Virus genome (UHGV): UHGV-0038492
Origin: a virus
DNA length: 64,000 nucleotides
Reading direction: 5' to 3' (one strand)
Within the stretch, counting starts at the first letter, position 1, and every line of letters begins with the position of its first letter. Under the pieces are notes generated by a model that was given only the letters and a program-made list of their open reading frames with translations, ran no database searches and was not told the DNA's origin. The position numbers and the translations under genes were made by a program. Positions 1 to 64,000 of the stretch are shown here, piece after piece.

Positions 1-284
1 TGCGCGGTCAAGCGTTTATCGACGCTTTTAACGTTTTCGTTGCTGCTGCGATTAAACACAAGCGTAGCATCTTCTATTACCCGAATGTGAACTACCACCT
101 GGATTGGTTCCACGATTCTGCTGAACGTGAAACTTACGTGGTGTTTATCAACATGCTGGTACGTTTTGCTAACTCTCAAGATAAAGCAAACTTCGCACAG
201 CGTGACAACGTTAACCGTCTGCTGCAACGCGTAACTGACCCAGAACTGCAACAGCTGCTGGCGTACTGCTTCAACGCGGCTTAA
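1..284 (+). CDS. hypothetical protein, C-terminal part (gene begins upstream of window)
   Basis: Frame is open from the window edge to TAA at 282-284; terminator hairpin follows immediately. Confidence 0.5.
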   Translation, partial: RGQAFIDAFNVFVAAAIKHKRSIFYYPNVNYHLDWFHDSAERETYVVFINMLVRFANSQDKANFAQRDNVNRLLQRVTDPELQQLLAYCFNAA

Positions 285-291
285 TAAGCAT

Positions 292-331
292 TACCCTACT
301 CCTCTCGGGAGTAGGGTAGCTTTTATTTTTT
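292..331 (+). terminator. Rho-independent terminator between convergent genes
   Basis: Stem taccctactcc / ggagtagggta with loop tctcg, then gcttttatttttt. Confidence 0.75.
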
Positions 332-332
332 C

Positions 333-2113
333 TTAGTGAGTGGTTTTGATGTATTCAAACGGATCGGTAACGGTTTCTCCCTGACGACGTAAGAATGCTT
401 CTAACACAACGTTCTTATCCGGCAGTAAGAAGAAGTCCGTTGCGATTTCCATTGCATTAACACGCCCTGCGGTAAGGTTAATCCCTACACGACGACGTAC
501 TTCTTCAGGAACACCATGAATACTCAGCAACTCGATTAACGTTGTTTCACGAGACTGGTTCATCATGTTCGTTGCAGAAGGATACGCCTGGGTTAAGTCC
601 GCATCTGCGGTTTGCCCACGGAAAGCAGTGTAGAAATCATCAAACTCTTTAATGATTCCTCGCAGACCGTTTTCTGCGTTCATACACGCAGTTAACGTAA
701 CAATCCAACCGTCCGTACCGATAACTTCTTCATCGAAATCATTACGCATTGCACTACCTACACAACCGATAACCAATCCTTGTTCATAAAGGTAATAGGT
801 GTAAGCAATACAAATACGTTTTGGTAACGAAGGGAAGATATCGTACATCGAATAACCTGCCAGTACGGAAATTGCCGAAGACAAGTCGTTCGTCTTTTTA
901 TCCAACAACACAATCATCAGGTTATCGAAGATGTTATAAACGCAGTATTCGAGCGGGAACTCTTTCTGTGCTTTTAAGTGCCATTCCAGTTTCTCCTCGT
1001 AAGGCAACTCTGGCAAGTCTAACTTGTTTAAGCCCAGTTCGGTTTCCAGAATAGCGTTAAGTTTGTAAGAAGGACGTTGGCCTTCGTGAACACGCAGTGA
1101 ACGAAATAGACACATTGCATCCACACAGTAGAACGATGCGGTACAATAAAGTACGTGCCACTGTTGTGAAGGTGCTTTGGTCAGTGATTTCGATTCCGTT
1201 TTCTTCGATGCTTCGTCTTTCTTGAAGTAAACACGACGGTATTGTTTCGGTACATCAGGATGGCAAAAGACGTCTTCTGGTGGAATCCCTGCGGCTTCCA
1301 GTGCTTCTAACATGCGTGAAATATCGAACTCGTGGTTCCATGCAACTAATAAGTCAGGTAGACGAGGGTGAATCTCTTCAAACATGCGTTGAATACAGCA
1401 GCCAGAGTTTAAGCATTCGTAAACGAAGATTTTATATCCGTCGATAACGTCTTTGATTTCAGTCTTAGGATTGCCTTCTTTGTCTTTGCCACGAAAAGCA
1501 ATTTTAGAAAGTAACTCCTTCGCACGTTTAATTAGTCGCGCTTCGAAGTTCTCACGGCCACAACGCGCAACGTAGTCTTTCGTTGCGAAGAAATGAATTT
1601 CGTCATCCAAAACAAAACTCATAATCCAAGGGTCTCGAGATTTGTCTTCTTCTCGAGTTTCCACGTCGTATACACAAATACGGTTAGGTGAAACGGCGTT
1701 AGGCCATTTCTTTACATACCTTTCTTTAATCCAGCTGGTGATAGGTAAGTCAGCCCAGTATACGTACGGAGAGGTACAGACTTGGCGTAATGAACGTTTT
1801 TTGTCAGGAAATCTTGCCCCTAGACCCATCTGGATAGTTTGTGACATCATCACATCCGTGGTCATGTATTCCTGACACTTACTGCGTTCTTCGTATTCTT
1901 TCTTTTCTTGATGGTTACGGTGTTGTGGTAAAGTAATGTAGATAGGCCGTTTCAGATTTTCACGCATGACGATACGCGGGATGAATCTGCCATCTTTAGT
2001 ATGGACGACCTCCTTTATGAGCACGAAGTCGTTTTCTTTCTGCTGATCGGTTGCGTACGAAACAAATTTGCACTCTTTGGCAATAACGTCTTCCGGTGCG
2101 TAATAGTTATTCA
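333..2113 (-). CDS. family-B DNA polymerase-like protein with 3'-5' exonuclease domain (possible fragment of a split polymerase)
   Basis: Translation shows ExoI-like VYDVETRE, ExoII-like AWNHEFDISRML and ExoIII-like YCVDAMCL in order; weak motif-A-like YDIFPSLP; no motif B/C seen. Start set at MNNYYAPE (ATG 2111-2113) rather than track start 2249, which would overlap the divergent gene. Confidence 0.5.
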
Positions 2114-2185
2114 TGTTTTCACTCTCAAATCTAGCGGCTGCTATACTGATTTGTGGGTAATGTAATTTCTCAAAAGGAAACACAA

Positions 2186-3520
2186 ATGGGATACTGGCAA
2201 AATCACATTGCATCAGTTGCGGATGCAAAGGTTGTAGCCGCAGAATCAATTAAATTCCAAGATAAAAAGAAACTCGCAGAACTGGCAGACATTATTGCTA
2301 AATTTCGTGCAGCCGGAGACTTCAGTCCGGCCGGTTACGAGAGTTCTGGCGTTTCTGATTGGGTATTTAAAACCAACGGCATTAGCATTAACTTTAAGAA
2401 CGGTAGCGAACTCGGATTATTCGACGTTGCCTTCGCAGGTGTAGAACCGCCTAAACTGGACGCGAACAGTCCGGTCATTGCGTCAATGGCGCGTGCACTG
2501 TACGCAGGCAATAAAGACCTGGATATGTACAGTAAGTTTATTAAAGAAAACGAACTGAACAGCACCATTGACGATTCCAGTGCGAAAATCAGCGGTGATT
2601 TAAGCAAAGTCGCTTCCCCGCTCTATCTGACTCCGGTGTTGTTAGAGAAGCTGGAGCTGACCGATTTGGAGGTTGCTGCGGTAATCCTTCACGAAGTCGG
2701 GCACGTTTATTATTACTTCCGTACGCTGATGCGAACCGTGGTAACGGATTTACTGGCAGACGCTGCGGCTAACCGTATCATGGAAAGCGAAGACCCAGCT
2801 GTTCGTTTACGTGTGGTTAAAGACGTTGAACGAATGCTGAACACGAAAGTGAATCAGCCTGAGACCATCTGCACTGAGTACAAGAAAGAAAACGTCTACA
2901 TGCATCTGGTAACAGATTTGCTGTTAGACCGTCCGTTCATTACCGGTAGTCAAGGCTTTGCAAACCGTACCTGGGAACGTGCTGCTGACGACTTCGCTGC
3001 CCGTTTTGGTGCGGCCCCGTACTTAGCTTCTGCGCTGTACAAAATGGAAACCAGCCCGTTCTATCTACTGCGTAACTCGTCGTATATGAACATGGGCGTC
3101 CACCTGACGATTGAGTTGTTCCGTGTGACTGCGCTGATTGCTCAAGCCGCCATTCCGATTCTTCCGGTTATCTCTGTTACGTTCGGGATGATTCTGAACG
3201 ACCCAGATAACACCATCTACGATCCGCCGCAGGAACGTTTTGAAGCGATGCGTCGTACGCTGGTAGAAGAACTGAATACCATCAAAGACAAAAACACGAA
3301 AGCGGCTAACGAGCAACGTAAACGTATTCTGGATGGTATCGCGGTAATTGACCGAATTCTCCTTACGGTTAAAGACAAAGATAACCTGTATCAGTTTATC
3401 TGGAAGACGCTGACACCGAAAGGGCGTCGTGACCGTGCTGCGGTGGATTATCAGCGCGCTATCGGGAAGTATATGTCGAATGACCTCCGTATCGCATCTG
3501 CCATGTTTAACGTCGATTAA
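2186..3520 (+). CDS. putative zinc metallopeptidase, M48/M56-like
   Basis: HEVGH (HExxH) followed ~90 aa later by ERAADDFAA (ExxAD-type third ligand motif), then a hydrophobic segment; RBS aaggaaa before ATG 2186 (track start 2153 rejected). Confidence 0.5.
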   Translation: MGYWQNHIASVADAKVVAAESIKFQDKKKLAELADIIAKFRAAGDFSPAGYESSGVSDWVFKTNGISINFKNGSELGLFDVAFAGVEPPKLDANSPVIASMARALYAGNKDLDMYSKFIKENELNSTIDDSSAKISGDLSKVASPLYLTPVLLEKLELTDLEVAAVILHEVGHVYYYFRTLMRTVVTDLLADAAANRIMESEDPAVRLRVVKDVERMLNTKVNQPETICTEYKKENVYMHLVTDLLLDRPFITGSQGFANRTWERAADDFAARFGAAPYLASALYKMETSPFYLLRNSSYMNMGVHLTIELFRVTALIAQAAIPILPVISVTFGMILNDPDNTIYDPPQERFEAMRRTLVEELNTIKDKNTKAANEQRKRILDGIAVIDRILLTVKDKDNLYQFIWKTLTPKGRRDRAAVDYQRAIGKYMSNDLRIASAMFNVD

Positions 3521-3534
3521 GTAAAGGTAAAACC

Positions 3535-3978
3535 ATGACGCATAAAGTTTCTCTGAATTCGTTAGTTCTGGATTTTAAACGTGCTAACGAAGGTAAAGGT
3601 GTTCAGGCGCAGCGTGCCCTGACTGGCCTGGTTGCATTCTCGCTGGCGTATAATGCCGATATGCCAGACAACGGACCGTATGGTTCTAACGAAGTTTCAC
3701 AAATCAAACTTCGTCCACTGATGAAAAACGTGGTATCCGACGTTAACGAGCTTTACTGCGTTGACTTAGGCACTATTGAAGACCTGACCGTTGCGTTGTT
3801 CTGTAACCGTTACGACAGCGCCTGGGGTGGACGTCGTGCAATTGAAAACTTCTCCGTACGTGAGATTTTCAACGAAGCCTTAGGTGATGATGTTTGGAAC
3901 ACCGTCAACCTGTGGCTGGAACGTTTTGTCGACGCAGTGAAATTCTACATGGATGAAACGCGAGGCAAATTATCATGA
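3535..3978 (+). CDS. hypothetical protein (147 aa)
   Basis: ORF with RBS aaaggtaaaacc; stop overlaps next start (ATGA at 3975). Confidence 0.6.
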   Translation: MTHKVSLNSLVLDFKRANEGKGVQAQRALTGLVAFSLAYNADMPDNGPYGSNEVSQIKLRPLMKNVVSDVNELYCVDLGTIEDLTVALFCNRYDSAWGGRRAIENFSVREIFNEALGDDVWNTVNLWLERFVDAVKFYMDETRGKLS

Positions 3979-5648
3979 GCATGGAAATGACAGCAAACAT
4001 TGCACAACCGCAATGGAAACTCGACGAACTTCCAACCATTATCGAACAGCGAATGGAAGAACGTATCGATTCTGTCAGCCAGCTCAACCTCTACATGCAG
4101 CGTAACGAAGCCGATTTGATTTACGGTTCACGTATTATCGCGCAGATTGAAGCGATTCTTCGTGAAGTTCGTAAAGCGGGTCTAAATCGTGACGTTGCCG
4201 TAGCGACGGAATCTTTGCGTCCAGGTACCATTCCAAAAGCAGTGCAAAGCATCCTGACGTCGAATTACAGCCGTACCCATCAGAAAGAAACCGTCATCGC
4301 GTTAGAGTCTTACGCAAACTTCGGTAAGATCAGTCTTATCGTGATGGTAATGATGGGGATTATGAAAATCCTGAACTGGATTATCAGTAACGCTGTACCG
4401 TTTGCAGGGGCTGCTGACGTGGATGGGGACGAGTATCGTGACAAGCTCTTAGAGAAGATCGATGCGGTTCCTTTCTTTGAACGTCTGAAAATTACCGCGC
4501 TGAAAGAAGCGTATATGGACGCATCGAAGGGACTGAAAGACGGCGAACTGAATAACCTGGAATTGGCTATTCTGATGGCGGATGAAGTCCTGACGAACAT
4601 GAACGCGGAAGACCTGCTGAACAAGCTCAGTGCGGCACTGGGTCGTTCTCCGTTCGTAGGGATGTTTAAAGACTACACGAAACGCCGTCAGAACGAACAG
4701 CAGGTTATCCACGATATCCTCGATACGTTGCTGCGTACCAATATCGGTTGTGCAGTATTCAGTCAGCAGGTTTGTGACGAAGTGTACAAAGGTTTACCGG
4801 CGGACGTTCGTAAAGCAGGTGTCAACATTCCTAACGAAGCGTTCTACCGCCAGATGGGAAGAAACCTGGAGAACTTCTCCGCAGGGTTAAAACGTTTAGA
4901 ACAGTCGTTAAAAGACCTCAAGACCTATTACTTCTCGGGTGACCGTAGGCTGGGTACGGATCAAGAAAACCGTATTAGCGCAACGGGCATCGTTCAAGCA
5001 CTGGCGTTGCTTAACGGTGAAATTGAAATAGGGTTAACTGATTTTGCATCGTGCCGTGGCGCACCCTTACCGACGATAATGGTGAAATCCGATCGTGACT
5101 TAATCGGCTATTCATCTCGTGAGTTCGGTAATGGTTTCATTATCGCTTCTGCGGGCGTTAACTCGTATTTCGGTTCTGCGGCTAACATGGAAATTATGCG
5201 CCAGGAGCTGAGCTTTACCAGCGGTGATTCTCGTGAACTGTTAGCGTGTCTGATTACGTTAGCTCGTAGCGGTATTACCAAAGGGCCAGCCGATACGTCT
5301 CTTGACCGTTTCAAAGTGGTAGAGAAACAGATCGAGAAAGTGGTTAGCCAGTTGAAAGACATGTCTCGCCAATCTCGCTCTGGTATGAACAGCAAAGCTT
5401 GGCAGATGATGGAACAAGCGTTCCGTGACGAAGCACAACGTTCAGAACTGTACGAATTGGACATTGGTCGTGAACTGACGACGATGACCGTGATGGACCC
5501 AGACCGAAACGTGTGGGATTCTGTTGCGTTTACAACGGAACTGATTAAGTCCTGGACAACTGCCGCCGGTGCGCTGGCGACGATTCTGAAACGGGCTAAG
5601 AACAACCCGCTGGTAAAAGGTGGGAAGTTTAATAAACTCGTCGACTAA
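3975..5648 (+). CDS. hypothetical protein (557 aa) with one internal hydrophobic segment
   Basis: Long ORF translationally coupled to upstream gene; ends at bidirectional terminator. Confidence 0.65.
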   Translation: MSMEMTANIAQPQWKLDELPTIIEQRMEERIDSVSQLNLYMQRNEADLIYGSRIIAQIEAILREVRKAGLNRDVAVATESLRPGTIPKAVQSILTSNYSRTHQKETVIALESYANFGKISLIVMVMMGIMKILNWIISNAVPFAGAADVDGDEYRDKLLEKIDAVPFFERLKITALKEAYMDASKGLKDGELNNLELAILMADEVLTNMNAEDLLNKLSAALGRSPFVGMFKDYTKRRQNEQQVIHDILDTLLRTNIGCAVFSQQVCDEVYKGLPADVRKAGVNIPNEAFYRQMGRNLENFSAGLKRLEQSLKDLKTYYFSGDRRLGTDQENRISATGIVQALALLNGEIEIGLTDFASCRGAPLPTIMVKSDRDLIGYSSREFGNGFIIASAGVNSYFGSAANMEIMRQELSFTSGDSRELLACLITLARSGITKGPADTSLDRFKVVEKQIEKVVSQLKDMSRQSRSGMNSKAWQMMEQAFRDEAQRSELYELDIGRELTTMTVMDPDRNVWDSVAFTTELIKSWTTAAGALATILKRAKNNPLVKGGKFNKLVD

Positions 5649-5699
5649 AAAAGAAGTACCCTACTCCCGAAAAGGAGTAGGGTAGCTTTTTATTTTTTT
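5646..5699. terminator. bidirectional Rho-independent terminator
   Basis: Stem taccctactcc / ggagtagggta flanked by an A-run upstream and T-run downstream; lies between convergent genes ending 5648 (+) and 5698 (-). Confidence 0.8.
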
Positions 5700-8652
5700 A
5701 GTCTGCGGTGGTGTCGTGACGGTTGTAAACGATAACAACGTCGTCTTTCAGACCGATGTCACCACTGGCTTCAATATCCAGTTTCTTACCAATCGTTGCG
5801 CGTGCAGCTTCGGATACCACAGTAAACAGACGCATGTCTTTGTCTGGACCCATCGCATCCAACTCAACCCCGATGATCGACGTGTCAAGCGTTTCGCTGA
5901 GCTCATTACCAATCTCTGTTGCCGAGATAGTAAGATGTGAACCCAAGTAGTCGTTGATAACTTGAGACGTTTTCTTACGAATCTGCGTTAACAGATCGCT
6001 GTTGCTACGGTTAGCCGCTGTGAGGTAATAACGAACGGTAAACTGGTTTTCAGCCGGTTTCGGCGTCACCACCCCGTCTTCGGTACGTGCATCGATATAA
6101 CCCATCGTGGTGATAGGAACGAAATACCCTTCCGTACGCTCTAACAACATCGGTTTTAACGTCGGTAGAACCACGGTCACGTAGTTAACGATATTCTCAA
6201 TAACTGCGTTCAGATAGGATTTCGCAGACGCTGTGGTAGCGAATTTATAACGTGCGTCGAAGACCGCCATTTCACTACGGAACTTAATAGAACGAGATTT
6301 CGCAATCTTAGGATTACCGTACTCGTCTTTTACTAAGTCCCCTTCGTGGTGCAGGATAATCTGCTGGCCGGTTTCGTCAAGCTTAGGATCGCCTTTACGG
6401 TGTTCGTAAGTGATTTGTAGCGGTGGTGTACGGCCTGCGTCATACGTGTAAACCGGAACCCCATTCTCATCACGTTTCACCACGTCAATTTCCCACGTCG
6501 CTAACACGTCTTTGTCGTAATACTCGTAGTTGATGCTGTCAGTAACAGCACGCGCTTTACGCCAATAGTACGTCATCGCTTTACCCAGTTCGATTTTGAA
6601 TATCTCGTGGGTAATACCGATAGCGTCACGAGAAGGCGCTGTGATTAACGTATCCATCTCTACACGTTCGTAGTTCCCAGGGTAATAACCTGTGCAACCG
6701 TAGAACAGGTTAAAATCTGTCAGCAGTGGAACAGGTGTTTCCGTTGGGTTACTTCCGTTAATGCGGGTGTTGGTCAGTACCAGTTCGTCGTTACGGTCAA
6801 CGTCCAGGTTAGTTTCCAGCAAGAACTCCCAAACACGTTCACTGCCCTGCTTACCGACTAACGTACCGTTAATGTACGCCAAGGTGTTATCGGAATTACG
6901 AGGACGGAAAGACAGCTGTGCAAAGACTTGGTCATCAGTCAGTGCCTGGTAAGGTGCTTCTGACTTCGTAATCGTACGCAACACATAACCTGCTTCCGTT
7001 TTCTCGATAGTGTAGTCAGCAGTAACGACGCTGAGCTCCGTCGAGACGTTGGTCGCAATAAAGCGTTTGGAGTTTAATAGCGGTTTATCCAACTGGTAAA
7101 TACGCACGTCAATCGCTTTGTTGTTAATGTCAACAACGTAATGGAACGGTGTAAACAAATAACGGTTCGTGTTTGCTGCGTTAATCAAGTCTTCCTTACG
7201 CATGGTCTTCGCCAATACCGTCATCTCGGCATCTACAGTCAGACTGGTATCCGTAAAGCGATAGAGTGTGTCAGGAAGAATGGTCAGGCGATTACCGTTG
7301 ACTTTCACTGTCGGAAGATTAACCAGCTCGTTCCAGGAGAAATAGAACGGCGCAGTAATCGTACCAATCGGTGAGCTGACGTTAGCAATCGTCGATTCCA
7401 ACATCGGTGCTGTCATGAAGTACGTACGACTGGTCACATAGTCGTTAGGTTTAGACAGCGTAAGACCGTAATCGGAAACCGTAGCTTCAAGCTGCTTTTC
7501 CGTCACAGGTAATTTACGTGCACCCACAGCGTTATTAACAACGCGAGTACGTAAGTCACTGAACGAGAGCTGACTGCGACCACCCGACAGCATCTTCCCA
7601 GCTTTTGCTGCAAGCTGTTTAATAGAGAATGCTTTAATCGGGTTGATATAGTTCGCGTCATACTCTTCGTTTAAGTCACGTAGACTGAAGCTATACTCAT
7701 CAGACGGGTATGCAGAGATGTCTAACTCCAACGGCCCTAAGGTCGTATAGACGTCCATCCTGATAGTCCCACTGACGAGATTCTTCGCCATGTAAATAGA
7801 TGGAATCGTACAACGGATGTTGCCGTTACCCACCTGAATCAATGCTGTTGGCGTGTTCGGGTCGTAAACATCCCGACTGTGGGTGTGCTGTATCTCTACC
7901 CACTTGTTGCTGCCCGTTGCCTTCATCCAAACACGAACGTAGAAGAACTTGTTAGTGTAAGCACGGGTCATGACGAAAGTGTTGTTACCTTCGACAGTGT
8001 TACTTTCTTCTTTCACCGCATACTGCATAACCGGGATATGAATAGCCAGCAGCTGTGACGACGTTGTGTTAGTGGACGTTAGTTCCCATTCCAGGGCGTT
8101 CGTGGAAACTGGTGAAATCGGCGATTGTGTTTCAGTAATCCACAGTACCTGGAATGCCGGGTTCTCGTTCGTTCCGTATGGAAGTACACGGATTTCGATT
8201 GGGTACTGAATAGCAAACGTGTAACCAGAAACCGTAAAAACAGTGTCACGTGGGATAACGACTTTACGAACCCCCGCGATTTGCAACGGATACGCTTTCG
8301 AGATTAAGCTGTCAACGTCAATTAACAGTAACAGTTCTGTAGTAGCAGGCTGCGCAAAGACGTCAACGTAATCCACGTCTGACATGTGTCGGAACAGGTC
8401 ATCGTAGGTCTGTGCCATTGACGGGAACGTTTTAGGAATAGATTCCTGGAGCCCCATCAACGTCGCGTGTCCCATCATCGTTCCCATTTCTGCCAAATAA
8501 ACGACAGGGTCGGTAGGGTCACGGAGATAAATTTGACCATCGGCATCTTCAACATCTTGAAGCTGGTTTAGCAGCATTGTCTGCATCGCCGCAGGGTTGT
8601 GTGCGAACAGCAGAAGTTTCTTTGCCAAAGTATCGTAAGTTGTTGAACTCAT
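5698..8652 (-). CDS. hypothetical large protein (984 aa)
   Basis: Long ORF; start overlaps stop of upstream minus-strand gene at 8652 (coupled pair); no catalytic motif recognised. Confidence 0.65.
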   Translation of the reverse strand: MSSTTYDTLAKKLLLFAHNPAAMQTMLLNQLQDVEDADGQIYLRDPTDPVVYLAEMGTMMGHATLMGLQESIPKTFPSMAQTYDDLFRHMSDVDYVDVFAQPATTELLLLIDVDSLISKAYPLQIAGVRKVVIPRDTVFTVSGYTFAIQYPIEIRVLPYGTNENPAFQVLWITETQSPISPVSTNALEWELTSTNTTSSQLLAIHIPVMQYAVKEESNTVEGNNTFVMTRAYTNKFFYVRVWMKATGSNKWVEIQHTHSRDVYDPNTPTALIQVGNGNIRCTIPSIYMAKNLVSGTIRMDVYTTLGPLELDISAYPSDEYSFSLRDLNEEYDANYINPIKAFSIKQLAAKAGKMLSGGRSQLSFSDLRTRVVNNAVGARKLPVTEKQLEATVSDYGLTLSKPNDYVTSRTYFMTAPMLESTIANVSSPIGTITAPFYFSWNELVNLPTVKVNGNRLTILPDTLYRFTDTSLTVDAEMTVLAKTMRKEDLINAANTNRYLFTPFHYVVDINNKAIDVRIYQLDKPLLNSKRFIATNVSTELSVVTADYTIEKTEAGYVLRTITKSEAPYQALTDDQVFAQLSFRPRNSDNTLAYINGTLVGKQGSERVWEFLLETNLDVDRNDELVLTNTRINGSNPTETPVPLLTDFNLFYGCTGYYPGNYERVEMDTLITAPSRDAIGITHEIFKIELGKAMTYYWRKARAVTDSINYEYYDKDVLATWEIDVVKRDENGVPVYTYDAGRTPPLQITYEHRKGDPKLDETGQQIILHHEGDLVKDEYGNPKIAKSRSIKFRSEMAVFDARYKFATTASAKSYLNAVIENIVNYVTVVLPTLKPMLLERTEGYFVPITTMGYIDARTEDGVVTPKPAENQFTVRYYLTAANRSNSDLLTQIRKKTSQVINDYLGSHLTISATEIGNELSETLDTSIIGVELDAMGPDKDMRLFTVVSEAARATIGKKLDIEASGDIGLKDDVVIVYNRHDTTAD

Positions 8653-9956
8653 CAGTTAGTACCTGCCTCTGTAACAAGACCATTGACGCTGTCAAGTAAT
8701 CCTGCTTTCTTGAGAATATATTGATAGTCTGCTTGGTAGACATACCAGGTAAGCTTGCGCCGTACGGAATCGATATGTGGATAGCCGTAATAGTTAAATA
8801 AAGGCAATAACTGTGGCGCGATAGGAACAAGTTGGCTGCTGGCCATCGGGATAAAATTCCCCGAAGCGACTGAGCCGGGTTGTGGGAGCATATCTGGGTT
8901 AAACATCCCAACGGTTTTATTGAACATCTCCATGTAAAGCGGATCGTTAAACCGTGCCCCGATTGCTTGCCAGTTGATGTTAATCGTTACATCGTCATTT
9001 AACTGTGGTTTTGAGTTATCGACGTTCGCCATTTGACCCGCGTTATCGTTCATCGGCCAGGCTACACAGATTGTCCAGAAACGGGTGATGTTCCCTAACG
9101 CATCGTAACGTAGACCGTAGATACGTGACTGGTAATCAATGCGTCGTTGGATGGAGTTGCGCATCTTCGGACGGAACTTACCCATCTTAACGCCCGCCAT
9201 ATACTCCAACCACACGCCCATCATTCGCATTAATGGGTCACCGTAAGGGTTGTTTAAGGACATTGACACAGAGAACGCGTTGTTGATTTCGTGCGTAGAA
9301 TCAACCATACCCCATTGTTCGCGCATCAACCCTTCACTGGCCATCCAGTTGTCGACGGACTGATCGGGTGTTCCGCTTAAACTGATCAGCTGTGTACTGA
9401 GTATTGGTATGAACGCTTGTAGATTATCGAATCTTACCTGCGGCATAAACGGAGTACCTAAGCGGTTTCTTCGTATCCCCGTTTTGCTCTCAACAGGTGA
9501 GTCCGAAAACCCTAATTCGAAATCAGGGTCGAGAGCAGCAAGTATCGAATAATCTAAAGAGTCCTTCGGCTGCAATGCCATGTTTGACATTTTACGCGAC
9601 TTGGCAATGTTGTCGTAGCACAGGTTGAAATCGGGCCGGGTAATAAATGTTAGACCGCCGTATTCTCGGTTGATTGGCGTGGGGTTAGACGCCATCATAT
9701 GGTTGAACCCCATGTAGGGGTTGGTCAAACGCTGCGCAGCAAGACCCAAACCTACAGTAAGGCGGATACGATCGTTCCATGCCGTAAGTTCGGTGTTTGC
9801 ATCGTAAGGTGTTGCCGGATTGTTGTTGCTGAGTCGGTTATTAAAATACCCGGCAACAGAAGGCACCGCGTCCGCGTTATTCGGATTGTGGAGAGAATCG
9901 TCGTAATCAGTATTCGGGTCATACCCCGGATCGTTCTTATCTGTCTCGTCACTCAT
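8652..9956 (-). CDS. hypothetical protein (434 aa)
   Basis: ORF with RBS ggag 7 nt before ATG (minus strand); first gene of a two-gene minus-strand operon. Confidence 0.65.
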   Translation of the reverse strand: MSDETDKNDPGYDPNTDYDDSLHNPNNADAVPSVAGYFNNRLSNNNPATPYDANTELTAWNDRIRLTVGLGLAAQRLTNPYMGFNHMMASNPTPINREYGGLTFITRPDFNLCYDNIAKSRKMSNMALQPKDSLDYSILAALDPDFELGFSDSPVESKTGIRRNRLGTPFMPQVRFDNLQAFIPILSTQLISLSGTPDQSVDNWMASEGLMREQWGMVDSTHEINNAFSVSMSLNNPYGDPLMRMMGVWLEYMAGVKMGKFRPKMRNSIQRRIDYQSRIYGLRYDALGNITRFWTICVAWPMNDNAGQMANVDNSKPQLNDDVTININWQAIGARFNDPLYMEMFNKTVGMFNPDMLPQPGSVASGNFIPMASSQLVPIAPQLLPLFNYYGYPHIDSVRRKLTWYVYQADYQYILKKAGLLDSVNGLVTEAGTN

Positions 9957-9982
9957 CTTTAACTCCGGAGTTCATTAGGAAA

Positions 9983-11089
9983 ATGTTAGAAAAAACGTTT
10001 GAGACAAGCGTTGTCTCTTTCCTCTCCAGACTTCCCATGCTATTTCGTTCGCGTGCGGAGTCGACGGAGGAATTTAACTCCGTGCTCTATAATGAGCACA
10101 TTACCTTAGTCGAACAAAGCCTGCTGGGTTTAGATTACCTTCCGGGAATTCTGGAGAAAATCCAAGTTTTGCTGGCAGGAAACCAACTTACTGCAATCTC
10201 ACTGTTAACGGGTGTGCCTGACGTTGATATTATCGGTACACTGGATCAAGTAAGTACCCGTCGTAGCGCACTCGATAACGCAGTGCGTAGCGGCTCACGC
10301 TTAGCAGCACTGGCAGTCGGCGAATCTTCCCGCCTAGGATTACCATCATACGATAAAATCGGCATTGCTGTGGGTGAATGCGCCCGCCGTGTCGCACAGG
10401 AATCCAAAGGTTCCGTTACCGGTGGTAAAGCAGACCCGATTAAACAACTGTTCGATCAGGAAGGGCTGTCTAACGGGAAAATGTTCTCTGTAACGTTTGA
10501 ACGTGACGGTAATAAAGTCGAACTTCCAATGCGTTTACGTTTGGACGTTAAGTCTCTTCCGACTGAGCAGATTGAAACCCTGATTGCATTCAGCGACCAG
10601 ACGAAAACGTTCTGGGAACGTTGGCTGCGTGCGCGTGTAGGTGCACTGAGCTATGTTAAAGACATTGCGTTCTGTAACGACCTGGTAGAAGAATACCGTA
10701 AGAACCGTTATCGCGATAAGTCAGGTTACTATCGTAAGATGATGGAGAAGAAAAACGGCAACTGGCTGTCTGGCTTGCTGACGCTGGCACCGTCTATTAA
10801 TAACGCTTCTTCTGTCATGGTGGTTTCTCAAGACACTATCGACGGTCTGACTGCCCAGCTAGGCGGTGAGTTTGACGATTTCAATATTCGTCAGCGTGTC
10901 TTCAAAGACACCTTAACCGTCTATTACGTGGTAGTGGACACCGCGTGGAACCGCGTTACTATTTATACTCGTGGTCAGAACGGTTCTCAGGAACTTGATA
11001 AATCCGATTTCAGCAAAGCGAAGTCCGGTAGCGCTGATGTGAACAAAATCATTGAAGCGTATCGCTCTGGCGCACAGCCAGTTCTTTAA
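9983..11089 (+). CDS. hypothetical protein (368 aa)
   Basis: ORF diverging from the minus-strand gene only 26 nt away; start uncertain because SD spacing is short. Confidence 0.6.
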   Translation: MLEKTFETSVVSFLSRLPMLFRSRAESTEEFNSVLYNEHITLVEQSLLGLDYLPGILEKIQVLLAGNQLTAISLLTGVPDVDIIGTLDQVSTRRSALDNAVRSGSRLAALAVGESSRLGLPSYDKIGIAVGECARRVAQESKGSVTGGKADPIKQLFDQEGLSNGKMFSVTFERDGNKVELPMRLRLDVKSLPTEQIETLIAFSDQTKTFWERWLRARVGALSYVKDIAFCNDLVEEYRKNRYRDKSGYYRKMMEKKNGNWLSGLLTLAPSINNASSVMVVSQDTIDGLTAQLGGEFDDFNIRQRVFKDTLTVYYVVVDTAWNRVTIYTRGQNGSQELDKSDFSKAKSGSADVNKIIEAYRSGAQPVL

Positions 11090-11099
11090 GGGGTAAGGC

Positions 11100-12035
11100 A
11101 TGGCATTCCCGAATATGCTCGCTATGTTGTTGCCGAGCTTTGAAGCAACAAACTTGAAAAACCAGCTTTCGTCCAACTGCGATGCAATTGGCGAACAACT
11201 TTTACCACGTTTCCAGTCTTTACAAGAACTGGTAGCGTCGAAAGAAGGCAAACCGTTTAAATCGAAAACGGTACAAGAAATATCCGATGAAGTGGTTAAC
11301 TACCTGCGGACTTCCGGTCTGGAAGCCAAAGGTCTCCGCAATCCATCGATGTTAGAGTACATCGTTTCCTCGATGGAAAACGTGTTGCAGTTGCGTTCTT
11401 TCTTAGACCAATGTATTGCGCGTGACATTGGTAAATCGTTAGTCACGTCTTCAATGACGTTTAATAAATTAACGGTGCTCAGACTGCTTGACCTGATTGA
11501 TTTCTTCACAGGTTACAGTGCTACGTTACTTAACTACGTTACCGCAGAAGAGATTGCCGCTGTTGAAGGCTCGAATATTGAAGTGAAGGGCATCGGTCCG
11601 AATGACCTTCAATACCTCAATACTCGTTCGGTCTCTTACTGCATCGCCATCCGTGTTTTGGCAACGCCGGTAAATAAACTGAAAGCGGATTATGCCGAAA
11701 TCCCAGAAGCGATTTTCAACGACGAAACTTACGGTGAGTTGGTTCAGCAGTTCGGTTCGGGCTCGACTGACCCGCTGGGAATGAGCAGTGTACCGTTCCC
11801 GATCTCACTGATACTTCGCGTTCGTTTGAATATTGCTGAAAGGCAGATGGATAAATACGACGAGTGTGTAGAAGCAGCGAAAGCTGCGGAGTTGCGTATC
11901 CTGCTTTACAAAAAGCAAGTAGCGGAAGGTAAGGGAGATGCGCATATCGAAAAACTCATCGAGCTAAGTGAAAAGCATCTGTTGGAACTCAAGCATAAGC
12001 GTGAGCGTCTTGAGAAGAAATACGGTTTAGTGTAA
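11100..12035 (+). CDS. hypothetical protein (311 aa)
   Basis: ORF with RBS aaggggtaagg before ATG 11100. Confidence 0.6.
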   Translation: MAFPNMLAMLLPSFEATNLKNQLSSNCDAIGEQLLPRFQSLQELVASKEGKPFKSKTVQEISDEVVNYLRTSGLEAKGLRNPSMLEYIVSSMENVLQLRSFLDQCIARDIGKSLVTSSMTFNKLTVLRLLDLIDFFTGYSATLLNYVTAEEIAAVEGSNIEVKGIGPNDLQYLNTRSVSYCIAIRVLATPVNKLKADYAEIPEAIFNDETYGELVQQFGSGSTDPLGMSSVPFPISLILRVRLNIAERQMDKYDECVEAAKAAELRILLYKKQVAEGKGDAHIEKLIELSEKHLLELKHKRERLEKKYGLV

Positions 12036-12052
12036 ACCGTTAGGAGAGCCTC

Positions 12053-12613
12053 ATGTTTGAGCACGATAGTCCCGATTTTAATGTGGCCGTAGAGCGCATT
12101 AAAACCTATATGTCGATTTTATCAAAAAACCCAATCGACACACACGATGACGAGCTTATTCACAAAACGCTGGAAGCGTGTGCGGTTATATTGCCGTATT
12201 TTCGTCTGTTCGCTGCTGACTCTGTGCAGCAGGTATTATATGACGAATATCCGCAGGTCGGATTTACCTTTAATACGTTTTATAACGAAAGCGTAGCCTT
12301 CCTGCTTGATGGTAAACGACGCACCGTGACGTTAGGACAGTGGTCCGTATTGCTGTCGTCGTACATGAATGATGTTCGCAATACGAAGAACGTTGAACAG
12401 ACGGGCTCATTGGGTGCACGTCTTCTTGCTGCTGCGTTTGGTCGCCGGGGTACTGTACGTAATATGGGTTCCGCTCACCAGTCTGTTGAGTGTAGCAAAC
12501 GTCTTTTATCTTATGCAGACCATGAACTGCTGGCACGCTGGATGACACGCCCGAACGGGTTGTCCGACATGATCTCGTCGTTAGCAGTGTTTTTGAAAAT
12601 CGCACGTCCCTAA
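12053..12613 (+). CDS. hypothetical protein (186 aa)
   Basis: ORF with RBS aggagag before ATG 12053. Confidence 0.6.
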   Translation: MFEHDSPDFNVAVERIKTYMSILSKNPIDTHDDELIHKTLEACAVILPYFRLFAADSVQQVLYDEYPQVGFTFNTFYNESVAFLLDGKRRTVTLGQWSVLLSSYMNDVRNTKNVEQTGSLGARLLAAAFGRRGTVRNMGSAHQSVECSKRLLSYADHELLARWMTRPNGLSDMISSLAVFLKIARP

Positions 12614-12672
12614 GGGGGCCCCTCATTCTAGGGGCGTGTAATTGGGTTATATAACCAAAGGAAATAAACGAA

Positions 12673-13944
12673 ATGGCAAATTTCGCAAAAACTCGCGCCG
12701 CTCGTGAATCAATGGAAGCGGCCGATGAAGTAATCGACGGTATCAGCAACGTTGAACCGGCAGAAGAGAACCTGGACGTCCAGCTTGCAGAAGTAGCCTC
12801 TATGGATGGTGAACTGGATCAGCTGGAAACTGACGGTGAAACTTTGGCCGCCGATACTGAGCGTACTGAAGACGCTATCGATCAGGCGGAAGAAGCCGTT
12901 GCTAACGGTGAAGAAATGCCGGAAGAAGCGGTTGCCCTGCACGAAGTGGCCCAGGAATCCATCGCACGTCGTTGGTGCCTGGAACGTACCAAACTGGCTC
13001 GTGAATCCTATCGCCGTGGCCGTGGCATGACTGCTGCTGCGCAGGAAGGCTGGAAAGAAACCCTGAAAGATCTTTACGATCGTTTCATTCAGTTCTGTAA
13101 AGAAGTGATTGCGAAGATCAAAGACCTGAAACTGAAATATTTCAACGTCGGTAAGACCGCACAGAAACGTGCGAAGAAATATCAGGAAATGCTGCGTAAG
13201 CTGGGCAAACAGAAGAAAGATGAAATCTCTGGTGGCTTTATCACCAAGCTGTCGATCGAAGGTAAATTCGATGCTGCTGGCTCTATCGCTATTGCGAAAG
13301 AAGTTACCGCTGGCAAAGCTAAAGGTTCCATCAGTGTTCTGGAAAAACAAGCTGGTGAAGCTGTGACCGCTGTGAGCAAAGGTGACGACGACGCATTCAA
13401 AGCAATGCGTGGCGATCAGCCGGTAGAACTGTTTGGTAAAGCGGCTTCTAAACTGCACACTCTGCCGAACTTTGAAAAAGGTGATGCGTCCAAACTGCTG
13501 GCTCTGCCGGGCAACGCATACGTTCAGGCTGGTACTAAAGAACTGGCTGGCGGTCACAAGTTCACTGCAATTGCATTCATGAGCACCGGTGACGCGTCTG
13601 AAGATAAAGACGTGAAAACTCCGTCCGTTTCTGAAATGGCTGGCGCTGCTTCTGCTCTGGAAGCAATCGGTAAAGGCTTCGAAGCTGTACTGAAAGATTT
13701 CCGTGCTTATGACGCTGAAATCGTGAAGCTGCAACAGGCTGCTGAGAAAGCTGCTACCGCACTGAATACCGAAAAAGACCAGAGCAAGTGGGATGGCCTG
13801 CGTAATGCACGTCAAGCTGCTGATTGGTCTGTGAAGAACTACCAGACCCTGAACCGCGCCGTTAGCTATGTTGCTAACACCGTTATTAGCGGTCTGAACG
13901 GCTACCTGGGTGCTGGTATCGGTGCTTACGAAAAATCTAAATAA
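12673..13944 (+). CDS. abundant protein, paralog A of tandem pair (putative high-copy virion/head internal protein with acidic N-terminal region)
   Basis: Strong RBS aaggaaa; codon usage strongly biased (ctg, cgt, ggt, aaa, gaa); shares N-terminus MANF.K..ARESME, core RKLGKQKKDEISGGFI and C-terminus GLNGY..AGI.AYEK with the next gene. Confidence 0.55.
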   Translation: MANFAKTRAARESMEAADEVIDGISNVEPAEENLDVQLAEVASMDGELDQLETDGETLAADTERTEDAIDQAEEAVANGEEMPEEAVALHEVAQESIARRWCLERTKLARESYRRGRGMTAAAQEGWKETLKDLYDRFIQFCKEVIAKIKDLKLKYFNVGKTAQKRAKKYQEMLRKLGKQKKDEISGGFITKLSIEGKFDAAGSIAIAKEVTAGKAKGSISVLEKQAGEAVTAVSKGDDDAFKAMRGDQPVELFGKAASKLHTLPNFEKGDASKLLALPGNAYVQAGTKELAGGHKFTAIAFMSTGDASEDKDVKTPSVSEMAGAASALEAIGKGFEAVLKDFRAYDAEIVKLQQAAEKAATALNTEKDQSKWDGLRNARQAADWSVKNYQTLNRAVSYVANTVISGLNGYLGAGIGAYEKSK

Positions 13945-14026
13945 TCATTTAGATTCGTAGTTCCGTACAGTTCTTGAAATAAATCATCAGGGGAACAACG
14001 CGTTCCCCTTAGAGGAAAAGCTTAAA

Positions 14027-15292
14027 ATGGCGAATTTCTACAAAAACAAAATTGCTCGTGAGTCTATGGAGTCTACTTCTACTGTAGTTCCAGACGGCAT
14101 CGAACTGCCAGCAGAATCTGTAGAAGGTACTCTGGCCGATATCGAGCATGACACCAAACCGATCGAAGCAATGGACGCAGACGCAGAGCTGCTGGCCGAA
14201 GACGGCGACGAAACCGATGCTCAGCTGGAAGTCCTGGACGAAGCTCAGGCTGCTGCTGACGGTGAAGGCGCTGAAGACGGCGAAGAGCCGATGGACGCTG
14301 AAGAAGACATGCCGGACGACGCTGCTAAAGCGCTGGACGTTGCTCAGGAATCCATCCGTTCTCGCTGGAACTTCGAACACCGTTCTTCTGTTGCTCACGA
14401 ATCCTACGGTTCTCGTAACCGCCGTCAGGTTGCTCGTGAATCCCTGTGGGAAGACATTAAAGCCTTCATGAAACGTATCCTTGATTGGCTGAAAGAACAG
14501 GGTCGTAAGATCAAAGATCGTTGGCTGAAATTCCACAACCAGGGTAAATCTATCCAGGCGCGTGCGAAGAAAAACGACGCAATTATCCGTAAGCTGGGCA
14601 AACAGAAGAAAGATGAAATCTCTGGTGGTTTCATTAAATCTCTGTCCATCGACGGTAAGTTCGTTGGTGACGACTCCACGAAACTGAAAGGTATTCTGAC
14701 CCAGGTTTCCAGCTTCTATAGCTCTAAAATGCCTTCTATGGCTGCTAAAGCCTCTGCCATGGTTGAAGATGTTACTAAAGGTAACGGCGCTAAGATTGAA
14801 AACCTGAAAGCCGAGTTCGGTGAACTGGCTAAACAAGATAATCTTAAGAACTTCAAGCTCGGTAACATGGCTGTTAAGTCTGAGTACGATAACGAAGGCG
14901 GTTTCTCCACTACCTTCGTTGAGTCTGAAAACACCGTTGAAACCAGCGTGAAAACTCCGTCTGTTGGCGATCTGGCTAAACTCAATGCCTTCTTCAACGA
15001 AGTGGGTAAACAGATTGAGAAGAACGTTCAGGATTATCGTAAAGTTGAAAGCGCACGTAAGTCTTTCGAAGACAGCATCGATAAGCTGCTGAAAGAAATC
15101 GACAAAGTTAAGATCGATGAAAAACCGGAACTGACCGAAAACGTGCGTCGCGCTCGTCGTTACGTTACCAGTGTTAACCAGGCTCTGTCTCTGGGTGAGA
15201 AAGTTATTGCTTCTACTCAGAAACATCTGGCTAACGGTCTGAACGGTTATATCTCAGCAGGTATTGCCGCTTACGAAAAGACTAAAGCTTAA
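14027..15292 (+). CDS. abundant protein, paralog B of tandem pair
   Basis: Same features as paralog A; 41 nt identical to 13195-13235 at 14588-14628; acidic N-terminal region; terminator follows. Confidence 0.55.
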   Translation: MANFYKNKIARESMESTSTVVPDGIELPAESVEGTLADIEHDTKPIEAMDADAELLAEDGDETDAQLEVLDEAQAAADGEGAEDGEEPMDAEEDMPDDAAKALDVAQESIRSRWNFEHRSSVAHESYGSRNRRQVARESLWEDIKAFMKRILDWLKEQGRKIKDRWLKFHNQGKSIQARAKKNDAIIRKLGKQKKDEISGGFIKSLSIDGKFVGDDSTKLKGILTQVSSFYSSKMPSMAAKASAMVEDVTKGNGAKIENLKAEFGELAKQDNLKNFKLGNMAVKSEYDNEGGFSTTFVESENTVETSVKTPSVGDLAKLNAFFNEVGKQIEKNVQDYRKVESARKSFEDSIDKLLKEIDKVKIDEKPELTENVRRARRYVTSVNQALSLGEKVIASTQKHLANGLNGYISAGIAAYEKTKA

Positions 15293-15307
15293 CTGAACAG
15301 TTAGGCA

Positions 15308-15355
15308 AGAGAACCACCCTGTAATGGGGTGGTTCTCCCTTTTCTTTTTTTTTCG
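15308..15355 (+). terminator. Rho-independent terminator
   Basis: Stem agagaaccaccc / ggggtggttctc followed by ccttttcttttttttt. Confidence 0.8.
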
Positions 15356-15366
15356 ATTAAAAATAA

Positions 15367-15408
15367 TCTCAGATAGATATTACCTTAGTGAGATTACGCT
15401 GTAATCTT
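15367..15408 (+). promoter_or_regulatory. conserved promoter-like element copy 1 (AT-rich box TATATTAC-like + palindrome)
   Basis: tctcAGATAGATATTACCTTAGTGAGATTACgctGTAATCt; one of five related copies, each 20-40 nt upstream of an ATG with SD. Confidence 0.5.
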
Positions 15409-15443
15409 TTAACGACCTGTTTATTACGTTTAGGAGAATTATC

Positions 15444-15620
15444 ATGAACCGCTTCCAATCCAAGAAAGAATTCCAGACAACCGAAGACATGGTGGTCACT
15501 GTGGAAACACCAACCACTGATGTCGTTTGCTTAGTGACACCCATCATAGCGCACAAGAGAAAAGAAGTTTCTCAGTGCCCAGAGGTTCGGGCAGTAAAAC
15601 GTTTTATTAAAGCGCTATAA
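15444..15620 (+). CDS. small hypothetical protein (58 aa)
   Basis: RBS taggaga 7 nt before ATG; first ORF after promoter-like element; weak terminator follows. Confidence 0.4.
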   Translation: MNRFQSKKEFQTTEDMVVTVETPTTDVVCLVTPIIAHKRKEVSQCPEVRAVKRFIKAL

Positions 15621-15625
15621 TTGCT

Positions 15626-15654
15626 AAGCCCTTCGTAGAGGGCATTATTTTTTC
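15626..15654 (+). terminator. weak terminator-like hairpin + T-run
   Basis: Short stem gccct / agggc then attattttttc. Confidence 0.4.
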
Positions 15655-15673
15655 GACCTTTAGGAGAATAGAA

Positions 15674-16225
15674 ATGAACAAATTTAATATCTTAGACGCT
15701 AAAATCGTATCCGAGTCTTCTATTCAGCAAGAAATCTTTCGTGTTCAGTTCGGTGAGAAAGTTCTGAATATTCCGCGCCCAGTTATGATTGGCTTAGCGA
15801 TATTCGTTAACAACAGTCATTGCAACGGTTCGGCGTTGTCAGTTCTTGAGTACGGTAACTATCAGTTCTATATTCCAGAACACCTCGAGTATAACCGTTT
15901 TATTGAACTTAAACCGTTCTATAAGTTCATGCTTGATGCAGGGTATTCGATTCTAACCAAAACGTATATTCGTGACTACTCGAAGTTAGAATCTTTCTAT
16001 CGTGCCCGTGGTTTTCGTGTCCCACAACCGTTTGACGGATACCAGACACGTGTTGTGTTAACTGCACCGTTAACGAAAGAACTGGCTTCCTACAAACTGG
16101 ATATCGAGCAGAAACTGCTGCGTGACGACTTACTGAAAATCTATAACCAGTTGTCCGTGGTTCCTTCTTCAACTATCTCGAACATTGAACCAGAATACGG
16201 AATAAGACAATACATGGAAGGTTAA
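15674..16225 (+). CDS. hypothetical protein (183 aa)
   Basis: RBS taggagaa before ATG 15674. Confidence 0.6.
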   Translation: MNKFNILDAKIVSESSIQQEIFRVQFGEKVLNIPRPVMIGLAIFVNNSHCNGSALSVLEYGNYQFYIPEHLEYNRFIELKPFYKFMLDAGYSILTKTYIRDYSKLESFYRARGFRVPQPFDGYQTRVVLTAPLTKELASYKLDIEQKLLRDDLLKIYNQLSVVPSSTISNIEPEYGIRQYMEG

Positions 16226-16226
16226 G

Positions 16227-16532
16227 ATGAATCCGAGAGCCGACAGAATAGACGTGATACGTTTTGAAGAGTGTGAAACCGAGTACCAGGTTAAACGTAT
16301 CGAATTACGTTTAGTTATCCCTAAGCTAAACGAGCCTGAGTGGAACGGTGAGCTGATGGTACCGCTCGCCGAACCAATTAAAACGGGGGCAGGTGAGATT
16401 AATTATCTTCATTTAGAGGCGGCGGGTCGAAAAGTAACCGTTTGGCATCTTGCCGACGGTTACAAAACCAGTCAGCTTACACGTAAAGCTTTTATTCGGA
16501 AATTAAGAGAGTCGATGGGAGTTGTGAAATGA
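16227..16532 (+). CDS. hypothetical protein (101 aa)
   Basis: ORF starting 2 nt after previous stop; RBS ggaagg. Confidence 0.55.
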   Translation: MNPRADRIDVIRFEECETEYQVKRIELRLVIPKLNEPEWNGELMVPLAEPIKTGAGEINYLHLEAAGRKVTVWHLADGYKTSQLTRKAFIRKLRESMGVVK

Positions 16533-17065
16533 CAGTTACTGTATCTTTGATTGCAGCAGCGGGACTTAATAATGAAATAGGGAAAGACAATAAACTCCCT
16601 TGGCATATTCCCGATGACTTGAAGAACTTCAAAGCACTTACGTCAGGTAGGGTCATCGTGATGGGACGCAAGACGTGGGAATCGTTGGGGTATAAGCCCT
16701 TACCGAACCGACACCATGTTATCTTAACACGAAAACAAGGCGGTGTTCCTGATATCGACGGTGTGTTGAACCTTAAAGGTGATATGGGGTCGGTTATCGA
16801 GTTTCTCAAGAAAGAAGTTGTGGAGAAAGATTACCCGAAAGAAATCTTTATTATTGGCGGTGCAGAGATTTACCAACAAGCGATGCCTTATGCGGATAAG
16901 ATTTACTTGTCTCGTGTTGAGGTTAAGGTAGAGGGTGCGGATGCGTTCTTCCCTGAAATCGATCGCGATGAGTTTAAATTGACTTATAACTTAACACACT
17001 GCTCGAAACCAGAAAGTGGTATTCCGCGTTGGCATTATCAGATTTGGAAAAGAGATGGAAACTGA
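16529..17065 (+). CDS. frd: dihydrofolate reductase
   Basis: Translation SLIAAAGLNNEIGKDNKLPWHIPDDLKNFK...VIVMGRKTWESLG...IFIIGGAEIYQQAMP matches DHFR core motifs (compare E. coli FolA LIAALA..MPW..AD..WF, VIMGRHTWESIG, VIGGGRVYEQ). Confidence 0.93.
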   Translation: MTVTVSLIAAAGLNNEIGKDNKLPWHIPDDLKNFKALTSGRVIVMGRKTWESLGYKPLPNRHHVILTRKQGGVPDIDGVLNLKGDMGSVIEFLKKEVVEKDYPKEIFIIGGAEIYQQAMPYADKIYLSRVEVKVEGADAFFPEIDRDEFKLTYNLTHCSKPESGIPRWHYQIWKRDGN

Positions 17066-17351
17066 GTTTGTAACCTTAGAAAAACTCTTTTTAGGCAGCG
17101 TCGCGAAAAGGAAGATAGTCAGTTTCACTTGGAGCCGCACTCCCGTAAAATACGCGTTTCTACGTCGTTTACACTACGAGAAAAGCATCAAGCTGGTCTT
17201 GGTCGTGTTGTTCGAAAACAAACGCGGATTGTTGATTAATAATCATCGTTTTGCGGCGGAGATCTGGGCGACCACATCTGGCGGTGAGGAAGCGTCTGTT
17301 GGCTTTGCTAACGATAAGGTTATCTTTGAGGATATACCTTATCTGTTATAG
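17055..17351 (+). CDS. hypothetical protein (98 aa)
   Basis: ORF overlapping DHFR stop by 11 nt, start at METEFV; followed by a strong terminator; weak RBS. Confidence 0.35.
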   Translation: METEFVTLEKLFLGSVAKRKIVSFTWSRTPVKYAFLRRLHYEKSIKLVLVVLFENKRGLLINNHRFAAEIWATTSGGEEASVGFANDKVIFEDIPYLL

Positions 17352-17363
17352 CACAGATAAACA

Positions 17364-17400
17364 TAAAAGGGGACTTCGGTTCCCTTTTATTTTTTTTTTC
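17364..17400 (+). terminator. Rho-independent terminator
   Basis: aaaaggggacttcggttccctttt then a run of T. Confidence 0.75.
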
Positions 17401-17441
17401 ATTTCGCGCCTGTGATATGACTATAACGAAGGAACAAGCCA

Positions 17442-18950
17442 ATGCAACAGTATTTTGAAATTCCGTCGTTAGACGCGACCATTCGCAAACCAATAATCGA
17501 TGGCGTTATACAACGTGTACTTAATGAATCAGGTATTGATAAAGCAGCGGTTGTTTTCCTTGATGAATTCAATAGCGCGCATCAACCCGATTCCACGTTA
17601 GGCGACGGTACAGAAGTTGAGTACAGCTCGCCTGAAAAGGTGTATGTTGAAGTAGAAGAAGAACGCGATGAGTGGGCCAGAATCAATCGTCAGGTTGGTC
17701 AGCAAGCCGAACCGTACTTCTTTGAAAACTCCGTCGATCAGGTGCGTGCCTGGCCCGTTAGAACGATGTATAACGTAACGGTAACGTTACGACGTACCAG
17801 TGCTTCTCGTGATGAGTTATTGCGCTGGACAAACCGTTTGGACTCGTTAGTGGACATGGGTCGTTATTCGACAATGACCGAGTCAGAAGCGTTTTATTAT
17901 ATTCCGAAACCGGCACTGAAGTTATTGAATGCCTGTTATGTCGCCGCAGGGACTCGTGTACCGACGTTTGATGATTTTAAAGCCTATCTCAAAGCGTACT
18001 TTACACCCGACGTGTTCCGCGCTGCTAACGTTGCCGGTGGTCAGGAATCTATTGCGGTACGCTATGCACCTACTCGCTTAGAGACTGTATACGACGTTCA
18101 GACACCTGCCTGGGATAAAGACGAGAACCACTGGGAAGCCACATTCGTTGTGCGTTTCTCTTATCAACGTCCCGAAGAGATTGTGGTTTCGTATCCGTAT
18201 ATCATCAACCAGACACCGCTTCCTGATGAATACTGGCCAGAGATAGATCCACCGTGGGTGTCTAACGAAGAACTGGTGTATCGTCATCCGCAACAAAAGA
18301 ATCTCGATTCAACGTGGTGGATTAACGAAACCCGTCAGTATATTCGTTTACCGTATCTACTGTCGCCGACAGAACAGTTCCACCGTACACATTCCCCGTT
18401 AAAAGATAAACTCCTGCACGTCTTCGGTACAGACGTTGTATTCGATGAAGACAACATGAGTTCACCGAAAGTGTTATCTGTCGAGGATTTACCGTACGAG
18501 TGGAATCCAGATTTGTTGCCGTATATCGAACACTGTCGAGCAATAGACCCTACCGGGCAGACGGGTGTCTTCCGTGTAGAGCTGTTCGAAGAAGGACAAA
18601 TCATCGAACCCCGTTTCTATCATTGGGAAGACAATACCTTCTTTTTGAAAGGACGTGATTTAAAAGTTAACAAGAGTTACTACCTAACCGAATCGGTGAT
18701 GTTCGATTGGCGAGGGATGAACCTGTGGCCACTCCAGCTTTATCCTAAAGCCGCGAAAGTGTTGATAGAATGGTTGTTCCCGAAATGGGATGTACCGGAC
18801 TGGTGGTGGGATAAACCCGTATTACCGCCGAGTGTTATCGACGACATTAATAAACTGATTCCTAACGTAGAAGCCCGCGTCTTGCTGACGGTGCTGAACT
18901 CGACCGTGATTACCATGCGAGGGACAGAGAATGCTCAAAGCGAAGCGTGA
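17442..18950 (+). CDS. hypothetical protein (502 aa)
   Basis: Long ORF with RBS aaggaac before ATG 17442. Confidence 0.65.
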   Translation: MQQYFEIPSLDATIRKPIIDGVIQRVLNESGIDKAAVVFLDEFNSAHQPDSTLGDGTEVEYSSPEKVYVEVEEERDEWARINRQVGQQAEPYFFENSVDQVRAWPVRTMYNVTVTLRRTSASRDELLRWTNRLDSLVDMGRYSTMTESEAFYYIPKPALKLLNACYVAAGTRVPTFDDFKAYLKAYFTPDVFRAANVAGGQESIAVRYAPTRLETVYDVQTPAWDKDENHWEATFVVRFSYQRPEEIVVSYPYIINQTPLPDEYWPEIDPPWVSNEELVYRHPQQKNLDSTWWINETRQYIRLPYLLSPTEQFHRTHSPLKDKLLHVFGTDVVFDEDNMSSPKVLSVEDLPYEWNPDLLPYIEHCRAIDPTGQTGVFRVELFEEGQIIEPRFYHWEDNTFFLKGRDLKVNKSYYLTESVMFDWRGMNLWPLQLYPKAAKVLIEWLFPKWDVPDWWWDKPVLPPSVIDDINKLIPNVEARVLLTVLNSTVITMRGTENAQSEA

Positions 18951-20301
18951 TAAGCCGTCAACATTTGAACCTGTAGACCGGCCTATCCCCGAATTAAACA
19001 AACCCCAGGACGGTGTAAAAGAAACCACCAACATCGTTACGCAACCCACACGTACAACCGTTACTGATTTAGACCGTATTCCAAAGCAATACCTAATGAA
19101 GTATCTGGAAGGGTCAGCATGGACGGTGGACTTCTTTAACTTCCTGAAAGGAAGAAACGACGCCAAGAAGTTTTTCGATTCGAAAGTGCTTACACCTGAC
19201 CAACAGGTAGAGAAAATCATCGGGTTGGAACTGCGTGTAACGACACCACTCGACCGTAGCCAAGACACCACGAACAAAACGTTCAGCATGTCAGGCGCTG
19301 CAACAATCGCAAACTCGATTATCCCTAACGAGGGTTGCTTTTTCATCGCCCCTATCGGTGACGGTCGTTTTGCGTTGTTTAACGTTACCAACGTTGTGCG
19401 TATGTCGAATAACAAAGTCGCGACGTACAACATCGAATACACGTTACTTTTCGAAGTTGACCCAGAAACCGCAGAAACGATTCGTCGTTGTACCGTACGT
19501 GAATACTACTACGTTGCAGAGCGTGCCTGGACAGGCGGTGATACACTTCTCACACCGAAAGAGTACCGCGCGTTCCTGGAAGTCGTTGACGCGATTGAAG
19601 ACATTGAGCAGACGTATGTAAAACGTTTCTACGACGGTGAAACGGCCACATTGTTGTTCCCACACGATCGGCACAGTGACGGTTTGCGTAGCCGTGCTTA
19701 CTACGATGTGTTCTTAGCGCTGTTTGTGCGCGCGCTGGGATTACGTACCGTAGGTAAGGATATTCAGATTTATCCGCACCCACCGATGAACGTGGAAGAC
19801 ATTGAAACGGTGTGGACAGCGCTGCTGCAACAGTCGCCAACGTTCTTAGCAGATTACAAACGTGACAGTTCGGTGTGGCAAACGAAAACTTTCCGTACGA
19901 TGCAACATCGTAATTCAGTAACGTGGTCGTTGATTTCTGACACCCGATTCTTTACGGAAGAGTTAAAGCCCGGTTACGGGATGGCACAACGTTTCCCCGG
20001 TCAGTGGCCAGAATGGAAACCGTTTGAACCGGTTGAAGTTGAAAACTATCGTGGGAACGAAGGAGAGTCTATTCCGGCCTTCCTACCGCTGTCCTTTAAA
20101 CCGTATTTGCTGAGCGAGACGTTCTACGACGGTTCTTACAGTTCGTTGTTGGAATACGGCTTGTACTTGTACCTGCATAAACGTCCGCTACCGTCGGTAA
20201 TTGCGTTAAAATTGTTTGAGGAGGTTTATAAACTTCCGAAAGACGCACAGTTCTATTACATTCCGATGGTGTATCTGCTTTTAAGATATTCGAGGGATTA
20301 A
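18931..20301 (+). CDS. hypothetical protein (456 aa)
   Basis: Long ORF overlapping upstream gene by 20 nt. Confidence 0.65.
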   Translation: MLKAKRDKPSTFEPVDRPIPELNKPQDGVKETTNIVTQPTRTTVTDLDRIPKQYLMKYLEGSAWTVDFFNFLKGRNDAKKFFDSKVLTPDQQVEKIIGLELRVTTPLDRSQDTTNKTFSMSGAATIANSIIPNEGCFFIAPIGDGRFALFNVTNVVRMSNNKVATYNIEYTLLFEVDPETAETIRRCTVREYYYVAERAWTGGDTLLTPKEYRAFLEVVDAIEDIEQTYVKRFYDGETATLLFPHDRHSDGLRSRAYYDVFLALFVRALGLRTVGKDIQIYPHPPMNVEDIETVWTALLQQSPTFLADYKRDSSVWQTKTFRTMQHRNSVTWSLISDTRFFTEELKPGYGMAQRFPGQWPEWKPFEPVEVENYRGNEGESIPAFLPLSFKPYLLSETFYDGSYSSLLEYGLYLYLHKRPLPSVIALKLFEEVYKLPKDAQFYYIPMVYLLLRYSRD

Positions 20302-20302
20302 T

Positions 20303-20842
20303 GTGTCAGTGAAACGTAGTGCAGCATTTATGCTGTTCCATAAGTGGGTAGCGTGGCGTGTTCCTGAATGGACAACCATCACCCAGTATATGTCGCAAGA
20401 ACACGGATTGTTCTTGCCGGATGACGAAAAGAAAGCACGAGCGATTTTGTTGAACAAGAAAACGGTGTATATGCGGCCATTTGAAGTGGCGGTGTATGCT
20501 GAGACCGGTGCTGCGTTAGATGTTCACGATCCGAATGACGGTATTATCGTTTACGGGTATATCATGGAACACCTGGCAGATTGGTTACATTACATGCAAG
20601 AACCTCATCTGACGACGCGCAAAGTGCCGATAGAAGGACTCCGGCAGTTCAACGCCTTAGCGTGTAAACTCTTTCCCGTTGCTAACCGATACGGTTACTT
20701 TAAGAAGCCGGAAGTGACGATGGCGACGTCGGTACAAGCGTTATTTGGAGAGGTGCGTTTAGAAGCGCAGCAACACCGTTTTAACGATACGATAATGCGA
20801 CGTATAGAAACGATTTATCGTAAAAGGGGAGGTATACTGTAA
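20303..20842 (+). CDS. hypothetical protein (179 aa), GTG start
   Basis: GTG at 20303 with RBS gaggg 6 nt upstream; alternative ATG at 20330. Confidence 0.55.
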   Translation: MSVKRSAAFMLFHKWVAWRVPEWTTITQYMSQEHGLFLPDDEKKARAILLNKKTVYMRPFEVAVYAETGAALDVHDPNDGIIVYGYIMEHLADWLHYMQEPHLTTRKVPIEGLRQFNALACKLFPVANRYGYFKKPEVTMATSVQALFGEVRLEAQQHRFNDTIMRRIETIYRKRGGIL

Positions 20843-22161
20843 TGTCGTTTGGTCGGTTACAGAACATAGCAAACGTGCATATCGCACAAGCGGCGGGATT
20901 ACCGGCCATCGAATACGTACCTATCATTACGGTACGTGGCACAGTTATCAGCGTGTTTAAAACGTTGTCGATAATCCATGCCAGTAACTTCGCGCAGGAC
21001 TTAACGACCATCACCCATCTTACCGTGATGATACCGTTAAGCCAACAGCGTGTGTTAACGTCTTCCGCAGACGGGGATTTGTCCGTGAAAATTCTAATGC
21101 GGACAATGAACAAGAAAACCGTTGCGAAACTCGACTATCGGGGTATCGTCGTAAACAACCACGATCCCGACATGGAATCACCCACGATGTTCTTAGGTGA
21201 GTCTGACCAGAAAGCGTTAGCGGTCGTCACCCTGGAGCTGATGGACGAGTCAATGTGGTTCTTACGTTGCCGACAAGTCGGTGGGATTTATCACGAGACA
21301 GACGGTCTTAGTGTTGTTCGTGCACTGCTGTCAGATACGTTACCTACTGGTGATGCGCCAGAAGGTCAGTTGGTGGGCGTGGAATACGAGGAAGAGGAGC
21401 AACAACCGTATCGGGATATTTTGATTCCTGACTCGGAAAGTTTCTTGTCTGTGTTCGATTACCTTCAGAATCGTTACGGGGTTTATAGCCAAGGGCTGGG
21501 GGTGTTCCTTTACAAACACCGCTGGTATATTTTCCAACCTTGGGATTCTAAGAAGTTTTCATCAGCGAAGAATAAGCTGGTGATTATAAATCTACCGAAA
21601 GAGAAAGCAGCGTATCTGAATAAGACTTGCCACATTGACGGTGACGTGATTTACCTGATTTGTGGGGGTGATGTACACACCTTCGAAGATAAAGACTCCT
21701 TAGCACTAAACCAAGGTACCGGTTATCGTGTGGGGTCTATCCGTGCGTTGGATGGTCGTGCGTCCTCGTTCTCGTCAGGTGATGTTTCTGCTACAACGTC
21801 TGATTCGTTCGTGTCAGCGGCTGACCCGACGCAATATCCGGGTGGGGTAGTTAACGCACCAATTGACCCGAACCAACACTTCTCGGACACAGATAAACCG
21901 CAACGGTCTAAGTTAGCGGCGGCGAAAGGAACGCTAACCGCAACAACCTGGAACGCATCAACGTATGGCCTACTCCGTCCGGGGATGGCAGTAAAATACA
22001 TTTATGCGAATAACTATGGTGTATACACGCGTTACGGAACATTGGTTGCAGAAGTTTTCCAAGGTGCAATTGATGGCGGTTCAGCGGCTTCACCACGGTT
22101 TAATACCATTAGTCAGTTGACGTTGTGGCTGACTAATGAAAATTTTACATCCACAACGTAA
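20842..22161 (+). CDS. hypothetical protein (439 aa)
   Basis: ATG overlapping previous stop (TAATG); RBS aaaggggagg. Confidence 0.65.
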   Translation: MSFGRLQNIANVHIAQAAGLPAIEYVPIITVRGTVISVFKTLSIIHASNFAQDLTTITHLTVMIPLSQQRVLTSSADGDLSVKILMRTMNKKTVAKLDYRGIVVNNHDPDMESPTMFLGESDQKALAVVTLELMDESMWFLRCRQVGGIYHETDGLSVVRALLSDTLPTGDAPEGQLVGVEYEEEEQQPYRDILIPDSESFLSVFDYLQNRYGVYSQGLGVFLYKHRWYIFQPWDSKKFSSAKNKLVIINLPKEKAAYLNKTCHIDGDVIYLICGGDVHTFEDKDSLALNQGTGYRVGSIRALDGRASSFSSGDVSATTSDSFVSAADPTQYPGGVVNAPIDPNQHFSDTDKPQRSKLAAAKGTLTATTWNASTYGLLRPGMAVKYIYANNYGVYTRYGTLVAEVFQGAIDGGSAASPRFNTISQLTLWLTNENFTSTT

Positions 22162-22193
22162 GTTATGTCGACAGCAACCTAAAGGATTTGTTA

Positions 22194-22994
22194 ATGAGCA
22201 ATTTACTTACTTTCCGCATGTCTGGTCAAACGTTAATGCAGATTGACGAGTACGAAAAAGAACATTTCGCTAAACCGTCTAAACTGTTAGAACGTTGCTT
22301 AAAGGTTATTCCAGGCGGCGAGCATTGTCAGCTAGATTTCGTCATGGCGTCTTCTGCTGACAAAACGGTCTCTGTTATCTACACGGTTGACGGAGTACAG
22401 GGCCATCGCTTATTACCGATTGAAGAAAAAGGTTCTTTGGGTAATTTGTTGTTCTTGCACGCAATCACGACAGCGGTAGTGACGGGTGCACTGGAAGCAC
22501 AGTACGGTTTCGCGTATTGCTATTTCTACGCACAGAAGCTGGCGAATGCGGTAGTTCCAGGAGAGCCGGAAACGTATCCGAAGTATATCGAACGTTTGCT
22601 TCCGACACACTTTGCTGAGTCTGACGACTATGAGTTCAATGCTTTCCGTTTCACGATGATTGGCGAAGCGCGCGATCCTGAAAACACCATTGCGTTACGT
22701 GCCGTTGTTCGTTACGCGGTAATTTCGTCTGACAGCGGAATGGCAAGCAACTTCAACGAAGTGTTCCCGGTTATGCAACTCGGTCCGTATATCACGTTTA
22801 ACGCGTACGTACCGTTTACTTGTCAGTTAATCGGCCCGCAGGATAACGATTCTATCCTCCCGATTACTGAAGAGAAAGGTCTGCATATTCGTGACGCCGT
22901 AGAAGTCATCAACGATAAACGTTTTACGATCTCATCGAAAAGCGGCATTGCTGATGAAGAACTTGCGGTCGTGAACAAAATGCAAGTGATGTAA
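22194..22994 (+). CDS. hypothetical protein (266 aa)
   Basis: ATG 22194 with RBS aaagga 7 nt upstream (track start 22188 is TTG). Confidence 0.6.
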   Translation: MSNLLTFRMSGQTLMQIDEYEKEHFAKPSKLLERCLKVIPGGEHCQLDFVMASSADKTVSVIYTVDGVQGHRLLPIEEKGSLGNLLFLHAITTAVVTGALEAQYGFAYCYFYAQKLANAVVPGEPETYPKYIERLLPTHFAESDDYEFNAFRFTMIGEARDPENTIALRAVVRYAVISSDSGMASNFNEVFPVMQLGPYITFNAYVPFTCQLIGPQDNDSILPITEEKGLHIRDAVEVINDKRFTISSKSGIADEELAVVNKMQVM

Positions 22995-22998
22995 AATT

Positions 22999-23040
22999 AT
23001 CCCGTTACCTTTGTGGGTAACGGGATGTCCTTTTATTTAC
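22999..23040 (+). terminator. Rho-independent terminator
   Basis: Stem tcccgttacc / ggtaacggga then tgtccttttatttac. Confidence 0.7.
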
Positions 23041-23158
23041 TCGTAAATGCGTCTTAGACGCTGTTTTACACCTTAAGACGATTAATGGTGTTTAAAAAAT
23101 AAAAGGTCGTCAGAATGCGATACAGCGCGTTTTAGAGGGTGTTTTAATTAAAATATTT

Positions 23159-23199
23159 TCAGATATATATTACTTAGGTGAGAGAATTACGTAATACTC
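23159..23199 (+). promoter_or_regulatory. conserved promoter-like element copy 2
   Basis: tttcAGATATATATTACTTAGGTGAGAGAATTACGTAATACtc with palindromic AATTACGTAATA. Confidence 0.5.
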
Positions 23200-23230
23200 A
23201 TTTATCGAATACCTAATTAGGAGCTATATC

Positions 23231-23374
23231 ATGATTTCTGTAAAACACAAAAAAGCTATCTTCGCTGTTGTTATCGCTGTTGTTCTGGGTTGCCTGTACC
23301 TGGATATCGACAAAGGCTACGACACTTGCATCGACAACGGTAATTCCGTTGCACAGTGCACTGGTCGTGGTTAA
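23231..23374 (+). CDS. small putative lipoprotein (47 aa precursor)
   Basis: RBS aggag 8 nt before ATG; hydrophobic N-terminus ending in lipobox-like VLGC; mature part has 3 Cys; highly biased codons; flanked by promoter-like element and terminator. Confidence 0.5.
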   Translation: MISVKHKKAIFAVVIAVVLGCLYLDIDKGYDTCIDNGNSVAQCTGRG

Positions 23375-23380
23375 TGTATA

Positions 23381-23410
23381 AGGCACCTTCGGGTGCCCTT
23401 AATTTTTTAT
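23381..23410 (+). terminator. Rho-independent terminator
   Basis: aggcaccttcgggtgccctt then aatttttta. Confidence 0.75.
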
Positions 23411-23428
23411 CTATTGGAGTATTTTTAA

Positions 23429-24244
23429 ATGAAAACTATCAAAGACTATTTTCCGACTGGCATCAGTAGCGACCATTTCGTACCAGCGGATTCGATGGAA
23501 ATTATCAGCAAGTCCAGTAGCGGTGAGTTTGTTATTTACCTAACTAATGTAGGAGGTAGACCGAGTTTCATTCTCCTCGAGCCTAAAGAAATAAGTGTCT
23601 GTACGGTTGCTGTAAATGTTTCTTGCGGCCTTAGCTGGTTGAAGTCCAGGCTGTTACGCTTGCTCGTGGTTAATACTGACCCAGCAGTACGCTTAGAGCG
23701 ATTAAAAGCAATGAATGAAGTTATCCTGGGTTTTCTGCTACATCCTATTTACGGTAACCCTAAAGTCGCAGAAGCAATACAAAACGTACAGTTAGTAGAG
23801 TGGAGTGATATTAACTACGAGCGTGCCTCCGAATTTGTATTACAGGCAGACGACAACACCGGTGTGTTCTCACAAACGTTGGATAACGTAACGGTAACCG
23901 CGCGTGTGTTGTTTGGTTTACAACGCGTAGAGTTTGAATTGAAACACGTCTACGTGAGCAATGAGCCAGAGATGGTGGAAACGTTGATTCGTGCGTTCGC
24001 ATATCCGTTAGACGGTGAATGGGAACAGCAGATTAACGGAGCGTTGGAAGCCATGCATTTCCTGGCTCAAACGTTAAGGAAGGATGAGAAATTGAAAGGT
24101 CGTGTTTATCCAGAACACGATTTTGTTTGTGAAGAATGTGGGGCACAGTATCAAATCCGTGTTCCTTTAACCGGCCTAACATTCCCGCAAGCCAACGTGC
24201 AATGTAAGGAATGTGGCCATGTTCAATACGTAGCGATTAAATAA
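23429..24244 (+). CDS. hypothetical protein (271 aa) with C-terminal CxxC...CxxC zinc-ribbon-like motif
   Basis: ORF with RBS ggag; C-terminus CEECGAQYQ...CKECGHVQY. Confidence 0.6.
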   Translation: MKTIKDYFPTGISSDHFVPADSMEIISKSSSGEFVIYLTNVGGRPSFILLEPKEISVCTVAVNVSCGLSWLKSRLLRLLVVNTDPAVRLERLKAMNEVILGFLLHPIYGNPKVAEAIQNVQLVEWSDINYERASEFVLQADDNTGVFSQTLDNVTVTARVLFGLQRVEFELKHVYVSNEPEMVETLIRAFAYPLDGEWEQQINGALEAMHFLAQTLRKDEKLKGRVYPEHDFVCEECGAQYQIRVPLTGLTFPQANVQCKECGHVQYVAIK

Positions 24245-24248
24245 AAGC

Positions 24249-24296
24249 AACCCCTAATCCCGAAAAGGATTAGGGGTACACTTTATTTATTTTCGC
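24249..24296 (+). terminator. Rho-independent terminator
   Basis: Stem acccctaatcc / ggattaggggt with loop cgaaaa, then T-rich tract. Confidence 0.8.
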
Positions 24297-24320
24297 AATT
24301 TCAACATAGGAGAAAAGTTC

Positions 24321-24479
24321 ATGAAACATGAACAGTTGTTTCAAAGGTTAAACGAGTTGTCCGTAAAACAGCTCGAATTTCAACGAAGGGTTAGTGAAAT
24401 AGCGCAACCAACGTTAACTCAGCCCAAAGTTGCTTATCCAAGAAACACCCAGTTGATAGTTGAAAGGAGAAGTAACTGA
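24321..24479 (+). CDS. small hypothetical protein (52 aa)
   Basis: RBS aggagaaaag before ATG; own downstream terminator hairpin. Confidence 0.35.
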   Translation: MKHEQLFQRLNELSVKQLEFQRRVSEIAQPTLTQPKVAYPRNTQLIVERRSN

Positions 24480-24485
24480 TAAAAA

Positions 24486-24516
24486 CAAGGGGGTGCTGCC
24501 ACACCCCTTTTTTACG
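24486..24516 (+). terminator. Rho-independent terminator
   Basis: aagggggtgctgccacaccccttttttac. Confidence 0.65.
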
Positions 24517-24633
24517 CTTTAACTTTTCCAAAGAGAAGTTAAAGCAGTAGGGGATGACCGACATCCCCTACTGTACGGTGCCAACGCATAAAGACGTTGG
24601 CGTTTCTTACAACGTTACTAAAGGTAATGAAAA

Positions 24634-24804
24634 ATGAACGATTATCAATTACAGATGTTTAATGCGGCGATGCGTAACCGTGAAAAACAAATTCAGTTCA
24701 ACCAACGCATGGATGAATATGTTCGCCTCGGTCTTGTTGCGGCACCTAAAACATCTAATAACCAGAATATACAGCAACCCTATGTAAGGAGAACTGGCTA
24801 CTAA
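24634..24804 (+). CDS. small hypothetical protein (56 aa)
   Basis: RBS aaaggtaatg before ATG 24634; followed by GC hairpin 24816-24837. Confidence 0.35.
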   Translation: MNDYQLQMFNAAMRNREKQIQFNQRMDEYVRLGLVAAPKTSNNQNIQQPYVRRTGY

Positions 24805-24941
24805 TTAACTAATACAGGGGGTGCACTACCACCCCCTACTTGGTTCAGTAGTTGACTTTCGTTCATAATTATTAGATGTCTTGTTTTTTTTGCTTTTCAG
24901 GACGCATAAGGGGTCGTAGGGGGAGCCGAAGCTCCCCAGAC

Positions 24942-26504
24942 TCAAAAGAGTTCGTCACCCATACCGCCTGTAAAGACGTTAATCGACGATGCAGTCACTG
25001 TTTCTTCTTTATCGCAATCCCAAGGCAGAATGCCAACTTCACGGAAAGGTATTACTGTATAATGGTAAGCTTCTTTAGTATCGATAATTGTACGGTGTTT
25101 ACCACGTTGTACTTCTAAGTAACTATGTCCATTGACAACACGTTTGTTAAAATACATCTCACCGTCAGCTTCGTTATCCAAGCTGGAGCAGTTATCGTAA
25201 AGACCGCGACCTGGTAAGTTCTTACAGAAACTTGCTGGGTCTAACGCTTTTAATTTTTTGCCTTCTGGTGAGATTTGGTGTGGTGCTAACAAGAAACCAC
25301 GGTTACGTACTACCTGGATGTTTCGAGCGATACGATAAATTTCTTTAATGTCGCTACCGGCAATCCCGTTACCGTGACCTGCTTTACTGATAGTCCCGAA
25401 ATAGTCTCCGCGAATCCCAGCTACATGATAACCTCGACGCTTTAAGTCCAGTATTAAGTCGTTTAAGTAGTGTATTTTAAAATCTGAGTTTGTGTGTTTC
25501 TGAAAGATGTATTCCCAACCGTTAGCCCGCATTTTACTACAGAGGTAGTCCGACATTTTTGTGTTGTGTAAAGCTTTCTCTTCGTCGGTAGCGTTTTCAG
25601 AAGCAACCATAACCGGTGCTTCACCTTCAAAATGACCGTAGAGCGCTTGGTACGCATACGCCAAGTTAACGTCCAGTTCGTTCTCTAAACTTAAATCGAG
25701 AATAACCGGCTGCAAATCCCCTTTAACATTTTCCATTACTTTTTCGGGTGTATTGAATACCGGAATACTGATAGACAACAACAGACTAAAAAGTGATTTA
25801 CAGTTAAAAGGCAGTGCAGGCATTAACCAAAGCTCTTCGGTAATCCCTTTGTTACAACCCAGCATCTGGTTAATGGCTTTCCATCCGGTACGTAAACCGT
25901 TACCCGCTGCTTTCTTACTGATGGAGTCGAACACATGCACGAACGGTGCACGGTTATCCGTAATAAGCTCGCCTACGAGTGAGGGAATCTTATTATGAGA
26001 GCGTTCACTGAACGTAGAGAGACTATCTCTGAGGTCGTTGAGCGCCGTTTGTAAATCAACGCGCGTTTCGGTTCCGTTCAGTGCGCCTAACGTACGACCT
26101 AATTTTTGTTTCAGTTGTACGCCTTGAATAGCTTGACGTAATTGGAAGTAGTATTGTGCTACTTGACGGTTAAGATGCTCGATGCGTGCTTCTGGTTCTT
26201 CTGGAATATCATCTTCCAGGAATTTGGTAATCGTATCGTATAGAGGACGTATTTGCGTAGTGGCCAACTTCAAACGTTTCATGACGTTTGTGTGGTCGTA
26301 AGGCATACCGCCGTCTATGATGGATGTGATGATATCCTTGATTTCGACGAGGGCGGCACGTTCGTCACCTTCCTCTACGTAATCAGGAAGCTTAGCCTCT
26401 AACAGCACTTTTCTTATGACCTCATGATCCTTCTCAGGGTCGGTCAACAGACTTTCAGTGTATAGTGTGGCTAATGCGGTTATCAACATCATTTTGTTAT
26501 TCAT
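24942..26504 (-). CDS. hypothetical protein (520 aa)
   Basis: Long minus-strand ORF; hairpin ggggagc/gctcccc just downstream of its stop; hydrophobic N-terminus. Confidence 0.6.
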   Translation of the reverse strand: MNNKMMLITALATLYTESLLTDPEKDHEVIRKVLLEAKLPDYVEEGDERAALVEIKDIITSIIDGGMPYDHTNVMKRLKLATTQIRPLYDTITKFLEDDIPEEPEARIEHLNRQVAQYYFQLRQAIQGVQLKQKLGRTLGALNGTETRVDLQTALNDLRDSLSTFSERSHNKIPSLVGELITDNRAPFVHVFDSISKKAAGNGLRTGWKAINQMLGCNKGITEELWLMPALPFNCKSLFSLLLSISIPVFNTPEKVMENVKGDLQPVILDLSLENELDVNLAYAYQALYGHFEGEAPVMVASENATDEEKALHNTKMSDYLCSKMRANGWEYIFQKHTNSDFKIHYLNDLILDLKRRGYHVAGIRGDYFGTISKAGHGNGIAGSDIKEIYRIARNIQVVRNRGFLLAPHQISPEGKKLKALDPASFCKNLPGRGLYDNCSSLDNEADGEMYFNKRVVNGHSYLEVQRGKHRTIIDTKEAYHYTVIPFREVGILPWDCDKEETVTASSINVFTGGMGDELF

Positions 26505-26517
26505 GGAGCATCCTTAA

Positions 26518-27042
26518 ATGCAAATTCGTTTTAGTCCACCGTGGGAAGTTCAGCCTAACATAGATAAAGGCGCTGCCGTTAAAAGTGTAGAATTGCTCCA
26601 GGCAGGGTTCTTTAACTGGTTATATGACTGTCCGAATGGTTTCAGTTCTATCATTATACCTGAAGTAAGTCGTTCTGCTATTTATAAAGCGTTAATGGCT
26701 CCGCCTGTACTTCCAGGTAAATATTATGATCAGGTGTTACGTCTGGTCGAATCAGGCGAAAAGGTTTCCCTTGACGATTTATATGGGGAAACAATTCCTT
26801 GTCGCTTACGCTGGGTCTTTACCCAACGTGGTGATACGATTGTGGCGTCATTTGCAGAAGCGAAGTCCGGTTCGGGTTTTTCTTCGGGTGAAGACCACGC
26901 TGCGAAAAAGATGTTCTGCGCAGAACTTTTTAAATATATGCGTACCAAGACTCGCGTCGTGGATGACTGCTTCAGTACCTCAACGCAGTTTGCCGCTAAC
27001 GAAGTGCTGACGCAATTATACGCATGTCATTTATCTCATTAA
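26518..27042 (+). CDS. hypothetical protein (174 aa), immediately upstream of capsid gene
   Basis: ORF starting 14 nt from the divergent minus-strand gene; ends 12 nt before capsid gene start. Confidence 0.6.
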   Translation: MQIRFSPPWEVQPNIDKGAAVKSVELLQAGFFNWLYDCPNGFSSIIIPEVSRSAIYKALMAPPVLPGKYYDQVLRLVESGEKVSLDDLYGETIPCRLRWVFTQRGDTIVASFAEAKSGSGFSSGEDHAAKKMFCAELFKYMRTKTRVVDDCFSTSTQFAANEVLTQLYACHLSH

Positions 27043-27054
27043 GGTATTAAACAA

Positions 27055-29340
27055 ATGAAAGATACCCGAATCTCTAATTTAGAGAAACTCGTAGAAGCCG
27101 GTACTAGTCTGGCCCAAAACGTCATCGGCAACAACACCGCCAGCGAAATGTGGAATACGATTGTTGCAGGCGAGTCCGTACGCAGCAACGCAAAAGTGTT
27201 TGGCGTTCTGCGTGACGAAGCATCACAGCACTATGCCAACGCTTTTGGTGGCAAGAAAATGTCTCATGCTGCGACTGTCGCCTCCGCAATGATTCTGGGT
27301 GCAGCTAACCACGGTAAAGACCTGCAAGAACGTGTTGCCCAGGAATACGCTAAGCCGGAATTCCACACCAAGTATAACCTGGATATTGGTATCCCTGGTG
27401 CGCAAGGTGGTGACTGGGGTCGTGAGCGCATGGTTGTTGCTCAGGAATATTACAGCAACAAAGACTACGACAAAAACCTGGGCCTGACCTGGACCCTGAA
27501 CGTACGTGCTCTGGAAACTCAGTCCAAGTTTGCTGAAACGCTGTTCCCGACCATTACCGTTGACACCAACGATGTTGGTATTACCGTACGTACTAAAGTG
27601 ACTACCGTTTCTCGCGGTATCATGAACGCGCTGCTGAGCAAAGACGTGGTTGAAGACCATCGTCGTCCGCTGCACAACGCACTGACTGACCACACCGTTC
27701 TCCAGGACGAAGCGATCAACATCGTTCCTTACGTAATGGAAACCGGTGAAAACCAGGAATACTTCGTAAGCGAAGAACTGGTTCCGAACGAAAAAGTTCG
27801 CCTGGGTCGTGTACCTCCGTACCCGACTAACTACCTGAGCTTTGCAAACGACACGCTGAACCTGTTCCAGCTGTCTGCGCATCCGGGTATCGTTCAGGAA
27901 GGTTACGATGAAACTGATGAAATCGCACCGGGTTGTGCTCTGGGCAGCCTGCTGATTTCTGTACGTAAACCTGCCGAAGAAGCGAAAGCAGGTAAATTCA
28001 TCAAACTACACGTTCGTGACATGCAGTTCGCAACCTTCCAGCGTCCTGCTGAAGGTGACGGCCGTGAACTGGTTCTGCAATTCCGTCGTACCGCGTTCTC
28101 TCTGAATGCGAAAACCACTGACTGGAAAGGCGACGCTATTCCGGCTCTGCAAGCACTGGGTCAGAACTCCTACACCCTGCGCTACGTTATCACCATCACC
28201 ATGTCCCTGTTCACCAGCGGCCAGTTCGGTGGTAAAGTAGACATTTCCGGCCACAAACTGGAAATCGAAGGTCTGTACGATGCAACTGGTAACAAAGTTG
28301 ATACCAAGTCTGGTACCGGTAAAGTTATCCTGGACGGCCTGAAACTCGAACTGATGGGCTGGCGCTTCGATGGTACTCGTACCAACGAAAACCGTCGTAC
28401 CCAGGGTCTGCTGCTTGACCCAATTTGGGAACAGGAAAACTACAAACTGCAATACGGTTCTCCGATTCTGACCAAGTCTCCGGTTGGTGTTGAATACGAC
28501 GACACTGAACGTCTGGACGACCTGATCTCTGCGGTGAACATCCGTAACGAACAGCTGGCTATTACTCAGACGCTGTCTTACACTGAAGCAGTACGTAACG
28601 CAGCCGCTGCGATGATCACTCCGTGGGACAAACCGGCTATCCGTGGTCTGGGCCGTCACTGGGTTGCTCCGTGGTTCAAAGAGTCTGACTACAAAGTCGA
28701 TGAAGTTGTTCAGTCTCTGGATACCAAAGAAGCGCTGATCAACGCTCGTCAGGGTCTGTTGCAGCGTATCGGTAGCCAGGTAACTCAGGCTATCCAGGAT
28801 TCTCGTTTCATTCCTGCACTGCGCCTGCTGACCGCTGATCCGGACATTCTGCCGAAAGTTATCATCGCAACTGACGAACCGACTGCATCTATGCTGCTGC
28901 TGGTTCAGGGCGACCAACGTCTGCTGGGCGACCGTTATGAATACGAAGTCGTTACCACCAACGATGACCGCTGGCGTATCTACAACGCAGCTGACGATTC
29001 CTGGACTCGTCGTCTGCAATGGTTCCTGAAAGTTCCGACTGCGGACGATGGTTCCTACTGCGTACTGAACTGGGGTAACCACTTCTGGTCTCCGATCATG
29101 GTTACCAACATCAACATCCAGCGTAACGGTTCTACTTCTAAAGAACTGGCTGTACAGCCGCGTAACGCGCATATCTGCCACTGCCCGATCACTGGTCTGA
29201 TTTGGGTTAAAGGCATCACCAAACTGGTTGAAGAAAAACTGGCTTACAACGTTTCTGTAGAACAGAACGGCCAGAAACAAACCGACGGTGGTGTAGCAGG
29301 TAATGTTGCTGGCGACGGTAAAGACAAAGCTGGTAAATAA
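27055..29340 (+). CDS. major capsid protein (phiKZ-like jumbo phage type), putative
   Basis: 761 aa (~83 kDa) ORF with RBS aagg, the strongest codon bias in the window, strong terminator after it; size and composition fit my recollection of phiKZ/SPN3US-type capsid proteins; no search run. Confidence 0.6.
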   Translation: MKDTRISNLEKLVEAGTSLAQNVIGNNTASEMWNTIVAGESVRSNAKVFGVLRDEASQHYANAFGGKKMSHAATVASAMILGAANHGKDLQERVAQEYAKPEFHTKYNLDIGIPGAQGGDWGRERMVVAQEYYSNKDYDKNLGLTWTLNVRALETQSKFAETLFPTITVDTNDVGITVRTKVTTVSRGIMNALLSKDVVEDHRRPLHNALTDHTVLQDEAINIVPYVMETGENQEYFVSEELVPNEKVRLGRVPPYPTNYLSFANDTLNLFQLSAHPGIVQEGYDETDEIAPGCALGSLLISVRKPAEEAKAGKFIKLHVRDMQFATFQRPAEGDGRELVLQFRRTAFSLNAKTTDWKGDAIPALQALGQNSYTLRYVITITMSLFTSGQFGGKVDISGHKLEIEGLYDATGNKVDTKSGTGKVILDGLKLELMGWRFDGTRTNENRRTQGLLLDPIWEQENYKLQYGSPILTKSPVGVEYDDTERLDDLISAVNIRNEQLAITQTLSYTEAVRNAAAAMITPWDKPAIRGLGRHWVAPWFKESDYKVDEVVQSLDTKEALINARQGLLQRIGSQVTQAIQDSRFIPALRLLTADPDILPKVIIATDEPTASMLLLVQGDQRLLGDRYEYEVVTTNDDRWRIYNAADDSWTRRLQWFLKVPTADDGSYCVLNWGNHFWSPIMVTNINIQRNGSTSKELAVQPRNAHICHCPITGLIWVKGITKLVEEKLAYNVSVEQNGQKQTDGGVAGNVAGDGKDKAGK

Positions 29341-29352
29341 TACCGAATAAAA

Positions 29353-29393
29353 AGTGTCTAAGCCCTTCGGGGCTTAGACCTTTTATTTTTTTC
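29353..29393 (+). terminator. Rho-independent terminator
   Basis: Stem gtctaagccc / gggcttagac with loop ttcg, then cttttatttttttc. Confidence 0.8.
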
Positions 29394-29406
29394 TTTCTAT
29401 TATTTT

Positions 29407-29438
29407 TTGGATAGATATTATCAAAGGGAGACTGTCAG
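29407..29438 (+). promoter_or_regulatory. conserved promoter-like element copy 3 (divergent variant)
   Basis: ttggATAGATATTATCAAAGGGAGActgtcag; shares the AT-rich box and GAGA half-site but the palindrome is degenerate. Confidence 0.35.
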
Positions 29439-29457
29439 TTGGTTTAAAGGAGACTTT

Positions 29458-29508
29458 ATGGAAAAATTACAGTTAAAACTAAAGATATGTACCATTATTA
29501 AAACTTAA
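29458..29508 (+). CDS. possible leader micro-ORF (16 aa)
   Basis: ATG with strong SD aaaggaga 6 nt upstream; ends 12 nt before the 29521 gene, which itself lacks an SD. Confidence 0.25.
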   Translation: MEKLQLKLKICTIIKT

Positions 29509-29520
29509 TCTGGCCCCTAC

Positions 29521-30531
29521 ATGAACCGTCTTGATATTGATGTGGTGCCCAGTATTACTGACCGCTCGTTGTATCAAAAGTCAGGACTGCAAAAACTCAT
29601 CACTTTTGAGAATAATACTGGTGTGCCAATTTACGTCACTGAAACCAGTGGCGGTAGCTTTATTTTAACTCCGTCCAAAAGCCCGGCTGATGAGCATGGG
29701 GTTGTTGTTTATGTAACGTATCAATCGTTCGGAAATCTGGTTAACCTGAACGGGTTTGCAGAAGTCTTACCAGAAAAACAATTCACTAAATTCTGTGCAG
29801 ATTTAAAGGAGAAAGGAGAGGTCACACTCCGATACGTGGTTGACGATATCGGTGCTTTATTACGTGGGGACTTGGTTGTATTGAAGCAGCTAGGATTCGC
29901 ATTTTCAATCACACCAGTTCGATTAGAAAGTACGCCACCGAGCGTAAGACCAGGAGGCGAGAGAACTGAATTTACATTAGGTGTTATTGTTGTGCAGCGT
30001 TACGACGATCCCGAACTATATCGATGGATTAGATTCTACGGAACGCGCATGGAAGTACAACCGATTCTATCTCGATATTACGAACCGGGTGTGTACATGG
30101 TAATCGGAGGAGGAGACAAAGTAGAAGGGAGTAGGATGATTCACTTCGAGTTCGATGACTTACTGTCACCGTTCCGTGTTTTTAAAGATAAAGAAACAGC
30201 CACTGCGTTTCGATGGCAAGAAACGTTACCGGATATTCACGAGATAAAGGAAAAGCTGGAAAGTCAATACAGAGAAAAATTAGAAAGTTTGGATTCGGCA
30301 AAAGACAAACTGGAAATAGAACACAAAAAACAACTACAGAATTTGGCTTTGGAAAAGGAGCGTTTGACTCTAGCGTATAAACAACAAGAACTAGAAGCAA
30401 AGTCTCGGGCAGAGGCACGAAAAGAATTCTACGAGACTCGTTCTTACATTCGTAAAGATGGGTCAGACCTATTTAAATCAGTCCCTGCGTATCTGGCGGC
30501 GGGTGTCGCATTTATAGGGATGCTAAAGTAA
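29521..30531 (+). CDS. hypothetical protein (336 aa) with coiled-coil-like region and C-terminal hydrophobic segment
   Basis: ORF; heptad-like charged repeats (KEKLESQYREKLESLDSAKDKLE...) and C-terminal AYLAAGVAFIGML. Confidence 0.55.
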   Translation: MNRLDIDVVPSITDRSLYQKSGLQKLITFENNTGVPIYVTETSGGSFILTPSKSPADEHGVVVYVTYQSFGNLVNLNGFAEVLPEKQFTKFCADLKEKGEVTLRYVVDDIGALLRGDLVVLKQLGFAFSITPVRLESTPPSVRPGGERTEFTLGVIVVQRYDDPELYRWIRFYGTRMEVQPILSRYYEPGVYMVIGGGDKVEGSRMIHFEFDDLLSPFRVFKDKETATAFRWQETLPDIHEIKEKLESQYREKLESLDSAKDKLEIEHKKQLQNLALEKERLTLAYKQQELEAKSRAEARKEFYETRSYIRKDGSDLFKSVPAYLAAGVAFIGMLK

Positions 30532-30541
30532 GGAGCGTGGC

Positions 30542-32317
30542 GTGTTTAAAGATGCAATCAGAAAGCTTAAAGAGGATGGCAAAATAGTACCCTTTAACCG
30601 AGCGATTGCGGAAGGTGTCGGTTATACACAGGCCAAAGACGGTATACACGAGCGTGTTCAGATTATCTTGAAACGTGAGCTGGATTATCATCCTGTTGAT
30701 AATCCGCGTGTTCCTGAAGGGCTGGCTGTATTAGGCGTACGGTTAATGTCACCGTTTGAAACGTTCATCTATAAGCTGTCTCGTTCTGAGAGCAGCAGAA
30801 TGGATAGACGTCGTGGTGTGATGTCCATTGCGAATACTGATGCGTATATGGTCATGTCAACATTCCGTATTCCAGGAGATTCTCGACCGATCTCAAGACC
30901 GATTAACTTACCCTTTATCCGTCGTGGTGGTTTAATGAACTACTACGGTACGACGTATCACGTTGCACCGGTTATTCACCAGCCAGGTATCTGTCGCGAA
31001 CACGGTGGGGTATTTGTTAACTTTGACTTTAAACGTAAAGCCTCGTTGAAATTCTGTAAGCAACCTGTCCGTGTGTTAGTCAACGGCAAGAAAGAGGAGC
31101 TATTCTTACCAGGCACCAAAAACCTGTTCAAAGCGAAGAACGCAACACATCCTGATACTGACGAGAAACCGTTAATGTATTGGTTGTTCGGACGTTACGG
31201 ATTTAAAGAAGCGATTAAACGCTATACTGGTGTTGACGTAGAAATTTATCCGTCGTTTAAGATCCCAGAACTCGATCTCAACGAGAAAGTTGTAATCAGT
31301 TCCGGTGAATCGAAATATAACCGTTCGATAATGTACGCGGTTGTCGTGCCCGCGGAAGCATTGCCGAACGTGGATAAAGTCGGTTGGGATCAAAACGAGC
31401 ATTTGTTGCTGGCCGCAATTGCCGCGTTCTTCAAAGCCGCTCATTACTATTGCAGTAAACAATCCATTAAGAACGGTAACGTCACGCCGCTCCCGCCGCT
31501 GTTTACCGCAATTAACGAGTTAGCGATGGAAGACGATATTGCTAACCTGAACTCTGCTCCGATTTGGCGTGAGATTCTGGGAAGAAGTATCGTAGGACTA
31601 AAACCTTCCGATATTGAGTTAGCACACAGTATGGCGAAACACTATACTGAATGCGATCGCTATGTTAACTCAACGTTCCGTGCAGAACTGAAGATGACCG
31701 ATCCCGACATTCCAGACGACATGGATATGTTCGATTTCTTCTGGTATGCAACGAAGCTGATGGTACGTACCCGTTTAACCAAACAGGGTGACATTCCGTC
31801 AATGTACGGAAAACGTTTAACCGTAACTGACTACTTACTGTTAGGTGACCGTGGCTTTACACCAACGGTAGCGGCTATTCGTTTCCACCTGGGACAAACG
31901 GAGAATCGTTCGCCAGAATCCTGCGCGAATATGATTCGTAGCGCACTCAATAAAGAAATTGTCACGAGTCTGGTGTTGCGTAATATCACTGGTAACGGTG
32001 GTGTAAGTTATTTCAATGCATCAACAGAGTCCATGGTACTAGGAGTATCCACACACGCAATCAGTCAAACTGAAACGGAATCTAAACGTAACAGCAAAGG
32101 CGGTAAAACGGTTAACCTTAACGACCGTACGAAGCACGCTTCTGCATCGCACCTCGAATGCGGTAACGTTTATTACATTCCGAAGTCGTCCCCATTCAAA
32201 TGGGGTGTCCTTAACCCGTATATGAAAACTAACCGTCAATTAGTGATGGTTCGTAATCCAAAACTTGACGAGTTAATCCAAGCAACCGAAGAAGACATTG
32301 CGAAGATTGGCCGTTAA
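30542..32317 (+). CDS. hypothetical protein (591 aa), GTG start
   Basis: GTG 30542 with RBS aggag 7 nt upstream; long ORF. Confidence 0.6.
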   Translation: MFKDAIRKLKEDGKIVPFNRAIAEGVGYTQAKDGIHERVQIILKRELDYHPVDNPRVPEGLAVLGVRLMSPFETFIYKLSRSESSRMDRRRGVMSIANTDAYMVMSTFRIPGDSRPISRPINLPFIRRGGLMNYYGTTYHVAPVIHQPGICREHGGVFVNFDFKRKASLKFCKQPVRVLVNGKKEELFLPGTKNLFKAKNATHPDTDEKPLMYWLFGRYGFKEAIKRYTGVDVEIYPSFKIPELDLNEKVVISSGESKYNRSIMYAVVVPAEALPNVDKVGWDQNEHLLLAAIAAFFKAAHYYCSKQSIKNGNVTPLPPLFTAINELAMEDDIANLNSAPIWREILGRSIVGLKPSDIELAHSMAKHYTECDRYVNSTFRAELKMTDPDIPDDMDMFDFFWYATKLMVRTRLTKQGDIPSMYGKRLTVTDYLLLGDRGFTPTVAAIRFHLGQTENRSPESCANMIRSALNKEIVTSLVLRNITGNGGVSYFNASTESMVLGVSTHAISQTETESKRNSKGGKTVNLNDRTKHASASHLECGNVYYIPKSSPFKWGVLNPYMKTNRQLVMVRNPKLDELIQATEEDIAKIGR

Positions 32318-32356
32318 CCACGAAAGACGTATTAAGACCTATTAGGAGAATTAAGA

Positions 32357-33967
32357 ATGGCAAGCTACAGCGAAACTCGTGAATTTATCTTGAAAGTTTT
32401 TATGGCTAAACAGGATCAGCTGTTGAACTATCTCGTCGACGCGATGAATGCGAAAGGGATAAAAGAAGATCCGTTTGTTAATGCAGCGTGTATTGTGGGT
32501 AACTGGTATCTGCAAAACCGTCGTCCTAGCGACCAGACTAACGTTGCGGTTATCGAAACCTTTAAGGCAACGCTCTATAGCCGTCTGTTAGGTTTAGGTC
32601 TGACCCCGTTGCAGCCGGACATTCATAGCGCGTTAGAGAAAGCGTTTGTGCTGGCGAATCAGCTTGCAGAAGAAGCTCGTCGTGCCGGGCAGGGTGGCTT
32701 CGGTGTACGTACTGAACCGGTTAACTTCGGTATTCAGAATTCGCAAAATGCGCAACCAACTGCACCGATTCAGGGTTCTTCTGTACCAATGGCCAGCTAT
32801 ACTCCGGCCGGTGTAACAGTGCAACCTGTACAACCCGCTCCGGTATTCGGTGGTACTCAGCAACCTCAACCTCAACCGCAAACACAGCCTGCTATTATTC
32901 AGCCGACTGTTCCGCAGGAAGTGATGAACAAAAGCAAGCCTGTGGATATGAATAAGGAAACGATGGATGATATCATTCAACGTGCTAACCGTCCTCACCA
33001 TGACATTTTGCGGGTAGAAATTGTGGAAGACTATTTAGATCACGAGCTGAAAGAAAAGATTCAGCAAAACGTTGTTTCGCCGAAAGAAGCCAACACACGC
33101 GTCAAGAATTCTGTGTATGCAGAACATCGTGACTGGGGTGATAAGGTTAGTGAACTGGTTGAAGATAACGACAAACAATATTGCTCGTATGACGATGCGG
33201 GTATCATGGTGAAAGTCGAAAGCGAATATCGTCTGTATCCGATGGCACAGACTGAAACTTCTGCGGTGTATCTCCAGGAGTTTTATAGTTCGGTTCGCCA
33301 GATTATCGACGATCTCGATACCGTACGTGATATTGACGATATTGAAAAGCTGATGGAGCGTGTTTCTAATGACGTCTTCAGACTGCGTGATCTTGCACAA
33401 CGTTTGTTAATGTACTTCCTCACCAAATCTGATGAGAATGAAACGTATCGTAGCGAATGTTCAGCGTTTACTCGTCGTTTCATTGCAACATTAACTGTGC
33501 TGGTTCACAACGCCATCTCCGTGGCATCTGCTTATGGTAAAGACGTTCCGGGTACGAAATTCGTACAGTTGGAATGCTGCCTGGATGACATGACCTACTT
33601 TAAAGAGACGGTGTACGGTCGTACCATCGGTGAAAACGGCGTGAGCAAGTCTGCGGATTATTTCCGTGAAATGTTCCTGCTGATCGCGCGTTCTCTGCGT
33701 AAGCTGCACATTCGACTGACCTGCGATAATAAAGCCATTGAACTGTCTCAGGTAACGTACACGATTTCTCTGCAAGCAGATTATCAATCCGCTAACGATC
33801 GCCACATCGTGGAAATCTCATCATTTGGTAATAGCTTCGAACCGATTGTTTCAATCTACGAAGTCATTAACCAGAAAGCACCAGAAGCGTTCATTAAACT
33901 TAAGACCCCGTCTCACGTTTATTCGCTACTGAGCACAGGTGACGTTACTGCACCGGTTCGTTATTAA
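32357..33967 (+). CDS. hypothetical protein (536 aa) with internal P/Q-rich linker
   Basis: RBS aggagaa before ATG; low-complexity QPQPQPQTQP segment. Confidence 0.6.
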   Translation: MASYSETREFILKVFMAKQDQLLNYLVDAMNAKGIKEDPFVNAACIVGNWYLQNRRPSDQTNVAVIETFKATLYSRLLGLGLTPLQPDIHSALEKAFVLANQLAEEARRAGQGGFGVRTEPVNFGIQNSQNAQPTAPIQGSSVPMASYTPAGVTVQPVQPAPVFGGTQQPQPQPQTQPAIIQPTVPQEVMNKSKPVDMNKETMDDIIQRANRPHHDILRVEIVEDYLDHELKEKIQQNVVSPKEANTRVKNSVYAEHRDWGDKVSELVEDNDKQYCSYDDAGIMVKVESEYRLYPMAQTETSAVYLQEFYSSVRQIIDDLDTVRDIDDIEKLMERVSNDVFRLRDLAQRLLMYFLTKSDENETYRSECSAFTRRFIATLTVLVHNAISVASAYGKDVPGTKFVQLECCLDDMTYFKETVYGRTIGENGVSKSADYFREMFLLIARSLRKLHIRLTCDNKAIELSQVTYTISLQADYQSANDRHIVEISSFGNSFEPIVSIYEVINQKAPEAFIKLKTPSHVYSLLSTGDVTAPVRY

Positions 33968-34005
33968 GTTTGGATTGGGGGTGGAAACATCCCCATTTTT
34001 AAGGA

Positions 34006-34260
34006 GTGCGTATGGCCGCTTATGTTGATTACAGTAAAGCCAAGATAGAGCTAAACGTAATTGATACCGTAGAGCGTTTAAAGCAACAACTTTCTTTGGA
34101 GTTATATCAACTTCGCGTCCGTATTCACGAGCGTGAACAACTTATTGAGAAACGTCCATTATTTATCGACGAGAAGCAGGTAAAACTTATCACTGCGGAG
34201 TTAGAAGTTATGGCCGCAGAGAAACTGTTACTCGAAGAACGTATCGCTGCTATTGGTTAA
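34006..34260 (+). CDS. hypothetical protein (84 aa), coiled-coil-like
   Basis: RBS aaggag before ATG 34012-region start; terminator follows. Confidence 0.5.
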   Translation: MRMAAYVDYSKAKIELNVIDTVERLKQQLSLELYQLRVRIHEREQLIEKRPLFIDEKQVKLITAELEVMAAEKLLLEERIAAIG

Positions 34261-34269
34261 TCACCACAC

Positions 34270-34305
34270 AAGGAGAGCCTAGGCTCTCCTCCTTTCTTTT
34301 TTATT
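34270..34305 (+). terminator. Rho-independent terminator
   Basis: Palindrome aggagagcctaggctctcct then cctttcttttttatt. Confidence 0.7.
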
Positions 34306-34344
34306 CCCAAATTTATTATAGTACCCACTCATTAGGGAATTAAG

Positions 34345-34644
34345 ATGATTAAGTATATTGCAATCAATGTAAACTACGAACGTAACCCACGTTTTCGTTT
34401 TGAGTTACCTGAAACCAAAGCAACCATGGAGTTTAATCGTTACCTGTTAGAACATTCAAACACCAAAATCAATCACGGTAGATACTGGCTTATCTACTAT
34501 AATGCCCGTAATGAGTTACTGAAAGCCGTCAAGAAATCAGGTCAGTCAGAACTGTTAGCGAAACTGATGGCGTTTGATGGCGATCCTTTAGCAATAGGAA
34601 TTATGTTAGACCTTGCTATCAATAAAGACGAAATAGCATGGTGA
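34345..34644 (+). CDS. hypothetical protein (99 aa)
   Basis: RBS agggaattaag before ATG 34345. Confidence 0.5.
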   Translation: MIKYIAINVNYERNPRFRFELPETKATMEFNRYLLEHSNTKINHGRYWLIYYNARNELLKAVKKSGQSELLAKLMAFDGDPLAIGIMLDLAINKDEIAW

Positions 34645-34705
34645 AAAAAAGAAAGCTACTCCGACCCCAGAAGGGTCGGAGTAAGCTCGAATTATTTTTT
34701 TTTTG
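34644..34705. terminator. bidirectional Rho-independent terminator
   Basis: Stem tactccgaccc / gggtcggagta flanked by an A-run (upstream) and T-run (downstream); between convergent genes. Confidence 0.8.
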
Positions 34706-34709
34706 CTAT

Positions 34710-37379
34710 TTAGAGAGTTTCATCGGTGTTGTCGTCTGTACCGGTATCCGTCTCGTCCGTGCCCTCAGTTGAAACTTCTTCTTCCGTTGTCGTATCGGTT
34801 TCCGTCGTTTCATCATCGGTCATGTCCAAGTCTTCATCACCGCCCAGATCGTCGCCACCAAAGTCGTTGCCCCCGCCGAAGTTATTGGCGTCTTCAGGAT
34901 TCAAATCAGCCGCTTTTGCTATCGTCTGAACTTTACCGGTCGCACGTTTTGCTAACTGAATCAGCGTCTTCGATGCTGCTGCAATTTCATCAGAAATCAT
35001 CTTGACGTTTTCACCACGTTTATCTTCATCGTAGATCAAATCAAACAGATCGGTTTCGATGCCCTGATTACGTAGCCAGTTGCGCGCGTAGAAGGTCTTA
35101 ACCATCGTCTTGAGGTCATCAGGTGACATTTCAATACCTTCGTTCTGAAGCATATTAGCAATGTCGTCCGTGACCACCAGATCTGCAAGTTTCTCGATAA
35201 ATTCATAGCGTTTATCGAAGAGATCAGCTTGAGATGCTGTTGCAGAAGTATCAGGCGGCGGCAAGGTGACCTTCATACCGTTTATAAACTTCGCCATATA
35301 CTCTGACGTTTGTTTTGTCATCTCTTCGCTAGTTACATTCGGATTCTGCTCACGGATATACTCAACGATAATACGGATGAGTTCTGCTTGCAGTTTCGGT
35401 GAAGCTTGCAGACTGTTTGTAACGTAGCGCGTAAGCGGGGTTGAGAGGATTTCCTGTTTCTTCACAATCTGTTGAGTAACCAACAGCGATTTAGAATAAA
35501 TCTGAGAAGCAAACTCCAGGTTCTCCGGGGTAAGTACAAGGTCAGGATCAACACACGCGATGTGACATGTACGGCGTAACAGGTTCTCGTCAATTTGTTG
35601 ATCAGGAACTTTATACTCCGGCGTGGTATCAGACACAGATACTTTGTGGCTGGCGTAGTAATCGTTACCCGTTACGTTAAAGGCAATCCCCGCGTTAGCC
35701 CCCATTGACCAGGCGTCGTTGATATCACCCCACATCGGCAGGCGACGATTGTAGGAATTAAGGATATCTGATTTAACTTGGTCAACAGTTTTTTGACCGT
35801 TTGCATCATCTGGTGACAGCTCAATGTCGTACTGCATGTGACGTGCCGAGTTCAGTACAGATGAGTTCATCGTTGCGAACAGCAGCGCCATCCTGACAGT
35901 AGAGATAATAAAGGAGCGCTCAGTAATAGAAACCCCGATACCGTCTTCGTTAAAGTCCGTTGCAAAATAGCACAAGTTATTAACCGGAATGTAAACCACC
36001 TGAGTATGACGTTTTGCGAGATGCCGCGCTAACAGAATACGACCGAATGTTTCGGTAATATTCATGCTGATTTCTGCGCCACCTAGTGCCTGACTTAATG
36101 CGCGTGCAAATTCGTTTTCAGCGATTTCACCACAACGTGTACTTAAACGGTTGGCGATTTCCGGGGTAATACGAGAAGTGTTCCCTAAGCCCAGATTAGA
36201 ACGGTTAATGATGCTGTCCGTCATCCCGTCGTTATTCAGGTAGTTCATAAAGTTCGCATCGCCGTACAGCGAGGAGCGAGCATTGATGAAGTTACCCATG
36301 TCATCTACGATGGTCAGATAACCGATAGGGTTACGAACGTCATCGCCAATTACCAGTGGCAGCGTTGACTCTGCGGGCAGTAAACGTTCGATGTATTCGA
36401 TTTTGTTATTCTCATCCATTGAGATAATAGGAATATCACCGTACGTTTGTGTTTTCGGTGTTGACTTATACGCCTCGTTTAAATCACCCAAGTTAATGAA
36501 CCCTTTTTCAGCAGCGTCACGCTGACGGTCATCGAAAGATTGATTAGGGTCGAACGGACTGCCACCGTTTGGTGTAGACGGCTTTTCATATGCGGCTTGC
36601 TCTAATTGCCCGTACAATCCCGTACGTGCGTTCTCATGCGCAATACGACGATACAAATCCGGCAGCATGGTAATGCGCGGGTTATCGGTAATCGTGATTT
36701 CCATCTGGAATTTATCCGAGAACATCGAATCGTGCTTACCGAAATCGATTTTCAATGTTTGTGGACCAGTAACGGCTCCGCGTAAACGGTTGAGAATTGA
36801 TTCTACACCAACTCGCTGCCCTTCTTTCGGCGCATTAATAGGCCCGAGGATACCAAGCTGTTGTTCGAAGAACGCCGTTTGAGAACGACGAATAGATTCA
36901 GTAGCGACCTTTGTATTCAGACCGAATAATTGGTCGAAGCCGGTATCCGAGATTATCATCACTGGACTTGCGCCTTTGGTTTTTAACGCATCGTAAATCC
37001 ACTGATATAATTTCTTAGGTAGCTGACGAATGTTATCGTGATAATCACGGGTCGGTGTCAGTAGCGCGTTACGCAGATCAATGGGGATGTCCGCGAAGTT
37101 GTCGTAAATCAACGTCGTGTTGATTAAGTCTTTTGTTGATAGCAGGCTCGAAGTTGCAATAGTAACGATTGTTTCGAGTTCAGGTAACGCATCAAAGATA
37201 CGTTCCGCATTTTTGATAGTACGAATACGTGAACTCGCAATTGCCGTGAGTTCTTGACGTGTTGGCGTAGAACCACCCTCGCTACGCGTACCGCGTTGTT
37301 GCTGAGGTGCTGGGCCCGTAGTTTTACGAAGAATTGCAGCTACGGCGGGGTCGCCCGTTAATTTACTAATATCGTCCAT
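34710..37379 (-). CDS. large virion protein, candidate portal protein (889 aa) with acidic C-terminal tail
   Basis: Long minus-strand ORF ~100 kDa with D/E/T-rich C-terminus; lies six genes from the capsid gene, as I recall for phiKZ-like phages; functional call is inference only. Confidence 0.4.
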   Translation of the reverse strand: MDDISKLTGDPAVAAILRKTTGPAPQQQRGTRSEGGSTPTRQELTAIASSRIRTIKNAERIFDALPELETIVTIATSSLLSTKDLINTTLIYDNFADIPIDLRNALLTPTRDYHDNIRQLPKKLYQWIYDALKTKGASPVMIISDTGFDQLFGLNTKVATESIRRSQTAFFEQQLGILGPINAPKEGQRVGVESILNRLRGAVTGPQTLKIDFGKHDSMFSDKFQMEITITDNPRITMLPDLYRRIAHENARTGLYGQLEQAAYEKPSTPNGGSPFDPNQSFDDRQRDAAEKGFINLGDLNEAYKSTPKTQTYGDIPIISMDENNKIEYIERLLPAESTLPLVIGDDVRNPIGYLTIVDDMGNFINARSSLYGDANFMNYLNNDGMTDSIINRSNLGLGNTSRITPEIANRLSTRCGEIAENEFARALSQALGGAEISMNITETFGRILLARHLAKRHTQVVYIPVNNLCYFATDFNEDGIGVSITERSFIISTVRMALLFATMNSSVLNSARHMQYDIELSPDDANGQKTVDQVKSDILNSYNRRLPMWGDINDAWSMGANAGIAFNVTGNDYYASHKVSVSDTTPEYKVPDQQIDENLLRRTCHIACVDPDLVLTPENLEFASQIYSKSLLVTQQIVKKQEILSTPLTRYVTNSLQASPKLQAELIRIIVEYIREQNPNVTSEEMTKQTSEYMAKFINGMKVTLPPPDTSATASQADLFDKRYEFIEKLADLVVTDDIANMLQNEGIEMSPDDLKTMVKTFYARNWLRNQGIETDLFDLIYDEDKRGENVKMISDEIAAASKTLIQLAKRATGKVQTIAKAADLNPEDANNFGGGNDFGGDDLGGDEDLDMTDDETTETDTTTEEEVSTEGTDETDTGTDDNTDETL

Positions 37380-39574
37380 TGGGGTCTCCGATGCAGAGAT
37401 TTAACATATTTCGTGAACAGAACATCGCGTTGGCGAAATCACTGATTATTAAATCAGAATCAATCGCACAACAGATGAATCTGGCAATAACCGAGAACGG
37501 CGGTTTCGTTTCCGATAACCGAAGTACGTGGCGATACTACCTGCATTTAGCAGGACAACGTCACGAATGGGATAAGCCCATTTACATAACGTCGCTCGAC
37601 ACGCAAGAGCAGATAGAATTAACGACAGCCAACCTGTCCCGTCATAAAAAGACCTCAAACGTATTTCGTTCGAACGGCGAGTACATTGAGGAGCTGATCA
37701 GAACGTATCCTGACTACGCGATTTATATCCGGGGTGTGTTTAATCCGGTGGATATAAACTACGCCATCCGTGTGGCTGACTGCTCTATCCTCTATTACGA
37801 CAGTTCATTAGTGGAGTCGCAAGAGACGTCGCTGATGTCGAGATTGGAAGACAGAATAAGGGCAGCTCACGTTCGCTATATGTCAGAAGGGTGGAAAGTT
37901 CACAACGATGCGTTCGTGTTAGCATTCTACTGTATTCTGTATCCGCAGCTACCCGGCATTATCGGCTATATCCGTTCTTCTTTACAGCATACCACGGAAA
38001 CACATTCTTTTTACGTGACCGAGTTCTTAGCATCACACCAAGAACTTCACGAGTTTATGCCTTATCTGACCCAGAAACAGAAATTCATTCTGTATCGGAA
38101 TATTCGTTACTGGGAGCGTAATTCAGGGAAAGAGGAGATTTTCGACTGGCAGATTGATGCGCTACTGACAGGTTGGGGGATGCCTGCGGTCGGGTATAAT
38201 GTTGCGCAGCAGATACACGAACCGAAGGATGATGACGATTCCACGTTAACACCGTTACCGATTGGTTATCAGCAATCGCTTAACTATACGGAAAAGGATT
38301 CTGGTCGAGACCTTGACATTGTAACGACGACGGACATTATCCAGAAGGAAGTCGCGTTAGCGTACAATAACCCGGCGTACGAACCGGAGTATCAAGAAGA
38401 CTTAGATACCCGTTTAAGTTTAACGCAATACCCTAACCTAAAAACCAAACTCATTGAAGTTACAGCAGTCGATCCAGAAGCGATTGAGCGCTTCGAGTAT
38501 CTGCATAACCTCTTTAACGAATGGGTACATCTCGTCGCGAAAGGGAAATACAACATTTACCACGAGATTCTTAACCCAACAAACGGGGATACCTTAAAGC
38601 TTAGCTCAAAAGAGTTATTGGCGCTGTTCTTGTACGCGGCGTATAAAGGGTATTCTGACGTTGCGTTAGAAGAGATTCCTGTGTTCAACGTATTCGGGGT
38701 GTTAATCAAACGCTGGGTTCCATTCGATGAAATGGAACAACATTTAATCCCGAGCTGGGAAAACCGTTTCGATGCGTTGATTAACTATTATACCGATACG
38801 CACACAGAAGTCGTCGGAACGATTCTTAGTGCTGATGAACTTTACGACACGGTTAATGAAATCATTACCCAGAAACGCCGTCGTTGGCGTTATAGCCAAA
38901 ACCGTCGGAAGATTCCTGACCGCGCTGCGGGCTTGATGCTGTTTAACTACCATTATCGTGATTATCGTTGCGATTTAAAACTGAACTACCGTAACTACGA
39001 TGAGTTCTTTAAAACGTTTGGGTTAGACTATACGTTGGTTTCGGCGGAGACGTGGCAAGACATTGCTATTGATGCGTTTAACACCGCAACTAACCTGGAA
39101 ACCCGCGCAACGATTTCACAGTCTGAGATTCAGCGTGCGATGGTACGACTGATGACGAAGCTGTCATCCTACACCGTACATTTTGCTGCACGAATGGGGT
39201 CAGATTCTTACGACGTTATGGACCCGCTCTGTCCTATCTTAGGGGATATCCCTATGAGTGGGGAGGGGACAATTACAATTATTGAACCCCTCTTAGGCGT
39301 ACAGCAAGTTACGCGTCACCAGTATATGTCCACCGACACTGTGTTACCGGCAGCGCCTGTTATTAAAGAACTGTCGATGCCACAGCACATCAAACTCAGG
39401 ATGAACATTTACATGGGTATCCGAGTGAAAGTAACACAGCAGGTTGTGGTGGATATTAACGAGCCGACTACCGGGGTTGTTAAAGTGAAATCTTCGCTTG
39501 ACGATTGGACGTTAAACGAACAGGTGAAAATTAACGATCTGGACGGCTTCACGCTTGACCAGCTACCTAAGTGA
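37379..39574 (+). CDS. hypothetical protein (731 aa)
   Basis: Long ORF diverging from the portal-candidate gene; start codons of the two genes abut. Confidence 0.65.
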   Translation: MGSPMQRFNIFREQNIALAKSLIIKSESIAQQMNLAITENGGFVSDNRSTWRYYLHLAGQRHEWDKPIYITSLDTQEQIELTTANLSRHKKTSNVFRSNGEYIEELIRTYPDYAIYIRGVFNPVDINYAIRVADCSILYYDSSLVESQETSLMSRLEDRIRAAHVRYMSEGWKVHNDAFVLAFYCILYPQLPGIIGYIRSSLQHTTETHSFYVTEFLASHQELHEFMPYLTQKQKFILYRNIRYWERNSGKEEIFDWQIDALLTGWGMPAVGYNVAQQIHEPKDDDDSTLTPLPIGYQQSLNYTEKDSGRDLDIVTTTDIIQKEVALAYNNPAYEPEYQEDLDTRLSLTQYPNLKTKLIEVTAVDPEAIERFEYLHNLFNEWVHLVAKGKYNIYHEILNPTNGDTLKLSSKELLALFLYAAYKGYSDVALEEIPVFNVFGVLIKRWVPFDEMEQHLIPSWENRFDALINYYTDTHTEVVGTILSADELYDTVNEIITQKRRRWRYSQNRRKIPDRAAGLMLFNYHYRDYRCDLKLNYRNYDEFFKTFGLDYTLVSAETWQDIAIDAFNTATNLETRATISQSEIQRAMVRLMTKLSSYTVHFAARMGSDSYDVMDPLCPILGDIPMSGEGTITIIEPLLGVQQVTRHQYMSTDTVLPAAPVIKELSMPQHIKLRMNIYMGIRVKVTQQVVVDINEPTTGVVKVKSSLDDWTLNEQVKINDLDGFTLDQLPK

Positions 39575-39581
39575 GAAAACC

Positions 39582-40109
39582 ATGGCATATCGCGTCGACT
39601 TAACGAAAACTCCGAAACAAATTCTGGTAGATCGTATTAACTACGTTTTCGGGGTATCCTATACCACTGATAACATCGATTTTAACGATAAAGGTGTGCA
39701 ACCACTGACGAAAGACGAAGCCCGTCGTTACGGACTGGAATCGAAAGTGGCCGCTGACTTTAAAAACGGTGTTACAGGGAACCAGGAATTCATCTTAACC
39801 CGTGTTGACCTGGCAACGTTCTTAGCTGACGAACCGGTTACGGTACCGAAAGGCGAAGTAACCAGCAGCCAAGAACTGGCAGACTATATCGTTGCCCAGA
39901 CCGGTATTGATTTGACCCAAGACGACATTATGATCGAGCCTATCAGTGAGGAACTCGATTCTTATGATGTTCGCTTAGTCCCGAATCACTTATCTTTTAA
40001 AGGAACGATTCCGGTCGTATTTACTGACCCCACACCACGCACGTTGGCGTCTCTCGTGACGAAACTTGCGCTGGACGGGTTCCGCCCTGGAGAATTAATC
40101 AATGTCTAA
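39582..40109 (+). CDS. hypothetical protein (175 aa)
   Basis: ATG 39582 after stop of upstream gene (track start 39555 is TTG and overlaps). Confidence 0.55.
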   Translation: MAYRVDLTKTPKQILVDRINYVFGVSYTTDNIDFNDKGVQPLTKDEARRYGLESKVAADFKNGVTGNQEFILTRVDLATFLADEPVTVPKGEVTSSQELADYIVAQTGIDLTQDDIMIEPISEELDSYDVRLVPNHLSFKGTIPVVFTDPTPRTLASLVTKLALDGFRPGELINV

Positions 40110-40989
40110 TGTCAAAGTTTACGACGGTAAACTCTCGACGGTAACACTTAATGCGATGCGTCTGGCTACCGCATTAATTACCGGTGCCGATGTGCAATAC
40201 CCACAGAAGTCCACACTGAATGAGTTTTATAAACTCATGCAAACCCCAGTGCCGGACGGTAAAGCACGTCCCCATTTGCAGTACATGGCGATTGGTAACC
40301 GTGGCCATATGGTCGACACATCAGACGTTGTTGCTGATGTTGTTCCTGTAGCTAAAGAACCTATCGCGTCCGGGATGTTTTCACGCGTTCCGTTTGTCCT
40401 GCGTACTAAAGACAACGATTTGTCTGATGAACAGCGTAAGAACTACGCTTTCCGTACTCTGGAAACCATCAACAAACGTGAGTATTGGGCGTACTACTTA
40501 AAACGCATTGACATGCGTGCAGTAAAAACTACCGACTACGACATTAAGCGTGAGAACGGTGTTGAAACTGTAGAAGACTTTGTCTATACGGATACTGAAC
40601 TGAACCCGGTACCGAAAGTGTTGCCGGACTACGATTACGATGATGACGGTACCGTTGCAATTCCTGACGGCCGTTATGTGGAATCAGGTGCAGACCTGGT
40701 TATTCCGTGGACGGACTTTGACGTTCAGGAGTACATGAACGTGACCAGCATTATGCGCGGTAGCCCTCGTAGTTCGATTATCTCTGAACTGGCACTGTGC
40801 TCTGGCTTAGACCAGGTAACGTCCGGTGACTCTGCTACAGGTTCGAAGTTCAGCTACACTGAAGCTATCGGTGTACAAGCCCTGTATTACATTTCGATGT
40901 TTACTAACCTGGCGCAGACGAACGATAAACTGTCACTGACAATCCGTATCGGTCAACCTGCACCGTTCTTCTTAGGGACAGCGAATTAA
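40102..40989 (+). CDS. hypothetical protein (295 aa)
   Basis: ORF overlapping the upstream gene by 8 nt. Confidence 0.6.
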   Translation: MSNVKVYDGKLSTVTLNAMRLATALITGADVQYPQKSTLNEFYKLMQTPVPDGKARPHLQYMAIGNRGHMVDTSDVVADVVPVAKEPIASGMFSRVPFVLRTKDNDLSDEQRKNYAFRTLETINKREYWAYYLKRIDMRAVKTTDYDIKRENGVETVEDFVYTDTELNPVPKVLPDYDYDDDGTVAIPDGRYVESGADLVIPWTDFDVQEYMNVTSIMRGSPRSSIISELALCSGLDQVTSGDSATGSKFSYTEAIGVQALYYISMFTNLAQTNDKLSLTIRIGQPAPFFLGTAN

Positions 40990-41633
40990 TGTTGATTCCT
41001 GAGCCGAGACTTCCCGATAAAATGGTCAGGATCGCGGCGATAGACCCCGGTACGAGCCATCTCGGGATGGCGGTGCTGGATTGGGAATATGGCAGCGACC
41101 AAGCCGAAGTGGTGTGGGCTGATACCATGCACGTATTAGACCCAACACATCCAAGTGCGTTTGCAGAGTGTGTCGGTAAACGCGACGATCGCTTAGTAAA
41201 ACTCGAAGCGTGCTACCGTGAGTTTCTTCGGATTGCGCGTCCGACGTTTGTTGCAACAGAAACGCCGTTTATGCGGCGGGCAAAACTCTCCGCGTATGAG
41301 TCTGGTGTAGAGTTACAGCTGATGTTAAGACGGGCGTTATGGGACGTGTTTCCAGAGAAAGTGTTACACGGGTTCAATCCGATTATTGTAAAATCATTCG
41401 TCGGTGTGGAAGCGAAAGGAACGGACAAAACAGATATGTTTCGTGCCGTAACGAAGTTGTATCGCGACCACGCGTTGTTTGACATTACAACGTTGGATGA
41501 GCACAGTATCGATGCCGTGGCGGTGGGGAATATCTTTGTCAGGGTAAACCTGTTAAACTTGAATAGTCTCCTACCGCCAAAACAAAAGTCTGCTAAGACA
41601 GCAAAACGGCGGAGAAGACGTCGGAGGAAATAG
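40989..41633 (+). CDS. RuvC-like Holliday junction resolvase with poly-Arg C-terminal tail
   Basis: IAAIDPGTSHLGMAVLD (first catalytic Asp), VATETPF (Glu), HSIDAVAVGN (Asp cluster) in RuvC order; C-terminus KRRRRRRRK; start may instead be ATG 41022. Confidence 0.65.
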   Translation: MLIPEPRLPDKMVRIAAIDPGTSHLGMAVLDWEYGSDQAEVVWADTMHVLDPTHPSAFAECVGKRDDRLVKLEACYREFLRIARPTFVATETPFMRRAKLSAYESGVELQLMLRRALWDVFPEKVLHGFNPIIVKSFVGVEAKGTDKTDMFRAVTKLYRDHALFDITTLDEHSIDAVAVGNIFVRVNLLNLNSLLPPKQKSAKTAKRRRRRRRK

Positions 41634-41635
41634 CG

Positions 41636-42214
41636 ATGTCGCAACCAACACAAGACGTGTCAGCCGCAATTCTTGACATTCTTATCCAAGCAGGGAACAG
41701 AAAGTTAAGTAAAGAGCAGTCCGAAGAACTGTCTAAGATTCTCAAAGACAACTTCGGTGATGATGTCTCTGTAGACGTAACGCGGTCGGGTACAAAGATT
41801 CTGTCGGAGCTACGCCCAACGCTTCTTGAGAACATTGGAAAGATGGCGGAAAACTTTCAGCAGCAAGCCACAAATGCTGTAGAGAGTTTAGGTGACGAAG
41901 TAAGCAAAGAAACGATGTTGACACTGTGGCCGAAACTTGCCGGTGCACAGAAGTTCATTATTGTTCTGCTTGCACTCGCCACTGTGGTCGTGACAGGCTT
42001 CTTAGCGTACGACACGCATCAGAACTATCCAACAGACAGTATGGAAGTGTTGTTTGTATCCTTACTTCCGCTGTTCGGACTGGTAGTATTTGCAACGTGG
42101 CCGATTAAAACGTTGGCTTACAAGTCGTTGGAGATTGCTACCAAAGTTGTCGAGAAGAAACTTGAGAAATCAGGTCAGGTCGTCGCGAAGACGGAAACAA
42201 AGACAACGAAATAA
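41636..42214 (+). CDS. membrane protein (192 aa), two predicted transmembrane helices
   Basis: RBS ggagg; hydrophobic segments FIIVLLALATVVVTGFLAY and VLFVSLLPLFGLVVFATW. Confidence 0.55.
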   Translation: MSQPTQDVSAAILDILIQAGNRKLSKEQSEELSKILKDNFGDDVSVDVTRSGTKILSELRPTLLENIGKMAENFQQQATNAVESLGDEVSKETMLTLWPKLAGAQKFIIVLLALATVVVTGFLAYDTHQNYPTDSMEVLFVSLLPLFGLVVFATWPIKTLAYKSLEIATKVVEKKLEKSGQVVAKTETKTTK

Positions 42215-42216
42215 AA

Positions 42217-42258
42217 CCAACCTCTACCTTCGGGTAGAGGTTTTCTTCTTTTTATTTT
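42217..42258 (+). terminator. Rho-independent terminator
   Basis: Stem cctctacc / ggtagagg with loop ttcg, then ttttcttctttttatttt. Confidence 0.8.
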
Positions 42259-42302
42259 ACAATTTTTGATCATACTGTGAGACTTGAACAAGGAGACTTA
42301 TC

Positions 42303-42956
42303 ATGGAACCACTACGTTTAATGACCAGAACGCTACTGATTCCTATCTGGGAATTGAAGCTTGCCCCATTGTCTGCCTCTAATGGGGAGGTCATTGATTT
42401 TATTAAAGACGAAGAATTTGTGTTGACGGCTTTCCAGGAGACGCTGCATCGTTATTATAATGCAGTGCCTTTATCTGGCGGATTAGATTGCCCTGGTGTA
42501 GAAGGGAGTACGTCTGCGTTAATCGCAGAGTATTTAGAACAGAAAGGAATCGGGGTTGGGAAAGGCCGGGTTTATGTGGACGCCGATAAACTGAGGAGTT
42601 ACCAGATTGAGCTGACGTTTCAGATAAGAAAATTACTTACCCGCTACGGTCTTTTCTCGATTAACTGTAAGGTTGATGACGTACGGATGTTAGACCACGG
42701 TTTTACCACTGTCCTCAAAACCTGTCGCGGTAAAAGATTCGTACAGTTTGCGTGGTGGGTACCAGTATTGCGTGGTGAGAGAAAAACGGTGGAGGGGTTG
42801 TACGGCTGGGCGCTATGGAGCGAAGTTCCAGTAAATAAACTCGATGCAGTTATTCCAAAGCACCGAAACGTTCCGCTTAGCAGTTTATTTACTTCCGGCG
42901 AGAACACTACGTGGGCTGAATTCGTTAATAACGTTATGTCAATTGGGGAACAATAA
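42303..42956 (+). CDS. hypothetical protein (217 aa)
   Basis: RBS aaggagac before ATG 42303. Confidence 0.6.
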   Translation: MEPLRLMTRTLLIPIWELKLAPLSASNGEVIDFIKDEEFVLTAFQETLHRYYNAVPLSGGLDCPGVEGSTSALIAEYLEQKGIGVGKGRVYVDADKLRSYQIELTFQIRKLLTRYGLFSINCKVDDVRMLDHGFTTVLKTCRGKRFVQFAWWVPVLRGERKTVEGLYGWALWSEVPVNKLDAVIPKHRNVPLSSLFTSGENTTWAEFVNNVMSIGEQ

Positions 42957-43432
42957 TGCAGCAATTAGATATTACCGAAGACAAAATCTCCGCTAAATTT
43001 CCACAATTACGTGAATACATCAAAGACTTAAATTCGATACGCGAAACACCGGTCCGCATTACCTTAGCGGTAGAAGATGACATTACACACGGTATTGCGA
43101 TTTGGGAACCGGGCAATCTTATCTATTTGGTGGTGGCGGAAGGTTCTCGACGTTTCGGTGTGGGTTCGTTCTTATTGCAGTACGTTCAGTTGAATTCCGA
43201 TCGTCAAATGGTGACGTGTCGTGTCCACCCTTCGAACATTGACGGCCTGTGTTTCTTTTCGAAAAAAGGCTACCAGATTGACCGTTGGTATATCGCCAGC
43301 GACTCTCGTCGGTATTTTCGTATGACGAACGGTAACGTTGTTTCGTCATACGCCCCGCCGGAAGAAGGATATTTGGTGGATTTTATCGAAAACACGCCCA
43401 TCTTTCTCTCTGTTGCGGATAAAATTTATTAA
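42956..43432 (+). CDS. GNAT-family N-acetyltransferase (158 aa)
   Basis: Acetyl-CoA-binding-like motif VVAEGSRRFGVGSFLLQYV, then a GNAT-like C-terminal region; coupled start (TAATG). Confidence 0.6.
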   Translation: MQQLDITEDKISAKFPQLREYIKDLNSIRETPVRITLAVEDDITHGIAIWEPGNLIYLVVAEGSRRFGVGSFLLQYVQLNSDRQMVTCRVHPSNIDGLCFFSKKGYQIDRWYIASDSRRYFRMTNGNVVSSYAPPEEGYLVDFIENTPIFLSVADKIY

Positions 43433-43448
43433 CCGTTGAGAGTCTAAA

Positions 43449-43925
43449 ATGATACGTGTCGAATATGAGACGCGGTGCTTAGAAGACAATCGAGCAAAAG
43501 CATTACGTTGTGTTGAAATCGTCCCCGAGCACGAACTGGATATCCAAGCTGGTAAGGTTCGGGGCGTTCCGGTTAAGATCGTACAACATAGCCATTGTTC
43601 GCAATATAAAGAGAAAGCTGTCCCAGTAGTACGTTCCAGTAAACGAGAAGACTTTTCAGAACTCCGTAAGTGTTTTCAACGACACTACCGTCGGAGTAAA
43701 TGGAAAGTGTTGGTATTAATGTTAGTCGACGATTTCATTAAAGACCTGGTTTGGGAAGAAGTGCTTAAAGAGCGTGGTTTTCAACCCAAACCGTTCTCGT
43801 ATCACTGGGAACGTTTCAAAAAGAAATACCACGAGTCATTGCGTTGGTCTCCGAACACCCGGAATATGATGCCACGTTTGGAATCAATGCCTTGGCTTCG
43901 TGTTTATCTCGATGAGGTAAACTGA
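43449..43925 (+). CDS. hypothetical protein (158 aa), basic
   Basis: RBS gagag before ATG; stop overlaps next start. Confidence 0.55.
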   Translation: MIRVEYETRCLEDNRAKALRCVEIVPEHELDIQAGKVRGVPVKIVQHSHCSQYKEKAVPVVRSSKREDFSELRKCFQRHYRRSKWKVLVLMLVDDFIKDLVWEEVLKERGFQPKPFSYHWERFKKKYHESLRWSPNTRNMMPRLESMPWLRVYLDEVN

Positions 43926-44314
43926 TGAAACGTTTTATTACTCCATTTCTAATGTTACTTTCGTTTTCTGTATTAGCTGATTTTAAACCTTACGATATCA
44001 GTCGTTACGAACCCGCTGTCCCTGGCGATAAACCGGTTGTGTTTAAAGCAGACGACCAACCCGTCACTGCGGTTCAAAACGATGAGTTTGCAGTGGTGAA
44101 TTACGGCAAAACGGACTTATGTCCTGCGGGTGGATTTTATCTGGTGAACATCAAACGTCGGACTTACCAGTTTGTTGATCCGGGTAGCTGCTCTGCAATG
44201 GTTAAGGTGACGTTAGAAACCGTACCTTACACGAATAAAAACATTAATATACAACGTTTAACCTTTTATGCGGGTGATGAAATCACAGCACGTTATCCGT
44301 TATACGGGTATTAG
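43925..44314 (+). CDS. secreted or periplasmic protein with N-terminal signal peptide (129 aa)
   Basis: N-terminus MKRFITPFLMLLSFSVLADF resembles a Sec signal peptide; RBS gaggtaa. Confidence 0.55.
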   Translation: MKRFITPFLMLLSFSVLADFKPYDISRYEPAVPGDKPVVFKADDQPVTAVQNDEFAVVNYGKTDLCPAGGFYLVNIKRRTYQFVDPGSCSAMVKVTLETVPYTNKNINIQRLTFYAGDEITARYPLYGY

Positions 44315-44337
44315 TGATTAGCCCCCACGGAGTTCGT

Positions 44338-44976
44338 ATGTCTTTTGTAATTGATTTCGACGTTGGCCACAGACAGAACTTACTTAATCTCGTTAGTTAT
44401 TGTAACAGTGACAGTGTACGGAAAAAGCTTTCGGCTGAAAAGGTAGACGTTACGCTCGTCGGTGCCCCAACACCGGAAGGACGCTATAAGGTAAAGTTAA
44501 CGAACCGTAACGACATAAACGATGCGGTACTGATTACCTACACAAAGCTTCAACTGAACGACTTCCTTGAGATTCCTGCCAAGTATCTGGATTGGTTTGA
44601 TTTCGAAAACGGTCAACCTAAGAACTACGATACGTGGGCAGCTTCCGCTAAAGTCGCTGTAGAGAAAATGTGCCAAGACCGAGGTATGGTGATATCTCGC
44701 GCTTGGGACACCGGTTCACAGTGTCACATTGAGTTTGACGAGTCTATCGAACGGTATGTGGTTGTCTACGAGTGCGACTCTTTTATTTATAGTGCGAGAA
44801 ACCGATTCATCTTACCTCTACACTTAGGGCAGGTGATCAACGACACGACATTAGACGGTCTTGATTACAATAACGAACTGAACAAGAAACCATTGGCGGA
44901 TTTGGACGGTGAGTTAGAAGTGTGGATGGGTCAGGCGTTGGTTGAGACAGTCGTCTTAAGCGGCCTGGAAGTATAA
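44338..44976 (+). CDS. hypothetical protein (212 aa)
   Basis: ATG 44338 with RBS ggag 6 nt upstream (track start 44314 is GTG). Confidence 0.55.
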   Translation: MSFVIDFDVGHRQNLLNLVSYCNSDSVRKKLSAEKVDVTLVGAPTPEGRYKVKLTNRNDINDAVLITYTKLQLNDFLEIPAKYLDWFDFENGQPKNYDTWAASAKVAVEKMCQDRGMVISRAWDTGSQCHIEFDESIERYVVVYECDSFIYSARNRFILPLHLGQVINDTTLDGLDYNNELNKKPLADLDGELEVWMGQALVETVVLSGLEV

Positions 44977-44985
44977 TAGTAACGG

Positions 44986-45030
44986 CGGGTAGAGAGAGCT
45001 TTCGGGCTCTCTCTACTTTTCTTTTTTTTC
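44986..45030 (+). terminator. Rho-independent terminator
   Basis: Stem gtagagagagc / gctctctctac with loop tttcg, then ttttcttttttttc. Confidence 0.8.
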
Positions 45031-45059
45031 CATTATCGACGGTCTTTATGGAGGTGACC

Positions 45060-45614
45060 ATGAAAGACTATAGAATTGCAATCATCGGGTCTCGAGAAAC
45101 ACCGGAAGACGTTATGCAGGAAATGTTAGACACGTTACGGGAAGGGTTTCGAATCTTACGAAAGAAAGGCTACACGATTACCACCCGTTCTGGCGGGTGT
45201 TATAAAGGCCCAGACCAGCTTCAGTTTATGATAGCACGTACCGAGGACGTTAAGAGCGTTTGTTATCTGCCGGATGAAAAGAAAATGTGGTTAGGGAAAA
45301 TACACCCTAAGGTAGAGTTTCGTTATATCCCACAAGACGTTCAGTACCGAGCGATAGTTGCTTCACTTCACCCAAATCCAGATAAGCTCTCACCGATTGC
45401 CTGGGCGCTACACGGCCGTAATCTGAATATCATCGCAGGTGACTGCTTAGACGAACCGGTAGACGCAGTCTATTACTTTAGCGACCACGACAAACACGGA
45501 AACGCAAAAGGTGGTACTGCGATGGGTGTAAAATACGCGAAGTCAATCGACGTTCCTTGTTACTACCATACCGTCGATCGGGATAAGTGGTTGGAAAGTC
45601 TTCGTTTATTATGA
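45060..45614 (+). CDS. SLOG/DprA-like Rossmann-fold protein, putative (184 aa)
   Basis: N-terminal strand motif RIAIIGSRE and C-terminal glycine motif KGGTAMGV resemble the SMF/DprA-LOG superfamily pattern; RBS ggagg 5 nt before ATG 45060. Confidence 0.35.
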   Translation: MKDYRIAIIGSRETPEDVMQEMLDTLREGFRILRKKGYTITTRSGGCYKGPDQLQFMIARTEDVKSVCYLPDEKKMWLGKIHPKVEFRYIPQDVQYRAIVASLHPNPDKLSPIAWALHGRNLNIIAGDCLDEPVDAVYYFSDHDKHGNAKGGTAMGVKYAKSIDVPCYYHTVDRDKWLESLRLL

Positions 45615-45737
45615 ACTTGACTTTAACCGCGTAGTTGAGTTCAGCGATTCACCGTGCGATGGGAACAGAAGTTACTGTGTATCCGTTAGCAGGGTGAACT
45701 GGGTAAAAGTAAGATCAAAGCAAACGAGTAAATTATC

Positions 45738-46871
45738 ATGTCAACGTTAGATAGCGACTTAGAAGTGCTTTGTGACGATTACGACCGACTCGTAGCGTTA
45801 GAATCCATTGGAGTAAAAGACAATTATCCGGCTATCGTTGCTATCCGTAAACGTTGGCTTTTGGATGATGTGGTTGTTGCGTCAGAGTCTGCGGCCATGA
45901 TGCACCGTGCACAGTTTTTGTCAGACACGGAACCTGATAAAGGGATAGGCAAAGCGGCGGCACGACTCACCGGACGTGCGGTTCGTGGCGTAAGTCGGGT
46001 AGCAGGACGTGCTGCCAGTGCAGGTGCAAAAGCATCGGCGAACTTCGCAGGTAAACATTCCAAACAACTTGCTTTACGTTTTGTGGATTTTGCTGAGGCT
46101 GCGGGTAAAGAAGTCATTAAGGAATTAAAAGAAGCGACGTCTAAAGCGACGACCTTAGAGCGCAAACTGCAAAAGTTAAATGCACGTCTAAATTTAATCG
46201 GTGACAAAGACACCTTAAAACCGGTTGACTGCGACACGGGAAGCTGGACGACCAAAGTTTGTTTAGAAGACAAACCTAACGTAAAAGCGTGTATTGAGTT
46301 CAGTAAGAACCTGAACGCAATGGATGCGATGGTCAACGAGTATACCGTTAAAACGCGCACCATTATCGGTAAGAGCAAGAAAGTTACTGAGAGTGGCTTG
46401 GAGAAAGTAGGTCGCTCAACGAACTGGGCGATTAAACGTAGTGCAGGGCTGTTCGGTATTATCGATCCGTTTAAAACGGTGAAAGCGTATCCGTGGCCAG
46501 GTAACGTGGTGGTCGTTGAACACGACAACGGTAAGATTGAGTGGGCGATTGCCCGTGATGGTGATTTTGGCCACTCAATCAAATCTCTGAACTTACACGA
46601 AATCGGTTCGGCTCTCGAAGCCGTTGAAAAAATTATCCGAGCTTTACGTCAGCGTGGTACGAAGCGACGTAGCGTTGGTTATACCGGTATTTACGATGAA
46701 GTTCAGCGAATGAAAAAAGAGCTGAAGTCGTTAGACGGTCGTGAGTTACGCGATGCTACCGTTCGGTATAAGAACGCACTGCGTTTAGAAGATGCGTTTA
46801 CTACCTCGTTAGTGCGTGTTGCGGAAGGCTTACTGGAATGGTGCAGGTTGTCGCTGATTGAGGTTAAATAA
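45738..46871 (+). CDS. hypothetical protein (377 aa)
   Basis: Long ORF; Ala/Arg-rich low-complexity stretch near residue 80. Confidence 0.6.
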   Translation: MSTLDSDLEVLCDDYDRLVALESIGVKDNYPAIVAIRKRWLLDDVVVASESAAMMHRAQFLSDTEPDKGIGKAAARLTGRAVRGVSRVAGRAASAGAKASANFAGKHSKQLALRFVDFAEAAGKEVIKELKEATSKATTLERKLQKLNARLNLIGDKDTLKPVDCDTGSWTTKVCLEDKPNVKACIEFSKNLNAMDAMVNEYTVKTRTIIGKSKKVTESGLEKVGRSTNWAIKRSAGLFGIIDPFKTVKAYPWPGNVVVVEHDNGKIEWAIARDGDFGHSIKSLNLHEIGSALEAVEKIIRALRQRGTKRRSVGYTGIYDEVQRMKKELKSLDGRELRDATVRYKNALRLEDAFTTSLVRVAEGLLEWCRLSLIEVK

Positions 46872-47338
46872 TGCGTATTACTATTATTCTCAAACCCGAC
46901 AGTAAATACGGAAAGTTATACGGCGACCAGGTACTCAAACTGCACAACATGTTGTTCGCAGAAGAGAAAGTGCGTATTAGTCAGTTAACTGGACGTGACA
47001 CGTTCAACCCCATCGAACGTTTAGAAGAGATTTGGCCTCAAGACTATCTCTGTGCGTGTGCGGTGGGTGACAACGAACAGCTTCTGGGATTTATGACGTT
47101 CTCATTGGGTTCTTGCTCAAAAGACACGTTTGTTTACATCGGGAATTACTATGTGATTCCTGAAGCACGTTCTCAAGGGGTAGGGCGTGCGCTTATGGAC
47201 AAAGTCCGTGAATACGGAAAGTCCAAAGGTTGTGGTTGGATGAGTCTGGATGTGTTAGACAACAACGTTAAAGCTATCTCCTTGTATGAGAAAATGGGAT
47301 TCCGTACCGAATGCAGGGAAATGATAAAGGAAATCTAA
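46871..47338 (+). CDS. GNAT-family N-acetyltransferase (155 aa)
   Basis: Classic motif A IPEARSQGVGRALMDKV and C-terminal LYEKMGF; coupled start (TAATG). Confidence 0.75.
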   Translation: MRITIILKPDSKYGKLYGDQVLKLHNMLFAEEKVRISQLTGRDTFNPIERLEEIWPQDYLCACAVGDNEQLLGFMTFSLGSCSKDTFVYIGNYYVIPEARSQGVGRALMDKVREYGKSKGCGWMSLDVLDNNVKAISLYEKMGFRTECREMIKEI

Positions 47339-47339
47339 A

Positions 47340-47972
47340 ATGGCTGCAAGATTCGTACCGTTTCATGACGGGTCTAGATATACTTTTGGTGTAGAGCGTT
47401 ACGCTGTGGGTTTTCGTCCTGGTTGGAGAGTGGTACGAATCGATAAAGCGTGTTGGTGTTTACCGACCGGCATTTTTGATTACTTTACGCCTGAAGCTTT
47501 AACGCGGTTTGTTTCTCTGGGTTCTCCCACGCAACGTGCTGCGTGGGAAAAGAATATTCGTTGCCGTTATTTGGGTAAAACACGAAACGCGACGGTACGT
47601 GGTGTTTATCACGTAGGGAGTCGTTGGTTACACGTTGAGCCAACACATCCCCGTTGTGCCGTCACACCCTTTAACGGTGAATATCGCGGTCAGGTGTACA
47701 CGGGGTTACATTTTGCGTTCCCGGATAACCCTGACCTTAATTATTTTCTGGCTACCCCGAAAGACGTTACATTAGCCACGTTCTATAAATACCTTTTGTT
47801 CTATCCTGCCTACGTCGTTGCAGAATACGAACACAAAGCATTTCCTCTGCCTTACGGTAGAGACAGGAGATTAGCAGGATGTTCTATCGAGAACTTCAGC
47901 AATACACCGACGCTCTCCGAAAAGCGACCATTGATGCTCACAACAACCTCAGAGATGTCGTTAGCGTTATAG
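47340..47972 (+). CDS. hypothetical protein (210 aa)
   Basis: ORF starting 2 nt after previous stop; 3' end overlaps the next ORF by 94 nt. Confidence 0.5.
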   Translation: MAARFVPFHDGSRYTFGVERYAVGFRPGWRVVRIDKACWCLPTGIFDYFTPEALTRFVSLGSPTQRAAWEKNIRCRYLGKTRNATVRGVYHVGSRWLHVEPTHPRCAVTPFNGEYRGQVYTGLHFAFPDNPDLNYFLATPKDVTLATFYKYLLFYPAYVVAEYEHKAFPLPYGRDRRLAGCSIENFSNTPTLSEKRPLMLTTTSEMSLAL

Positions 47973-48250
47973 AACAGTGTTCGGATGTATTGTATGCGGA
48001 AACGATTGAAACGCCAACCCACGACGGTGTGAAATCGCTCCAGCTACACGTTTGTAGTAAACACGGCAGTCTGTCGTTAAACTTCCGTGTAGGTTTAGAT
48101 TATTACATGGTTCGTAAGAGCTATTTAAGTTGTGACGGTGACCTTTATCCGGTTGTCTGGAACAACGATTATTCTAAGTTTGTTTATCCACTTGAAGAAC
48201 ACCGACGCACGGTTTATGAATTTGTGAAAGCTGTTCTCGAGGGGTTCTAA
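47879..48250 (+). CDS. hypothetical protein (123 aa)
   Basis: ATG with RBS aggag ~10 nt upstream; unusual 94 nt overlap with upstream ORF. Confidence 0.4.
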   Translation: MFYRELQQYTDALRKATIDAHNNLRDVVSVIEQCSDVLYAETIETPTHDGVKSLQLHVCSKHGSLSLNFRVGLDYYMVRKSYLSCDGDLYPVVWNNDYSKFVYPLEEHRRTVYEFVKAVLEGF

Positions 48251-48263
48251 AGAGGGTATTGTG

Positions 48264-48869
48264 ATGTCAGAGATGATTCTCGACTCATTACTGCTGATTA
48301 CGGTGGCGTATATCAACAAAACCGGTAAGCTACCAAAGCGTGGGGTGACGATTGAACGGGAGGGGTTTAAGCACCGCTACCCGTTAACGAAAGTTCTCGA
48401 TTTGGCAGCGCGGTTAGCGAAGATGCGTAGACCGACGTCAGACGCAGCACCGAAGTACGTCTTAGTGGTACTCCAACGTGCGATTTCTGAAGTCCGTCGT
48501 GCGCGTCGTCGTGCCTCGTTTCGCTTTTATCCAAACTCTACGCAGCAGGTTGTGGGGGTCTATAACGAAATGGTTGTTGATTTACGTACCGAACACTGTA
48601 ACGTTACAGGACTTGCGTATAACCGCCTCAAACGCATTCTGGACGACTCAGACGCGTTTACCACACCGCAAGAAGGTCAAGCGGCTTTAGCGCTTCTACG
48701 AGGCGCTGAGCTCGTTATTGTGGACACCGCAGTACAGGCCGCAAGAATGCAGCACTATCTTGCTAAGCAAGGATTAGTTTTACTGTGTGTTCCGTCTGCA
48801 CAGGCTGCTAATCTTACCGCACCGGAAACGTCAGAAGTGTGGAGTGGTCCGATTGTTGACCATCAATAA
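48264..48869 (+). CDS. hypothetical protein (201 aa)
   Basis: ATG 48264 with RBS agaggg 7 nt upstream; terminator follows. Confidence 0.55.
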   Translation: MSEMILDSLLLITVAYINKTGKLPKRGVTIEREGFKHRYPLTKVLDLAARLAKMRRPTSDAAPKYVLVVLQRAISEVRRARRRASFRFYPNSTQQVVGVYNEMVVDLRTEHCNVTGLAYNRLKRILDDSDAFTTPQEGQAALALLRGAELVIVDTAVQAARMQHYLAKQGLVLLCVPSAQAANLTAPETSEVWSGPIVDHQ

Positions 48870-48872
48870 AAC

Positions 48873-48912
48873 CTTACCCCTACCTATCGGTAGGGGCGGG
48901 TTTCTTTTTTTA
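48873..48912 (+). terminator. Rho-independent terminator
   Basis: Stem cccctacc / ggtagggg with loop tatc, then cgggtttcttttttt. Confidence 0.8.
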
Positions 48913-49008
48913 TCCTAAAATTTATTACAACCAATAGCTATTATGTGAACGCCGGTATGGAATAAAGAAGTATCGGTTTAAATTTTTGTGCGTAAAGGTA
49001 AAACGATA

Positions 49009-49632
49009 ATGCTTAAGACAGTGTCTATTGATGGCCCTGACTTTTCTGGGAAATCGACGTTGTGCAAAATAGTAAAAGGTATGCTGGAATCTGCGGGGTT
49101 AAAGGTCTGCATCCGTAATCACCCTACGACGGAGACCGAAGCGGGTATCCGCGCACGCAGTTTAGTCGTTCAGTCCGCAGCAAAAGCAAAAATTGCCGAA
49201 GCGATGTGCGACGATTTCCTTCACACGTTAGACCATGTTGTTGACGATTACGATGTTGTTATTTTCGACAGGTTCTGTCCCTCTACAATCGTTTACCAGG
49301 GTGTCGACGGTAAAGACGAAGTTTTCCGACGTAAGCTAACGCGTCATTTCCACGCACCAGATTTGTACGTTTGGACGGACGTGGATTACGACGGCGCAGT
49401 AGCACGCTTTAAGAAACGGGTAGAAGAACAAGGTAAGAATTGGGACGACGAGGTTCTTACCGTTAAGTATTTAAAAGACAACCAAAGTTGGGAAGCGTTA
49501 CGTGACCACTACCGCTTTGCCCACCACATCCTCACTGAAGGCGGTTGTCTGCACCATTTATTACCCGTGAAGCAAGACGACGATTACCGTTTGAAAGCGG
49601 CTGAAATCGTTGCTTGTATTTTAGAGAATTAA
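49009..49632 (+). CDS. tmk: thymidylate kinase-like nucleoside monophosphate kinase
   Basis: P-loop IDGPDFSGKST and DR...YQG motif (VIFDRFCPSTIVYQG) in Tmk order; start set at ATG 49009 with RBS aaagg. Confidence 0.75.
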   Translation: MLKTVSIDGPDFSGKSTLCKIVKGMLESAGLKVCIRNHPTTETEAGIRARSLVVQSAAKAKIAEAMCDDFLHTLDHVVDDYDVVIFDRFCPSTIVYQGVDGKDEVFRRKLTRHFHAPDLYVWTDVDYDGAVARFKKRVEEQGKNWDDEVLTVKYLKDNQSWEALRDHYRFAHHILTEGGCLHHLLPVKQDDDYRLKAAEIVACILEN

Positions 49633-49637
49633 TCACA

Positions 49638-49676
49638 TACCCCTACCTTCGGGTAGGGGATTATTTAATTTTTTCT
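49638..49676 (+). terminator. Rho-independent terminator
   Basis: Stem acccctacc / ggtagggg with loop ttcg, then attatttaatttttt. Confidence 0.8.
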
Positions 49677-49717
49677 CAGATATATATTACCTTAGTGAGA
49701 TTACACAGTAATCTCTT
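49677..49717 (+). promoter_or_regulatory. conserved promoter-like element copy 4
   Basis: tcAGATATATATTACCTTAGTGAGATTACacaGTAATCTC with perfect 8 bp inverted repeat GAGATTAC/GTAATCTC. Confidence 0.5.
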
Positions 49718-49750
49718 TACGACTTGTTCTACAGATTAGGATTAAATATC

Positions 49751-50110
49751 ATGGCTTACAATCACAACTCTATTGTTTTAGCAAAACGTAAATTCGGTCT
49801 TCATCTTTCTTACGTGATTCGTCATTTGACAGCGAAAGACATTACACAGCGTGAACTTGCCCAGCTTGCGAAAGTTTCACAGCCGGTTATTTCATCTATT
49901 AAGAACGATCATAGCGAACGCCTGAGTCTACCAATAATGATGAAGGTTGCTGATGCAATTCGTCTGAAATATCAGATTACGTTTAATTCTGTTAAAGGGC
50001 GTTGCTCAGTAACGGTTCACGTAGAGTCTGCGTTGGACTACGTTGCAAATACGTCCCTTAAACGTACAGCGAAAAATATTCGTTTTGTTACTAACAGCGC
50101 AACACACTAA
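49751..50110 (+). CDS. XRE-family helix-turn-helix DNA-binding protein, putative regulator (119 aa)
   Basis: HTH-like segment ITQRELAQLAKVSQPVISSIKN; RBS agga before ATG 49751; directly downstream of promoter-like element copy 4. Confidence 0.55.
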   Translation: MAYNHNSIVLAKRKFGLHLSYVIRHLTAKDITQRELAQLAKVSQPVISSIKNDHSERLSLPIMMKVADAIRLKYQITFNSVKGRCSVTVHVESALDYVANTSLKRTAKNIRFVTNSATH

Positions 50111-50131
50111 TCAACCTAAAGGAGTATTATC

Positions 50132-50815
50132 ATGGCACCGAAAACTAAGAAAACTGAAGTTAAAGAAACTGTAGAAAAGCCGACTGATACTAAGGAAGCG
50201 GAAGTTAAGCAGACTGGGCCTAGCAAGAAGCTTGCGCTTATGCCACCCACCACAGAAATACACGGGGATAAAATCTTAAGTTACACTCCGCGCGCGAGTT
50301 TAACGATGGATATTTACCATTACCCGGTATTCGACCTGTACACGCTTGTCTGTCGACTCGACGATGAGATACTGGCAGTCGTTCCAGGTATCCACAAAGA
50401 AAAACTGCTTACGGGTTCAGTCATTAGCGAGATTTTCCTGCGCTTGATGTTTAAATCAGACGATAAGATGATCAGCCAGATTGCTAGTAAATTGACTGAC
50501 TTCTTTGTTGAGGCTTCAACGTGGTTAGGCTTTCACCCAACGGCTTATTTCATTTTCGACACCAAAATGTTGTATGCTGAAATGGGCGATAGCGTTAAGT
50601 ATCCTATCTTGCTTAATGAAGAAGTCGTTCCGTTTTCCCTTACCAGTCCTAACAAACATCTTCGCTTTCATCCTGCGTTAGAAAACCTGATTGAATACAA
50701 TCGGTTGGAAAAATATTACGCTTATCATCGCATGTTCTTTGAACTTCTGCGTGATAAATTAAGAGGCAAAGTTCCAGATTCTAGTGCAGCATTCACTAGT
50801 TCTAAGCTTTGGTAG
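50132..50815 (+). CDS. hypothetical protein (227 aa) with Lys/Thr/Glu-rich N-terminus
   Basis: RBS aaaggag before ATG; terminator follows. Confidence 0.6.
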   Translation: MAPKTKKTEVKETVEKPTDTKEAEVKQTGPSKKLALMPPTTEIHGDKILSYTPRASLTMDIYHYPVFDLYTLVCRLDDEILAVVPGIHKEKLLTGSVISEIFLRLMFKSDDKMISQIASKLTDFFVEASTWLGFHPTAYFIFDTKMLYAEMGDSVKYPILLNEEVVPFSLTSPNKHLRFHPALENLIEYNRLEKYYAYHRMFFELLRDKLRGKVPDSSAAFTSSKLW

Positions 50816-50825
50816 TTTGTAACAA

Positions 50826-50857
50826 ACAGGGAGCTTCGGCTCCCTTTTTCTTTTTAC
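50826..50857 (+). terminator. Rho-independent terminator
   Basis: Stem agggagc / gctccct with loop ttcg, then ttttctttttt. Confidence 0.75.
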
Positions 50858-50901
50858 AACTTTTTCTTTTGTTGTGAGGAAAGCCGATAAGGAGTATTAA
50901 A

Positions 50902-51888
50902 ATGGTATATCGTAAAACGATAGAAAGAACCTCTTCTGATTTAACCGTAGGACGCTTAACCCGTAGAGATATTCGCAATCCTCAGCTTCAGGCATGTTTA
51001 ACGGGGCCTAACGGTGCGGTGATTCGAGAAGCACTGTGTAATACCGAGCTGAATACGTTCTCTTTACAAAAAGGAAAAACAATCCAAGGGTTTATCATCA
51101 CAAAACACATTTACGGCGACCCAACGTTACACTGCTTGTATATGCACGAAATTGTACCTGGGTGTTTGAACAAACTGAGCCTTCTATTGGTACTTGACTA
51201 TACGGGTTTTACGTACCTTAACCGAATTGCCAGAGGTGTGGAAGAAATCGCCGAGCTTAACGATTTAGGGTTTAGACATACCCACACAGCATATCGTTTA
51301 GGTACACGTAAGTTACTGGATGTCACTTTACCGACGAACGTGAAGAACGTCTCCGACGACTTCTATAAAGACTTAACCGGAGCACAACGTGAACAGCTTA
51401 TGATGTTGCTTGGCACTAGCGTCGTTGAAAACATCAATGCTGACCCTGTAACGCGTTCTCGACAAATAATGCCACAAGTTGAAACATTGGTGGAATTAGT
51501 GCGGCACGTCAATCACTACACTTACGTTTGGATGGACGGTAATGACGTTGTGGGTGTGGTGCAAGTTAAATCACGCAATCTTAGCGAGTGCGAACTAAAA
51601 GCCATTGCGGTAAGTGAAACACACCGGGGCCGTGGGATTGGGCGTGCGTTGTTGTACCGTGCTTTACAGATTGCATCGACAACAGCGGCACCATTAGAAA
51701 TAGGGTGTTACAATAACAACCCAGCATTTAGACACCTGGCCGTAGATTTGTTTAAATTCCGTCCCTACGAGTACGAATTTGTTTTAGTGCGCGACGACGA
51801 TGTCGTCAGTTGGGAGCGTCGGAAAAACCGCGTCGAGTTAGTGTTAGGCGACGAAATGTCATCGTTACAAGGCGGAATTAATGCATAA
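50902..51888 (+). CDS. GNAT-domain protein (328 aa; acetyltransferase fold in C-terminal half)
   Basis: RBS aaggag before ATG; C-terminal half carries VGVVQV...IAVSETHRGRGIGRALLYRA motif; N-terminal half unassigned. Confidence 0.55.
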   Translation: MVYRKTIERTSSDLTVGRLTRRDIRNPQLQACLTGPNGAVIREALCNTELNTFSLQKGKTIQGFIITKHIYGDPTLHCLYMHEIVPGCLNKLSLLLVLDYTGFTYLNRIARGVEEIAELNDLGFRHTHTAYRLGTRKLLDVTLPTNVKNVSDDFYKDLTGAQREQLMMLLGTSVVENINADPVTRSRQIMPQVETLVELVRHVNHYTYVWMDGNDVVGVVQVKSRNLSECELKAIAVSETHRGRGIGRALLYRALQIASTTAAPLEIGCYNNNPAFRHLAVDLFKFRPYEYEFVLVRDDDVVSWERRKNRVELVLGDEMSSLQGGINA

Positions 51889-52696
51889 ACCAATTATAAA
51901 GTGGATGGGTGGCAAATCGCGGATTATCGACACCTTACTACAAGTCTTACCTGAACGTACCACTTTCGTTGAACCGTTTGTTGGCGCAGGGTCAGTGTTT
52001 TTGAACACACGTTATAAACGTTACATTCTTGCTGACTCTAACCCTGACTTAATCCAGTTGCTGAATGTAGCGAAAGACCAACCTGAAGAACTTATCTTGA
52101 AGTCGAAACCGCTATTCGAAGACGGTAACGATTGTATTAAGTATATGGAGAGACGAGAACTGTTTAATCGCGAAACGGATATGGCTCCGTTAGACCGGGC
52201 AGCAATGTTTCTGTACTTAATGCGTCACGGTTTTAACGGGATGTGTCGTTACAACGGCAGCGGGGGTTTTAACGTTCCGTTTGGTCGCTATCCTAACGGT
52301 GTGTATTACCCGTTAGAAGAGATTCGTGGTTGGGCTAAACGTTGTCAAGAACCGGAATACTTAGAAATTGTTTGTGAAGATTTCCGAACAGTTTTAGAGC
52401 GTACGCCGGAAGACAGTGTGATTTACGCAGACCCACCGTATATACCGCTCTCAGAGACCGCTAAACACGCGCAATACCATCGGAAGGAGTTTTCCCAGGC
52501 CGACCATCGGGAACTCGCCAGAGCGCTGTTTAAGCAGGTTGAGAAGGGGAATAGCGTTGTGTTGTCCAATGCGGATACGTTACTAACGCGTGAGATTTAT
52601 TACGGGTTCGAATGGCGTTCTGTGGAAGTTGGCCGATACATGGGTGCGTCAGGTGCTGCTCGTAAAACGGTAACGGAATTGTTAGGAGTGCTCTAA
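51881..52696 (+). CDS. dam: DNA adenine methyltransferase (Dam-like, N6-adenine)
   Basis: WMGGKSR, VEPFVGAGSVFLNT, YILADSNPDLI and catalytic DPPY motifs in Dam order; closely parallels E. coli Dam. Confidence 0.93.
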   Translation: MHKPIIKWMGGKSRIIDTLLQVLPERTTFVEPFVGAGSVFLNTRYKRYILADSNPDLIQLLNVAKDQPEELILKSKPLFEDGNDCIKYMERRELFNRETDMAPLDRAAMFLYLMRHGFNGMCRYNGSGGFNVPFGRYPNGVYYPLEEIRGWAKRCQEPEYLEIVCEDFRTVLERTPEDSVIYADPPYIPLSETAKHAQYHRKEFSQADHRELARALFKQVEKGNSVVLSNADTLLTREIYYGFEWRSVEVGRYMGASGAARKTVTELLGVL

Positions 52697-53469
52697 TGCG
52701 TATAGTGGATATCCACGATTATCGTAATGACCATTTAGCGATTGGTGTAGAAGGTAAGATGGTTTCGTTAACCCGTGTACGCAAAGGGTTAATGGAAAAG
52801 GAGATCATTCGGGAGTCCGAAGACCCTACCTTTATCATCCTTTCGAACACTAATCAGTTACAGGGCATCTTTTCAGGGCGTGCTGACGGTAAGATTTTCT
52901 ATATGTCCGCAATCGTTGTGTTTGCGAAGAAGAACATCAACTTTGCCCAACTCAAACGTTTGTTAAACGTGAAGATGTTTGATGTCACCTACCCTGCTAA
53001 TGACCTAAAACGTCGTGATCAGTTAATGGCGTTTTTGGGTATGCAGCCAACGTCAATCGATTATGACCTTACGATTACTGAAAAGCCGGAAGTACGTACT
53101 GACTTACCTGACGTGGTCGACGTTGAATCCCTAACGTTAGAAGAGACGTTTACGATTCCTAAGGTTGTTAATGTCAACCTGGACACGCACTGTTTAGGGT
53201 TGTTAGCCGTAGGTGCAGCAGAAGGGTTGTGTTGTCGTAAAGACGGTAAGGTTGAAGGAATCTTAGTCTATTCGAAAATCAACGAAAAGACGTTTGCCAC
53301 CGAAGGCTTTTTCTATAACGACTGTACTTACGGAAACGCACTACTAACCACGTATTTCCGTATTGCTTATCTGAAAGGCGCAACTGTACGCCTCACGTTT
53401 CCATACACAGCTCCACCGTCTATGGGTGGAGTTGAGGTAGAACCATTAACCGGCCACTTTATCTTTTAA
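52696..53469 (+). CDS. hypothetical protein (257 aa)
   Basis: Coupled start (TAATG) directly after dam. Confidence 0.6.
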   Translation: MRIVDIHDYRNDHLAIGVEGKMVSLTRVRKGLMEKEIIRESEDPTFIILSNTNQLQGIFSGRADGKIFYMSAIVVFAKKNINFAQLKRLLNVKMFDVTYPANDLKRRDQLMAFLGMQPTSIDYDLTITEKPEVRTDLPDVVDVESLTLEETFTIPKVVNVNLDTHCLGLLAVGAAEGLCCRKDGKVEGILVYSKINEKTFATEGFFYNDCTYGNALLTTYFRIAYLKGATVRLTFPYTAPPSMGGVEVEPLTGHFIF

Positions 53470-53478
53470 GGATGATGA

Positions 53479-53706
53479 ATGGAAATCAAACGTATTGTAA
53501 CCAAAAACAAACAGATTGTTTACGTCGCAGGTGATAACGAATTCTCGGCGGTAATCAACAGCGAAAATGTGCTCGTTATCGGTTATCCGGGTAAAGTTAT
53601 TACGCGCAGTCACCAACGTGTGATTGACAAACTTATCGCAAAAGCGAAAGCGCGTGACGGTGTTGGTTCAGTACAAACCCACACGGGGTTAACGCTGGCC
53701 CTCTAG
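53479..53706 (+). CDS. hypothetical protein (75 aa)
   Basis: RBS aaggatg before ATG 53479. Confidence 0.5.
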   Translation: MEIKRIVTKNKQIVYVAGDNEFSAVINSENVLVIGYPGKVITRSHQRVIDKLIAKAKARDGVGSVQTHTGLTLAL

Positions 53707-53745
53707 TCAGCAGGTAATATGACCTCTTAACTGGAGACTTTAATA

Positions 53746-54252
53746 ATGAGTGAGACTCTGGATTTTAATCAGCTCGAACAACACGATTTCGACCTCGGTG
53801 TTCGTGATATCGATGCTGATCATGAAACACGTTGTAAAGAGCTGTTTAACCGTTACGGTCAGCTCATCACCGGTGCCTCTGATGACACCGAATTCAGTTT
53901 AGATGAGTTTGAAAAAGTTCTGTCGTGTTTTATCACTGACTGTCTGGCGAAGAAAGCGTTGCTGGTCGAACTGAACTTAGACTCCGTCGAACCTACTGAT
54001 GCCCATGCGGTGTTGAAAGAATCCATTATCCCAACTGATGAGATTATGGACACTGTCGCAGGTATTCGCGGTACGTTTGAAACTGCCGTAGAAGAATACA
54101 CGGAACAGCTTCGTGAATCAGGACTGACGTTGTGTGCGCCAGCAGGTGAGCCTTTACCGTCCGACGAAGAAACTGAAGAAGCGCGTAGTCGCTTAGCGCG
54201 TTATGTTATTACGTCTATCTTGGTAGATGATCGCGAAGAGAATCTGCTATAA
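53746..54252 (+). CDS. highly acidic hypothetical protein (168 aa)
   Basis: RBS tggagac; composition rich in Asp/Glu (net charge roughly -20 by eye); terminator follows. Confidence 0.6.
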   Translation: MSETLDFNQLEQHDFDLGVRDIDADHETRCKELFNRYGQLITGASDDTEFSLDEFEKVLSCFITDCLAKKALLVELNLDSVEPTDAHAVLKESIIPTDEIMDTVAGIRGTFETAVEEYTEQLRESGLTLCAPAGEPLPSDEETEEARSRLARYVITSILVDDREENLL

Positions 54253-54254
54253 GC

Positions 54255-54295
54255 TGCCCCTCTCTCCGTTTGGAGAGAGGGTGTATTTATTTTTA
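54255..54295 (+). terminator. Rho-independent terminator
   Basis: Stem cccctctctcc / ggagagaggg with loop gttt, then gtatttattttt. Confidence 0.8.
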
Positions 54296-54350
54296 CGCGT
54301 ATAGCCGTAGTTATGCACAAGTAAACAAAATTAATTGAGGAAACAATCTG

Positions 54351-54668
54351 ATGTGGTTAAGTGCTATTCACCGTGATTTGCCAAAACGTGAAGTGTCGTT
54401 TACTGTTGAGGACGCACCGATTGAGGTAGGCGTCGCGAAATTCGAAAGAATCGAAGAAGGGCAGTTTGTTGTAATGGATGACAACGACAACGAATTTATG
54501 TTGTTCCATCCGGAAGTTGACACGTCTGAAATTTGTGACGGTGTTCTTTTGTTGTCTTGGCAAAACCCTGAAACCAAAGAATGGATGTGGTGTGTTGCTA
54601 AACCGACAAATGAAGCCGAAACTGCATACGTGTTTGGGGAAATTTATGTCGAGCCAGAACCGCACTAA
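54351..54668 (+). CDS. hypothetical protein (105 aa)
   Basis: RBS gaggaaa before ATG 54351. Confidence 0.55.
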   Translation: MWLSAIHRDLPKREVSFTVEDAPIEVGVAKFERIEEGQFVVMDDNDNEFMLFHPEVDTSEICDGVLLLSWQNPETKEWMWCVAKPTNEAETAYVFGEIYVEPEPH

Positions 54669-54957
54669 TACTGATGAGTCCAATATACAGCGCTTGCAAC
54701 GGGCACTAACTGCGCCTCTAGGCGGCGAGATTCACGATCGTTGGGTAATTGCGAGGGTGGTAGAGATTGATTATTCTCAGGGACAGTTAATGTTAAATAA
54801 CTGCTCGACGAACGTGCCTTTCACGTTACCGCGCGATATATTCCGTCTTACGCCCAACGTTGATGAAATACTGACAATTGACAGGAAACTTCTATCGATA
54901 GAACTTCAGCATTTCCCCCTGCCTGGTAAGTCGGTTAACATTGCTTTGTCCAGTTAA
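54655..54957 (+). CDS. hypothetical protein (100 aa)
   Basis: ATG 54655 with RBS gggga 5 nt upstream, overlapping upstream gene by 14 nt (track start 54478 rejected). Confidence 0.45.
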   Translation, partial: QNRTNTDESNIQRLQRALTAPLGGEIHDRWVIARVVEIDYSQGQLMLNNCSTNVPFTLPRDIFRLTPNVDEILTIDRKLLSIELQHFPLPGKSVNIALSS

Positions 54958-54970
54958 CGGTCTAAAAAAT

Positions 54971-55004
54971 TTAAGATATATTTCATCTATGTGAGAATTC
55001 TCAC
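54971..55004 (+). promoter_or_regulatory. conserved promoter-like element copy 5 (variant)
   Basis: ttaAGATATATTTCATCTATGTGAGAATTCTCAC with perfect palindrome GTGAGAATTCTCAC. Confidence 0.4.
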
Positions 55005-55027
55005 TTAACTAAATGGAGTAATCTAAA

Positions 55028-55297
55028 ATGGCTAAGATTTACATTGTTGAAAAACGTTCAGGTAATGTTATTTCTTATCACGAAGAAGGTAAACCTGAAA
55101 AAGTTAAAACACTCAAGCTTGAAGGTTTTGATGTGAAAAGCCTGCGTAAAGGCGTGAAGATTACTTTCAAAGGTTTGATTCGTGCAGGTAACTTACACAT
55201 CATCAAAACAGATGGAACGATGGTTGCGTTAGCACCGGCTACCGCTGCGAAAACGACAGCCGGTCGTGGTTGCTACGGCAGCAGTCGTAAGTTTTAA
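55028..55297 (+). CDS. hypothetical small basic protein (89 aa)
   Basis: RBS tggag before ATG; between promoter-like element and terminator. Confidence 0.55.
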   Translation: MAKIYIVEKRSGNVISYHEEGKPEKVKTLKLEGFDVKSLRKGVKITFKGLIRAGNLHIIKTDGTMVALAPATAAKTTAGRGCYGSSRKF

Positions 55298-55301
55298 GCA
55301 G

Positions 55302-55342
55302 TGCCCCTCTCTCCGCTAGGAGAGAGGGTACTTTTATTTTTC
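55302..55342 (+). terminator. Rho-independent terminator (near-duplicate of 54255-54295)
   Basis: Stem cccctctctcc / ggagagaggg with loop gcta, then tacttttattttt. Confidence 0.8.
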
Positions 55343-55355
55343 TTCGAGGTGTGTG

Positions 55356-55844
55356 ATGACAACGGTATTAGTAACAAAGGATTACATTTTAGCCGATCGG
55401 TTGGTTGATTACGGCGGTACAGTTAAAGAGCTTCCTAAATTACACAAATACAAAAACAAATTCGTTGTTTACACTGGGGAACGTGTATTGGACTCTGATC
55501 TCTGGAAAACGATGATAATGTCCGCAGCAGAAAAATATTTAATTGAAGAAAAGCGAACTAAGGTTGAAGGGATATTTAAAGATCTTATCGAAAAAGAACG
55601 ACTTTTCGATCAGGTTATTATTTTTACAGCTAAGGAAACGTTTTGGCTAGGGTTGGTAGCAGATAAATTTGAAGCCCACACATTGAATAAAAACACGGTT
55701 TGGACAACGGGTTCAGGTCAAGGTTTTGCTCGAGCAGCATGGGCATCAGGCATAGCCGAAAAGAATATCGTCCCCTTAGTAGGTTCGATCGATACAGCGA
55801 CATCACAGTCTTACGACTTGTTTTACAGGAAGCATTTACGATGA
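55356..55844 (+). CDS. hypothetical protein (162 aa)
   Basis: ATG 55356 with RBS gaggt 5 nt upstream. Confidence 0.55.
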   Translation: MTTVLVTKDYILADRLVDYGGTVKELPKLHKYKNKFVVYTGERVLDSDLWKTMIMSAAEKYLIEEKRTKVEGIFKDLIEKERLFDQVIIFTAKETFWLGLVADKFEAHTLNKNTVWTTGSGQGFARAAWASGIAEKNIVPLVGSIDTATSQSYDLFYRKHLR

Positions 55845-56362
55845 AAATAAATGCGGTTTTAATTGGCGAAGAAATATTCGTGAATACAAAAACACAATAC
55901 TTGTGCTACGAAGGCATTACTGTAATAGATGACTATTACGGTAAGTACGGTTGGTGGATTCCGTCACCTAACTCTTTGCGATTAGAAGAAGCAATAACTG
56001 CCGAAGAAAACAAACTGGATGATGAATGGACTTATATCAGCTCCGTAATTGACGTTAGCGGACGAATTAAAGACGTCTTCTGGGCTAAAGGTATAGGGTG
56101 GCGTGTTACGCTACATCAAGCCACACCGGTAAGATTGTTGTACGACCACACTGACACTTCGGAGTTAGCGTTTACCATTGAGACGCTCTCAGTGCGTAAA
56201 GATTTAGATAACGTAGGTAAAGGGAAGTGGTCGATTGAACGTATAGAGGAAATTCTCAGTCACTTTAAAGCCAACAACCAATTTAAACGTTGGTGTACGC
56301 TACCTGAGTTAGTAGAAGAGTTGAAAAAGCGGGATTGCAAGCCGCTACCTTTTAATCCGTAA
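55841..56362 (+). CDS. hypothetical protein (173 aa)
   Basis: ATGA start/stop overlap with upstream gene (track start 55700 rejected as too overlapping). Confidence 0.5.
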   Translation: MKINAVLIGEEIFVNTKTQYLCYEGITVIDDYYGKYGWWIPSPNSLRLEEAITAEENKLDDEWTYISSVIDVSGRIKDVFWAKGIGWRVTLHQATPVRLLYDHTDTSELAFTIETLSVRKDLDNVGKGKWSIERIEEILSHFKANNQFKRWCTLPELVEELKKRDCKPLPFNP

Positions 56363-56406
56363 CTTTTTACGAATGCAGCTATTTTAATGATTAGGAGAAT
56401 ATAGAG

Positions 56407-56802
56407 ATGACAGCAATACTAGGTGTAATGGCAAGAAAAGCCGACATCATTGAAACGTTTATTGAGCAATACAACAACTCGCCGTATACGCGTTTTAGAT
56501 TACATAAACCGAAGAATAGTACAGAATGGGTTCGCTGGTTCAGGATTTGGGATAAAACAATAAGTAAAATTGATCCGTTATTTAGAATAACGGTTGAACC
56601 TGCTTATTGGATTGTAATGGAAATTTCGCTATTACGTATTATCGAAAAACGTCCGATTGACACTATGACGATGTTTGGGAAAGATACGTATAAAATGTTG
56701 ACCAATGGTTTTGTGGGTAATGGGGAACACACGTTGTATCAGGCGATGCTGGAAATGTGTTTGTTCGATTTAGTTACTTACGAATTGGGGATTTCAAAAT
56801 GA
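56407..56802 (+). CDS. hypothetical protein (131 aa)
   Basis: RBS aggagaatatagag before ATG 56407. Confidence 0.55.
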   Translation: MTAILGVMARKADIIETFIEQYNNSPYTRFRLHKPKNSTEWVRWFRIWDKTISKIDPLFRITVEPAYWIVMEISLLRIIEKRPIDTMTMFGKDTYKMLTNGFVGNGEHTLYQAMLEMCLFDLVTYELGISK

Positions 56803-57263
56803 ATTGCTTCGAATCTAAAGAAATTGTTGAGTTGTTTAAGCAACGTGAGAAAACAACATTCCGTGACCTGTACGATTCCGATTACCGTCCTCTGTTTGCG
56901 GTATTGTTGAAACTGGATAAAGAACCCGAAATCGCACTAGCAGAAGTTCAGCATCATCACATCAGTTTCGTGTTAACTGAAAACAAGGAACGTTGGGTAG
57001 ATGACATACTGGGTCGTATTGCGCTTTTGGAAACGCCGCATCGCTGGGAAGTGGTTATTCAGAAATCGTTGTTCCCGCGTGAAGACATTTTCAACAATTA
57101 TCGTCCGAAACAGTATTACAACCACGACGGGTCACCAAAACGTGCTTTTCTGGCACCCCAGCATTTCGTAACCTACGTAACGTTGCGTTACAAAGACACC
57201 GTGGTACCGTTTGACACCTACCTGGAAATGCGTGAGATAATTTTAGGGAAGAATCCAACATGA
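56799..57263 (+). CDS. hypothetical protein (154 aa)
   Basis: ATGA overlap with upstream gene; start at MNCFES. Confidence 0.5.
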   Translation: MNCFESKEIVELFKQREKTTFRDLYDSDYRPLFAVLLKLDKEPEIALAEVQHHHISFVLTENKERWVDDILGRIALLETPHRWEVVIQKSLFPREDIFNNYRPKQYYNHDGSPKRAFLAPQHFVTYVTLRYKDTVVPFDTYLEMREIILGKNPT

Positions 57264-57742
57264 TTCAATTTTCTGTTGACGCAGAAAGACTGGCGTCGTT
57301 TAAAGAACGTGCTCAGTCTGCAACTAAAAACGGCTATATCGAGAAAGGTGTTCGTGATACCTGTAAACTAATTAACGACCATCCGCACCTGGCGACAATG
57401 TGGAGCTGTGAAGGTCACGGTATGTATTCTAAGTCACCTGGAAATCTGCATATCGTTTTTGCAACAGACGCTATTGGAAGTCAGATTCCAATGCAGGTTA
57501 TGTCCGAACTTGCAAAATCGGATTTACCTAATTTTTGGAATCTTAGTTTGTGTCGTCTTTATATACCAGATTCATACACGGATTTGGTATATCTTGAACC
57601 TGACTATGGGCTAAACACCGACGACACGTCTTACTGGGCTTGGAAAATCGGATACATGTGCTTGATTAATCGGCCAGCATTAATTGAGACACGTCAAGCT
57701 CTTTACAAAGCATTTCACACAGTATTAGTTGAGAATAAATAA
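57260..57742 (+). CDS. hypothetical protein (160 aa)
   Basis: ATGA overlap with upstream gene. Confidence 0.55.
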   Translation: MIQFSVDAERLASFKERAQSATKNGYIEKGVRDTCKLINDHPHLATMWSCEGHGMYSKSPGNLHIVFATDAIGSQIPMQVMSELAKSDLPNFWNLSLCRLYIPDSYTDLVYLEPDYGLNTDDTSYWAWKIGYMCLINRPALIETRQALYKAFHTVLVENK

Positions 57743-58434
57743 TGGCTACCAAACAAAAGAAACCTCGTAACAAAAAGTATAACCCGAAAGCGGCTGCTAA
57801 CCGTACTGCGCACACCATTGCTGAAAATGCGCTAAACCGTATTACTTTCGTCGGTAGCTCTATTCGTCCTATTGGTCCGTACGCAGGCCGTGGTTTCCAG
57901 TTCACAACGTCACCGCGTATGCGCATGGCAGCGACTGATATGTTAATCGGTGGTTTGTTTGACGAACCACGTAACTGGAAACTCTGGGTTGCGCATCTGT
58001 ACGAAACGGATAATGGTGTACAAGCAGAAACCGTCGTGGCAACGCTTGACGACTACACGTTAAGTGACTTCTGTCAACACGGCGACAAAATCATCAAGTC
58101 GTTACGTGAGACAGAAGAAAACTACTTCGGTTACGCTTTCGTTGCTGCACCTAACGAACGCTATGATTTCGACCAGGGAGAAGAACGCTTACTGGAAAAC
58201 TTCATGCATTCTGGACTGTTAGACAAATCCTTACACTTACCTGAAGAAGAACTGATGGTTTCGCGTAAGGATATGGTAACGTTGCTGTTAGCCGACCGTG
58301 GTCGTTTTGATATCACCGAGCCACATGTACGTAAGGTACAGAAACTCGTGGATAAGGTAGACGAAACTGACCTGGACACTAATGAAGTCGCAACGCGTAT
58401 TCAAAGTGTAGTAAACCAGATTGAGGATTACTAA
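57742..58434 (+). CDS. hypothetical protein (230 aa) with basic N-terminus
   Basis: TAATG overlap with upstream gene; N-terminal KQKKPRNKKYNPK. Confidence 0.6.
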   Translation: MATKQKKPRNKKYNPKAAANRTAHTIAENALNRITFVGSSIRPIGPYAGRGFQFTTSPRMRMAATDMLIGGLFDEPRNWKLWVAHLYETDNGVQAETVVATLDDYTLSDFCQHGDKIIKSLRETEENYFGYAFVAAPNERYDFDQGEERLLENFMHSGLLDKSLHLPEEELMVSRKDMVTLLLADRGRFDITEPHVRKVQKLVDKVDETDLDTNEVATRIQSVVNQIEDY

Positions 58435-58436
58435 AC

Positions 58437-58967
58437 GTGATAGCACGACTTGTGGGTTGGTTTAAGCAACGTCGTGCAAAGGCGGTCGAATGGCCGCCTA
58501 TTACGCATGACGAGAAAGTGGCTCTTTTTTTGGGGTATAACAAAGACTTGGGGAGATTAGGCGAGTTAATGCACTTAACGGAACGCCAGGTTTTTGCTAA
58601 GATTTCGAGCAGCGAGTTGCGTAAAGAAGTAATTCCCCACCTATCCTTTTTAGGGCAGGTTTATGCAAAGACGACAGAGGAATTTTTATCAACCCAAGGT
58701 AGCGAACGGCCACATATTCGGTTTTCCGTCGTAGGTGAACCTGATACGGTAGGTGAAATCGATTTTAAGATGCTGTATCGCAGAATAAAAGATGATGGGT
58801 TTATACATGTTAAACGATTATCAGAAACTTCTGTGGTGATTTATCATCGCACTGATCAGGATTTGTTAGGGTGTGTTATAAAGCTATCAAATTTACATAG
58901 TTTTTACGTTGATTTACTTACGGACTTTTATCCAGAACCTTGGTGCTTTATAGATGAAAATAAATGA
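58437..58967 (+). CDS. hypothetical protein (176 aa), GTG start
   Basis: GTG 58437 with RBS gagga 9 nt upstream. Confidence 0.5.
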   Translation: MIARLVGWFKQRRAKAVEWPPITHDEKVALFLGYNKDLGRLGELMHLTERQVFAKISSSELRKEVIPHLSFLGQVYAKTTEEFLSTQGSERPHIRFSVVGEPDTVGEIDFKMLYRRIKDDGFIHVKRLSETSVVIYHRTDQDLLGCVIKLSNLHSFYVDLLTDFYPEPWCFIDENK

Positions 58968-59166
58968 CGGATATATCATTTCAGCAATCGTTTCAACTGC
59001 GTTGATTGTAGCGATGTTGATGTTCTACGTTAAGACGTCTGACGAATCACGTAGAGACTCCCTTTATCGTGAATGTATGTCAGGCACTACTGTAGATAGC
59101 CCACGTTACGCTGAATTAGTAATGGCGTGTACGGAATACGCTAATCGAATGGGAGGAGGGAAATGA
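58954..59166 (+). CDS. small membrane/secreted protein (70 aa)
   Basis: N-terminal hydrophobic segment IISAIVSTALIVAMLMFYV, then LYRECM...ACTEY; sequence-related to the next ORF. Confidence 0.45.
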   Translation: MKINDGYIISAIVSTALIVAMLMFYVKTSDESRRDSLYRECMSGTTVDSPRYAELVMACTEYANRMGGGK

Positions 59167-59360
59167 AAATTTGGTTGCCGATTGTAGTTTTTATCGTTAT
59201 TGCAGGGGCTTTAGCGAATGCCGAGTACGACTCTCGTACTTTAGAAACGAAACGTGAATTGTACCAGGACTGTATAAAGGATTATACACCGGGCACAGAA
59301 CTTCATGCGCAAGCTGTAAAAAGCTGTGCGCTGATGGCTGAATCGCAGACTCGTTCCTAA
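59163..59360 (+). CDS. small secreted protein with signal peptide (65 aa)
   Basis: Strong RBS ggaggagg; N-terminus MKIWLPIVVFIVIAGALANA (AxA cleavage-like), then LYQDCI...SCALM; related to previous ORF. Confidence 0.5.
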   Translation: MKIWLPIVVFIVIAGALANAEYDSRTLETKRELYQDCIKDYTPGTELHAQAVKSCALMAESQTRS

Positions 59361-59734
59361 TGCGTATCTGGACGCTACAACTCGCTAAGTGGCGGTTAGC
59401 TAAGCAGAAAGGATTTCACGCAGTGGATATCACTGTGAAGTCAGGGCGGAAGGAACTCGCCCCCGACTGGGATTTCCTAATGGCGTATAAAAACTCTGCC
59501 CAAGACGCCGCCGCTGAGCGTGAATACACGATAAAGTATTTGTACAAGCTCGAACGACTGTTAGATGCCGATGCCGAAACGTTGGTCTCGTTGCTTAGAC
59601 ACGAAGATTTGGTTTTGATGTGTTATTGTCCCGCAGGTAAGTTTTGTCATCGTCACCTACTGGCGAGCAAACTTCAAGAAGTAGGAATGATGTTCGGTAT
59701 CGATGTTGAGTTGTGTGGCGAATTAACCGAATGA
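59360..59734 (+). CDS. DUF488-like protein (124 aa), putative
   Basis: C-terminal LVLMCYCPAGKFCHRHLLA resembles the Cys-x-Cys...CHR signature I associate with DUF488; coupled TAATG start. Confidence 0.45.
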   Translation: MRIWTLQLAKWRLAKQKGFHAVDITVKSGRKELAPDWDFLMAYKNSAQDAAAEREYTIKYLYKLERLLDADAETLVSLLRHEDLVLMCYCPAGKFCHRHLLASKLQEVGMMFGIDVELCGELTE

Positions 59735-59796
59735 AAAACTTTATCAAAACCTTCCGAAAATCACCAATCGTTCTTGATTTTTAAGTACAGAATAGT

Positions 59797-59842
59797 CTCC
59801 TACCGCCCGATTCTATGGGCGGTAGGTGTTTTATTTTTTTTT
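59797..59842 (+). terminator. Rho-independent terminator
   Basis: Stem cctaccgccc / gggcggtagg with loop gattctat, then tgttttattttttttt. Confidence 0.8.
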
Positions 59843-59859
59843 CGATCTTGGAGGGTTAA

Positions 59860-60423
59860 GTGGCCACATCTTACGTACCTGATTTGAGTCTGACCTCAGC
59901 AGAGCTAGTGGTCGCTTTAATCAATCATGATAACGGGTTACAGCTTACACTAAACGAAATCCGTATTAGCGGAACTGTAACAAACCCATCCCCAACAACT
60001 TCGCGACGTAACACTATCACCGAAATCAGTAAAATCAGAAAACCAGATGGTGCGTCTGTTGTGGTTTACTACGACAGACTTGACGCCGATGAGGTATTAA
60101 CGTCCGAACCTATTTTGATTTCGTTAGACGGTACCGAAGCGAACATTCGTGATGTGCTTAGTGTTGTAAATGAATACTGCGGTACGAATTTACAACCTGA
60201 GGACTTACGTGCCTCAGATATTACTTCAGGTAATGATCCTATTGCTATTAACGTTGCTGACGATTCTCCTGCCTGGATGAATGCGTTTATGGTGACGTTG
60301 TTTGATAAAACCGAACGTGCGTTAGCGAACGAAGAAGATGAAATCTTCTGCATCGGTGACGATAGCGTTCTTACATTCGAGGTTACAGATGGCGACAGCA
60401 CTGAAGAAGACGAGACTCCATGA
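59860..60423 (+). CDS. hypothetical protein (187 aa), acidic C-terminus
   Basis: RBS ggaggg before ATG 59860. Confidence 0.55.
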   Translation: MATSYVPDLSLTSAELVVALINHDNGLQLTLNEIRISGTVTNPSPTTSRRNTITEISKIRKPDGASVVVYYDRLDADEVLTSEPILISLDGTEANIRDVLSVVNEYCGTNLQPEDLRASDITSGNDPIAINVADDSPAWMNAFMVTLFDKTERALANEEDEIFCIGDDSVLTFEVTDGDSTEEDETP

Positions 60424-60850
60424 GCTCGAAAGCTACGCAGGCACACCCCAAGGCGGGGTACTGCTGTATAGCAAAGACAATAAAGAATATAAAATTGATG
60501 TTGATAAGTTAGCCCCGGTTGCGACAGTCACCACGGTTAACGGTTCGAATAATGCCGCCACGTTGGATTTCAATACCAGCACTGACATTATTCTGGTGTT
60601 AAACGATCCTAACACTACAGTGACGTTCGCAGCCCTTACCAACGTTGCAGAAAATACCCGTTTCGAAGTAATGCTAACGATTAAGCAAGGAACAGGGGCG
60701 AATAAAGTAACCTGGCCTGAAAACGTTAAATGGCCTCACGGTGCACAACCGGTTTTATCCTACGCGGCAAATGCGGAAGACACTCTGTCGCTTTATACCC
60801 TTGATGGGGGTGCCACCTGGAAAGGTTCTCTTCTTGCAGCGGGTTACTAA
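60389..60850 (+). CDS. hypothetical protein (153 aa)
   Basis: ATG 60389 with RBS gagg 6 nt upstream (track start 60338 rejected); stop abuts next start. Confidence 0.5.
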   Translation: MATALKKTRLHELESYAGTPQGGVLLYSKDNKEYKIDVDKLAPVATVTTVNGSNNAATLDFNTSTDIILVLNDPNTTVTFAALTNVAENTRFEVMLTIKQGTGANKVTWPENVKWPHGAQPVLSYAANAEDTLSLYTLDGGATWKGSLLAAGY

Positions 60851-63800
60851 ATGAGAAAACATTTTCAGCGTCACGCGATTAGCTACGCGTTATCGTTAGC
60901 TTACGGACACCAATCCTTCGTTACCCGGAATACGGGAACGACTCACGACGCGCACAACGAACACTATATTCAAAACGAAGAAGGTGTTCTGTCGAATAAC
61001 CGTCATTTCATTGCTGACACTATGGCGGAATACCAACCGAACGGGGATGCGACGACCGAGGGTCAGTCGTTACACGTTATTGGTTACTGCCACATGTATA
61101 TCGCGACGAAAGACGAAAGATGGTTAGATGCGGCGAAACGTGCCTGGGATGCGTACAACACGTACTTCTACGTCGGACAACCTATTCCGACCACACCCCA
61201 GCGTCGTATTTGTAACTGGTTGGTAAACGGGAAAGAACCGGTATTAGCACATTATCCAATACATCCTACAGAACCTACCCAAGGTGGGTATAAAAGCGTT
61301 CCTGTAAGGTTTACAAACGGACAGTGTAAAATACCGCATGGTGCACCGTTCTGGGGAGAGTATTTGGATACCTTTACGTTTGCGCATCGTGGTCACCCTG
61401 CCTGGGAAGCCATTAACGCAGACGTACAGATTATCAAGGAAGACAAAGAAGGGTCAATTAATTGGGAAGATGTTTTAACTCACGTTATTACCAATCCTGA
61501 TAAACCCTACGAGGCCAAAGCGTGGGTTGATTGGCCTACGTTATTAAACAACGCTACAGGGTACACCCCGCTTTGGGGTGGGAGCGCAACAAAAGCCCCT
61601 AAACACGACGTTGACTGGATAATTGCCTGGACAGGTAACAAAATCCAGGACAGTGAGATTATTGAAACAGGATTAGCAGATGCTGATAAAGGTACCGTAC
61701 AGTTAAAAGACACGCAGTTAAACGGTGTCTATTTGATTAACTACGCGGTAAAACTGCCTGTCGAACACGGTGGTTACGAGTTTAAACGTAACGAACCGTG
61801 GCACAACCGTCCAGTTCACACGCCGTTCTTAGGATCGAAAAACCAATACGGTAACGCCGCTGATGCTGAACTGTGGTTTATTGACGCCTGTTATTTGCTG
61901 TGGCGAATCACGGGTGAAGAGAAATACAAACAAGCATTAGACTGTACTTTCTACACAGCACACGAGTACACGTATATTGATGCGGTAGATAAATTCTTCC
62001 GTCGTTCTACCGCTGCGGAAACACCGTTTACGGACGGCATTTCGTACGACTTCAATTACCCGGACACCGTAAGTGCTACATACGGCCGTGATGAGAATGG
62101 GGATATTACCATCCATGTGCCTGAAGCGGCACAACACTTTATGGAGCAGAAAGCGGTTCGATTCAGGATTAACAAAGACTCCAAACTACGTGTCACGTAC
62201 GGCGGGGTTTGTAAGAACGGCGATCCTGTCTACTGTAAAGCAATGGTAAACATTAACCCTGTGAAAGCTGATACCGAGGAAGTAAACTGGTACGGTTTAA
62301 CTTTACCTCGGTCTACGGTAAATACCGTTAAGCAGTACGATGTTGACTTAGGCCAACTTGCCCGTATTAGCACCCCAGAAGGGGAAGATTACCTGATAGC
62401 TGATGACCGTGCGTGTTCGGACTATGGTGGTTGTACGTGGGAAGAACGTTTTGAGGACAGCATTTACGACGGTCGCGCGGGTACCGTTATAGAAGCTGAA
62501 TTTCCTGATGACGGTGCCGGGTTTATTATCGGGTTCTGGTTAACCGCTGAAGAGAAGGTAAAACCGGTTTCTATTGTCTACCGTGCGGACGCAGATTTTA
62601 ACCTGCGTTTAGCTGACAGCGATAAGTGGCGTTGGTGGTGGATGTTACCCAACACAAACAACGAATGGCGTCAGGTAACGTTAAATCCGGATGATGCCAC
62701 ACTTTCCAGTTATCAGCCGGACCACACAGACGACGACCCTAAACCGGCAGCGCCGAATTTCGATAAGGTGGATCAGGTCACGATTCTCCCTGACTCTACG
62801 GTTGACCATGCGCACTTTGCTTACTATTGTGTTAACGATGTTCCACCGCTCTTTAATAAAGACGACGGTTATATTCTCACCTTCCGTATTGGGTTACGCG
62901 GCGGTGGAGAGTTTGATGCGAAGGTCGGCGACTGTACGATCAAAGATTACCGTTTGGATTCGTTAGCGTATTGTCCGGGTACGATACCGTTCTCGAACAA
63001 CTATTCAGAAGGTTCAGAACAGTTAGGTGCTTGGCACGGGATGCCTTATCCGGGTTATCAGTATCCGTTTATGTACACTATCCACAAAGACGACCGGTAT
63101 AAGCTGTGGTTAGATAACCAGATTCAATTCATGTACGATTCGCAGTTGGCTTACCAACGGCAGCTCGGTGAATTAGGGCCTGGTTGTGCAGCTTATATTT
63201 GGAACCGTTGGGACAACTACACCTACGGAGAAGCGGATACCTGGACAACGTTCCATTGGAGCGACGACCATCCGTGGCCAGGGTATCAACCTCGTGCGTT
63301 TCATGCTGCGTGTCGTTGCTGGTACGAACTGAAACTAAGAGGTAAAGAGGTTCCTGAAGCGTTAACAAGCTATATTGAAAACTGGGTGAATTGGCTAGGT
63401 GGGTTTGTGGATCGGTTTAACGGACACACCCCTAACGAGTTTCCTACAGCACCGAATAAACCCGTTTGGGTGGAAGATGACTTCAACGCACATATGTGTG
63501 CGTTGTGGTTAGCAGGCTGTTGTTGGGCATTACTCGCTGGTGCAACGAATCCGAACTACGATAAGGTAGTTAATGCGGCAATTAAGGAGTTAGGTGAAGG
63601 GTTTACGATTACCTCAATTCCGAATAAGCCGATTAACGGGGCGTGGTCTCCAGCCGCTCGAGAGTCTTCCGATAACGGTATGGCTTTTGGGTTCTACAGT
63701 GGGGAAGCGTTCCGTGCGTTAGGTCTCTACGTTACTTACAAAACTTACGGAGCCAACGCTAATATTTATCGTGACTTAGCGATTACTGACCACAGTCAAG

Positions 63801-63856
63801 CGGTTTTAGACGTTACGTTAACGATAGAAGACGATGCATTAAAACCAGAGCAATAA
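60851..63856 (+). CDS. large hypothetical protein (1001 aa), Trp/Tyr-rich, possibly a carbohydrate-active or receptor-binding virion protein
   Basis: Very long ORF directly after the two small genes; aromatic-rich segments (GYCHMYIATKDERWLDAAKRAWDAY) suggest an alpha-helical-toroid sugar-binding fold; weak inference. Confidence 0.6.
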   Translation: MRKHFQRHAISYALSLAYGHQSFVTRNTGTTHDAHNEHYIQNEEGVLSNNRHFIADTMAEYQPNGDATTEGQSLHVIGYCHMYIATKDERWLDAAKRAWDAYNTYFYVGQPIPTTPQRRICNWLVNGKEPVLAHYPIHPTEPTQGGYKSVPVRFTNGQCKIPHGAPFWGEYLDTFTFAHRGHPAWEAINADVQIIKEDKEGSINWEDVLTHVITNPDKPYEAKAWVDWPTLLNNATGYTPLWGGSATKAPKHDVDWIIAWTGNKIQDSEIIETGLADADKGTVQLKDTQLNGVYLINYAVKLPVEHGGYEFKRNEPWHNRPVHTPFLGSKNQYGNAADAELWFIDACYLLWRITGEEKYKQALDCTFYTAHEYTYIDAVDKFFRRSTAAETPFTDGISYDFNYPDTVSATYGRDENGDITIHVPEAAQHFMEQKAVRFRINKDSKLRVTYGGVCKNGDPVYCKAMVNINPVKADTEEVNWYGLTLPRSTVNTVKQYDVDLGQLARISTPEGEDYLIADDRACSDYGGCTWEERFEDSIYDGRAGTVIEAEFPDDGAGFIIGFWLTAEEKVKPVSIVYRADADFNLRLADSDKWRWWWMLPNTNNEWRQVTLNPDDATLSSYQPDHTDDDPKPAAPNFDKVDQVTILPDSTVDHAHFAYYCVNDVPPLFNKDDGYILTFRIGLRGGGEFDAKVGDCTIKDYRLDSLAYCPGTIPFSNNYSEGSEQLGAWHGMPYPGYQYPFMYTIHKDDRYKLWLDNQIQFMYDSQLAYQRQLGELGPGCAAYIWNRWDNYTYGEADTWTTFHWSDDHPWPGYQPRAFHAACRCWYELKLRGKEVPEALTSYIENWVNWLGGFVDRFNGHTPNEFPTAPNKPVWVEDDFNAHMCALWLAGCCWALLAGATNPNYDKVVNAAIKELGEGFTITSIPNKPINGAWSPAARESSDNGMAFGFYSGEAFRALGLYVTYKTYGANANIYRDLAITDHSQAVLDVTLTIEDDALKPEQ

Positions 63857-63936
63857 TAACCCGCTTATAAAAAAAATATTGGGGGGGGGGTAAGCTACTC
63901 CCCCCGATCTTTAGCTCCCGATAGAGAACTTAATAT

Positions 63937-64000
63937 CATGGCAAAAGCGGTAAAGAAAATACGATTACATAATCTTAGACCATATACCGGTGATATCGGT
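63937..64000 (+). CDS. hypothetical protein, N-terminal fragment (runs off window)
   Basis: ATG 63937 opens a frame to the window end (MAKAVKKIRLHNLRPYTGDIG); weak RBS. Confidence 0.3.

Follow-up and report, generated by a model that had tools for sequence, protein, structure and literature searches.

Five dispersed elements in the window, the stretch of 64,000 nucleotides of viral DNA analysed here, are in all probability early promoters of a phiKZ-like jumbo phage of the nucleus-forming type, judged by analogy, and those of one subclass (TATTAC) carry a predicted 5′-hairpin leader. The phage is phiKZ-like, its capsid protein being ~80% identical to those of Erwinia phiEaH2 and Salmonella SPN3US. 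The elements form a single sequence family, are conserved in position among relatives and match known early promoters, and their leaders show both enrichment and covariation of a hairpin.

A sequence-only reading had reported five copies of the element, and inspection of the letters at each site confirmed them where it had placed them. A profile scan of both strands put all five on the + strand and in non-coding gaps, which make up ~7% of the window. The copies are in register: a 13-nt core, AGATAKATATTAC, begins at 15371, 23161, 29409, 49678 and 54974 (copies 1 to 5). Copies 1, 2 and 4 match it exactly, and the variants in copy 3 (GGATAGATATTAT) and copy 5 (AGATATATTTCAT) both keep the N6-GAGA spacing. 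A repeat search found the family independently, as one set comprising copies 1, 2, 4 and 5 and another comprising copies 1 to 4, with 83% identity between copies 1 and 4 over 66 shared nucleotides.

The matrix scan that had been proposed was run on both strands of the window, and the five copies stood far above chance. Held-out copies in a leave-one-out analysis scored 25–41 bits, against at most 11.3 bits at any other window position. A second matrix, trained solely on 46 sites from distant genomes, gave 35–50 bits for the five copies, −4 for the next-best window position and a top score of 2.7 across 30 simulated sequences. This gap indicates that there are exactly five copies and none on the − strand; neither matrix found a sixth site, and within the window the motif does not occur at random frequency. 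The short pattern alone (the 13-mer with 2 mismatches) was not significant, 5 being found and 2.3 expected; it is the full 35-nt profile that makes the family significant.

Copies 1 and 4 have the most complete layout (all features described here are on the + strand). Upstream of copy 1 an intrinsic-terminator-like hairpin of 13 bp with a T-run (15309–15337) closes the internal-head-protein gene. The promoter (15359–15389) consists of an A/T-rich tract, AAAAATAATCTC, the core AGATAGATATTAC (15371–15383) and the spacer CTTAGT. The predicted +1 is the G at 15390, the first base of a 5′-terminal hairpin, GAGAUUAC-GCU-GUAAUCUU (15390–15408; 8 bp, −5.5 kcal/mol, z −5.0). Its right arm ends GTAATCTT rather than GTAATCTC, as had been written, which makes the closing pair G-U. 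The 54-nt leader (15390–15443) continues with a UUUUA linker, an AACGAC box (15411–15416) and the SD AGGAG (15432–15436); the ATG at 15444 opens a 58-aa ORF, and the operon runs on to a DHFR homologue (16529–17065). Copy 4 follows a thymidylate-kinase-like gene and a terminator-like hairpin, CCCCTACCTTCGGGTAGGGG (49640–49659). Its promoter (49666–49696) comprises TAATTTTTTCTC, the core AGATATATATTAC (49678–49690) and again CTTAGT, and from the predicted +1 at 49697 the hairpin GAGAUUAC-ACA-GUAAUCUC extends to 49715 (8 bp, −8.2 kcal/mol, z −4.7). The leader, also 54 nt (49697–49750), contains an ACGAC box (49719–49723) and the SD AGGA (49738–49741) and leads into a gene (49751–50110) for a 119-aa Cro/C1-type HTH protein (HTH_37, HTH_26, HTH_3; phrog_7126).

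The promoter of copy 2 (23149–23179) is made up of TAAAATATTTTC, the core AGATATATATTAC (23161–23173) and the spacer TTAGGT. Its 51-nt leader (23180–23230, from the predicted +1) has an imperfect dyad, GAGAGAATTACGTAATACTC (23180–23199), with a weak fold (−1.5 kcal/mol), an ATCGAA box (23204–23209) and an SD (23219–23223), and the first ORF (ATG 23231) encodes 47 aa (phrog_8574). Copy 3 belongs to a TATTAT subclass and comes after the major capsid gene and a 10-bp terminator-like hairpin with a UUCG loop (29356–29379). Its promoter (29397–29427) has the tract CTATTATTTTTT, the variant core (29409–29421) and the spacer CAAAGG. The leader is short (30 nt, 29428–29457, with the predicted +1 at 29428), with a marginal, wobble-rich stem (29429–29445) and the SD AGGAG (29448–29452), and precedes a 16-codon mini-ORF (ATG 29458, ending at 29508). 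The next genes of the operon (29521–32317) encode a 336-aa protein (phrog_7286) and then a 591-aa protein (30542–32317) homologous to PHIKZ123, which in phiKZ is a non-virion RNA polymerase subunit (7ogp_E, E 1.9e-17). The promoter of copy 5 (54962–54992) has a divergent core (54974–54986) between CTAAAAAATTTA and the spacer CTATGT; the preceding ORF ends at 54957. A perfect 14-nt palindrome, GTGAGAATTCTCAC (54991–55004), spans −2 to +12, and the RNA would fold with −5.9 kcal/mol if it started at −2 but would have a 3-bp stem from +1. From the predicted +1 at 54993 a 35-nt leader with the SD GGAG (55015–55018) leads to an 89-aa ORF (55028–55297; phrog_12339).

Two further parts of the original description need adjustment. 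A unit of ~40 bp is too short for copies 1, 2 and 4, where it comprises the promoter and the whole 51–54-nt leader up to the ATG. The statement that each copy sits right after a terminator holds for copies 1, 3 and 4, which have a hairpin directly upstream, but not for copy 2, whose terminator-like hairpin is 130 nt upstream and not adjoining, or for copy 5, upstream of which no terminator-like hairpin was found.

The window consensus is an A/T-rich tract followed by AGATAKATATTAY-N6-G. The early promoters of the AR9 virion RNA polymerase have the consensus AAATATATATTAT-(6N)-G+1, and in phiKZ and phiR1-37 transcription starts 6 nt downstream of the element (PMC5312081). Early promoters of the phiKZ type have a ~10-nt AT-rich element centred near −10 (PMC7598289) and a T-rich tract upstream of −19 (PMC8244752). 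All of these published features (AT-rich core, 6-nt spacing and upstream tract) are found in the window family. In the first 50 kb of phiKZ, the + strand has seven copies of TATATTAC and the − strand none, every copy being intergenic and followed by N6-G; one is upstream of PHIKZ054 and one reads AGATATATATTAC, the window core. The sequence-only reading had named the phiKZ early core correctly, these TATATTAC-N6-G sites matching the window consensus, and the sequence comparison supports assignment to the phage-specific, phiKZ early (virion RNA polymerase) class. The family would then be a further member of a promoter class already known from phiKZ-like phages; no published description of the hairpin-leader subclass was found, and the small predicted hairpin with which most of these RNAs begin is the one modest new detail.

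It is extremely improbable that the elements are instead host sigma-70 promoters, with an UP-like AT-rich tract and TATATT/TATTAC as a −10-like hexamer. The core does include TATATT, one mismatch from TATAAT, the tract upstream is A/T-rich, and weak sigma-70-like matches (9/12) include one overlapping copy 5 and one just upstream of the copy 3 core; but none of the five sites has more such matches than chance would give, no −35 is conserved, and a +1 at the conserved G puts C at −7 in the main subclass, where sigma-70 needs T. Moreover, the 13-nt block is conserved in phages with Salmonella, Erwinia or unknown hosts and agrees with the virion-polymerase promoters of phiKZ and AR9 (PMC5312081), and transcription in phiKZ-type phages is independent of the host polymerase (PMC7598289). 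Promoters of the second, non-virion polymerase (middle or late class) are very unlikely too, although several sites lie among structural genes, after those for the capsid and internal head proteins. The phiKZ late promoter is TATG, its middle promoters have TACT or a weak AT-rich motif at ~−22 to −24, and the AR9 late promoter is AACA-N6-TA/G (PMC7598289, PMC8244752), whereas the window motif is of the early type. It also precedes, at copy 3, the gene for a non-virion polymerase subunit, which is needed before that enzyme exists, and the profile scan found it at none of the structural operons on the − strand of the window.

An exact-pattern scan of 2.9 million viral contigs gave 3–6 matches per contig solely in SPN3US/phiEaH2-type jumbo contigs of ~150–250 kb, and single matches per contig elsewhere. 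All 79 profile matches in those jumbo contigs keep to one strand per contig; in SPN3US and in the window this is the strand bearing most genes. In SPN3US the motif occupies the orthologous gaps: two of them follow the genes for the internal head protein and the capsid protein, and two precede the 47-aa and HTH genes. Sites are also conserved at orthologous positions in metagenomic relatives.

The dyad begins at the predicted +1. Unique sites from 13 genomes or contigs numbered 74, and 62% of them have a stem of 6 bp or more whose first base is at +1 to +3; three controls gave 7%, 9% and 6%. The set was gathered with a matrix seeded from the window copies, hence is not fully independent, and many of its members are paralogues or orthologues of each other. 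By sequence cluster, the hairpin is found in 20 of 41, against a null of 9% (p = 5e-11). The stem starts exactly at the predicted +1 in 36 of 46 cases. The dyad reaches −1 and −2 at 10 of 36 sites, and the true start could be 1–2 nt upstream of the predicted one. There are 26 distinct 5′ arms, each with a matching 3′ arm, and orthologues picked by their downstream protein keep the +1 hairpin while their stem sequences differ. The stems contain 39 G-U pairs (35 G-T and 4 T-G) against 13 A-C, and allowing G-U raises the number of 8-bp stems from 7 to 24. If the hairpin instead formed in single-stranded DNA, on the non-template strand, a G-T excess would be tolerated too. The stems, of −5 to −8 kcal/mol, are short and rich in A and U. 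Within the window, strong hairpins are confined to copies 1 and 4, the folding of copies 2 and 3 being no better than that of shuffles, and the hairpin is not general to the class, occurring at 26% of TATTAT-type sites.

The sequence-only reading had allowed for either an operator or a 5′ RNA hairpin. Were the dyad a DNA operator, a phage repressor such as the copy 4 HTH protein would occupy the inverted repeat across the start site and so shut off early transcription, its own included. The Cro/C1-type HTH gene does directly follow copy 4 and its SPN3US orthologue, one dyad (GAGATTAC-N3-GTAATCTY) is common to copies 1 and 4, outer GAGA...TCTC half-sites recur in all dyads, and the palindrome of copy 5, like that of some relatives, reaches past +1 into upstream DNA that is not transcribed. 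However, the spacing of the half-sites is not constant (the loops measure 3 to 9 nt and the dyads as a whole 10 to 23 nt) and the inner stem sequences vary freely, which fits base-pairing and not a dimer of fixed geometry; the excess of G-T and T-G over A-C is a strand asymmetry unexpected for a double-stranded operator, and the outer GAGA may alternatively be a conserved initially transcribed sequence. With stem sequence and loop length variable, G-U pairs in excess and stems beginning at the predicted +1, the evidence favours a 5′-terminal RNA hairpin, and an operator is improbable. There is a similarly small chance that the hairpin and following U-run (CUUUUA) act in transcription, as a promoter-proximal pause, attenuator or terminator releasing short RNAs, or as an aid to promoter clearance by a sigma-less polymerase. 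Most stems are followed by 3–5 T, phiKZ has many termination sites in 5′ UTRs just past promoters, from which abundant short RNAs arise (PMC10914365), and at SPN3US site 165687 a strong terminator follows the hairpin at once. Such AU-rich stems are, however, weak for intrinsic termination, and the leaders reach a well-placed SD at a near-constant +37 to +43 and then start codons, suggesting that they are built for translation. Somewhat less unlikely, and compatible with promoter function, is that the repeated unit of terminator, promoter and leader is maintained chiefly as a portable cassette for recombination, by which small genes are exchanged. Three of the five copies (1, 3 and 4) are terminator-promoter composites, the strains differ in which hairpin loop (ACA, GCT, ATC) copies 1 and 4 carry, in a pattern that suggests exchange between the two cassettes, and at copy 1 the homology of the window to two relatives stops at the start codon ending the leader, where a different, longer gene is present, and resumes downstream. 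Yet a single swap is clear, any dispersed repeat will recombine as a side effect, and conservation between genera and the phiKZ match argue for promoter function as the selected property.

For early promoters, the likely reader, by analogy, would be a multisubunit RNA polymerase that the virion carries and injects along with the DNA. It would recognise the A/T-rich tract at ~−31 to −20 together with the 13-nt block AGATAKATATTAY at −19 to −7, and probably initiate six bases further on, at the invariant G (15390, 23180, 29428, 49697 and 54993, each ± ~2 nt). The transcription units so headed include genes for small unknown proteins, the Cro-like regulator, the DHFR-containing operon and the gene for the non-virion RNA polymerase subunit, and since the sites head these units they would define the first-wave regulon of the phage. 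Copies 1, 2 and 4, which form the TATTAC subclass, have the promoter fused to a conserved leader of ~52 nt, whose first 19–21 nt (GAGA...UCUC/UCUU) would fold as a stem-loop from nucleotide +1. Most likely, such a stem-loop would protect the early mRNA by burying its 5′ end, thereby keeping host RppH and 5′-end-dependent RNase E from starting decay. Both enzymes require a single-stranded 5′ end, which explains the known stabilisation by 5′ structures (PMC3997798).

The early promoters of phiKZ share with the window family the core and its geometry, the A/T- or T-rich tract upstream, 5′ UTRs of ~30–55 nt and placement between genes, on the coding strand. The window lineage, in contrast, keeps the longer block AGATAKATATTAY, and its main subclass adds GAGA at +1 to +4, the +1 stem-loop and the conserved leader, a hairpin at +1 being present at just two of the seven phiKZ sites examined. 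The start sites are measured in phiKZ but predicted from sequence in the window. The AR9 early consensus is identical to AGATATATATTAC at 11 of 13 core positions and to the TATTAT subclass at 12 of 13, and has the same 6-nt spacer and G start. Its promoters are used by a virion-packaged multisubunit polymerase with no need for new protein synthesis, and the word 'hairpin' does not occur in the paper describing them (PMC5312081). Unlike the window phage, AR9 is a Bacillus phage with uracil-DNA and without a phage nucleus.

The PeSL cassettes of T4-type phages, which let small genes swap in and out, are likewise dispersed units of stem-loop terminator and early promoter beside small variable genes, at gene-swap breakpoints, but their promoters are read by host sigma-70 and their stem-loop is the upstream terminator, not a +1 hairpin (PMC2839356, PMC4122927). 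In the window lineage the evidence of shuffling comes from one locus (copy 1). The N4 virion RNA polymerase consists of one subunit and recognises its promoters by a DNA hairpin that precedes the start. It resembles the case proposed here in that a virion-injected polymerase meets a short hairpin at an early promoter (PMC4496689). In the window family, however, the dyad is downstream of +1, missing in about a third of sites and variable in size, and so cannot be the recognition element. At T7 phi10, a phage-polymerase promoter, the first bases of the transcript are GGGAGA and immediately form a 5′-terminal stem-loop that is reported to make the mRNA more stable; an A/U-rich leader with a strong Shine-Dalgarno sequence comes next. 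This is the layout of copies 1 and 4, although the T7 polymerase is single-subunit, its promoter sequence unrelated and its class late, not early. The 5′-terminal stem-loops of E. coli ompA and papA belong to single host genes, whereas in the window lineage such a structure, with a putative function, marks a whole promoter class.

All five copies of the repeated element were found where the sequence-only reading had placed them, near 15367, 23159, 29407, 49677 and 54971, each on the + strand and inside the ~7% of the window that is non-coding. The element consists, in order, of an A/T-rich tract of ~12 nt, a 13-nt block (AGATAKATATTAY), six variable bases and a G, usually within GAGA. The block reads AGATAGATATTAC in copy 1 (first base 15371), AGATATATATTAC in copies 2 and 4 (23161 and 49678), GGATAGATATTAT in copy 3 (29409) and AGATATATTTCAT in copy 5 (54974). 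The G, taken as the predicted +1, lies at 15390, 23180, 29428, 49697 and 54993, and the tracts at -31 to -20 read AAAAATAATCTC, TAAAATATTTTC, CTATTATTTTTT, TAATTTTTTCTC and CTAAAAAATTTA, respectively. In a set of 46 sites from distant genomes the information content is 1.3-1.8 bits at most positions of the core (-19 to -7), and the G, which marks inferred 5' ends, is invariant in these sites and in all five copies (2.0 bits). The family was also recovered by an unbiased repeat search, copies 1 and 4 matching at 83% over 66 nt. The repeated unit had been put at ~40 bp, but in copies 1, 2 and 4 it is ~90 bp, because the similarity spans the whole leader (predicted +1 to ATG) up to the start codon.

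Taken alone, the 13-mer does not reach significance in the window: with two mismatches allowed, there are 5 matches against 2.3 expected. With a leave-one-out profile, the held-out copies scored 25-41 bits and every other position on both strands at most 11.3. A second matrix, trained only on the 46 distant sites, gave 35-50 bits for the five sites and -4 for the next best window position; its best score in 30 simulated 128-kb sequences was 2.7. A weight-matrix scan of both strands had been proposed for the whole phage genome; in the window it returns exactly five sites, far above random expectation. No copy of the motif was found in the other long non-coding gaps (2608-3064, 3317-3534, 24245-24941, 54253-54477, 55298-55699 and 60643-60850), some of which separate divergent genes and none of which had a match in Rfam; promoters of another class or small RNAs may lie inside them. 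The TATTAT-type core (T at -7), AGATAGATATTATCT, is nearly palindromic and gives weak mirror matches on the opposite strand in Salmonella phage SPN3US (72684/72702 and 191602/191620), which are a scanning artefact and no sign of divergent promoters.

In its major capsid protein (27055-29340) the phage shares ~80% identity with phiEaH2, Stratton and Asesino, which infect Erwinia, and 78% with SPN3US, and the gene order of the window is collinear with SPN3US 43-107 kb. A near-identical genome was not found in the phage genome collection searched; in IMG/VR two contigs are ~97-99% identical to the window and one is ~80-90% identical. Relatives of the window phage include IMGVR_UViG_3300045988_078609, _095954 and _113438. 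The window therefore comes from an undescribed phiKZ-like jumbo phage. Phages of this group encode both a virion-packaged and a non-virion multisubunit RNA polymerase. SPN3US possesses virion polymerase subunits (PMC5312081), and seven RNA polymerase beta-like genes are annotated in this collinear genome. The window itself holds a homologue of PHIKZ123, a subunit of the phiKZ non-virion polymerase, and the virion polymerase genes lie outside it. By tblastn at E = 1e-3, neither SPN3US nor the window gave a match to phiKZ chimallin, PhuZ, gp14 or Dip. Upstream of copy 1, two adjacent paralogues (12673-13944 and 14027-15292) are in parts 71-81% identical at the DNA level (repeat families D1, D8 and D16) and are orthologous to two SPN3US 'internal head protein' genes.

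The conserved block was compared with phiKZ directly. The first 50 kb of phiKZ contain TATATTAC at seven places, all on the + strand and none on the - strand, each of them intergenic and with N6-G after it. PHIKZ054 has such a site upstream, and at one site the sequence is AGATATATATTAC, the same core as in the window. The match of the AT-rich core to the phiKZ early promoter, as proposed from the sequence, is thus correct. Early promoters of the phiKZ type have a conserved AT-rich block of ~10 nt near -10 and a T-rich or A/T-rich tract upstream of about -19; the window block lies at -19 to -7 and its tracts at -31 to -20. The T-rich tract was described in a dRNA-seq study of phiKZ (PMC8244752), and the AR9 early consensus is AAATATATATTAT-(6N)-G+1 (PMC5312081), in which the start G stands 6 nt downstream of the block, the same spacing as that of the window G, where the start is a predicted one. 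A full-text literature search for TATATTAC returned unrelated papers only. The five elements form a dispersed, strand-specific, intergenic family in agreement with the early promoters that experiments have defined in phiKZ and AR9; as judged from sequence, the motif has every sequence feature of the phiKZ-type virion-polymerase early class. We consider it highly probable that they are early promoters.

The family is also kept by position across genera. Orthologous gaps of SPN3US contain the motif too, namely those that follow the second internal head protein gene and the capsid gene and those that precede the genes for a conserved 47-aa protein and for a helix-turn-helix (HTH) protein. In the whole SPN3US genome 17 sites exceed 20 bits and ~20 pass a looser cut-off; they all lie on the strand with the majority of genes, and at 28969 and 15614 sites stand before RNA polymerase beta-like genes. 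Among 2.9 million viral contigs, 3-6 exact-pattern matches per contig were seen only in ~150-250 kb contigs of the SPN3US/phiEaH2 type, matches elsewhere being single, and all 79 profile matches in these jumbo contigs lie on one strand per contig. A literature search for time-course proteomics of SPN3US found nothing usable.

Copy 1 is followed by a 58-aa ORF and then an operon with a DHFR homologue, copy 2 by the 47-aa protein, copy 4 by a 119-aa Cro/C1-type HTH protein (49751-50110) and copy 5 by an 89-aa protein of unknown function. Copy 3 heads an operon that encodes a 16-codon mini-ORF, a 336-aa protein and the 591-aa PHIKZ123 homologue (E 1.9e-17). The mini-ORF (29458-29508, MEKLQLKLKICTIIKT) has a strong Shine-Dalgarno sequence; at its position SPN3US has an unrelated, unannotated small ORF, and a second promoter copy, absent from the window, lies directly before the SPN3US orthologue of the 336-aa gene. 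Each copy had been said to sit right after a terminator. This holds for copies 1, 3 and 4, which form terminator-promoter composites (3/5), but not for copies 2 and 5: the terminator-like hairpin nearest copy 2 is 130 nt upstream, and none was found upstream of copy 5. Near-identical terminator hairpins recur as families in the window (293-333, 5659-5699 and 24252-24292; 42219-42258, 48875-48914 and 49638-49677; 54255-54294 and 55302-55341), examples being CCCTACTCC...GGAGTAGGG with a T-run, TACCCCTACCTTCGGGTAGGGG, and TGCCCCTCTCTCC...GGAGAGAGGG. They are reminiscent of the conserved terminator motif reported in phiKZ. Rfam gave no family match anywhere in the window.

The dyad downstream of the block was examined in 74 unique sites from 13 genomes or contigs by a search for uninterrupted stems that begin at +1, +2 or +3. 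Such a stem, of 6 bp or more, was present in 62% of the sites and absent or weak in 38%; its frequency was 7% in shuffles that kept GAGA, 9% at 1737 other genomic GAGA starts and 6% in shifted windows. Counted per sequence cluster, 20 of 41 had the hairpin against a 9% null (p = 5e-11). The 46 stems start at +1 (36), +2 (4) or +3 (6); those of copies 1 and 4 begin at the predicted +1, although a start at -2 is also possible. Within the window only copies 1 and 4 fold convincingly (-5.5 kcal/mol, z -5.0, and -8.2 kcal/mol, z -4.7). The dyad of copy 2 is interrupted and the stem of copy 3 is rich in wobble pairs, both folding no better than shuffles; copy 5 has a perfect 14-nt palindrome from -2 to +12, which gives a strong RNA fold only with a start at -2.

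Twenty-six different 5' arms occur in the sample, each with its own complementary 3' arm, around loops of 3-9 nt. Orthologues, picked by their downstream protein and not by structure, keep the +1 hairpin but build it from different sequences. Before the HTH gene it is GAGAUUAC-N3-GUAAUCUC in the window and its 97% relatives (loops ACA, AUC and GCU), GAGAGUUA-CAAU-UAACUCUU in the 80% relative and GAGAGUU-N7-AACUCUC in SPN3US, with -6.5 to -8.2 kcal/mol for each of these three stems. Between L055 and L020, two related contigs each ~97% identical to the window, one stem differs by a T:A to C:G double change. G-U pairs outnumber A-C pairs in the stems by 39 to 13, and the number of 8-bp stems rises from 7 to 24 when G-U is allowed but only to 12 when A-C is allowed. 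MAFFT and RNAalifold misalign the loops of hairpins of mixed geometry and report broken pairs, and were replaced by folding of each orthologue, a same-geometry subset and the custom stem search with its three controls. In that subset of nine hairpins all cells pair and 3 of 8 pairs show double changes; as the set was preselected for stems, it serves as supporting evidence only. The 26 arm pairs and the three stems among the copy 4 orthologues are compensatory changes of the kind expected of a stabilising 5'-terminal mRNA stem-loop (ompA/papA type), and the conserved G is the start of an enriched, covarying structure.

The hairpin marks a subclass of the promoters. Sites with C at -7 (TATTAC, n = 51) have the hairpin in 78% and GAGA in 90% of cases with a median leader of 52 nt; those with T at -7 (TATTAT, n = 23) have it in 26% with a median leader of 34 nt, and in phiKZ only two of the seven sites examined have a +1 hairpin. 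Between hairpin and Shine-Dalgarno sequence there is a third conserved leader module (15411-15416, 23204-23209 and 49719-49723), with the sequence ACGAC or ATCGAA in the window. In SPN3US and a number of metagenomic relatives it is (A)TYGACYAT and lies ~3-10 nt ahead of the Shine-Dalgarno sequence; the start codon often stands in the context ATCATG.

Other readings of the elements and of the dyad were weighed. Host sigma-70 promoters are unlikely, sigma-70-like matches being at chance level at all five sites, and this reading was rejected. It is also unlikely that the elements are middle or late promoters of the non-virion polymerase; copy 3 fits an early promoter, because the PHIKZ123-type subunit in its operon must be made before the enzyme to which it belongs. 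A recognition hairpin of the N4 type was rejected as well, the dyad lying downstream of +1, being absent or weak in 38% of sites and varying in stem and loop length; the restriction of the hairpin to a subclass means that it cannot be the element recognised by the polymerase. The sequence-only reading had left a choice between an operator and a 5' RNA hairpin. The position of the Cro-like gene after copy 4 makes an operator for its product attractive, but this is contradicted by a half-site spacing that varies, an inner stem that varies freely and the G-U asymmetry. These properties are those of a structure in the sense-strand RNA and agree poorly with a fixed-geometry operator, so that the evidence favours the hairpin.

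Most stems are followed by a U-run, and in phiKZ many termination events in 5' UTRs have been reported (PMC10914365); both suggest a promoter-proximal attenuator, but the stems are weak and the leaders are organised for translation, their Shine-Dalgarno sequence having an almost constant position (+37 to +43). At SPN3US 165687-165770 (L004 22688) a strong terminator (GGCTACCTTCGGGTAGCC and a T-run) comes directly after an early promoter with a +1 hairpin, from which an RNA of ~50 nt without an ORF is predicted, and in two jumbo contigs (L006 1273 and L122 7060) the promoter precedes a long structured, tRNA-like stretch with no Shine-Dalgarno sequence. Alongside promoter function the elements may have a role in gene shuffling like that of PeSL, mobile promoter-terminator cassettes that recur between small, variable genes: at copy 1 the homology of the window to two relatives breaks at the ATG that ends the leader, where these have a different, longer gene, this locus being the one clear case. 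The gene in question (15444-15620, compared with the related contigs L052, L109 and L017) is the 58-aa ORF in the window and one 97% relative, and an unrelated one of at least 100 aa in another 97-99% relative and in the 80% relative; homology resumes ~140 nt (window) or 600 nt (relatives) after the break. The hairpin loops of copies 1 (15398-15400) and 4 (49705-49707) read ACA, GCT or ATC among ~97% strains on identical stems, and which variant is found at which locus depends on the strain, as though gene conversion had exchanged sequence between the two cassettes over a distance of 34 kb.

With early promoters as the preferred reading, the injected virion polymerase would recognise the motif and start at the conserved G within minutes of infection, and the 5'-terminal stem-loop would then protect the first messages from decay. 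Structures at the 5' end are stabilising because, in E. coli, neither RppH nor the 5' sensor of RNase E can do without a single-stranded 5' end (PMC3997798), and it is on this established biology that the proposed protection rests. Some role of the hairpin at the RNA level seems reasonably probable; by analogy, that of a stabiliser is a tentative suggestion, somewhat short of probable. It is quite improbable, though conceivable, that the +1 stem-loop, closed by constant GAGA...UCUY pairs, is more than a passive shield against nucleases and serves as a class-specific tag. It would then label the first-wave transcripts that the injected polymerase makes in SPN3US/phiEaH2-like phages, with a phage or host factor as putative reader, for export of the mRNAs out of the early infection vesicle, translation licensing or shielding from RNA-targeting defence; if so, a hairpin-bearing immediate-early set (TATTAC) would be distinct from a hairpin-less one (TATTAT).

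From the five sites the first wave of transcription units in an uncultured jumbo phage can be mapped, with predicted start points for five early operons, and the 35-nt profile locates early promoters throughout the SPN3US/phiEaH2 group. In this lineage most early messages would begin with a predicted base-paired 5' end kept by compensatory change, which is a testable claim on how transcripts of an injected polymerase survive host RNA decay before any phage protein exists. The promoters of phiKZ were reportedly treated by Ceyssens in 2014, and motifs are said to have been predicted for all phiKZ-like phages by Lavysh in 2016, so the window adds one more member to a known class; as this class is textbook for the phage family, the finding confirms and does not surprise. 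A +1 hairpin or conserved early leader was not found described in the jumbo-phage transcription literature, within a partial coverage that lacked these two papers. The subclass with a hairpin leader adds to the class in a modest, testable way and does not amount to a new kind of system.

The core TATATTAC-N6-G recurs in the Pseudomonas phage phiKZ, in the enterobacterial-type lineage of the window and, nearly, in the Bacillus phage AR9; since these phages are so distant, the specificity with which the virion polymerase selects its promoters must be very old. In N4 a hairpin is present upstream of the start at every promoter and is the recognition element, whereas in the family studied here the dyad lies downstream of +1 and only part of the sites have it. 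The leader of T7 phi10, with its GGGAGA start, immediate stem-loop, A/U-rich leader and strong Shine-Dalgarno sequence, has the same layout as the hairpin leaders described here.

Follow-up and report, generated by a model that had tools for sequence, protein, structure and literature searches.

Several phages produce small exclusion proteins early in infection; these are exported or reside in a membrane, and their action at the envelope is stoichiometric. Imm and Sp of T4, Llp of T5 and Cor of phages phi80 and N15 belong to this group, and Llp of T5 is a small lipoprotein with a functional disulfide. For the nucleus-forming jumbo phages, a limited full-text literature search found neither an exclusion factor nor an early small envelope protein of known function, and a review of these phages deals with exclusion in general terms, naming no factor (PMC12908238). 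A bacterial peptide of comparable build is MgrB, the PhoQ inhibitor of enterobacteria, which is 47 aa long and for which a type I or a type II signal had been predicted; it is actually an inner-membrane peptide, in which the C16A exchange is silent and the two periplasmic residues C28 and C39 are essential (PMC2789325, PMC8404706).

The early promoters of phiKZ-like phages have been described as sequence motifs, reading TATATTAC in phiKZ, ...TATATTACDWHDGTG in 201phi2-1 and TTTCARRYAKATATTATYWAAGTGWA in N1M2/OBP (PMC7058600). In AR9 the early promoter has been mapped experimentally as AAATATATATTAT-(6N)-G, the G being the transcription start (PMC5312081), and early motifs of this kind have been attributed to the RNA polymerase carried in the virion (PMC7598289). 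Here we describe a 47-codon gene that stands behind such a promoter in a 64,000-nt stretch of the virus genome UHGV-0038492; this whole stretch is called the window below. A preliminary description had read the locus as a self-contained cassette of promoter, lipoprotein gene and terminator, and the promoter, the ORF and the terminator were each found in their place.

The cassette and its genomic setting

Megablast of positions 22000-25000 against 50,697 phage records returned only a 40-nt match, to SPN3US-like jumbo phages, and this match is the promoter element. The helicase encoded on the opposite strand at 24942-26504 is 84% identical to the helicases of Erwinia phage phiEaH2 and Salmonella phage SPN3US, and the order virion protein, 268-aa gene, small gene, variable small genes, helicase and capsid gene is common to SPN3US, ChrisDB, phiEaH2, Wellington, EarlPhillipIV and Machina. 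Given the helicase identity, the shared gene order and the near-empty megablast result, the window is, judged from its sequence, a new species-level relative in the SPN3US group of nucleus-forming jumbo phages of enterobacteria.

The 47-aa product, MISVKHKKAIFAVVIAVVLGCLYLDIDKGYDTCIDNGNSVAQCTGRG, matches phrog_8574 ('unknown function') over its full length, with residues 1-47 on profile positions 1-47 (E = 3.4e-23). Members of phrog_8574 are found in SPN3US (YP_009153360.1, which is gp66 by gene counting only), ChrisDB (gp82), Machina (gp80) and Wellington (gp81), and also include Asesino_84 and Kwan_81. A search by alignment and profile gathered 36 clusters of homologs, each of 45-51 aa; a single-sequence search of a collection of 5.8 billion proteins returned only the cluster to which the peptide itself belongs. 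The family is thus known but uncharacterised, and all SPN3US-like jumbo phages examined have the small gene in synteny.

Promoter, leader, ORF and terminator lie together at 23156-23409, all on the + strand, and form an autonomous promoter-gene-terminator unit. The early promoter (23144..23179) is of the phiKZ-like (chimallivirus) type and is composed of an A/T-rich stretch, TTTC, the 13-mer core AGATATATATTAC (23161-23173) and a 6-nt spacer; the element as read, TTAATTAAAATATTTTCAGATATATATTACTTAGGTGAGA, extends over 23144-23183. It matches the early motifs of phiKZ, 201phi2-1, N1M2/OBP and AR9 in its core, its upstream part is A/T-rich, it is intergenic, and it is present in several copies. 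Four copies were found in the window, all intergenic and all on the + strand, at 15354, 23144, 49661 and, in weaker form, 54957. What had been noted as the second copy of a promoter-like element is thus copy 2 of a + strand family, and its class can be given as that of the early promoters read by the virion RNA polymerase of phiKZ-like phages. By analogy with AR9, in which the spacing from motif to start has been mapped, transcription is predicted to begin at G 23180, which would give a 5' leader of 51 nt (23180..23230). Each of the seven phages compared has one early motif upstream of the small-gene operon, the distance to the ATG being 70 to 1339 nt, and in the window phage and SPN3US no other gene comes between the promoter and the small gene. 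The operon behind promoter copy 1 includes a gene which, from inspection by eye, we take to be dihydrofolate reductase-like, a kind typical of early genes. The 5' stem-loop common to most early transcripts is weak at the 23144 copy (dG -1.5, z = 0) and for this reason was left out of the cassette.

Upstream of the promoter, and outside the near-identical island described below, lies a box reading GTTTTAGAGGGT (23129..23140, + strand). It is found once in each of the genomes of the window phage, SPN3US and ChrisDB, always at the same position, and it is missing at the phiEaH2, Wellington, EarlPhillipIV and Machina loci, with which it was compared. The box may be an operator or an auxiliary promoter element.

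The 47-codon ORF encoding the phrog_8574 peptide occupies 23231..23374, with its ATG at 23231 and its TAA at 23372-23374. The Shine-Dalgarno sequence had been called textbook, a wording that fits the AGGAG found at 23219-23223, 7 nt before the ATG. An ORF read from the other strand at 23213-23386 was dismissed, because the variable sites all fall on third positions of the + frame. The gene is followed by an intrinsic terminator (23382..23409), in which a hairpin at 23382-23397 precedes CTTAATTTTTTA. The hairpin, GGCACC-UUCG-GGUGCC, has a 6-bp stem made up entirely of G/C and A/U pairs and closed by a UUCG loop; its folding energy is -11.6 kcal/mol (z = -2.5), and with six T at 23403-23408 the element shows the G+C-rich hairpin and the U-run by which intrinsic terminators are recognised. 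The terminator of the preliminary description, there called strong, is thus present where it was said to be.

On the upstream side, the 268-aa gene ends at 22994 and has a terminator of its own (22998-23027), after which comes a 160-nt spacer. On the downstream side, a gene of 271 aa (23429-24244) starts 20 nt past the T-run of the cassette with only GGAG ahead of it, and no promoter was recognised between the T-run and this gene. Machina has an equivalent terminator after its homolog, and in SPN3US, ChrisDB, phiEaH2 and Wellington the next gene lies at the stop codon or within a few bases of it, without a terminator. Promoter and terminator are ordinary for the SPN3US phage group.

Selection, codon usage and near-identity between lineages

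The 47-aa ORF is a real gene under purifying selection. Among close relatives, all five variable sites in the ORF are silent third-codon positions. Across seven phage genera the synonymous sites are near saturation (pS 0.45-0.8), and over the last 20 codons of the six homologs that end in TGRG, pN is 0.09-0.30 as against a pS of 0.33-0.95.

The gene is also set apart by its codon usage. Calculated with E. coli weights, its codon adaptation index (CAI) is 0.85 and ranks first of 57; the median of the other 56 long ORFs of the window is 0.30, and none of them exceeds 0.71, the value of the major capsid gene. Next in rank come the capsid gene and, at 0.69, two internal head proteins, known abundant proteins that serve as an internal check, and only 0.6% of the 46-codon windows drawn from the long ORFs of the window reach 0.85. 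In other phages the homologs have values of 0.48-0.69, compared with about 0.3-0.5 for most of their neighbours and 0.65-0.70 for capsid genes. The preliminary description had likened the codon usage to that of the capsid gene and called it highly optimised; the ORF in fact stands at the top of the window, above the capsid gene. Codon usage and expression signals point to very high expression, and the former places the small gene with those that the phage expresses most strongly. The further claim that it is highly expressed early can be kept in part, in that the promoter class is early and the expression suggested by these features is very high, the timing itself being deduced from the promoter class. 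The capsid-like codon usage could equally reflect late or continuous expression from an undetected second promoter.

A further property of the locus appears when the window is compared with IMG/VR, in which the phage is present as two lineages (represented by 3300045988_095954 and 3300029126_000001). With the more distant of them (L004/L006) the window phage shares 71-74% identity over the 6-kb neighbourhood, and the longest stretch with at most 3% mismatch measures 253-254 nt and runs from 23155/6 to 23408; this stretch coincides with the cassette, promoter core and terminator included, which is thus an island of 97% identity or more. Between the lineages the small ORF has a pS of 0.03-0.06 and a pN of 0, the leader is identical at 48 of 51 positions and the terminator at 35 of 36. 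The corresponding pS is 0.62-0.72 for the flanking genes and 0.29 for the capsid gene, and the upstream spacer that adjoins the cassette is 70-72% identical. A second early cassette, behind promoter copy 3, was used as a control: its leader is 56-60% identical, its ORF has a pS of 0.46-0.51, and the promoter core alone is kept. Since the control retains only this core, the near-identity is specific to the cassette at 23156-23409.

Extreme codon selection can account for the silent sites of the island, but it cannot account for the identity of the leader. Two explanations remain, namely a recent exchange of the module between lineages or an unusually strong constraint on every part of it. The near-identity could also be read as the mark of a function of the RNA, acting as a dual-function mRNA/sRNA besides the peptide or instead of it, a reading to which the conservation of leader, terminator and silent sites in lineages otherwise so diverged, together with the much poorer conservation of the control cassette, would lend itself. 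We consider such an RNA function very improbable, given that in the wider family the synonymous sites approach saturation and it is the peptide that is conserved, that the transcript folds barely better than shuffled sequences (z = -1.8) and that no Rfam family was matched; extreme codon selection combined with recent recombination explains the island more simply.

The cysteine module and the proposed membrane anchor

The preliminary description considered the product to be directed to the envelope, and the predicted build of the peptide agrees with this: residues 1-8 would form a basic cytoplasmic N-terminus, residues 9-24 a hydrophobic helix and residues 25-47 an exported tail. The peptide has three Cys, Cys21 (codon at 23291-23293), Cys33 (23327-23329) and Cys43 (23357-23359), of which the last two are invariant in the family. 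Among the 36 representatives the invariant positions are C33, G37, S39 and C43, and the family signature can be written [DG]-Y-x-x-C-x-x-N-G-[NH]-S-x-x-x-C-T-G-R-G. Its centre is a 14-residue module, in which C-x3-G-x-S-x3-C is bracketed by the two Cys and preceded, three residues upstream, by a conserved Tyr. AlphaFold2, run on the family alignment, gives a helix at 4-35, a turn at NGNS and a second helix at 40-44 (pLDDT 86).

A HMMER profile pass over 1.8 billion representatives returned only 19 proteins, none of them with a known function. One group consists of further small one-helix peptides with the same C-x9-C, encoded on phage-like contigs; another comprises three larger proteins, distinct from the phage peptides, that hold four to five tandem copies of Y-x-x-C-[RI]-x-x-G-x-S-x-x-x-C, and two of these three begin with an N-terminus resembling a signal peptide. 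A repeat from one of them (P0041) reads AYNTCIGNGNSASQC, and the corresponding segment of the window peptide reads DTCIDNGNSVAQC. A search with the four P0041 repeats gave no matches, and searches of the peptide against Pfam, NCBIfam, PDB sequences and, by Foldseek, PDB structures gave nothing significant. Since it recurs in tandem elsewhere and has no significant match in Pfam, NCBIfam, PDB or Foldseek searches, C-x9-C is a separable and undescribed unit, presumably a hairpin closed by a disulfide.

The third Cys is at the centre of the claim that the product is a lipoprotein precursor. If that were the case, Lgt would acylate Cys21, LspA would cut after Gly20, and the Lol system would carry the resulting 27-residue lipopeptide to the inner face of the outer membrane, Lol transport being expected because residue +2 is Leu and not Asp; there the lipopeptide would block a receptor or an entry route in the manner of T5 Llp or the Cor proteins. 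We regard this course of events as possible but doubtful. It draws on a charged n-region (K5, K7, K8) followed by the uncharged run A9-G20, whose 12 residues are typical of the h-region of such signals, and on a relaxed lipobox pattern of the PROSITE type, to which the sequence conforms by having K/R within the first seven residues, six uncharged residues before the box, [AGS] at -1 and Cys at 21. Several sub-lineages, among them the window phage, ChrisDB and Wellington/Kwan, have Cys at column 21, and A or G precedes it in 14 of the 15 members that have it, as a true lipobox requires. The Kwan homolog is labelled 'Lipoprotein' in UniRef. Furthermore, small lipoproteins that are early, abundant and disulfide-bearing are an established exclusion device, as T5 Llp illustrates.

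Much of the evidence is nevertheless contrary to a lipid anchor. Typical strict lipoboxes have L at -3; VLGC has V at -3 and L at -2, so that what had been described as a lipobox agrees with the relaxed pattern and departs from the strict one, [LVI][ASTVI][GAS]C, which no family member shows. The Pfam lipoprotein-attachment models were unmatched at E values up to 10. Column 21 holds Cys in 15 of the 36 representatives and lacks it in 21, which keep everything else; the corresponding tetrapeptide is AFAV in SPN3US, VTVG in phiEaH2, AFGS in Machina and LFGT in EarlPhillipIV, and the residue varies even inside one genus, to which ChrisDB, with Cys, and Machina, without it, belong. In some of the Cys-less members, small residues stand at -1 and -3 (AFA|V, AFG|S), an arrangement that would also fit signal peptidase I. 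The count of three Cys in a mature part of 26 aa, given earlier, needs amendment as well: the mature part would have 27 residues, and the number of three is reached only by including the lipobox Cys itself.

The hydrophobic segment and its surroundings are relevant in the same respect. The uncharged run is 15-22 residues long in all members but one, which speaks against cleavage; that it has only 16 residues in the window phage and ends at D25 is a point for the lipoprotein reading. The family median of the 19-residue hydropathy maximum is 2.28, nearer to the 2.74 of MgrB than to the 1.7-1.8 of the signal peptides of Lpp, Pal and OmpA. Over the six residues past column 21 the hydropathy is +0.6 to +1.2 (+0.63 for LYLDID in the window peptide; family mean +0.95), whereas the mature N-termini of the real lipoproteins Lpp, Pal and EcnB, which are polar, lie between -0.45 and -1.8. 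Conservation also extends to the cytoplasmic motif x-H-K-[RK]-A-I, with His6 present in 21 of the 36 representatives, including 11 of the 15 that have Cys21, and this conservation counts against cleavage, because a signal peptide that is discarded would need none. The same kind of prediction, moreover, failed for MgrB.

The claim of a lipoprotein precursor thus keeps its charged n-region and its relaxed lipobox, and loses ground on the Cys missing from most relatives, the hydrophobic LYL that follows it and the conserved N-terminal motif. The designation is doubtful, and the site of lipid attachment is not what the family conserves. From simple arguments of hydrophobicity and conservation, we slightly favour an uncleaved membrane anchor, to which we would give somewhat better than an even chance; lipidation in the window lineage is possible rather than probable, and what little likelihood is left falls to release by signal peptidase I.

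Candidate roles and comparison with known systems

The explanation that we prefer as a whole, with chances that we hold to be evenly balanced, is that of an abundant early peptide of the inner membrane, N-in/C-out, with a periplasmic hairpin locked by a disulfide and a possible role in exclusion or protection. The virion RNA polymerase would start at about 23180 from the phiKZ-type early promoter, and a short A/U-rich leader, a strong Shine-Dalgarno and nearly fully optimal codons would ensure very high translation. The hairpin and U-run would stop most transcripts right after the gene, at ~23409, and the downstream 271-aa gene would therefore depend on read-through. The 47-aa product would insert in the inner membrane with its N-terminus inside and its C-terminus outside, residues 9-24 serving as the uncleaved anchor; the C-terminal tail of ~22 residues would lie in the periplasm, where C33 and C43 are expected to be oxidised and so to hold together a helix-turn-helix hairpin that has the invariant C-x3-G-x-S-x3-C as its core, with the NGNS turn found in most members and the TGRG end. 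The functional part would be the C-x9-C module and not Cys21, although in the window lineage Cys21, within its relaxed lipobox, might turn the membrane anchor into a lipid anchor, of which the family has no need. The peptide would thus be an abundant, stoichiometric envelope factor produced immediately after infection.

Superinfection exclusion or envelope modification, as suggested in the preliminary description, is a reasonable hypothesis. Superinfection exclusion or protection against lysis from without is the role that we put forward, tentatively and by analogy, because a product that is abundant, early and envelope-exposed would have the profile of T4 Imm and Sp and of T5 Llp. Neither Imm, Sp, Llp or Cor nor any other characterised protein emerged as a homologue from searches of Pfam, PHROG, PDB and Foldseek. 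In a bolder version, which we consider unlikely, the peptide would be the first representative of a novel class of envelope effectors of jumbo phages, extremely abundant and early, whose C-x9-C binds a periplasmic or membrane target and so closes the cell to further infection or disarms an envelope defence; co-infecting lineages would swap the cassette as a whole, and the anchor would switch freely between a transmembrane and a lipid form.

A different role has to be considered in view of MgrB. The peptide could be a mimic of small regulators such as MgrB, SafA or MzrA, binding a sensor kinase or an envelope complex and thereby shutting off or triggering a host response. The build is indeed MgrB-like: the peptide has 47 aa, a basic N-terminus and one helix, within which a V-L-[AG]-C context holds a Cys that can be dispensed with, and the conserved core, as in MgrB, consists of two periplasmic Cys at a spacing of 10-11. 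We regard this possibility as improbable, in that hhalign against MgrB gave a 14% probability over 13 columns, Pfam MgrB (PF13998) was unmatched at E up to 10, and a low-copy sensor would need no codon optimisation at the level of a capsid gene. Homology to MgrB as such was rejected, the hhalign match involving the transmembrane part only.

Less probable still is a peptide of lysis or membrane damage, whether an o-spanin, a holin or antiholin, or a thionin- or Hok-like toxin for host shut-off. There are weak matches to Rz-like spanin PHROGs (E = 0.04-0.18), a distant relative on a phage-like contig has an M23/ChW peptidase gene as its neighbour, Pfam Thionin is matched below threshold by the repeat proteins, and crambin and viscotoxin appear among the non-significant Foldseek matches; all such matches, however, are below significance, and a holin or a lethal toxin would call for the reverse of an early promoter with very high expression. 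The Pfam models for Hok/Gef and Entericidin were unmatched at E up to 10 with seven homologs, and the entericidin, Hok/Gef, spanin and holin readings were rejected on the Pfam and PHROG scans. For an o-spanin of the Rz1 type, the peptide has no proline, its lipobox and the Cys within it are not conserved, there is no partner i-spanin, no annotated neighbour is named as a spanin, and the downstream 271-aa gene is unrelated.

The novelty of the locus is modest and lies in the C-x9-C module, the optional lipobox and the identity island of cassette size. The small gene is a cheap and well-defined candidate, being 47 residues long, conserved throughout the SPN3US/Erwinia group and placed behind a recognisable early promoter. 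Should the peptide block entry, this would have a bearing on the use of these phages in cocktails, and it could also bear on the occurrence of the phage as a 222-kb extrachromosomal element in many clinical isolates. The case also illustrates that pattern-based lipoprotein calls on very small peptides can mislead.

Compared with its own family, phrog_8574, the window member shares the length, the site between the 268-aa gene and the helicase and the invariant C-x3-G-x-S-x3-C core; it differs in being the most codon-optimised, in standing first after the promoter, and in having its own terminator and the optional Cys21. Its promoter resembles the phiKZ-like early promoters in the core TATATATTAC, the A/T-rich upstream part and the GTG/GAGA at the predicted start, as well as in its intergenic position after a terminator and its several copies on the coding strand, with the difference that for the SPN3US-like group start and timing are predicted from the motif only. 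Morons likewise have their own promoter and terminator and form units of identity between otherwise diverged genomes; unlike a moron, the small gene occupies the same locus in all relatives examined, rather than being an accessory insertion, and the promoter of the cassette is an early one of the phage polymerase, not a host sigma-70 promoter.

With T4 Imm and Sp, T5 Llp and Cor, the peptide would have in common that it is small, early and envelope-acting, the last being a prediction, but there is no similarity of sequence or fold and the lipobox of the family is not conserved; as regards T5 Llp and Cor in particular, no annotated PHROG or Pfam entry was matched, and a lipid anchor is not conserved in the family. 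MgrB is alike in size, in its single N-in/C-out helix (predicted in the case of the peptide), in its ambiguous signal call, and in combining a helix Cys, dispensable in MgrB and optional in the peptide family, with two periplasmic Cys that in MgrB are essential. The two differ in that homology is not detectable and the loop motif is another one, and the peptide is encoded by a phage and apparently far more abundant.

Predicted structure at the starts of early transcripts

Most early transcripts would carry a short stem-loop directly at their predicted start. In the window these 5' stem-loops lie at 15390-15410, 49697-49716 and 54993-55006, and the compared loci L001 and L002 have theirs at about 2885-2902 and 2085-2104, respectively. 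At promoter copy 3 the pairing is preserved between the two lineages of the phage by compensatory changes (GAGATTAC...GTAATCTC vs GAGAGTTA...TTAACTCTC); at promoter copy 2, which belongs to the cassette of the small gene, the 5' stem-loop is weak. About 20 nt upstream of the A/T-rich part of this cassette promoter lies the box GTTNTAGAGGGT (23129-23140), present in one copy per genome, found also in SPN3US and ChrisDB and absent from four other relatives. The equivalent spacer of SPN3US contains, when read by eye, several CTCTAAA-like repeats. The box may be a regulator binding site. A further motif, the variant GGATAGATATTATC, follows the terminator of the capsid gene at 29409-29422, and similar GAGATAGATATTATC motifs are located just downstream of the capsid gene, or one gene further, in phiEaH2, Wellington and Machina; these motifs may represent a second promoter sub-class.

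Translation signals and neighbouring genes

The ribosome-binding regions of the SPN3US-type phage group share, on inspection by eye, the extended context (A/T)TCGAC(T/C)ATCAAGGA, which occurs in L002 at 2100-2125, 2318-2342 and 2925-2950, and whose counterpart in the cassette, at 23205-23225, is the related ATCGAATACCTAATTAGGAG. The two lineages also agree closely in a second zone, 24079-24229 (identity 0.92-0.97), which spans the 3' end of the 271-aa gene, a Zn-ribbon-like part immediately before a bidirectional terminator; the region of a 52-aa ORF that directly follows the zone (24279-24480) is essentially unalignable (0.1-0.3). Elsewhere in the window, two paralogous internal head protein genes of phrog_2497 (12673-13944 and 14027-15292), which contain the 185-nt direct repeat D1, show codon adaptation close to that of the capsid gene (CAI 0.69). 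In the early operon that follows promoter copy 1, a gene at 16529-17065 has a product that, judging by its sequence (MTVTVSLIAAAGLNNEIGKDNKLPWH...), looks like a dihydrofolate reductase.

Deposits of the phage as a plasmid

No record of the window phage was found in the phage collection searched. Two circular 222-kb records deposited as a "plasmid", NZ_CP173450.1 of an E. coli isolate from urine and NZ_CP134650.1 of an Enterobacter ludwigii isolate from a gull, are the same jumbo phage, at 95-97% identity across 22000-25000. One member of the 90%-identity cluster of the peptide is recorded on at least 1000 contigs, with lengths of up to 238 kb, and members of this cluster are listed in Salmonella and E. 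coli assemblies. The plasmid deposits, together with the contig records, suggest that this nucleus-forming phage, although supposed to be lytic, enters pseudolysogeny or a carrier state.

The C-x9-C module in other proteins

Three metagenomic proteins (P0041, P0046 and P0047) recovered with the peptide family match no Pfam family, Thionin matches falling just under the cut-off; two of the three have signal-peptide-like N-termini. All contain a Y-x-x-C-[RI]-x-x-G-x-S-x-x-x-C unit in 4-5 tandem copies, and this repeat unit matches the C-terminus of the phage peptide.

Follow-up and report, generated by a model that had tools for sequence, protein, structure and literature searches.

A fast-changing tandem array of small genes with a conserved hairpin chain in an SPN3US-like jumbo phage

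The stretch described here is a fast-changing tandem array of two real genes of about 50 residues each, with a conserved chain of hairpins at the boundary between their cassettes. It occupies positions 24245-24941 of a 64,000-nucleotide viral sequence, UHGV-0038492 (here called the window), which comes from an SPN3US-like jumbo phage (Chimalliviridae). The stretch is bounded by a conserved 271-aa zinc-ribbon gene and a convergent DnaB-like helicase gene, and it contains two small open reading frames (ORFs; 52 and 56 aa) and nine hairpins (Table 1). The original prediction, made from the sequence alone, saw in this cluster much structure and little coding; that interpretation was only in part right, and the main point is a hyperplastic cassette array in which the hairpin chain serves as a repeated junction module. 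Genome plasticity of this kind is known in phages, and the array documents it well.

Table 1. Features of the small-gene array and its flanks, in window coordinates
Feature	Position	Strand	Basis or remark
271-aa gene, homologue of SPN3US_0070, C-terminal CxxC...CxxC zinc ribbon	23429..24244	+	ORF list; synteny with SPN3US, SPLA1a and phiEaH2; weak Pfam zinc-ribbon matches
hp0, 11-bp terminator hairpin of the 271-aa gene	24250..24277	both	z -5.96
Shine-Dalgarno AGGAG of ORF A, 8 nt before ATG	24308..24312	+	sequence
7-bp hairpin GTTCATG-AAA-CATGAAC around the ORF A start codon	24317..24333	+	hairpin scan
ORF A, 52 aa, type A cassette, probable paralogue of ORF B and SPN3US gp71/gp72	24321..24479	+	dN/dS, hhalign, family search
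hp1, 3' hairpin of cassette A (GGGGTG-N6-CACCCC), 9 bp	24487..24510	not set	followed by T6 on +, CTTGTTTTTA on -
AT-rich palindrome GCTTTAACTTTTC-CAAA-GAGAAGTTAAAGC, junction element	24516..24545	+	13-bp RNA stem with one U.G pair
hp3, GC hairpin without + strand T-run	24546..24572 (perfect palindrome 24545-24573)	not set	-23.7 kcal/mol, z -7.6
hp4, B-cassette-specific leader hairpin GCCAACG-CATAAAGA-CGTTGGC, then TTTCTT	24579..24602	+	folding, allele comparison
hp5, weak hairpin, Shine-Dalgarno (AAAGG) of ORF B in or beside the loop	24613..24629	+	folding
ORF B, 56 aa, type B cassette, allele B1; AAAGG about 10 nt before ATG	24634..24804	+	dN/dS, hhalign
hp6, array-terminal GC hairpin AGGGGGTG-N6-CACCCCCT, no + strand T-run	24816..24837	not set	-16.7 kcal/mol, z -2.8
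T8 run (A8 on the helicase strand)	24884..24891	not set	kept in five genera
TTATGCGTCCT motif in the helicase 3' UTR	24899..24909	-	kept in four genera, unique in the window, contains TATG
Helicase mRNA 3' hairpin GGGGAGC-UUCG-GCUCCCC, without U-tract	24920..24937	-	stem covaries across genera, loop never inverted
DnaB-like replicative helicase gene, convergent, conserved downstream flank	24942..26504	-	PF20307 divDNAB

The variable slot and its small genes

The flanks share 72-80% nucleotide identity with phages of Seoulvirus, Erskinevirus and Machinavirus, and their gene order is the same. At blastn sensitivity only the flanks found matches, and a megablast of the region against 50,697 phage records gave none; a scan of genome contigs with the 271-aa protein also returned nothing. 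Between these conserved flanks the slot holds zero to four small genes in the relatives, of at least seven types and in 11 neighbour combinations. There are none in phiEaH2, Asesino and CR5, one in pEa_SNUABM_29, Huxley and L028, two in SPN3US, the window and L006, and three or four in L004 and L012-L019. The copy number and order of cassettes differ even among close relatives, deletion remnants and chimeric genes are found (L004, L005, L007, P0014, P0019 and P0027), and some deletions run through microhomologies inside genes. All of the arrays could descend from one longer ancestor via deletions alone, and "shuffling" may therefore overstate the process.

The two small ORFs with Shine-Dalgarno sequences that had been predicted are present, and the idea of little coding has to be given up: ORFs A and B are real genes under purifying selection, and their protein family is conserved across several genera. 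The dN/dS ratio is 0.12-0.16 for ORF A versus L017 and 0.10-0.11 for ORF B versus L005, L006 and L007, and it lies at 0.10-0.16 over divergent pairs of types A, B, C, D and E. A minus-strand 57-aa ORF (24391-24564) and a 27-aa ORF (24554-24637) were rejected as genes, since both cross hairpins that vary in sequence and length; where the length of an A-run differs, and only there (P0002, P0010 and P0013), some gene callers join the 27-aa frame with ORF B.

Based on profile comparisons and position, we take A and B to be paralogues in an orphan family that includes SPN3US gp71 and gp72 (PHROG 18219). When aligned by hhalign with the SPN3US-type family of Seoulvirus and Machinavirus, A matched over the helix at E 2e-5 (probability 77%) and B at E 7.5e-6 (probability 84%); hmmscan against PHROG 18219 was marginal for A (E 0.11) and gave no match for B. 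The window pair and gp71/gp72 share one genomic position, with the gp70 homologue on one side and the convergent helicase on the other, and they have in common a length class, the helix motif K-Q-x-x-F-x-Q-R-V/L-x-E and a hydrophobic-then-basic C terminus, although identity is only 19-29% and neither A nor B has the KGLGG motif of Seoulvirus. Profiles and synteny were needed to establish this homology because tblastn with single small proteins gave chance matches only. The family comprises 65 clusters, all in phage contigs of ~220-248 kb, with none elsewhere among 1.8 billion representatives, and exhaustive HMMER searches with the small proteins found no relatives outside the SPN3US-like phage group; Pfam and PDB sequence searches returned nothing.

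What might these proteins be? AlphaFold2 models ORF B as a helix (residues 3-31) with a disordered basic tail, and the small proteins are predicted to consist of just such a single helix and tail. We infer that the small genes are accessory and possibly early, and these small proteins, lineage-restricted and rapidly reshuffled, would fit the profile expected of host-interaction or anti-defence accessory genes.

The hairpins and the junction module

Hairpins are strikingly dense here. Counting perfect stems of at least 7 pairs with a dG of -9 or below as strong, 5 of the 27 in the 64-kb window fall in this 700-nt stretch, which is 1.1% of its length. The 164-nt A-B spacer holds five consecutive hairpins and folds at -65.7 kcal/mol versus -34.4 +/- 3.6 for shuffled sequences (z -8.66, 0 of 200 as stable); the RNA of the AT-rich palindrome within it folds at -15.9 kcal/mol (z -5.85, again 0 of 200). 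The original prediction located much of this correctly: its terminator is hp1, with T6 after the stem; its 9-nt perfect inverted repeat exists, with arms at 24517-24525 and 24536-24544 instead of 24518-24548; and its GC hairpins at 24545-24572 and 24816-24837 are present, the first with a small coordinate correction. Five more hairpins, at 24250-24277, 24317-24333, 24579-24602, 24613-24629 and 24920-24937, had been missed.

The reported lack of T-runs at some hairpins also holds, with at most five T in the next 10 nt on either strand at 24545-24573, 24816-24837 and 24920-24937; by our own count, the 10 nt beyond the stem contain six or more T on one strand in 15 of the 22 other strong hairpins. 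The features of an intrinsic terminator, a GC hairpin and a U-tract, are present at hp0 and hp1 and absent at hp3, hp6 and the helicase hairpin. We read hp0 as bidirectional because its tail is T-rich (24278-24296) and its 5' side A-rich, and the plus-strand T-run after hp1 is lost in most relatives. Gene-end hairpins are the norm in the window genome, and UUCG tetraloops are common among its hairpins. The motif ACGCATAA, which hp4 has in common with the 3' UTR of the helicase, shows no enrichment (3 matches versus 2.5 expected).

Every full junction has the same plan: the 3' GC hairpin of the upstream gene, then an invariant 30-nt AT-rich palindrome, then the GC hairpin of the downstream gene. 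Our module statistics come from 20 copies of this arrangement, drawn from more than 12 genomes and covering 11 junction types. Across them, 98.9% of cells are paired; sliding the partners brings this to 42-59%. In the relatives the hairpins persist as structures, so that the lack of conservation which would have spoken against the original prediction was not seen, and the structure is held through many compensatory changes, which affect 8 of 11 pairs in hp3 (with 100% of cells paired), three of eight in hp1 and four of eight in the helicase hairpin; between the B1 and B2 alleles of hp4, two pairs are changed on both sides, and the loop is conserved and never inverted. Different genera keep the same hairpin order and position relative to stop codons and Shine-Dalgarno sequences, even when the hairpin sequences themselves are unrelated. 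In the palindrome it is the sequence that is conserved, and it is specific to the array: 12 of its 13 pairs are invariant in sequence across the 20 copies, as is the U.G pair. It occurs once in the 64-kb window (pattern search with three mismatches allowed, and covariance model R1), and whole-collection scans place it only at the array locus in each ~220-kb related contig, so that a wider role as promoter or terminator signal was rejected.

Each half of the module goes with the gene on its own side. In the 11 junction combinations, hp1 and its tail track the type of the upstream ORF, and the hp3 stem type tracks that of the downstream ORF. The full module is not obligatory, since the C-to-D junction of L004, L012 and L015 has neither hp1 nor the palindrome. 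Where both are present, the AT hairpin and hp3 abut without a spacer, and coaxial stacking could follow. As for strand, the AT hairpin folds at -14.4 kcal/mol on the plus strand and -9.65 on the minus strand, with plus favoured in 8 of 8 variants, and the Shine-Dalgarno hairpin hp5 is more stable on the plus strand in 3 of 3; for the GC hairpins the two strands do not differ in stability. Assigning the GC hairpins to a strand by G.U bias was therefore rejected, and only the AT and Shine-Dalgarno hairpins favour the plus strand.

Could the palindrome instead be an operator in DNA, or an RNA-hairpin site, bound for instance by the small basic helical proteins of the array and so serving autoregulation? 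Its two 9-bp half-sites lie about two helical turns apart, its sequence is conserved while its neighbours vary, and its one variable position is changed symmetrically in both arms in 5 of the 20 copies. Moreover, it is found only inside the array, whose only specific gene products are the small proteins, and these are predicted to carry a long helix and a basic tail. We nevertheless consider such a site improbable: no recognisable nucleic-acid-binding fold or family was found in the small proteins with PHROGs, Pfam, PDB sequences or HMMER, Seoulvirus arrays have the proteins but not the palindrome sequence, and RNA pairing or DNA arm conversion would be just as likely to give symmetric changes.

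Arm conversion brings up a second feature of these hairpins, namely that their loops invert. Eight exact reverse-complement loop pairs occur in the clade of the window; the 6-nt loop of hp0, CGAAAA in the window, is exactly inverted (TTTTCG) in four related contigs, and the variable loop of hp6 is likewise inverted between relatives. Assembly artefacts are an unlikely cause, given that assembly k-mers exceed the arms (7-12 bp) in length and that the isolate genomes SPN3US and SPLA1a differ in the same way. Kelchner and Wendel are said to have described hairpin-associated minute inversions in chloroplast non-coding DNA in 1996, and Ripley reportedly described quasi-palindrome template switching in 1982. 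The array hairpins resemble minute inversions in having an exact loop reverse complement between unchanged arms, recurrently and between very close relatives; the setting differs, here being terminator-type hairpins of a lytic jumbo phage. In a limited literature search we found no description of loop inversion in phage genomes.

The strand symmetry of the GC hairpins, together with free loop inversion, means that the compensatory changes could stem from DNA-level template switching between arms and not from selection on RNA. Taken to its end, this argument would make the hairpins self-perpetuating DNA palindromes without a function in RNA, spread by tandem duplication of cassettes and kept perfect by arm template switching. 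The frequent exact inversions do show arm recombination, the GC hairpins have no strand preference, and quasi-palindrome correction can make compensatory changes in one step. Even so, we hold this account to be very improbable. The helicase hairpin keeps a strand-specific UUCG loop that is never inverted; a non-palindromic U.G pair, which arm correction would erase, is kept in 20 of 20 AT hairpins; and both the shared order and position of hairpins among genera with unrelated sequences and the fact that gene-end hairpins are the norm in this genome speak against it. The observations carry two messages all the same: terminator-type hairpins flip their loops on very short evolutionary timescales, and covariation-based inference of RNA structure calls for caution, as perfect palindromes can "covary" via DNA mechanisms.

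Transcription across the array

A sigma-70 consensus scan of 23000-26800 gave three promoter-like sites; each is on the minus strand, and 24245-24941 contains none of them. That stretch also lacks the early-type phage promoter motif (CAGATAKATATTAC), and no TATG occurs on the plus strand of the module; the SPN3US gp71-gp72 spacer does have a copy of CAGATAKATATTAC with three mismatches. A candidate early promoter, CAGATATATATTACT, lies at 23160, upstream of the operon, and the corresponding site in SPN3US matches the 14-nt query CAGATATATATTAC exactly.

Taking these results together, we think it probable that the hairpins punctuate the cassettes, as 3'-end and 5'-end hairpins of RNAs around a boundary element that is also a recombination substrate. 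In this model, the slot between the conserved convergent core genes is hyperplastic and filled by tandem paralogous genes of ~50 aa, each in a self-contained cassette made up of a 5' GC hairpin (hp3), a specific leader hairpin, a Shine-Dalgarno sequence with its ORF, and a 3' GC hairpin (hp1 or, for the last gene, hp6), and the invariant 30-nt palindrome joins one cassette to the next. In plus-strand RNA, hp1 and hp6 would form or protect the 3' end of each small mRNA, which is plausible because 3' ends in this phage family often have no U-tract. The AU-rich hairpin would be the boundary of the unit, either as the cut site of a read-through transcript from the early-type promoter at 23160 or as a non-sigma-70 phage promoter, and hp3 would be a protective 5' stem-loop for the next mRNA. 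In DNA, the repeated modules and similar gene ends would permit unequal recombination and microhomology deletion, leading to gain and loss of cassettes, and the palindromes would undergo arm-mediated loop inversion. Related work on the chimallivirus 201phi2-1 found that only 52 of 132 mapped transcript ends fit an intrinsic-terminator model and mapped small RNAs derived from 5' UTRs as well as intergenic ones (PMC11512511).

The GC hairpins can also be read from the opposite strand. In a terminator scan hp3 and hp1 are terminator-like on the minus strand, and the T-rich minus-strand tails of hp1, hp3 and hp6 fit termination of antisense transcription. It is possible, though on the unlikely side, that the region is an insulator between convergent transcription units, in which the GC hairpins would stop read-through from the helicase side or late antisense transcription, and the palindrome would be no more than the overlapping T-rich tails of hp1 (plus) and hp3 (minus). 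Consistent with this possibility, 7 of 10 relatives have a minus-strand tail of the TTTATTAGTT type at hp6, and none has such a tail on the plus strand; an A-rich tract lies 5' of hp1 in most of the 20 copies (17 by our own count), with the plus-strand T-run often broken; and the leader of the first gene in Seoulvirus and Machinavirus runs hairpin, TTTATTTTC-GCAAA-GAAAATAAA, hairpin, the second hairpin with a UUCG loop and a canonical minus-strand tail. The strand symmetry of the GC hairpins and the helicase hairpin, itself without a U-tract, fit as well. However, the palindrome is conserved base for base in 20 copies, whereas ordinary terminator tails in the window genome vary; its invariant U.G favours plus-strand RNA by ~5 kcal/mol; the minus-strand tail of hp3 (CTTTAACTTC) is a poor U-tract; and the hp3 type follows the downstream plus-strand gene, as expected of an element of the 5' UTR. 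The insulator reading and cassette punctuation are compatible and not exclusive.

The original prediction had favoured a small RNA, an RNA processing site or a regulatory leader over simple terminators. The hairpins are indeed not simple chance terminators, and their positions fit a leader, a processing site or a transcription-unit boundary; the small RNA is the part that found no support. Such an RNA could derive from a 5' UTR by premature termination in the A-B spacer, or it could be a minus-strand RNA of ~95 nt running from TATG (24906) to hp6 (24816). The latter draws on the TTATGCGTCCT motif. Four genera keep this motif, together with an A-run, on the downstream side of the helicase hairpin, and within it lies the phiKZ late-promoter core TATG (PMC7598289); in every small-gene genome examined (Seoulvirus, Machinavirus and the clade of the window; own count) a hairpin lies ~75-95 nt downstream of TTATGCGTCCT on the minus strand. 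Small RNAs mapped in the related giant phage 201phi2-1 (PMC11512511) add some plausibility, as does a sub-threshold Rfam match. That match, to BTnc231, was the best in a search of Rfam 15 (E <= 10), with 27.7 bits versus a gathering score of 80.4 and E 0.0048; no family reached its gathering score. RNAalifold of the putative minus-strand RNA detected no structure or covariation outside hp6, its terminal hairpin, and the stretch from the motif to hp6 lacks conservation among the genera. A bare TATG is too little sequence to define a promoter, and the cassette architecture accounts for the hairpins with no need of a small RNA. We thus found no evidence for a new RNA gene and give a discrete small RNA little credence.

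Known systems and wider meaning

The closest parallel is the promoter-early stem-loop (PeSL) cassettes of the hyperplastic regions of T4-type phages (Arbiol et al. 2010, PMC2839356; Comeau et al. 2014, PMC4122927). Both PeSLs and the array module are short repeated intergenic elements with a stable GC stem-loop and an adjoining AT-rich segment, both lie between the stop codon of a small ORFan and the next Shine-Dalgarno sequence and start codon in a variable region flanked by conserved core genes, and in both gene gain, loss and replacement in close relatives map to the modules. The differences are equally clear. A PeSL has a sigma-70-like -35/-10 promoter, which the array module does not, and this phage family uses its own multisubunit RNA polymerases; a PeSL is one stem-loop, whereas the module is a chain of three to five hairpins; PeSLs number ~50 copies across the genome, whereas the palindrome is restricted to one array; and PeSL cassettes are unrelated ORFans, whereas those of the array appear to be paralogues of one family.

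Intrinsic terminators, including "cluster hairpin" terminators (Gupta and Pal 2021, PMC8355165), resemble the array in that GC hairpins directly follow stop codons, several may be adjacent, and the tails are T-rich, as at hp0 and hp1. In contrast, a U-tract on the strand of the preceding gene is missing at hp3, hp6 and the helicase hairpin. Hairpins that process or stabilise phage mRNAs between cistrons, as in T7 and T4, offer another comparison. T7 RNase III sites are intercistronic processing hairpins, classical RNase III substrates being ~20 bp, and C(UUCG)G hairpins of T4 intercistronic regions were reportedly described by Tuerk et al. in 1988. Like these, the array has stable stem-loops between cistrons, where cleavage would leave a 3' hairpin upstream and a 5' hairpin downstream; T7 sites have ~20 bp of double-stranded RNA, usually interrupted by an internal loop, whereas the array stems are shorter, at 9-13 bp, and any cleavage is putative.

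The slot also brings integron attC arrays to mind, with small ORFs that are each followed by an imperfect palindrome and vary in number and order, and the palindrome arms CTTTAAC...GTTAAAG resemble what we take to be the attC core sites, RYYYAAC...GTTRRRY. Membership in this class was rejected. The arm triplets read ATC...GAT in 5 of 20 copies, which breaks on both arms the triplet essential for attC, and are mixed in others (AAC...GAT in two, AGC...GTT in two; GAT is on the right arm in seven). attC sites are far longer than the 30-nt palindrome, and no integrase is annotated in the lytic phage regions examined (SPN3US, phiEaH2, Asesino, Huxley and CR5). The cassettes, as paralogues, are best explained by tandem duplication and deletion.

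We also speculate, as a long shot, that the AU-rich junction hairpin is a dedicated recognition element, read by an endoribonuclease of phage or host, by the non-virion RNA polymerase or by the small basic proteins of the array. If so, it would define expression cassettes that are self-contained and exchangeable, a chimallivirus-specific counterpart of PeSL and attC operating with non-sigma-70 transcription, and a conserved antisense small RNA, started at the TATG beyond the helicase gene, could be tied in with it.

Nucleus-forming jumbo phages use their own RNA polymerases, and the signals for termination and mRNA processing in these phages, like the middle and late promoters, are still poorly defined. 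As a compact natural series of 20 module copies and 11 junction types from more than 12 genomes, this locus is a convenient test bed for where their mRNAs start and end. If cassette punctuation holds, a sequence-invariant AU-rich hairpin with structure-only GC hairpins on each side would mark transcription-unit boundaries in these phages, and the gene turnover via repeated regulatory modules known from T4-type phages would also operate in an unrelated lineage of giant phages.

The small-gene slot and its neighbourhood

The flanks of the region (window 24245-24941) share 72-80% nucleotide identity with SPN3US-like jumbo phages (genera Seoulvirus, Erskinevirus, Machinavirus and Derbicusvirus, with Salmonella, Escherichia, Erwinia, Cronobacter and Proteus as hosts). 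The gene order around it is identical in all matched relatives: a 271-aa gene (the SPN3US_0070 homologue), the slot, a convergent DnaB-like helicase gene, a 174-aa gene and then the major head protein gene. Among 50,697 phage records, megablast finds no match to the region itself. The helicase (minus strand) and 174-aa (plus strand) genes start 13 nt apart (26504-26518), and thus the promoters of both must be within neighbouring coding sequences.

Relatives were collected by a search with the 271-aa protein (IMG/VR) and by the pattern of the AT palindrome described below, yielding 11 further contigs, mostly of 200-228 kb. For orthologous pairs with dS of 0.35-0.79, dN/dS is 0.10-0.16 for the two small ORFs, A and B, and 0.10-0.17 for three further gene types. 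Judged from these substitution patterns, both ORFs are real genes, and the original prediction was mistaken in regarding the region as having little coding. A profile of all the small-gene types recovered 65 protein clusters, all "hypothetical" and all located in phage contigs of roughly 220-248 kb or in short fragments. None of the 65 has a Pfam domain, an exhaustive HMMER search over 1.8 billion representatives found no relatives outside this phage group, and no solved structure is related to them. In SPN3US, this slot holds gp71 and gp72, the proteins that define PHROG 18219, and profile-profile comparison relates the gp71/gp72 family to A (E 2e-5) and B (E 7.5e-6) over the N-terminal helix. 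A and B are paralogues. The AlphaFold2 model is a single helix (residues 3-31, pLDDT 82-88) plus a disordered tail; the tail ends in a conserved hydrophobic-then-basic stretch. One rival reading, of low probability, makes the AT palindrome an operator or RNA-binding site for these small proteins.

Two annotation matters deserve mention. A 27-aa frame (24554-24637) begins within hairpin hp3, and its end overlaps the start of ORF B as ATGA; a one-base A-run difference in some relatives (P0002, P0010, P0013) joins it to ORF B, so that gene callers report 79-83-aa products. This frame is not conserved and is probably spurious. In contig L017 (CYGL01000001.1, 1-4852), several single-base homopolymer indels relative to its relatives (e.g., GCTTTTAAC and AAAAAGGCTT) cut short the genes C' and B, probably through sequencing error and not biology.

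The number of genes in the slot varies: none in phiEaH2, Asesino and CR5; one in pEa_SNUABM_29, Huxley and L028-L030; two in SPN3US, SPLA1a, the window and L006; and three or four in L004, L012, L013 and L014/15-L019. In the window's clade, the genes fall into at least seven types (A, B, C, C', D, E and F), arranged as A-B, A-C-B, A-E-D, A-E-C-D, F-C-D, A-C'-D or A-C'-B. Remnants lie among them: in L005, the C' 3' end is joined to the A leader at a TTCAACAA microhomology and a 3' remnant of E is located after D; in L007, the D 3' end is joined to the A leader; and in L004, the B leader is joined to a D leader. There are also chimeric proteins, namely P0014 (A with the E C terminus) and the gp71/gp72 hybrids P0019 and P0027. 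One longer ancestral array plus deletions could yield all of these arrays; whether or not deletions alone made them, the sequences indicate that recombination inside the array is frequent. A second variable slot (22995-23428) holds four small genes (144-417 nt) in SPN3US. In the window, its sole ORF (47 aa, with a hydrophobic segment; 23231-23374) is flanked by three terminator-like hairpins (23000-23025, 23049-23061 and 23382-23397).

Hairpins and the junction module

The two ORFs and all of the hairpins named in the original prediction are present, and its view that the hairpins are special was borne out; the structures are kept in relatives. It had overlooked hp0, hp4, hp5, the helicase 3' hairpin and the start-codon hairpin of ORF A.

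Features of the region, its flanking genes and associated motifs (window coordinates)
Feature	Position	Strand	Remarks
271-aa gene	23429-24244	+	upstream flank; zinc-ribbon matches weak
hp0	24250-24277		terminator of 271-aa gene
Start-codon hairpin of ORF A	24317-24333		7 bp, GTTCATG-AAA-CATGAAC
ORF A	24321-24479		52 aa; AGGAG 8 nt upstream
hp1	24487-24510		-13.6 kcal/mol, z -2.9; then T6
AT palindrome	24516-24545		-15.9 kcal/mol, z -5.85; as RNA 13 bp including one U.G pair
hp3	24546-24572		-23.7 kcal/mol, z -7.6
hp4	24579-24602		ORF B leader hairpin
hp5	24613-24629		ORF B leader hairpin
ORF B	24634-24804		56 aa
hp6	24816-24837		-16.7 kcal/mol, z -2.8
TTATGCGTCCT	24899-24909	-	~9 nt downstream of helicase 3' hairpin; then A8 run 24884-24891
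Helicase 3' hairpin	24920-24937		
DnaB-like helicase gene	24942-26504	-	convergent; downstream flank
CAGATAKATATTAC	15370-15384, 23160-23174, 29408-29422, 42962-42976, 49677-49691	+	repeat motif, intergenic

The 164-nt A-B spacer folds as five hairpins in a row (-65.7 versus -34.4 kcal/mol shuffled, z -8.66), and 5 of the 27 strong perfect-stem hairpins of the window fall in the 700 nt of the whole region. Unlike most other strong hairpins of the window, hp3, hp6 and the helicase hairpin have no T-rich tail; canonical terminators elsewhere in the window consist of a hairpin and then a tail such as TTTTATTTTTTT. The ORF A start codon lies within the left arm of its hairpin, where pairing is partly forced by the coding of MKHE; this hairpin may limit translation initiation.

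Between adjacent genes, hp1, the AT palindrome and hp3 form a module. When 20 copies were aligned and pairing was tallied for the three-helix structure, 98.9% of cells were paired versus 42-59% with partners slid by 1-3 columns. Two-sided changes occur at 8/11 pairs of hp3, all of whose cells are paired, and at 3/8 pairs of hp1. The AT stem is invariant in sequence at 12/13 pairs, its one U.G pair is invariant, and one pair swaps A-U to U-A in 5/20 copies. Tabulated by junction, hp1 and its tail track the upstream gene type and the hp3 stem tracks the downstream type, while the palindrome stays unchanged between these halves across 11 upstream-to-downstream combinations. The palindrome is present once in the 64-kb window, and no contig in the viral or metagenome collections has it anywhere but at this locus. 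It is thus not a signal by which the phage marks promoters or terminators in general. Three contigs have a C-to-D junction without hp1 and the palindrome; thus, the module is usual, not obligatory. The architecture is shared by Seoulvirus, Machinavirus and the divergent contig L025, where a GC hairpin, TTTATTTTC-loop-GAAAATAAA and a second GC hairpin precede the first small gene, and the module covariance model finds weak matches at these leaders and nowhere else.

Do these structures act in RNA or in DNA? The AT hairpin favours plus-strand RNA in 8/8 distinct variants (-14.4 versus -9.65 kcal/mol), as does the SD hairpin in 3/3. The helicase hairpin folds better on the minus strand, reading C(UUCG)G; all 10 clade contigs in which it was identified keep the same loop, and between genera its stem covaries (4/8 pairs). 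The GC hairpins hp0, hp1, hp3 and hp6 are equally stable on both strands. When the hairpins are compared with their counterparts in L004-L019, near-identical genomes turn out to have 6-nt loops that are exact reverse complements of each other, at hp0, hp1/hp6 and hp3 and also at the D-leader hairpin: eight such pairs in this clade with the same stems (e.g., CGAAAA/TTTTCG, CTGTCA/TGACAG, TATAGG/CCTATA and TTACCG/CGGTAA). The isolates SPN3US and SPLA1a differ likewise, CTGGAA versus TTCCAG (L001 ~4018-4045, L002 ~4016-4043). The helicase UUCG and ORF B leader loops never flip. Based on these sequence comparisons, exact inversions imply that the flipped loops carry no sequence constraint and that palindrome arms recombine at the DNA level, inverting what lies between them. 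It follows that the compensatory changes seen in the GC stems prove that the palindrome is conserved and not, by themselves, that it functions as RNA; apparent "compensatory" changes in perfect palindromes may be DNA-level events. That the hairpins are function-less, self-maintaining palindromes is argued against by the conservation of their positions across genera, the invariant U.G of the AT stem and the strand-specific UUCG hairpin. Integron-like attC sites are rejected: the AAC/GTT triplets vary between copies, and an attC site is far longer than the palindrome. The regions fetched from relatives carry no annotated integrase.

Transcription signals and a cassette model

The plus strand of the region has no sigma-70-like site. 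Copies of the motif CAGATAKATATTAC (6 matches versus 1 expected) are placed downstream of terminators and ahead of genes; the motif is similar to the AT-rich early promoters that virion RNA polymerases of this phage family recognise (PMC7598289). Its 23160 copy precedes the gene string of 47-aa ORF, 271-aa gene, A and B, and an exact copy is present at the corresponding position in SPN3US (L001 1564-1577). The copies at 15370 and 49677 precede a conserved TTAGTG and an AGATTAC-N3-GTAATCT stem-loop. These sites are likely early promoters with a 5' stem-loop, itself a unit resembling the PeSL (promoter-early stem-loop) of T4-type phages. The SPN3US gp71-gp72 spacer contains a 3-mismatch copy (L001 3826-3839), 23 nt before the gp72 start, as the right arm of an AT-rich stem (CAGCGATATATTAA), and the Seoulvirus spacer may carry its own promoter. 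Since the window's module lacks the motif, transcripts starting at 23160 may extend through hp0 and hp1 into A and B; another option is a promoter of an undefined class (middle or late) around the palindrome.

In the related giant phage 201phi2-1, an intrinsic-terminator model accounts for only 52 of 132 mapped transcript 3' ends, and short 5'-UTR-derived RNAs exist (PMC11512511). It is thus plausible that phages of this family use hairpins lacking a U-tract as 3'-end elements. Behind the helicase hairpin, TTATGCGTCCT and its A-run are kept in the window clade, Seoulvirus, Erskinevirus and Machinavirus and are absent in CR5; TTATGCGTCCT is unique in the window and could be an antisense-transcript promoter or part of a 3'-end signal. 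It includes TATG, the phiKZ late-promoter core, and could launch a discrete minus-strand RNA of ~95 nt that ends at hp6. Neither structure nor covariation supports this candidate and no Rfam family fits, leaving the small RNA of the original prediction unsupported.

On balance, we favour a model in which small accessory genes are arrayed in tandem across the region as cassettes (hp3, leader hairpin, SD, ORF, hp1) joined by an array-specific AU-rich hairpin. Our confidence in the array and its junctions as described is high; for the mechanism of RNA punctuation, we put the chances at about even. In this mechanism, hp1 and hp6 would create or shield the 3' ends of mRNAs, and hp3 would protect the 5' end of the next mRNA. 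The AU-rich hairpin would mark the unit boundary, either because read-through transcripts are cleaved there or because it is a non-sigma-70 promoter. The repeats and similar gene ends would drive unequal recombination. Alternatively, the region could insulate convergent transcription units, with hairpins terminating helicase read-through and the palindrome serving as two opposed terminator tails. The T-rich minus-strand tails at hp1, hp3 and hp6 and the lack of a U-tract at the helicase hairpin fit such a role, but the palindrome is conserved base for base and biased to the plus strand, which argues against opposed tails. Insulation is compatible with the cassette model.

The closest described system is the PeSL, a repeated promoter and stem-loop module that flanks ORFans in hyperplastic regions and mediates modular shuffling (PMC2839356). 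Like it, the locus works as a repeated stem-loop module in a gene-shuffling hyperplastic region; unlike it, the locus has no sigma-70 promoter and its module is not dispersed genome-wide. With these two defining features absent, we regard the locus not as a PeSL member but as a variant that belongs to another phage lineage with another transcription system. It is not a new kind of element. Rather, it offers a clean and well-populated natural experiment for studying how mRNAs are punctuated and how genes turn over in nucleus-forming phages.
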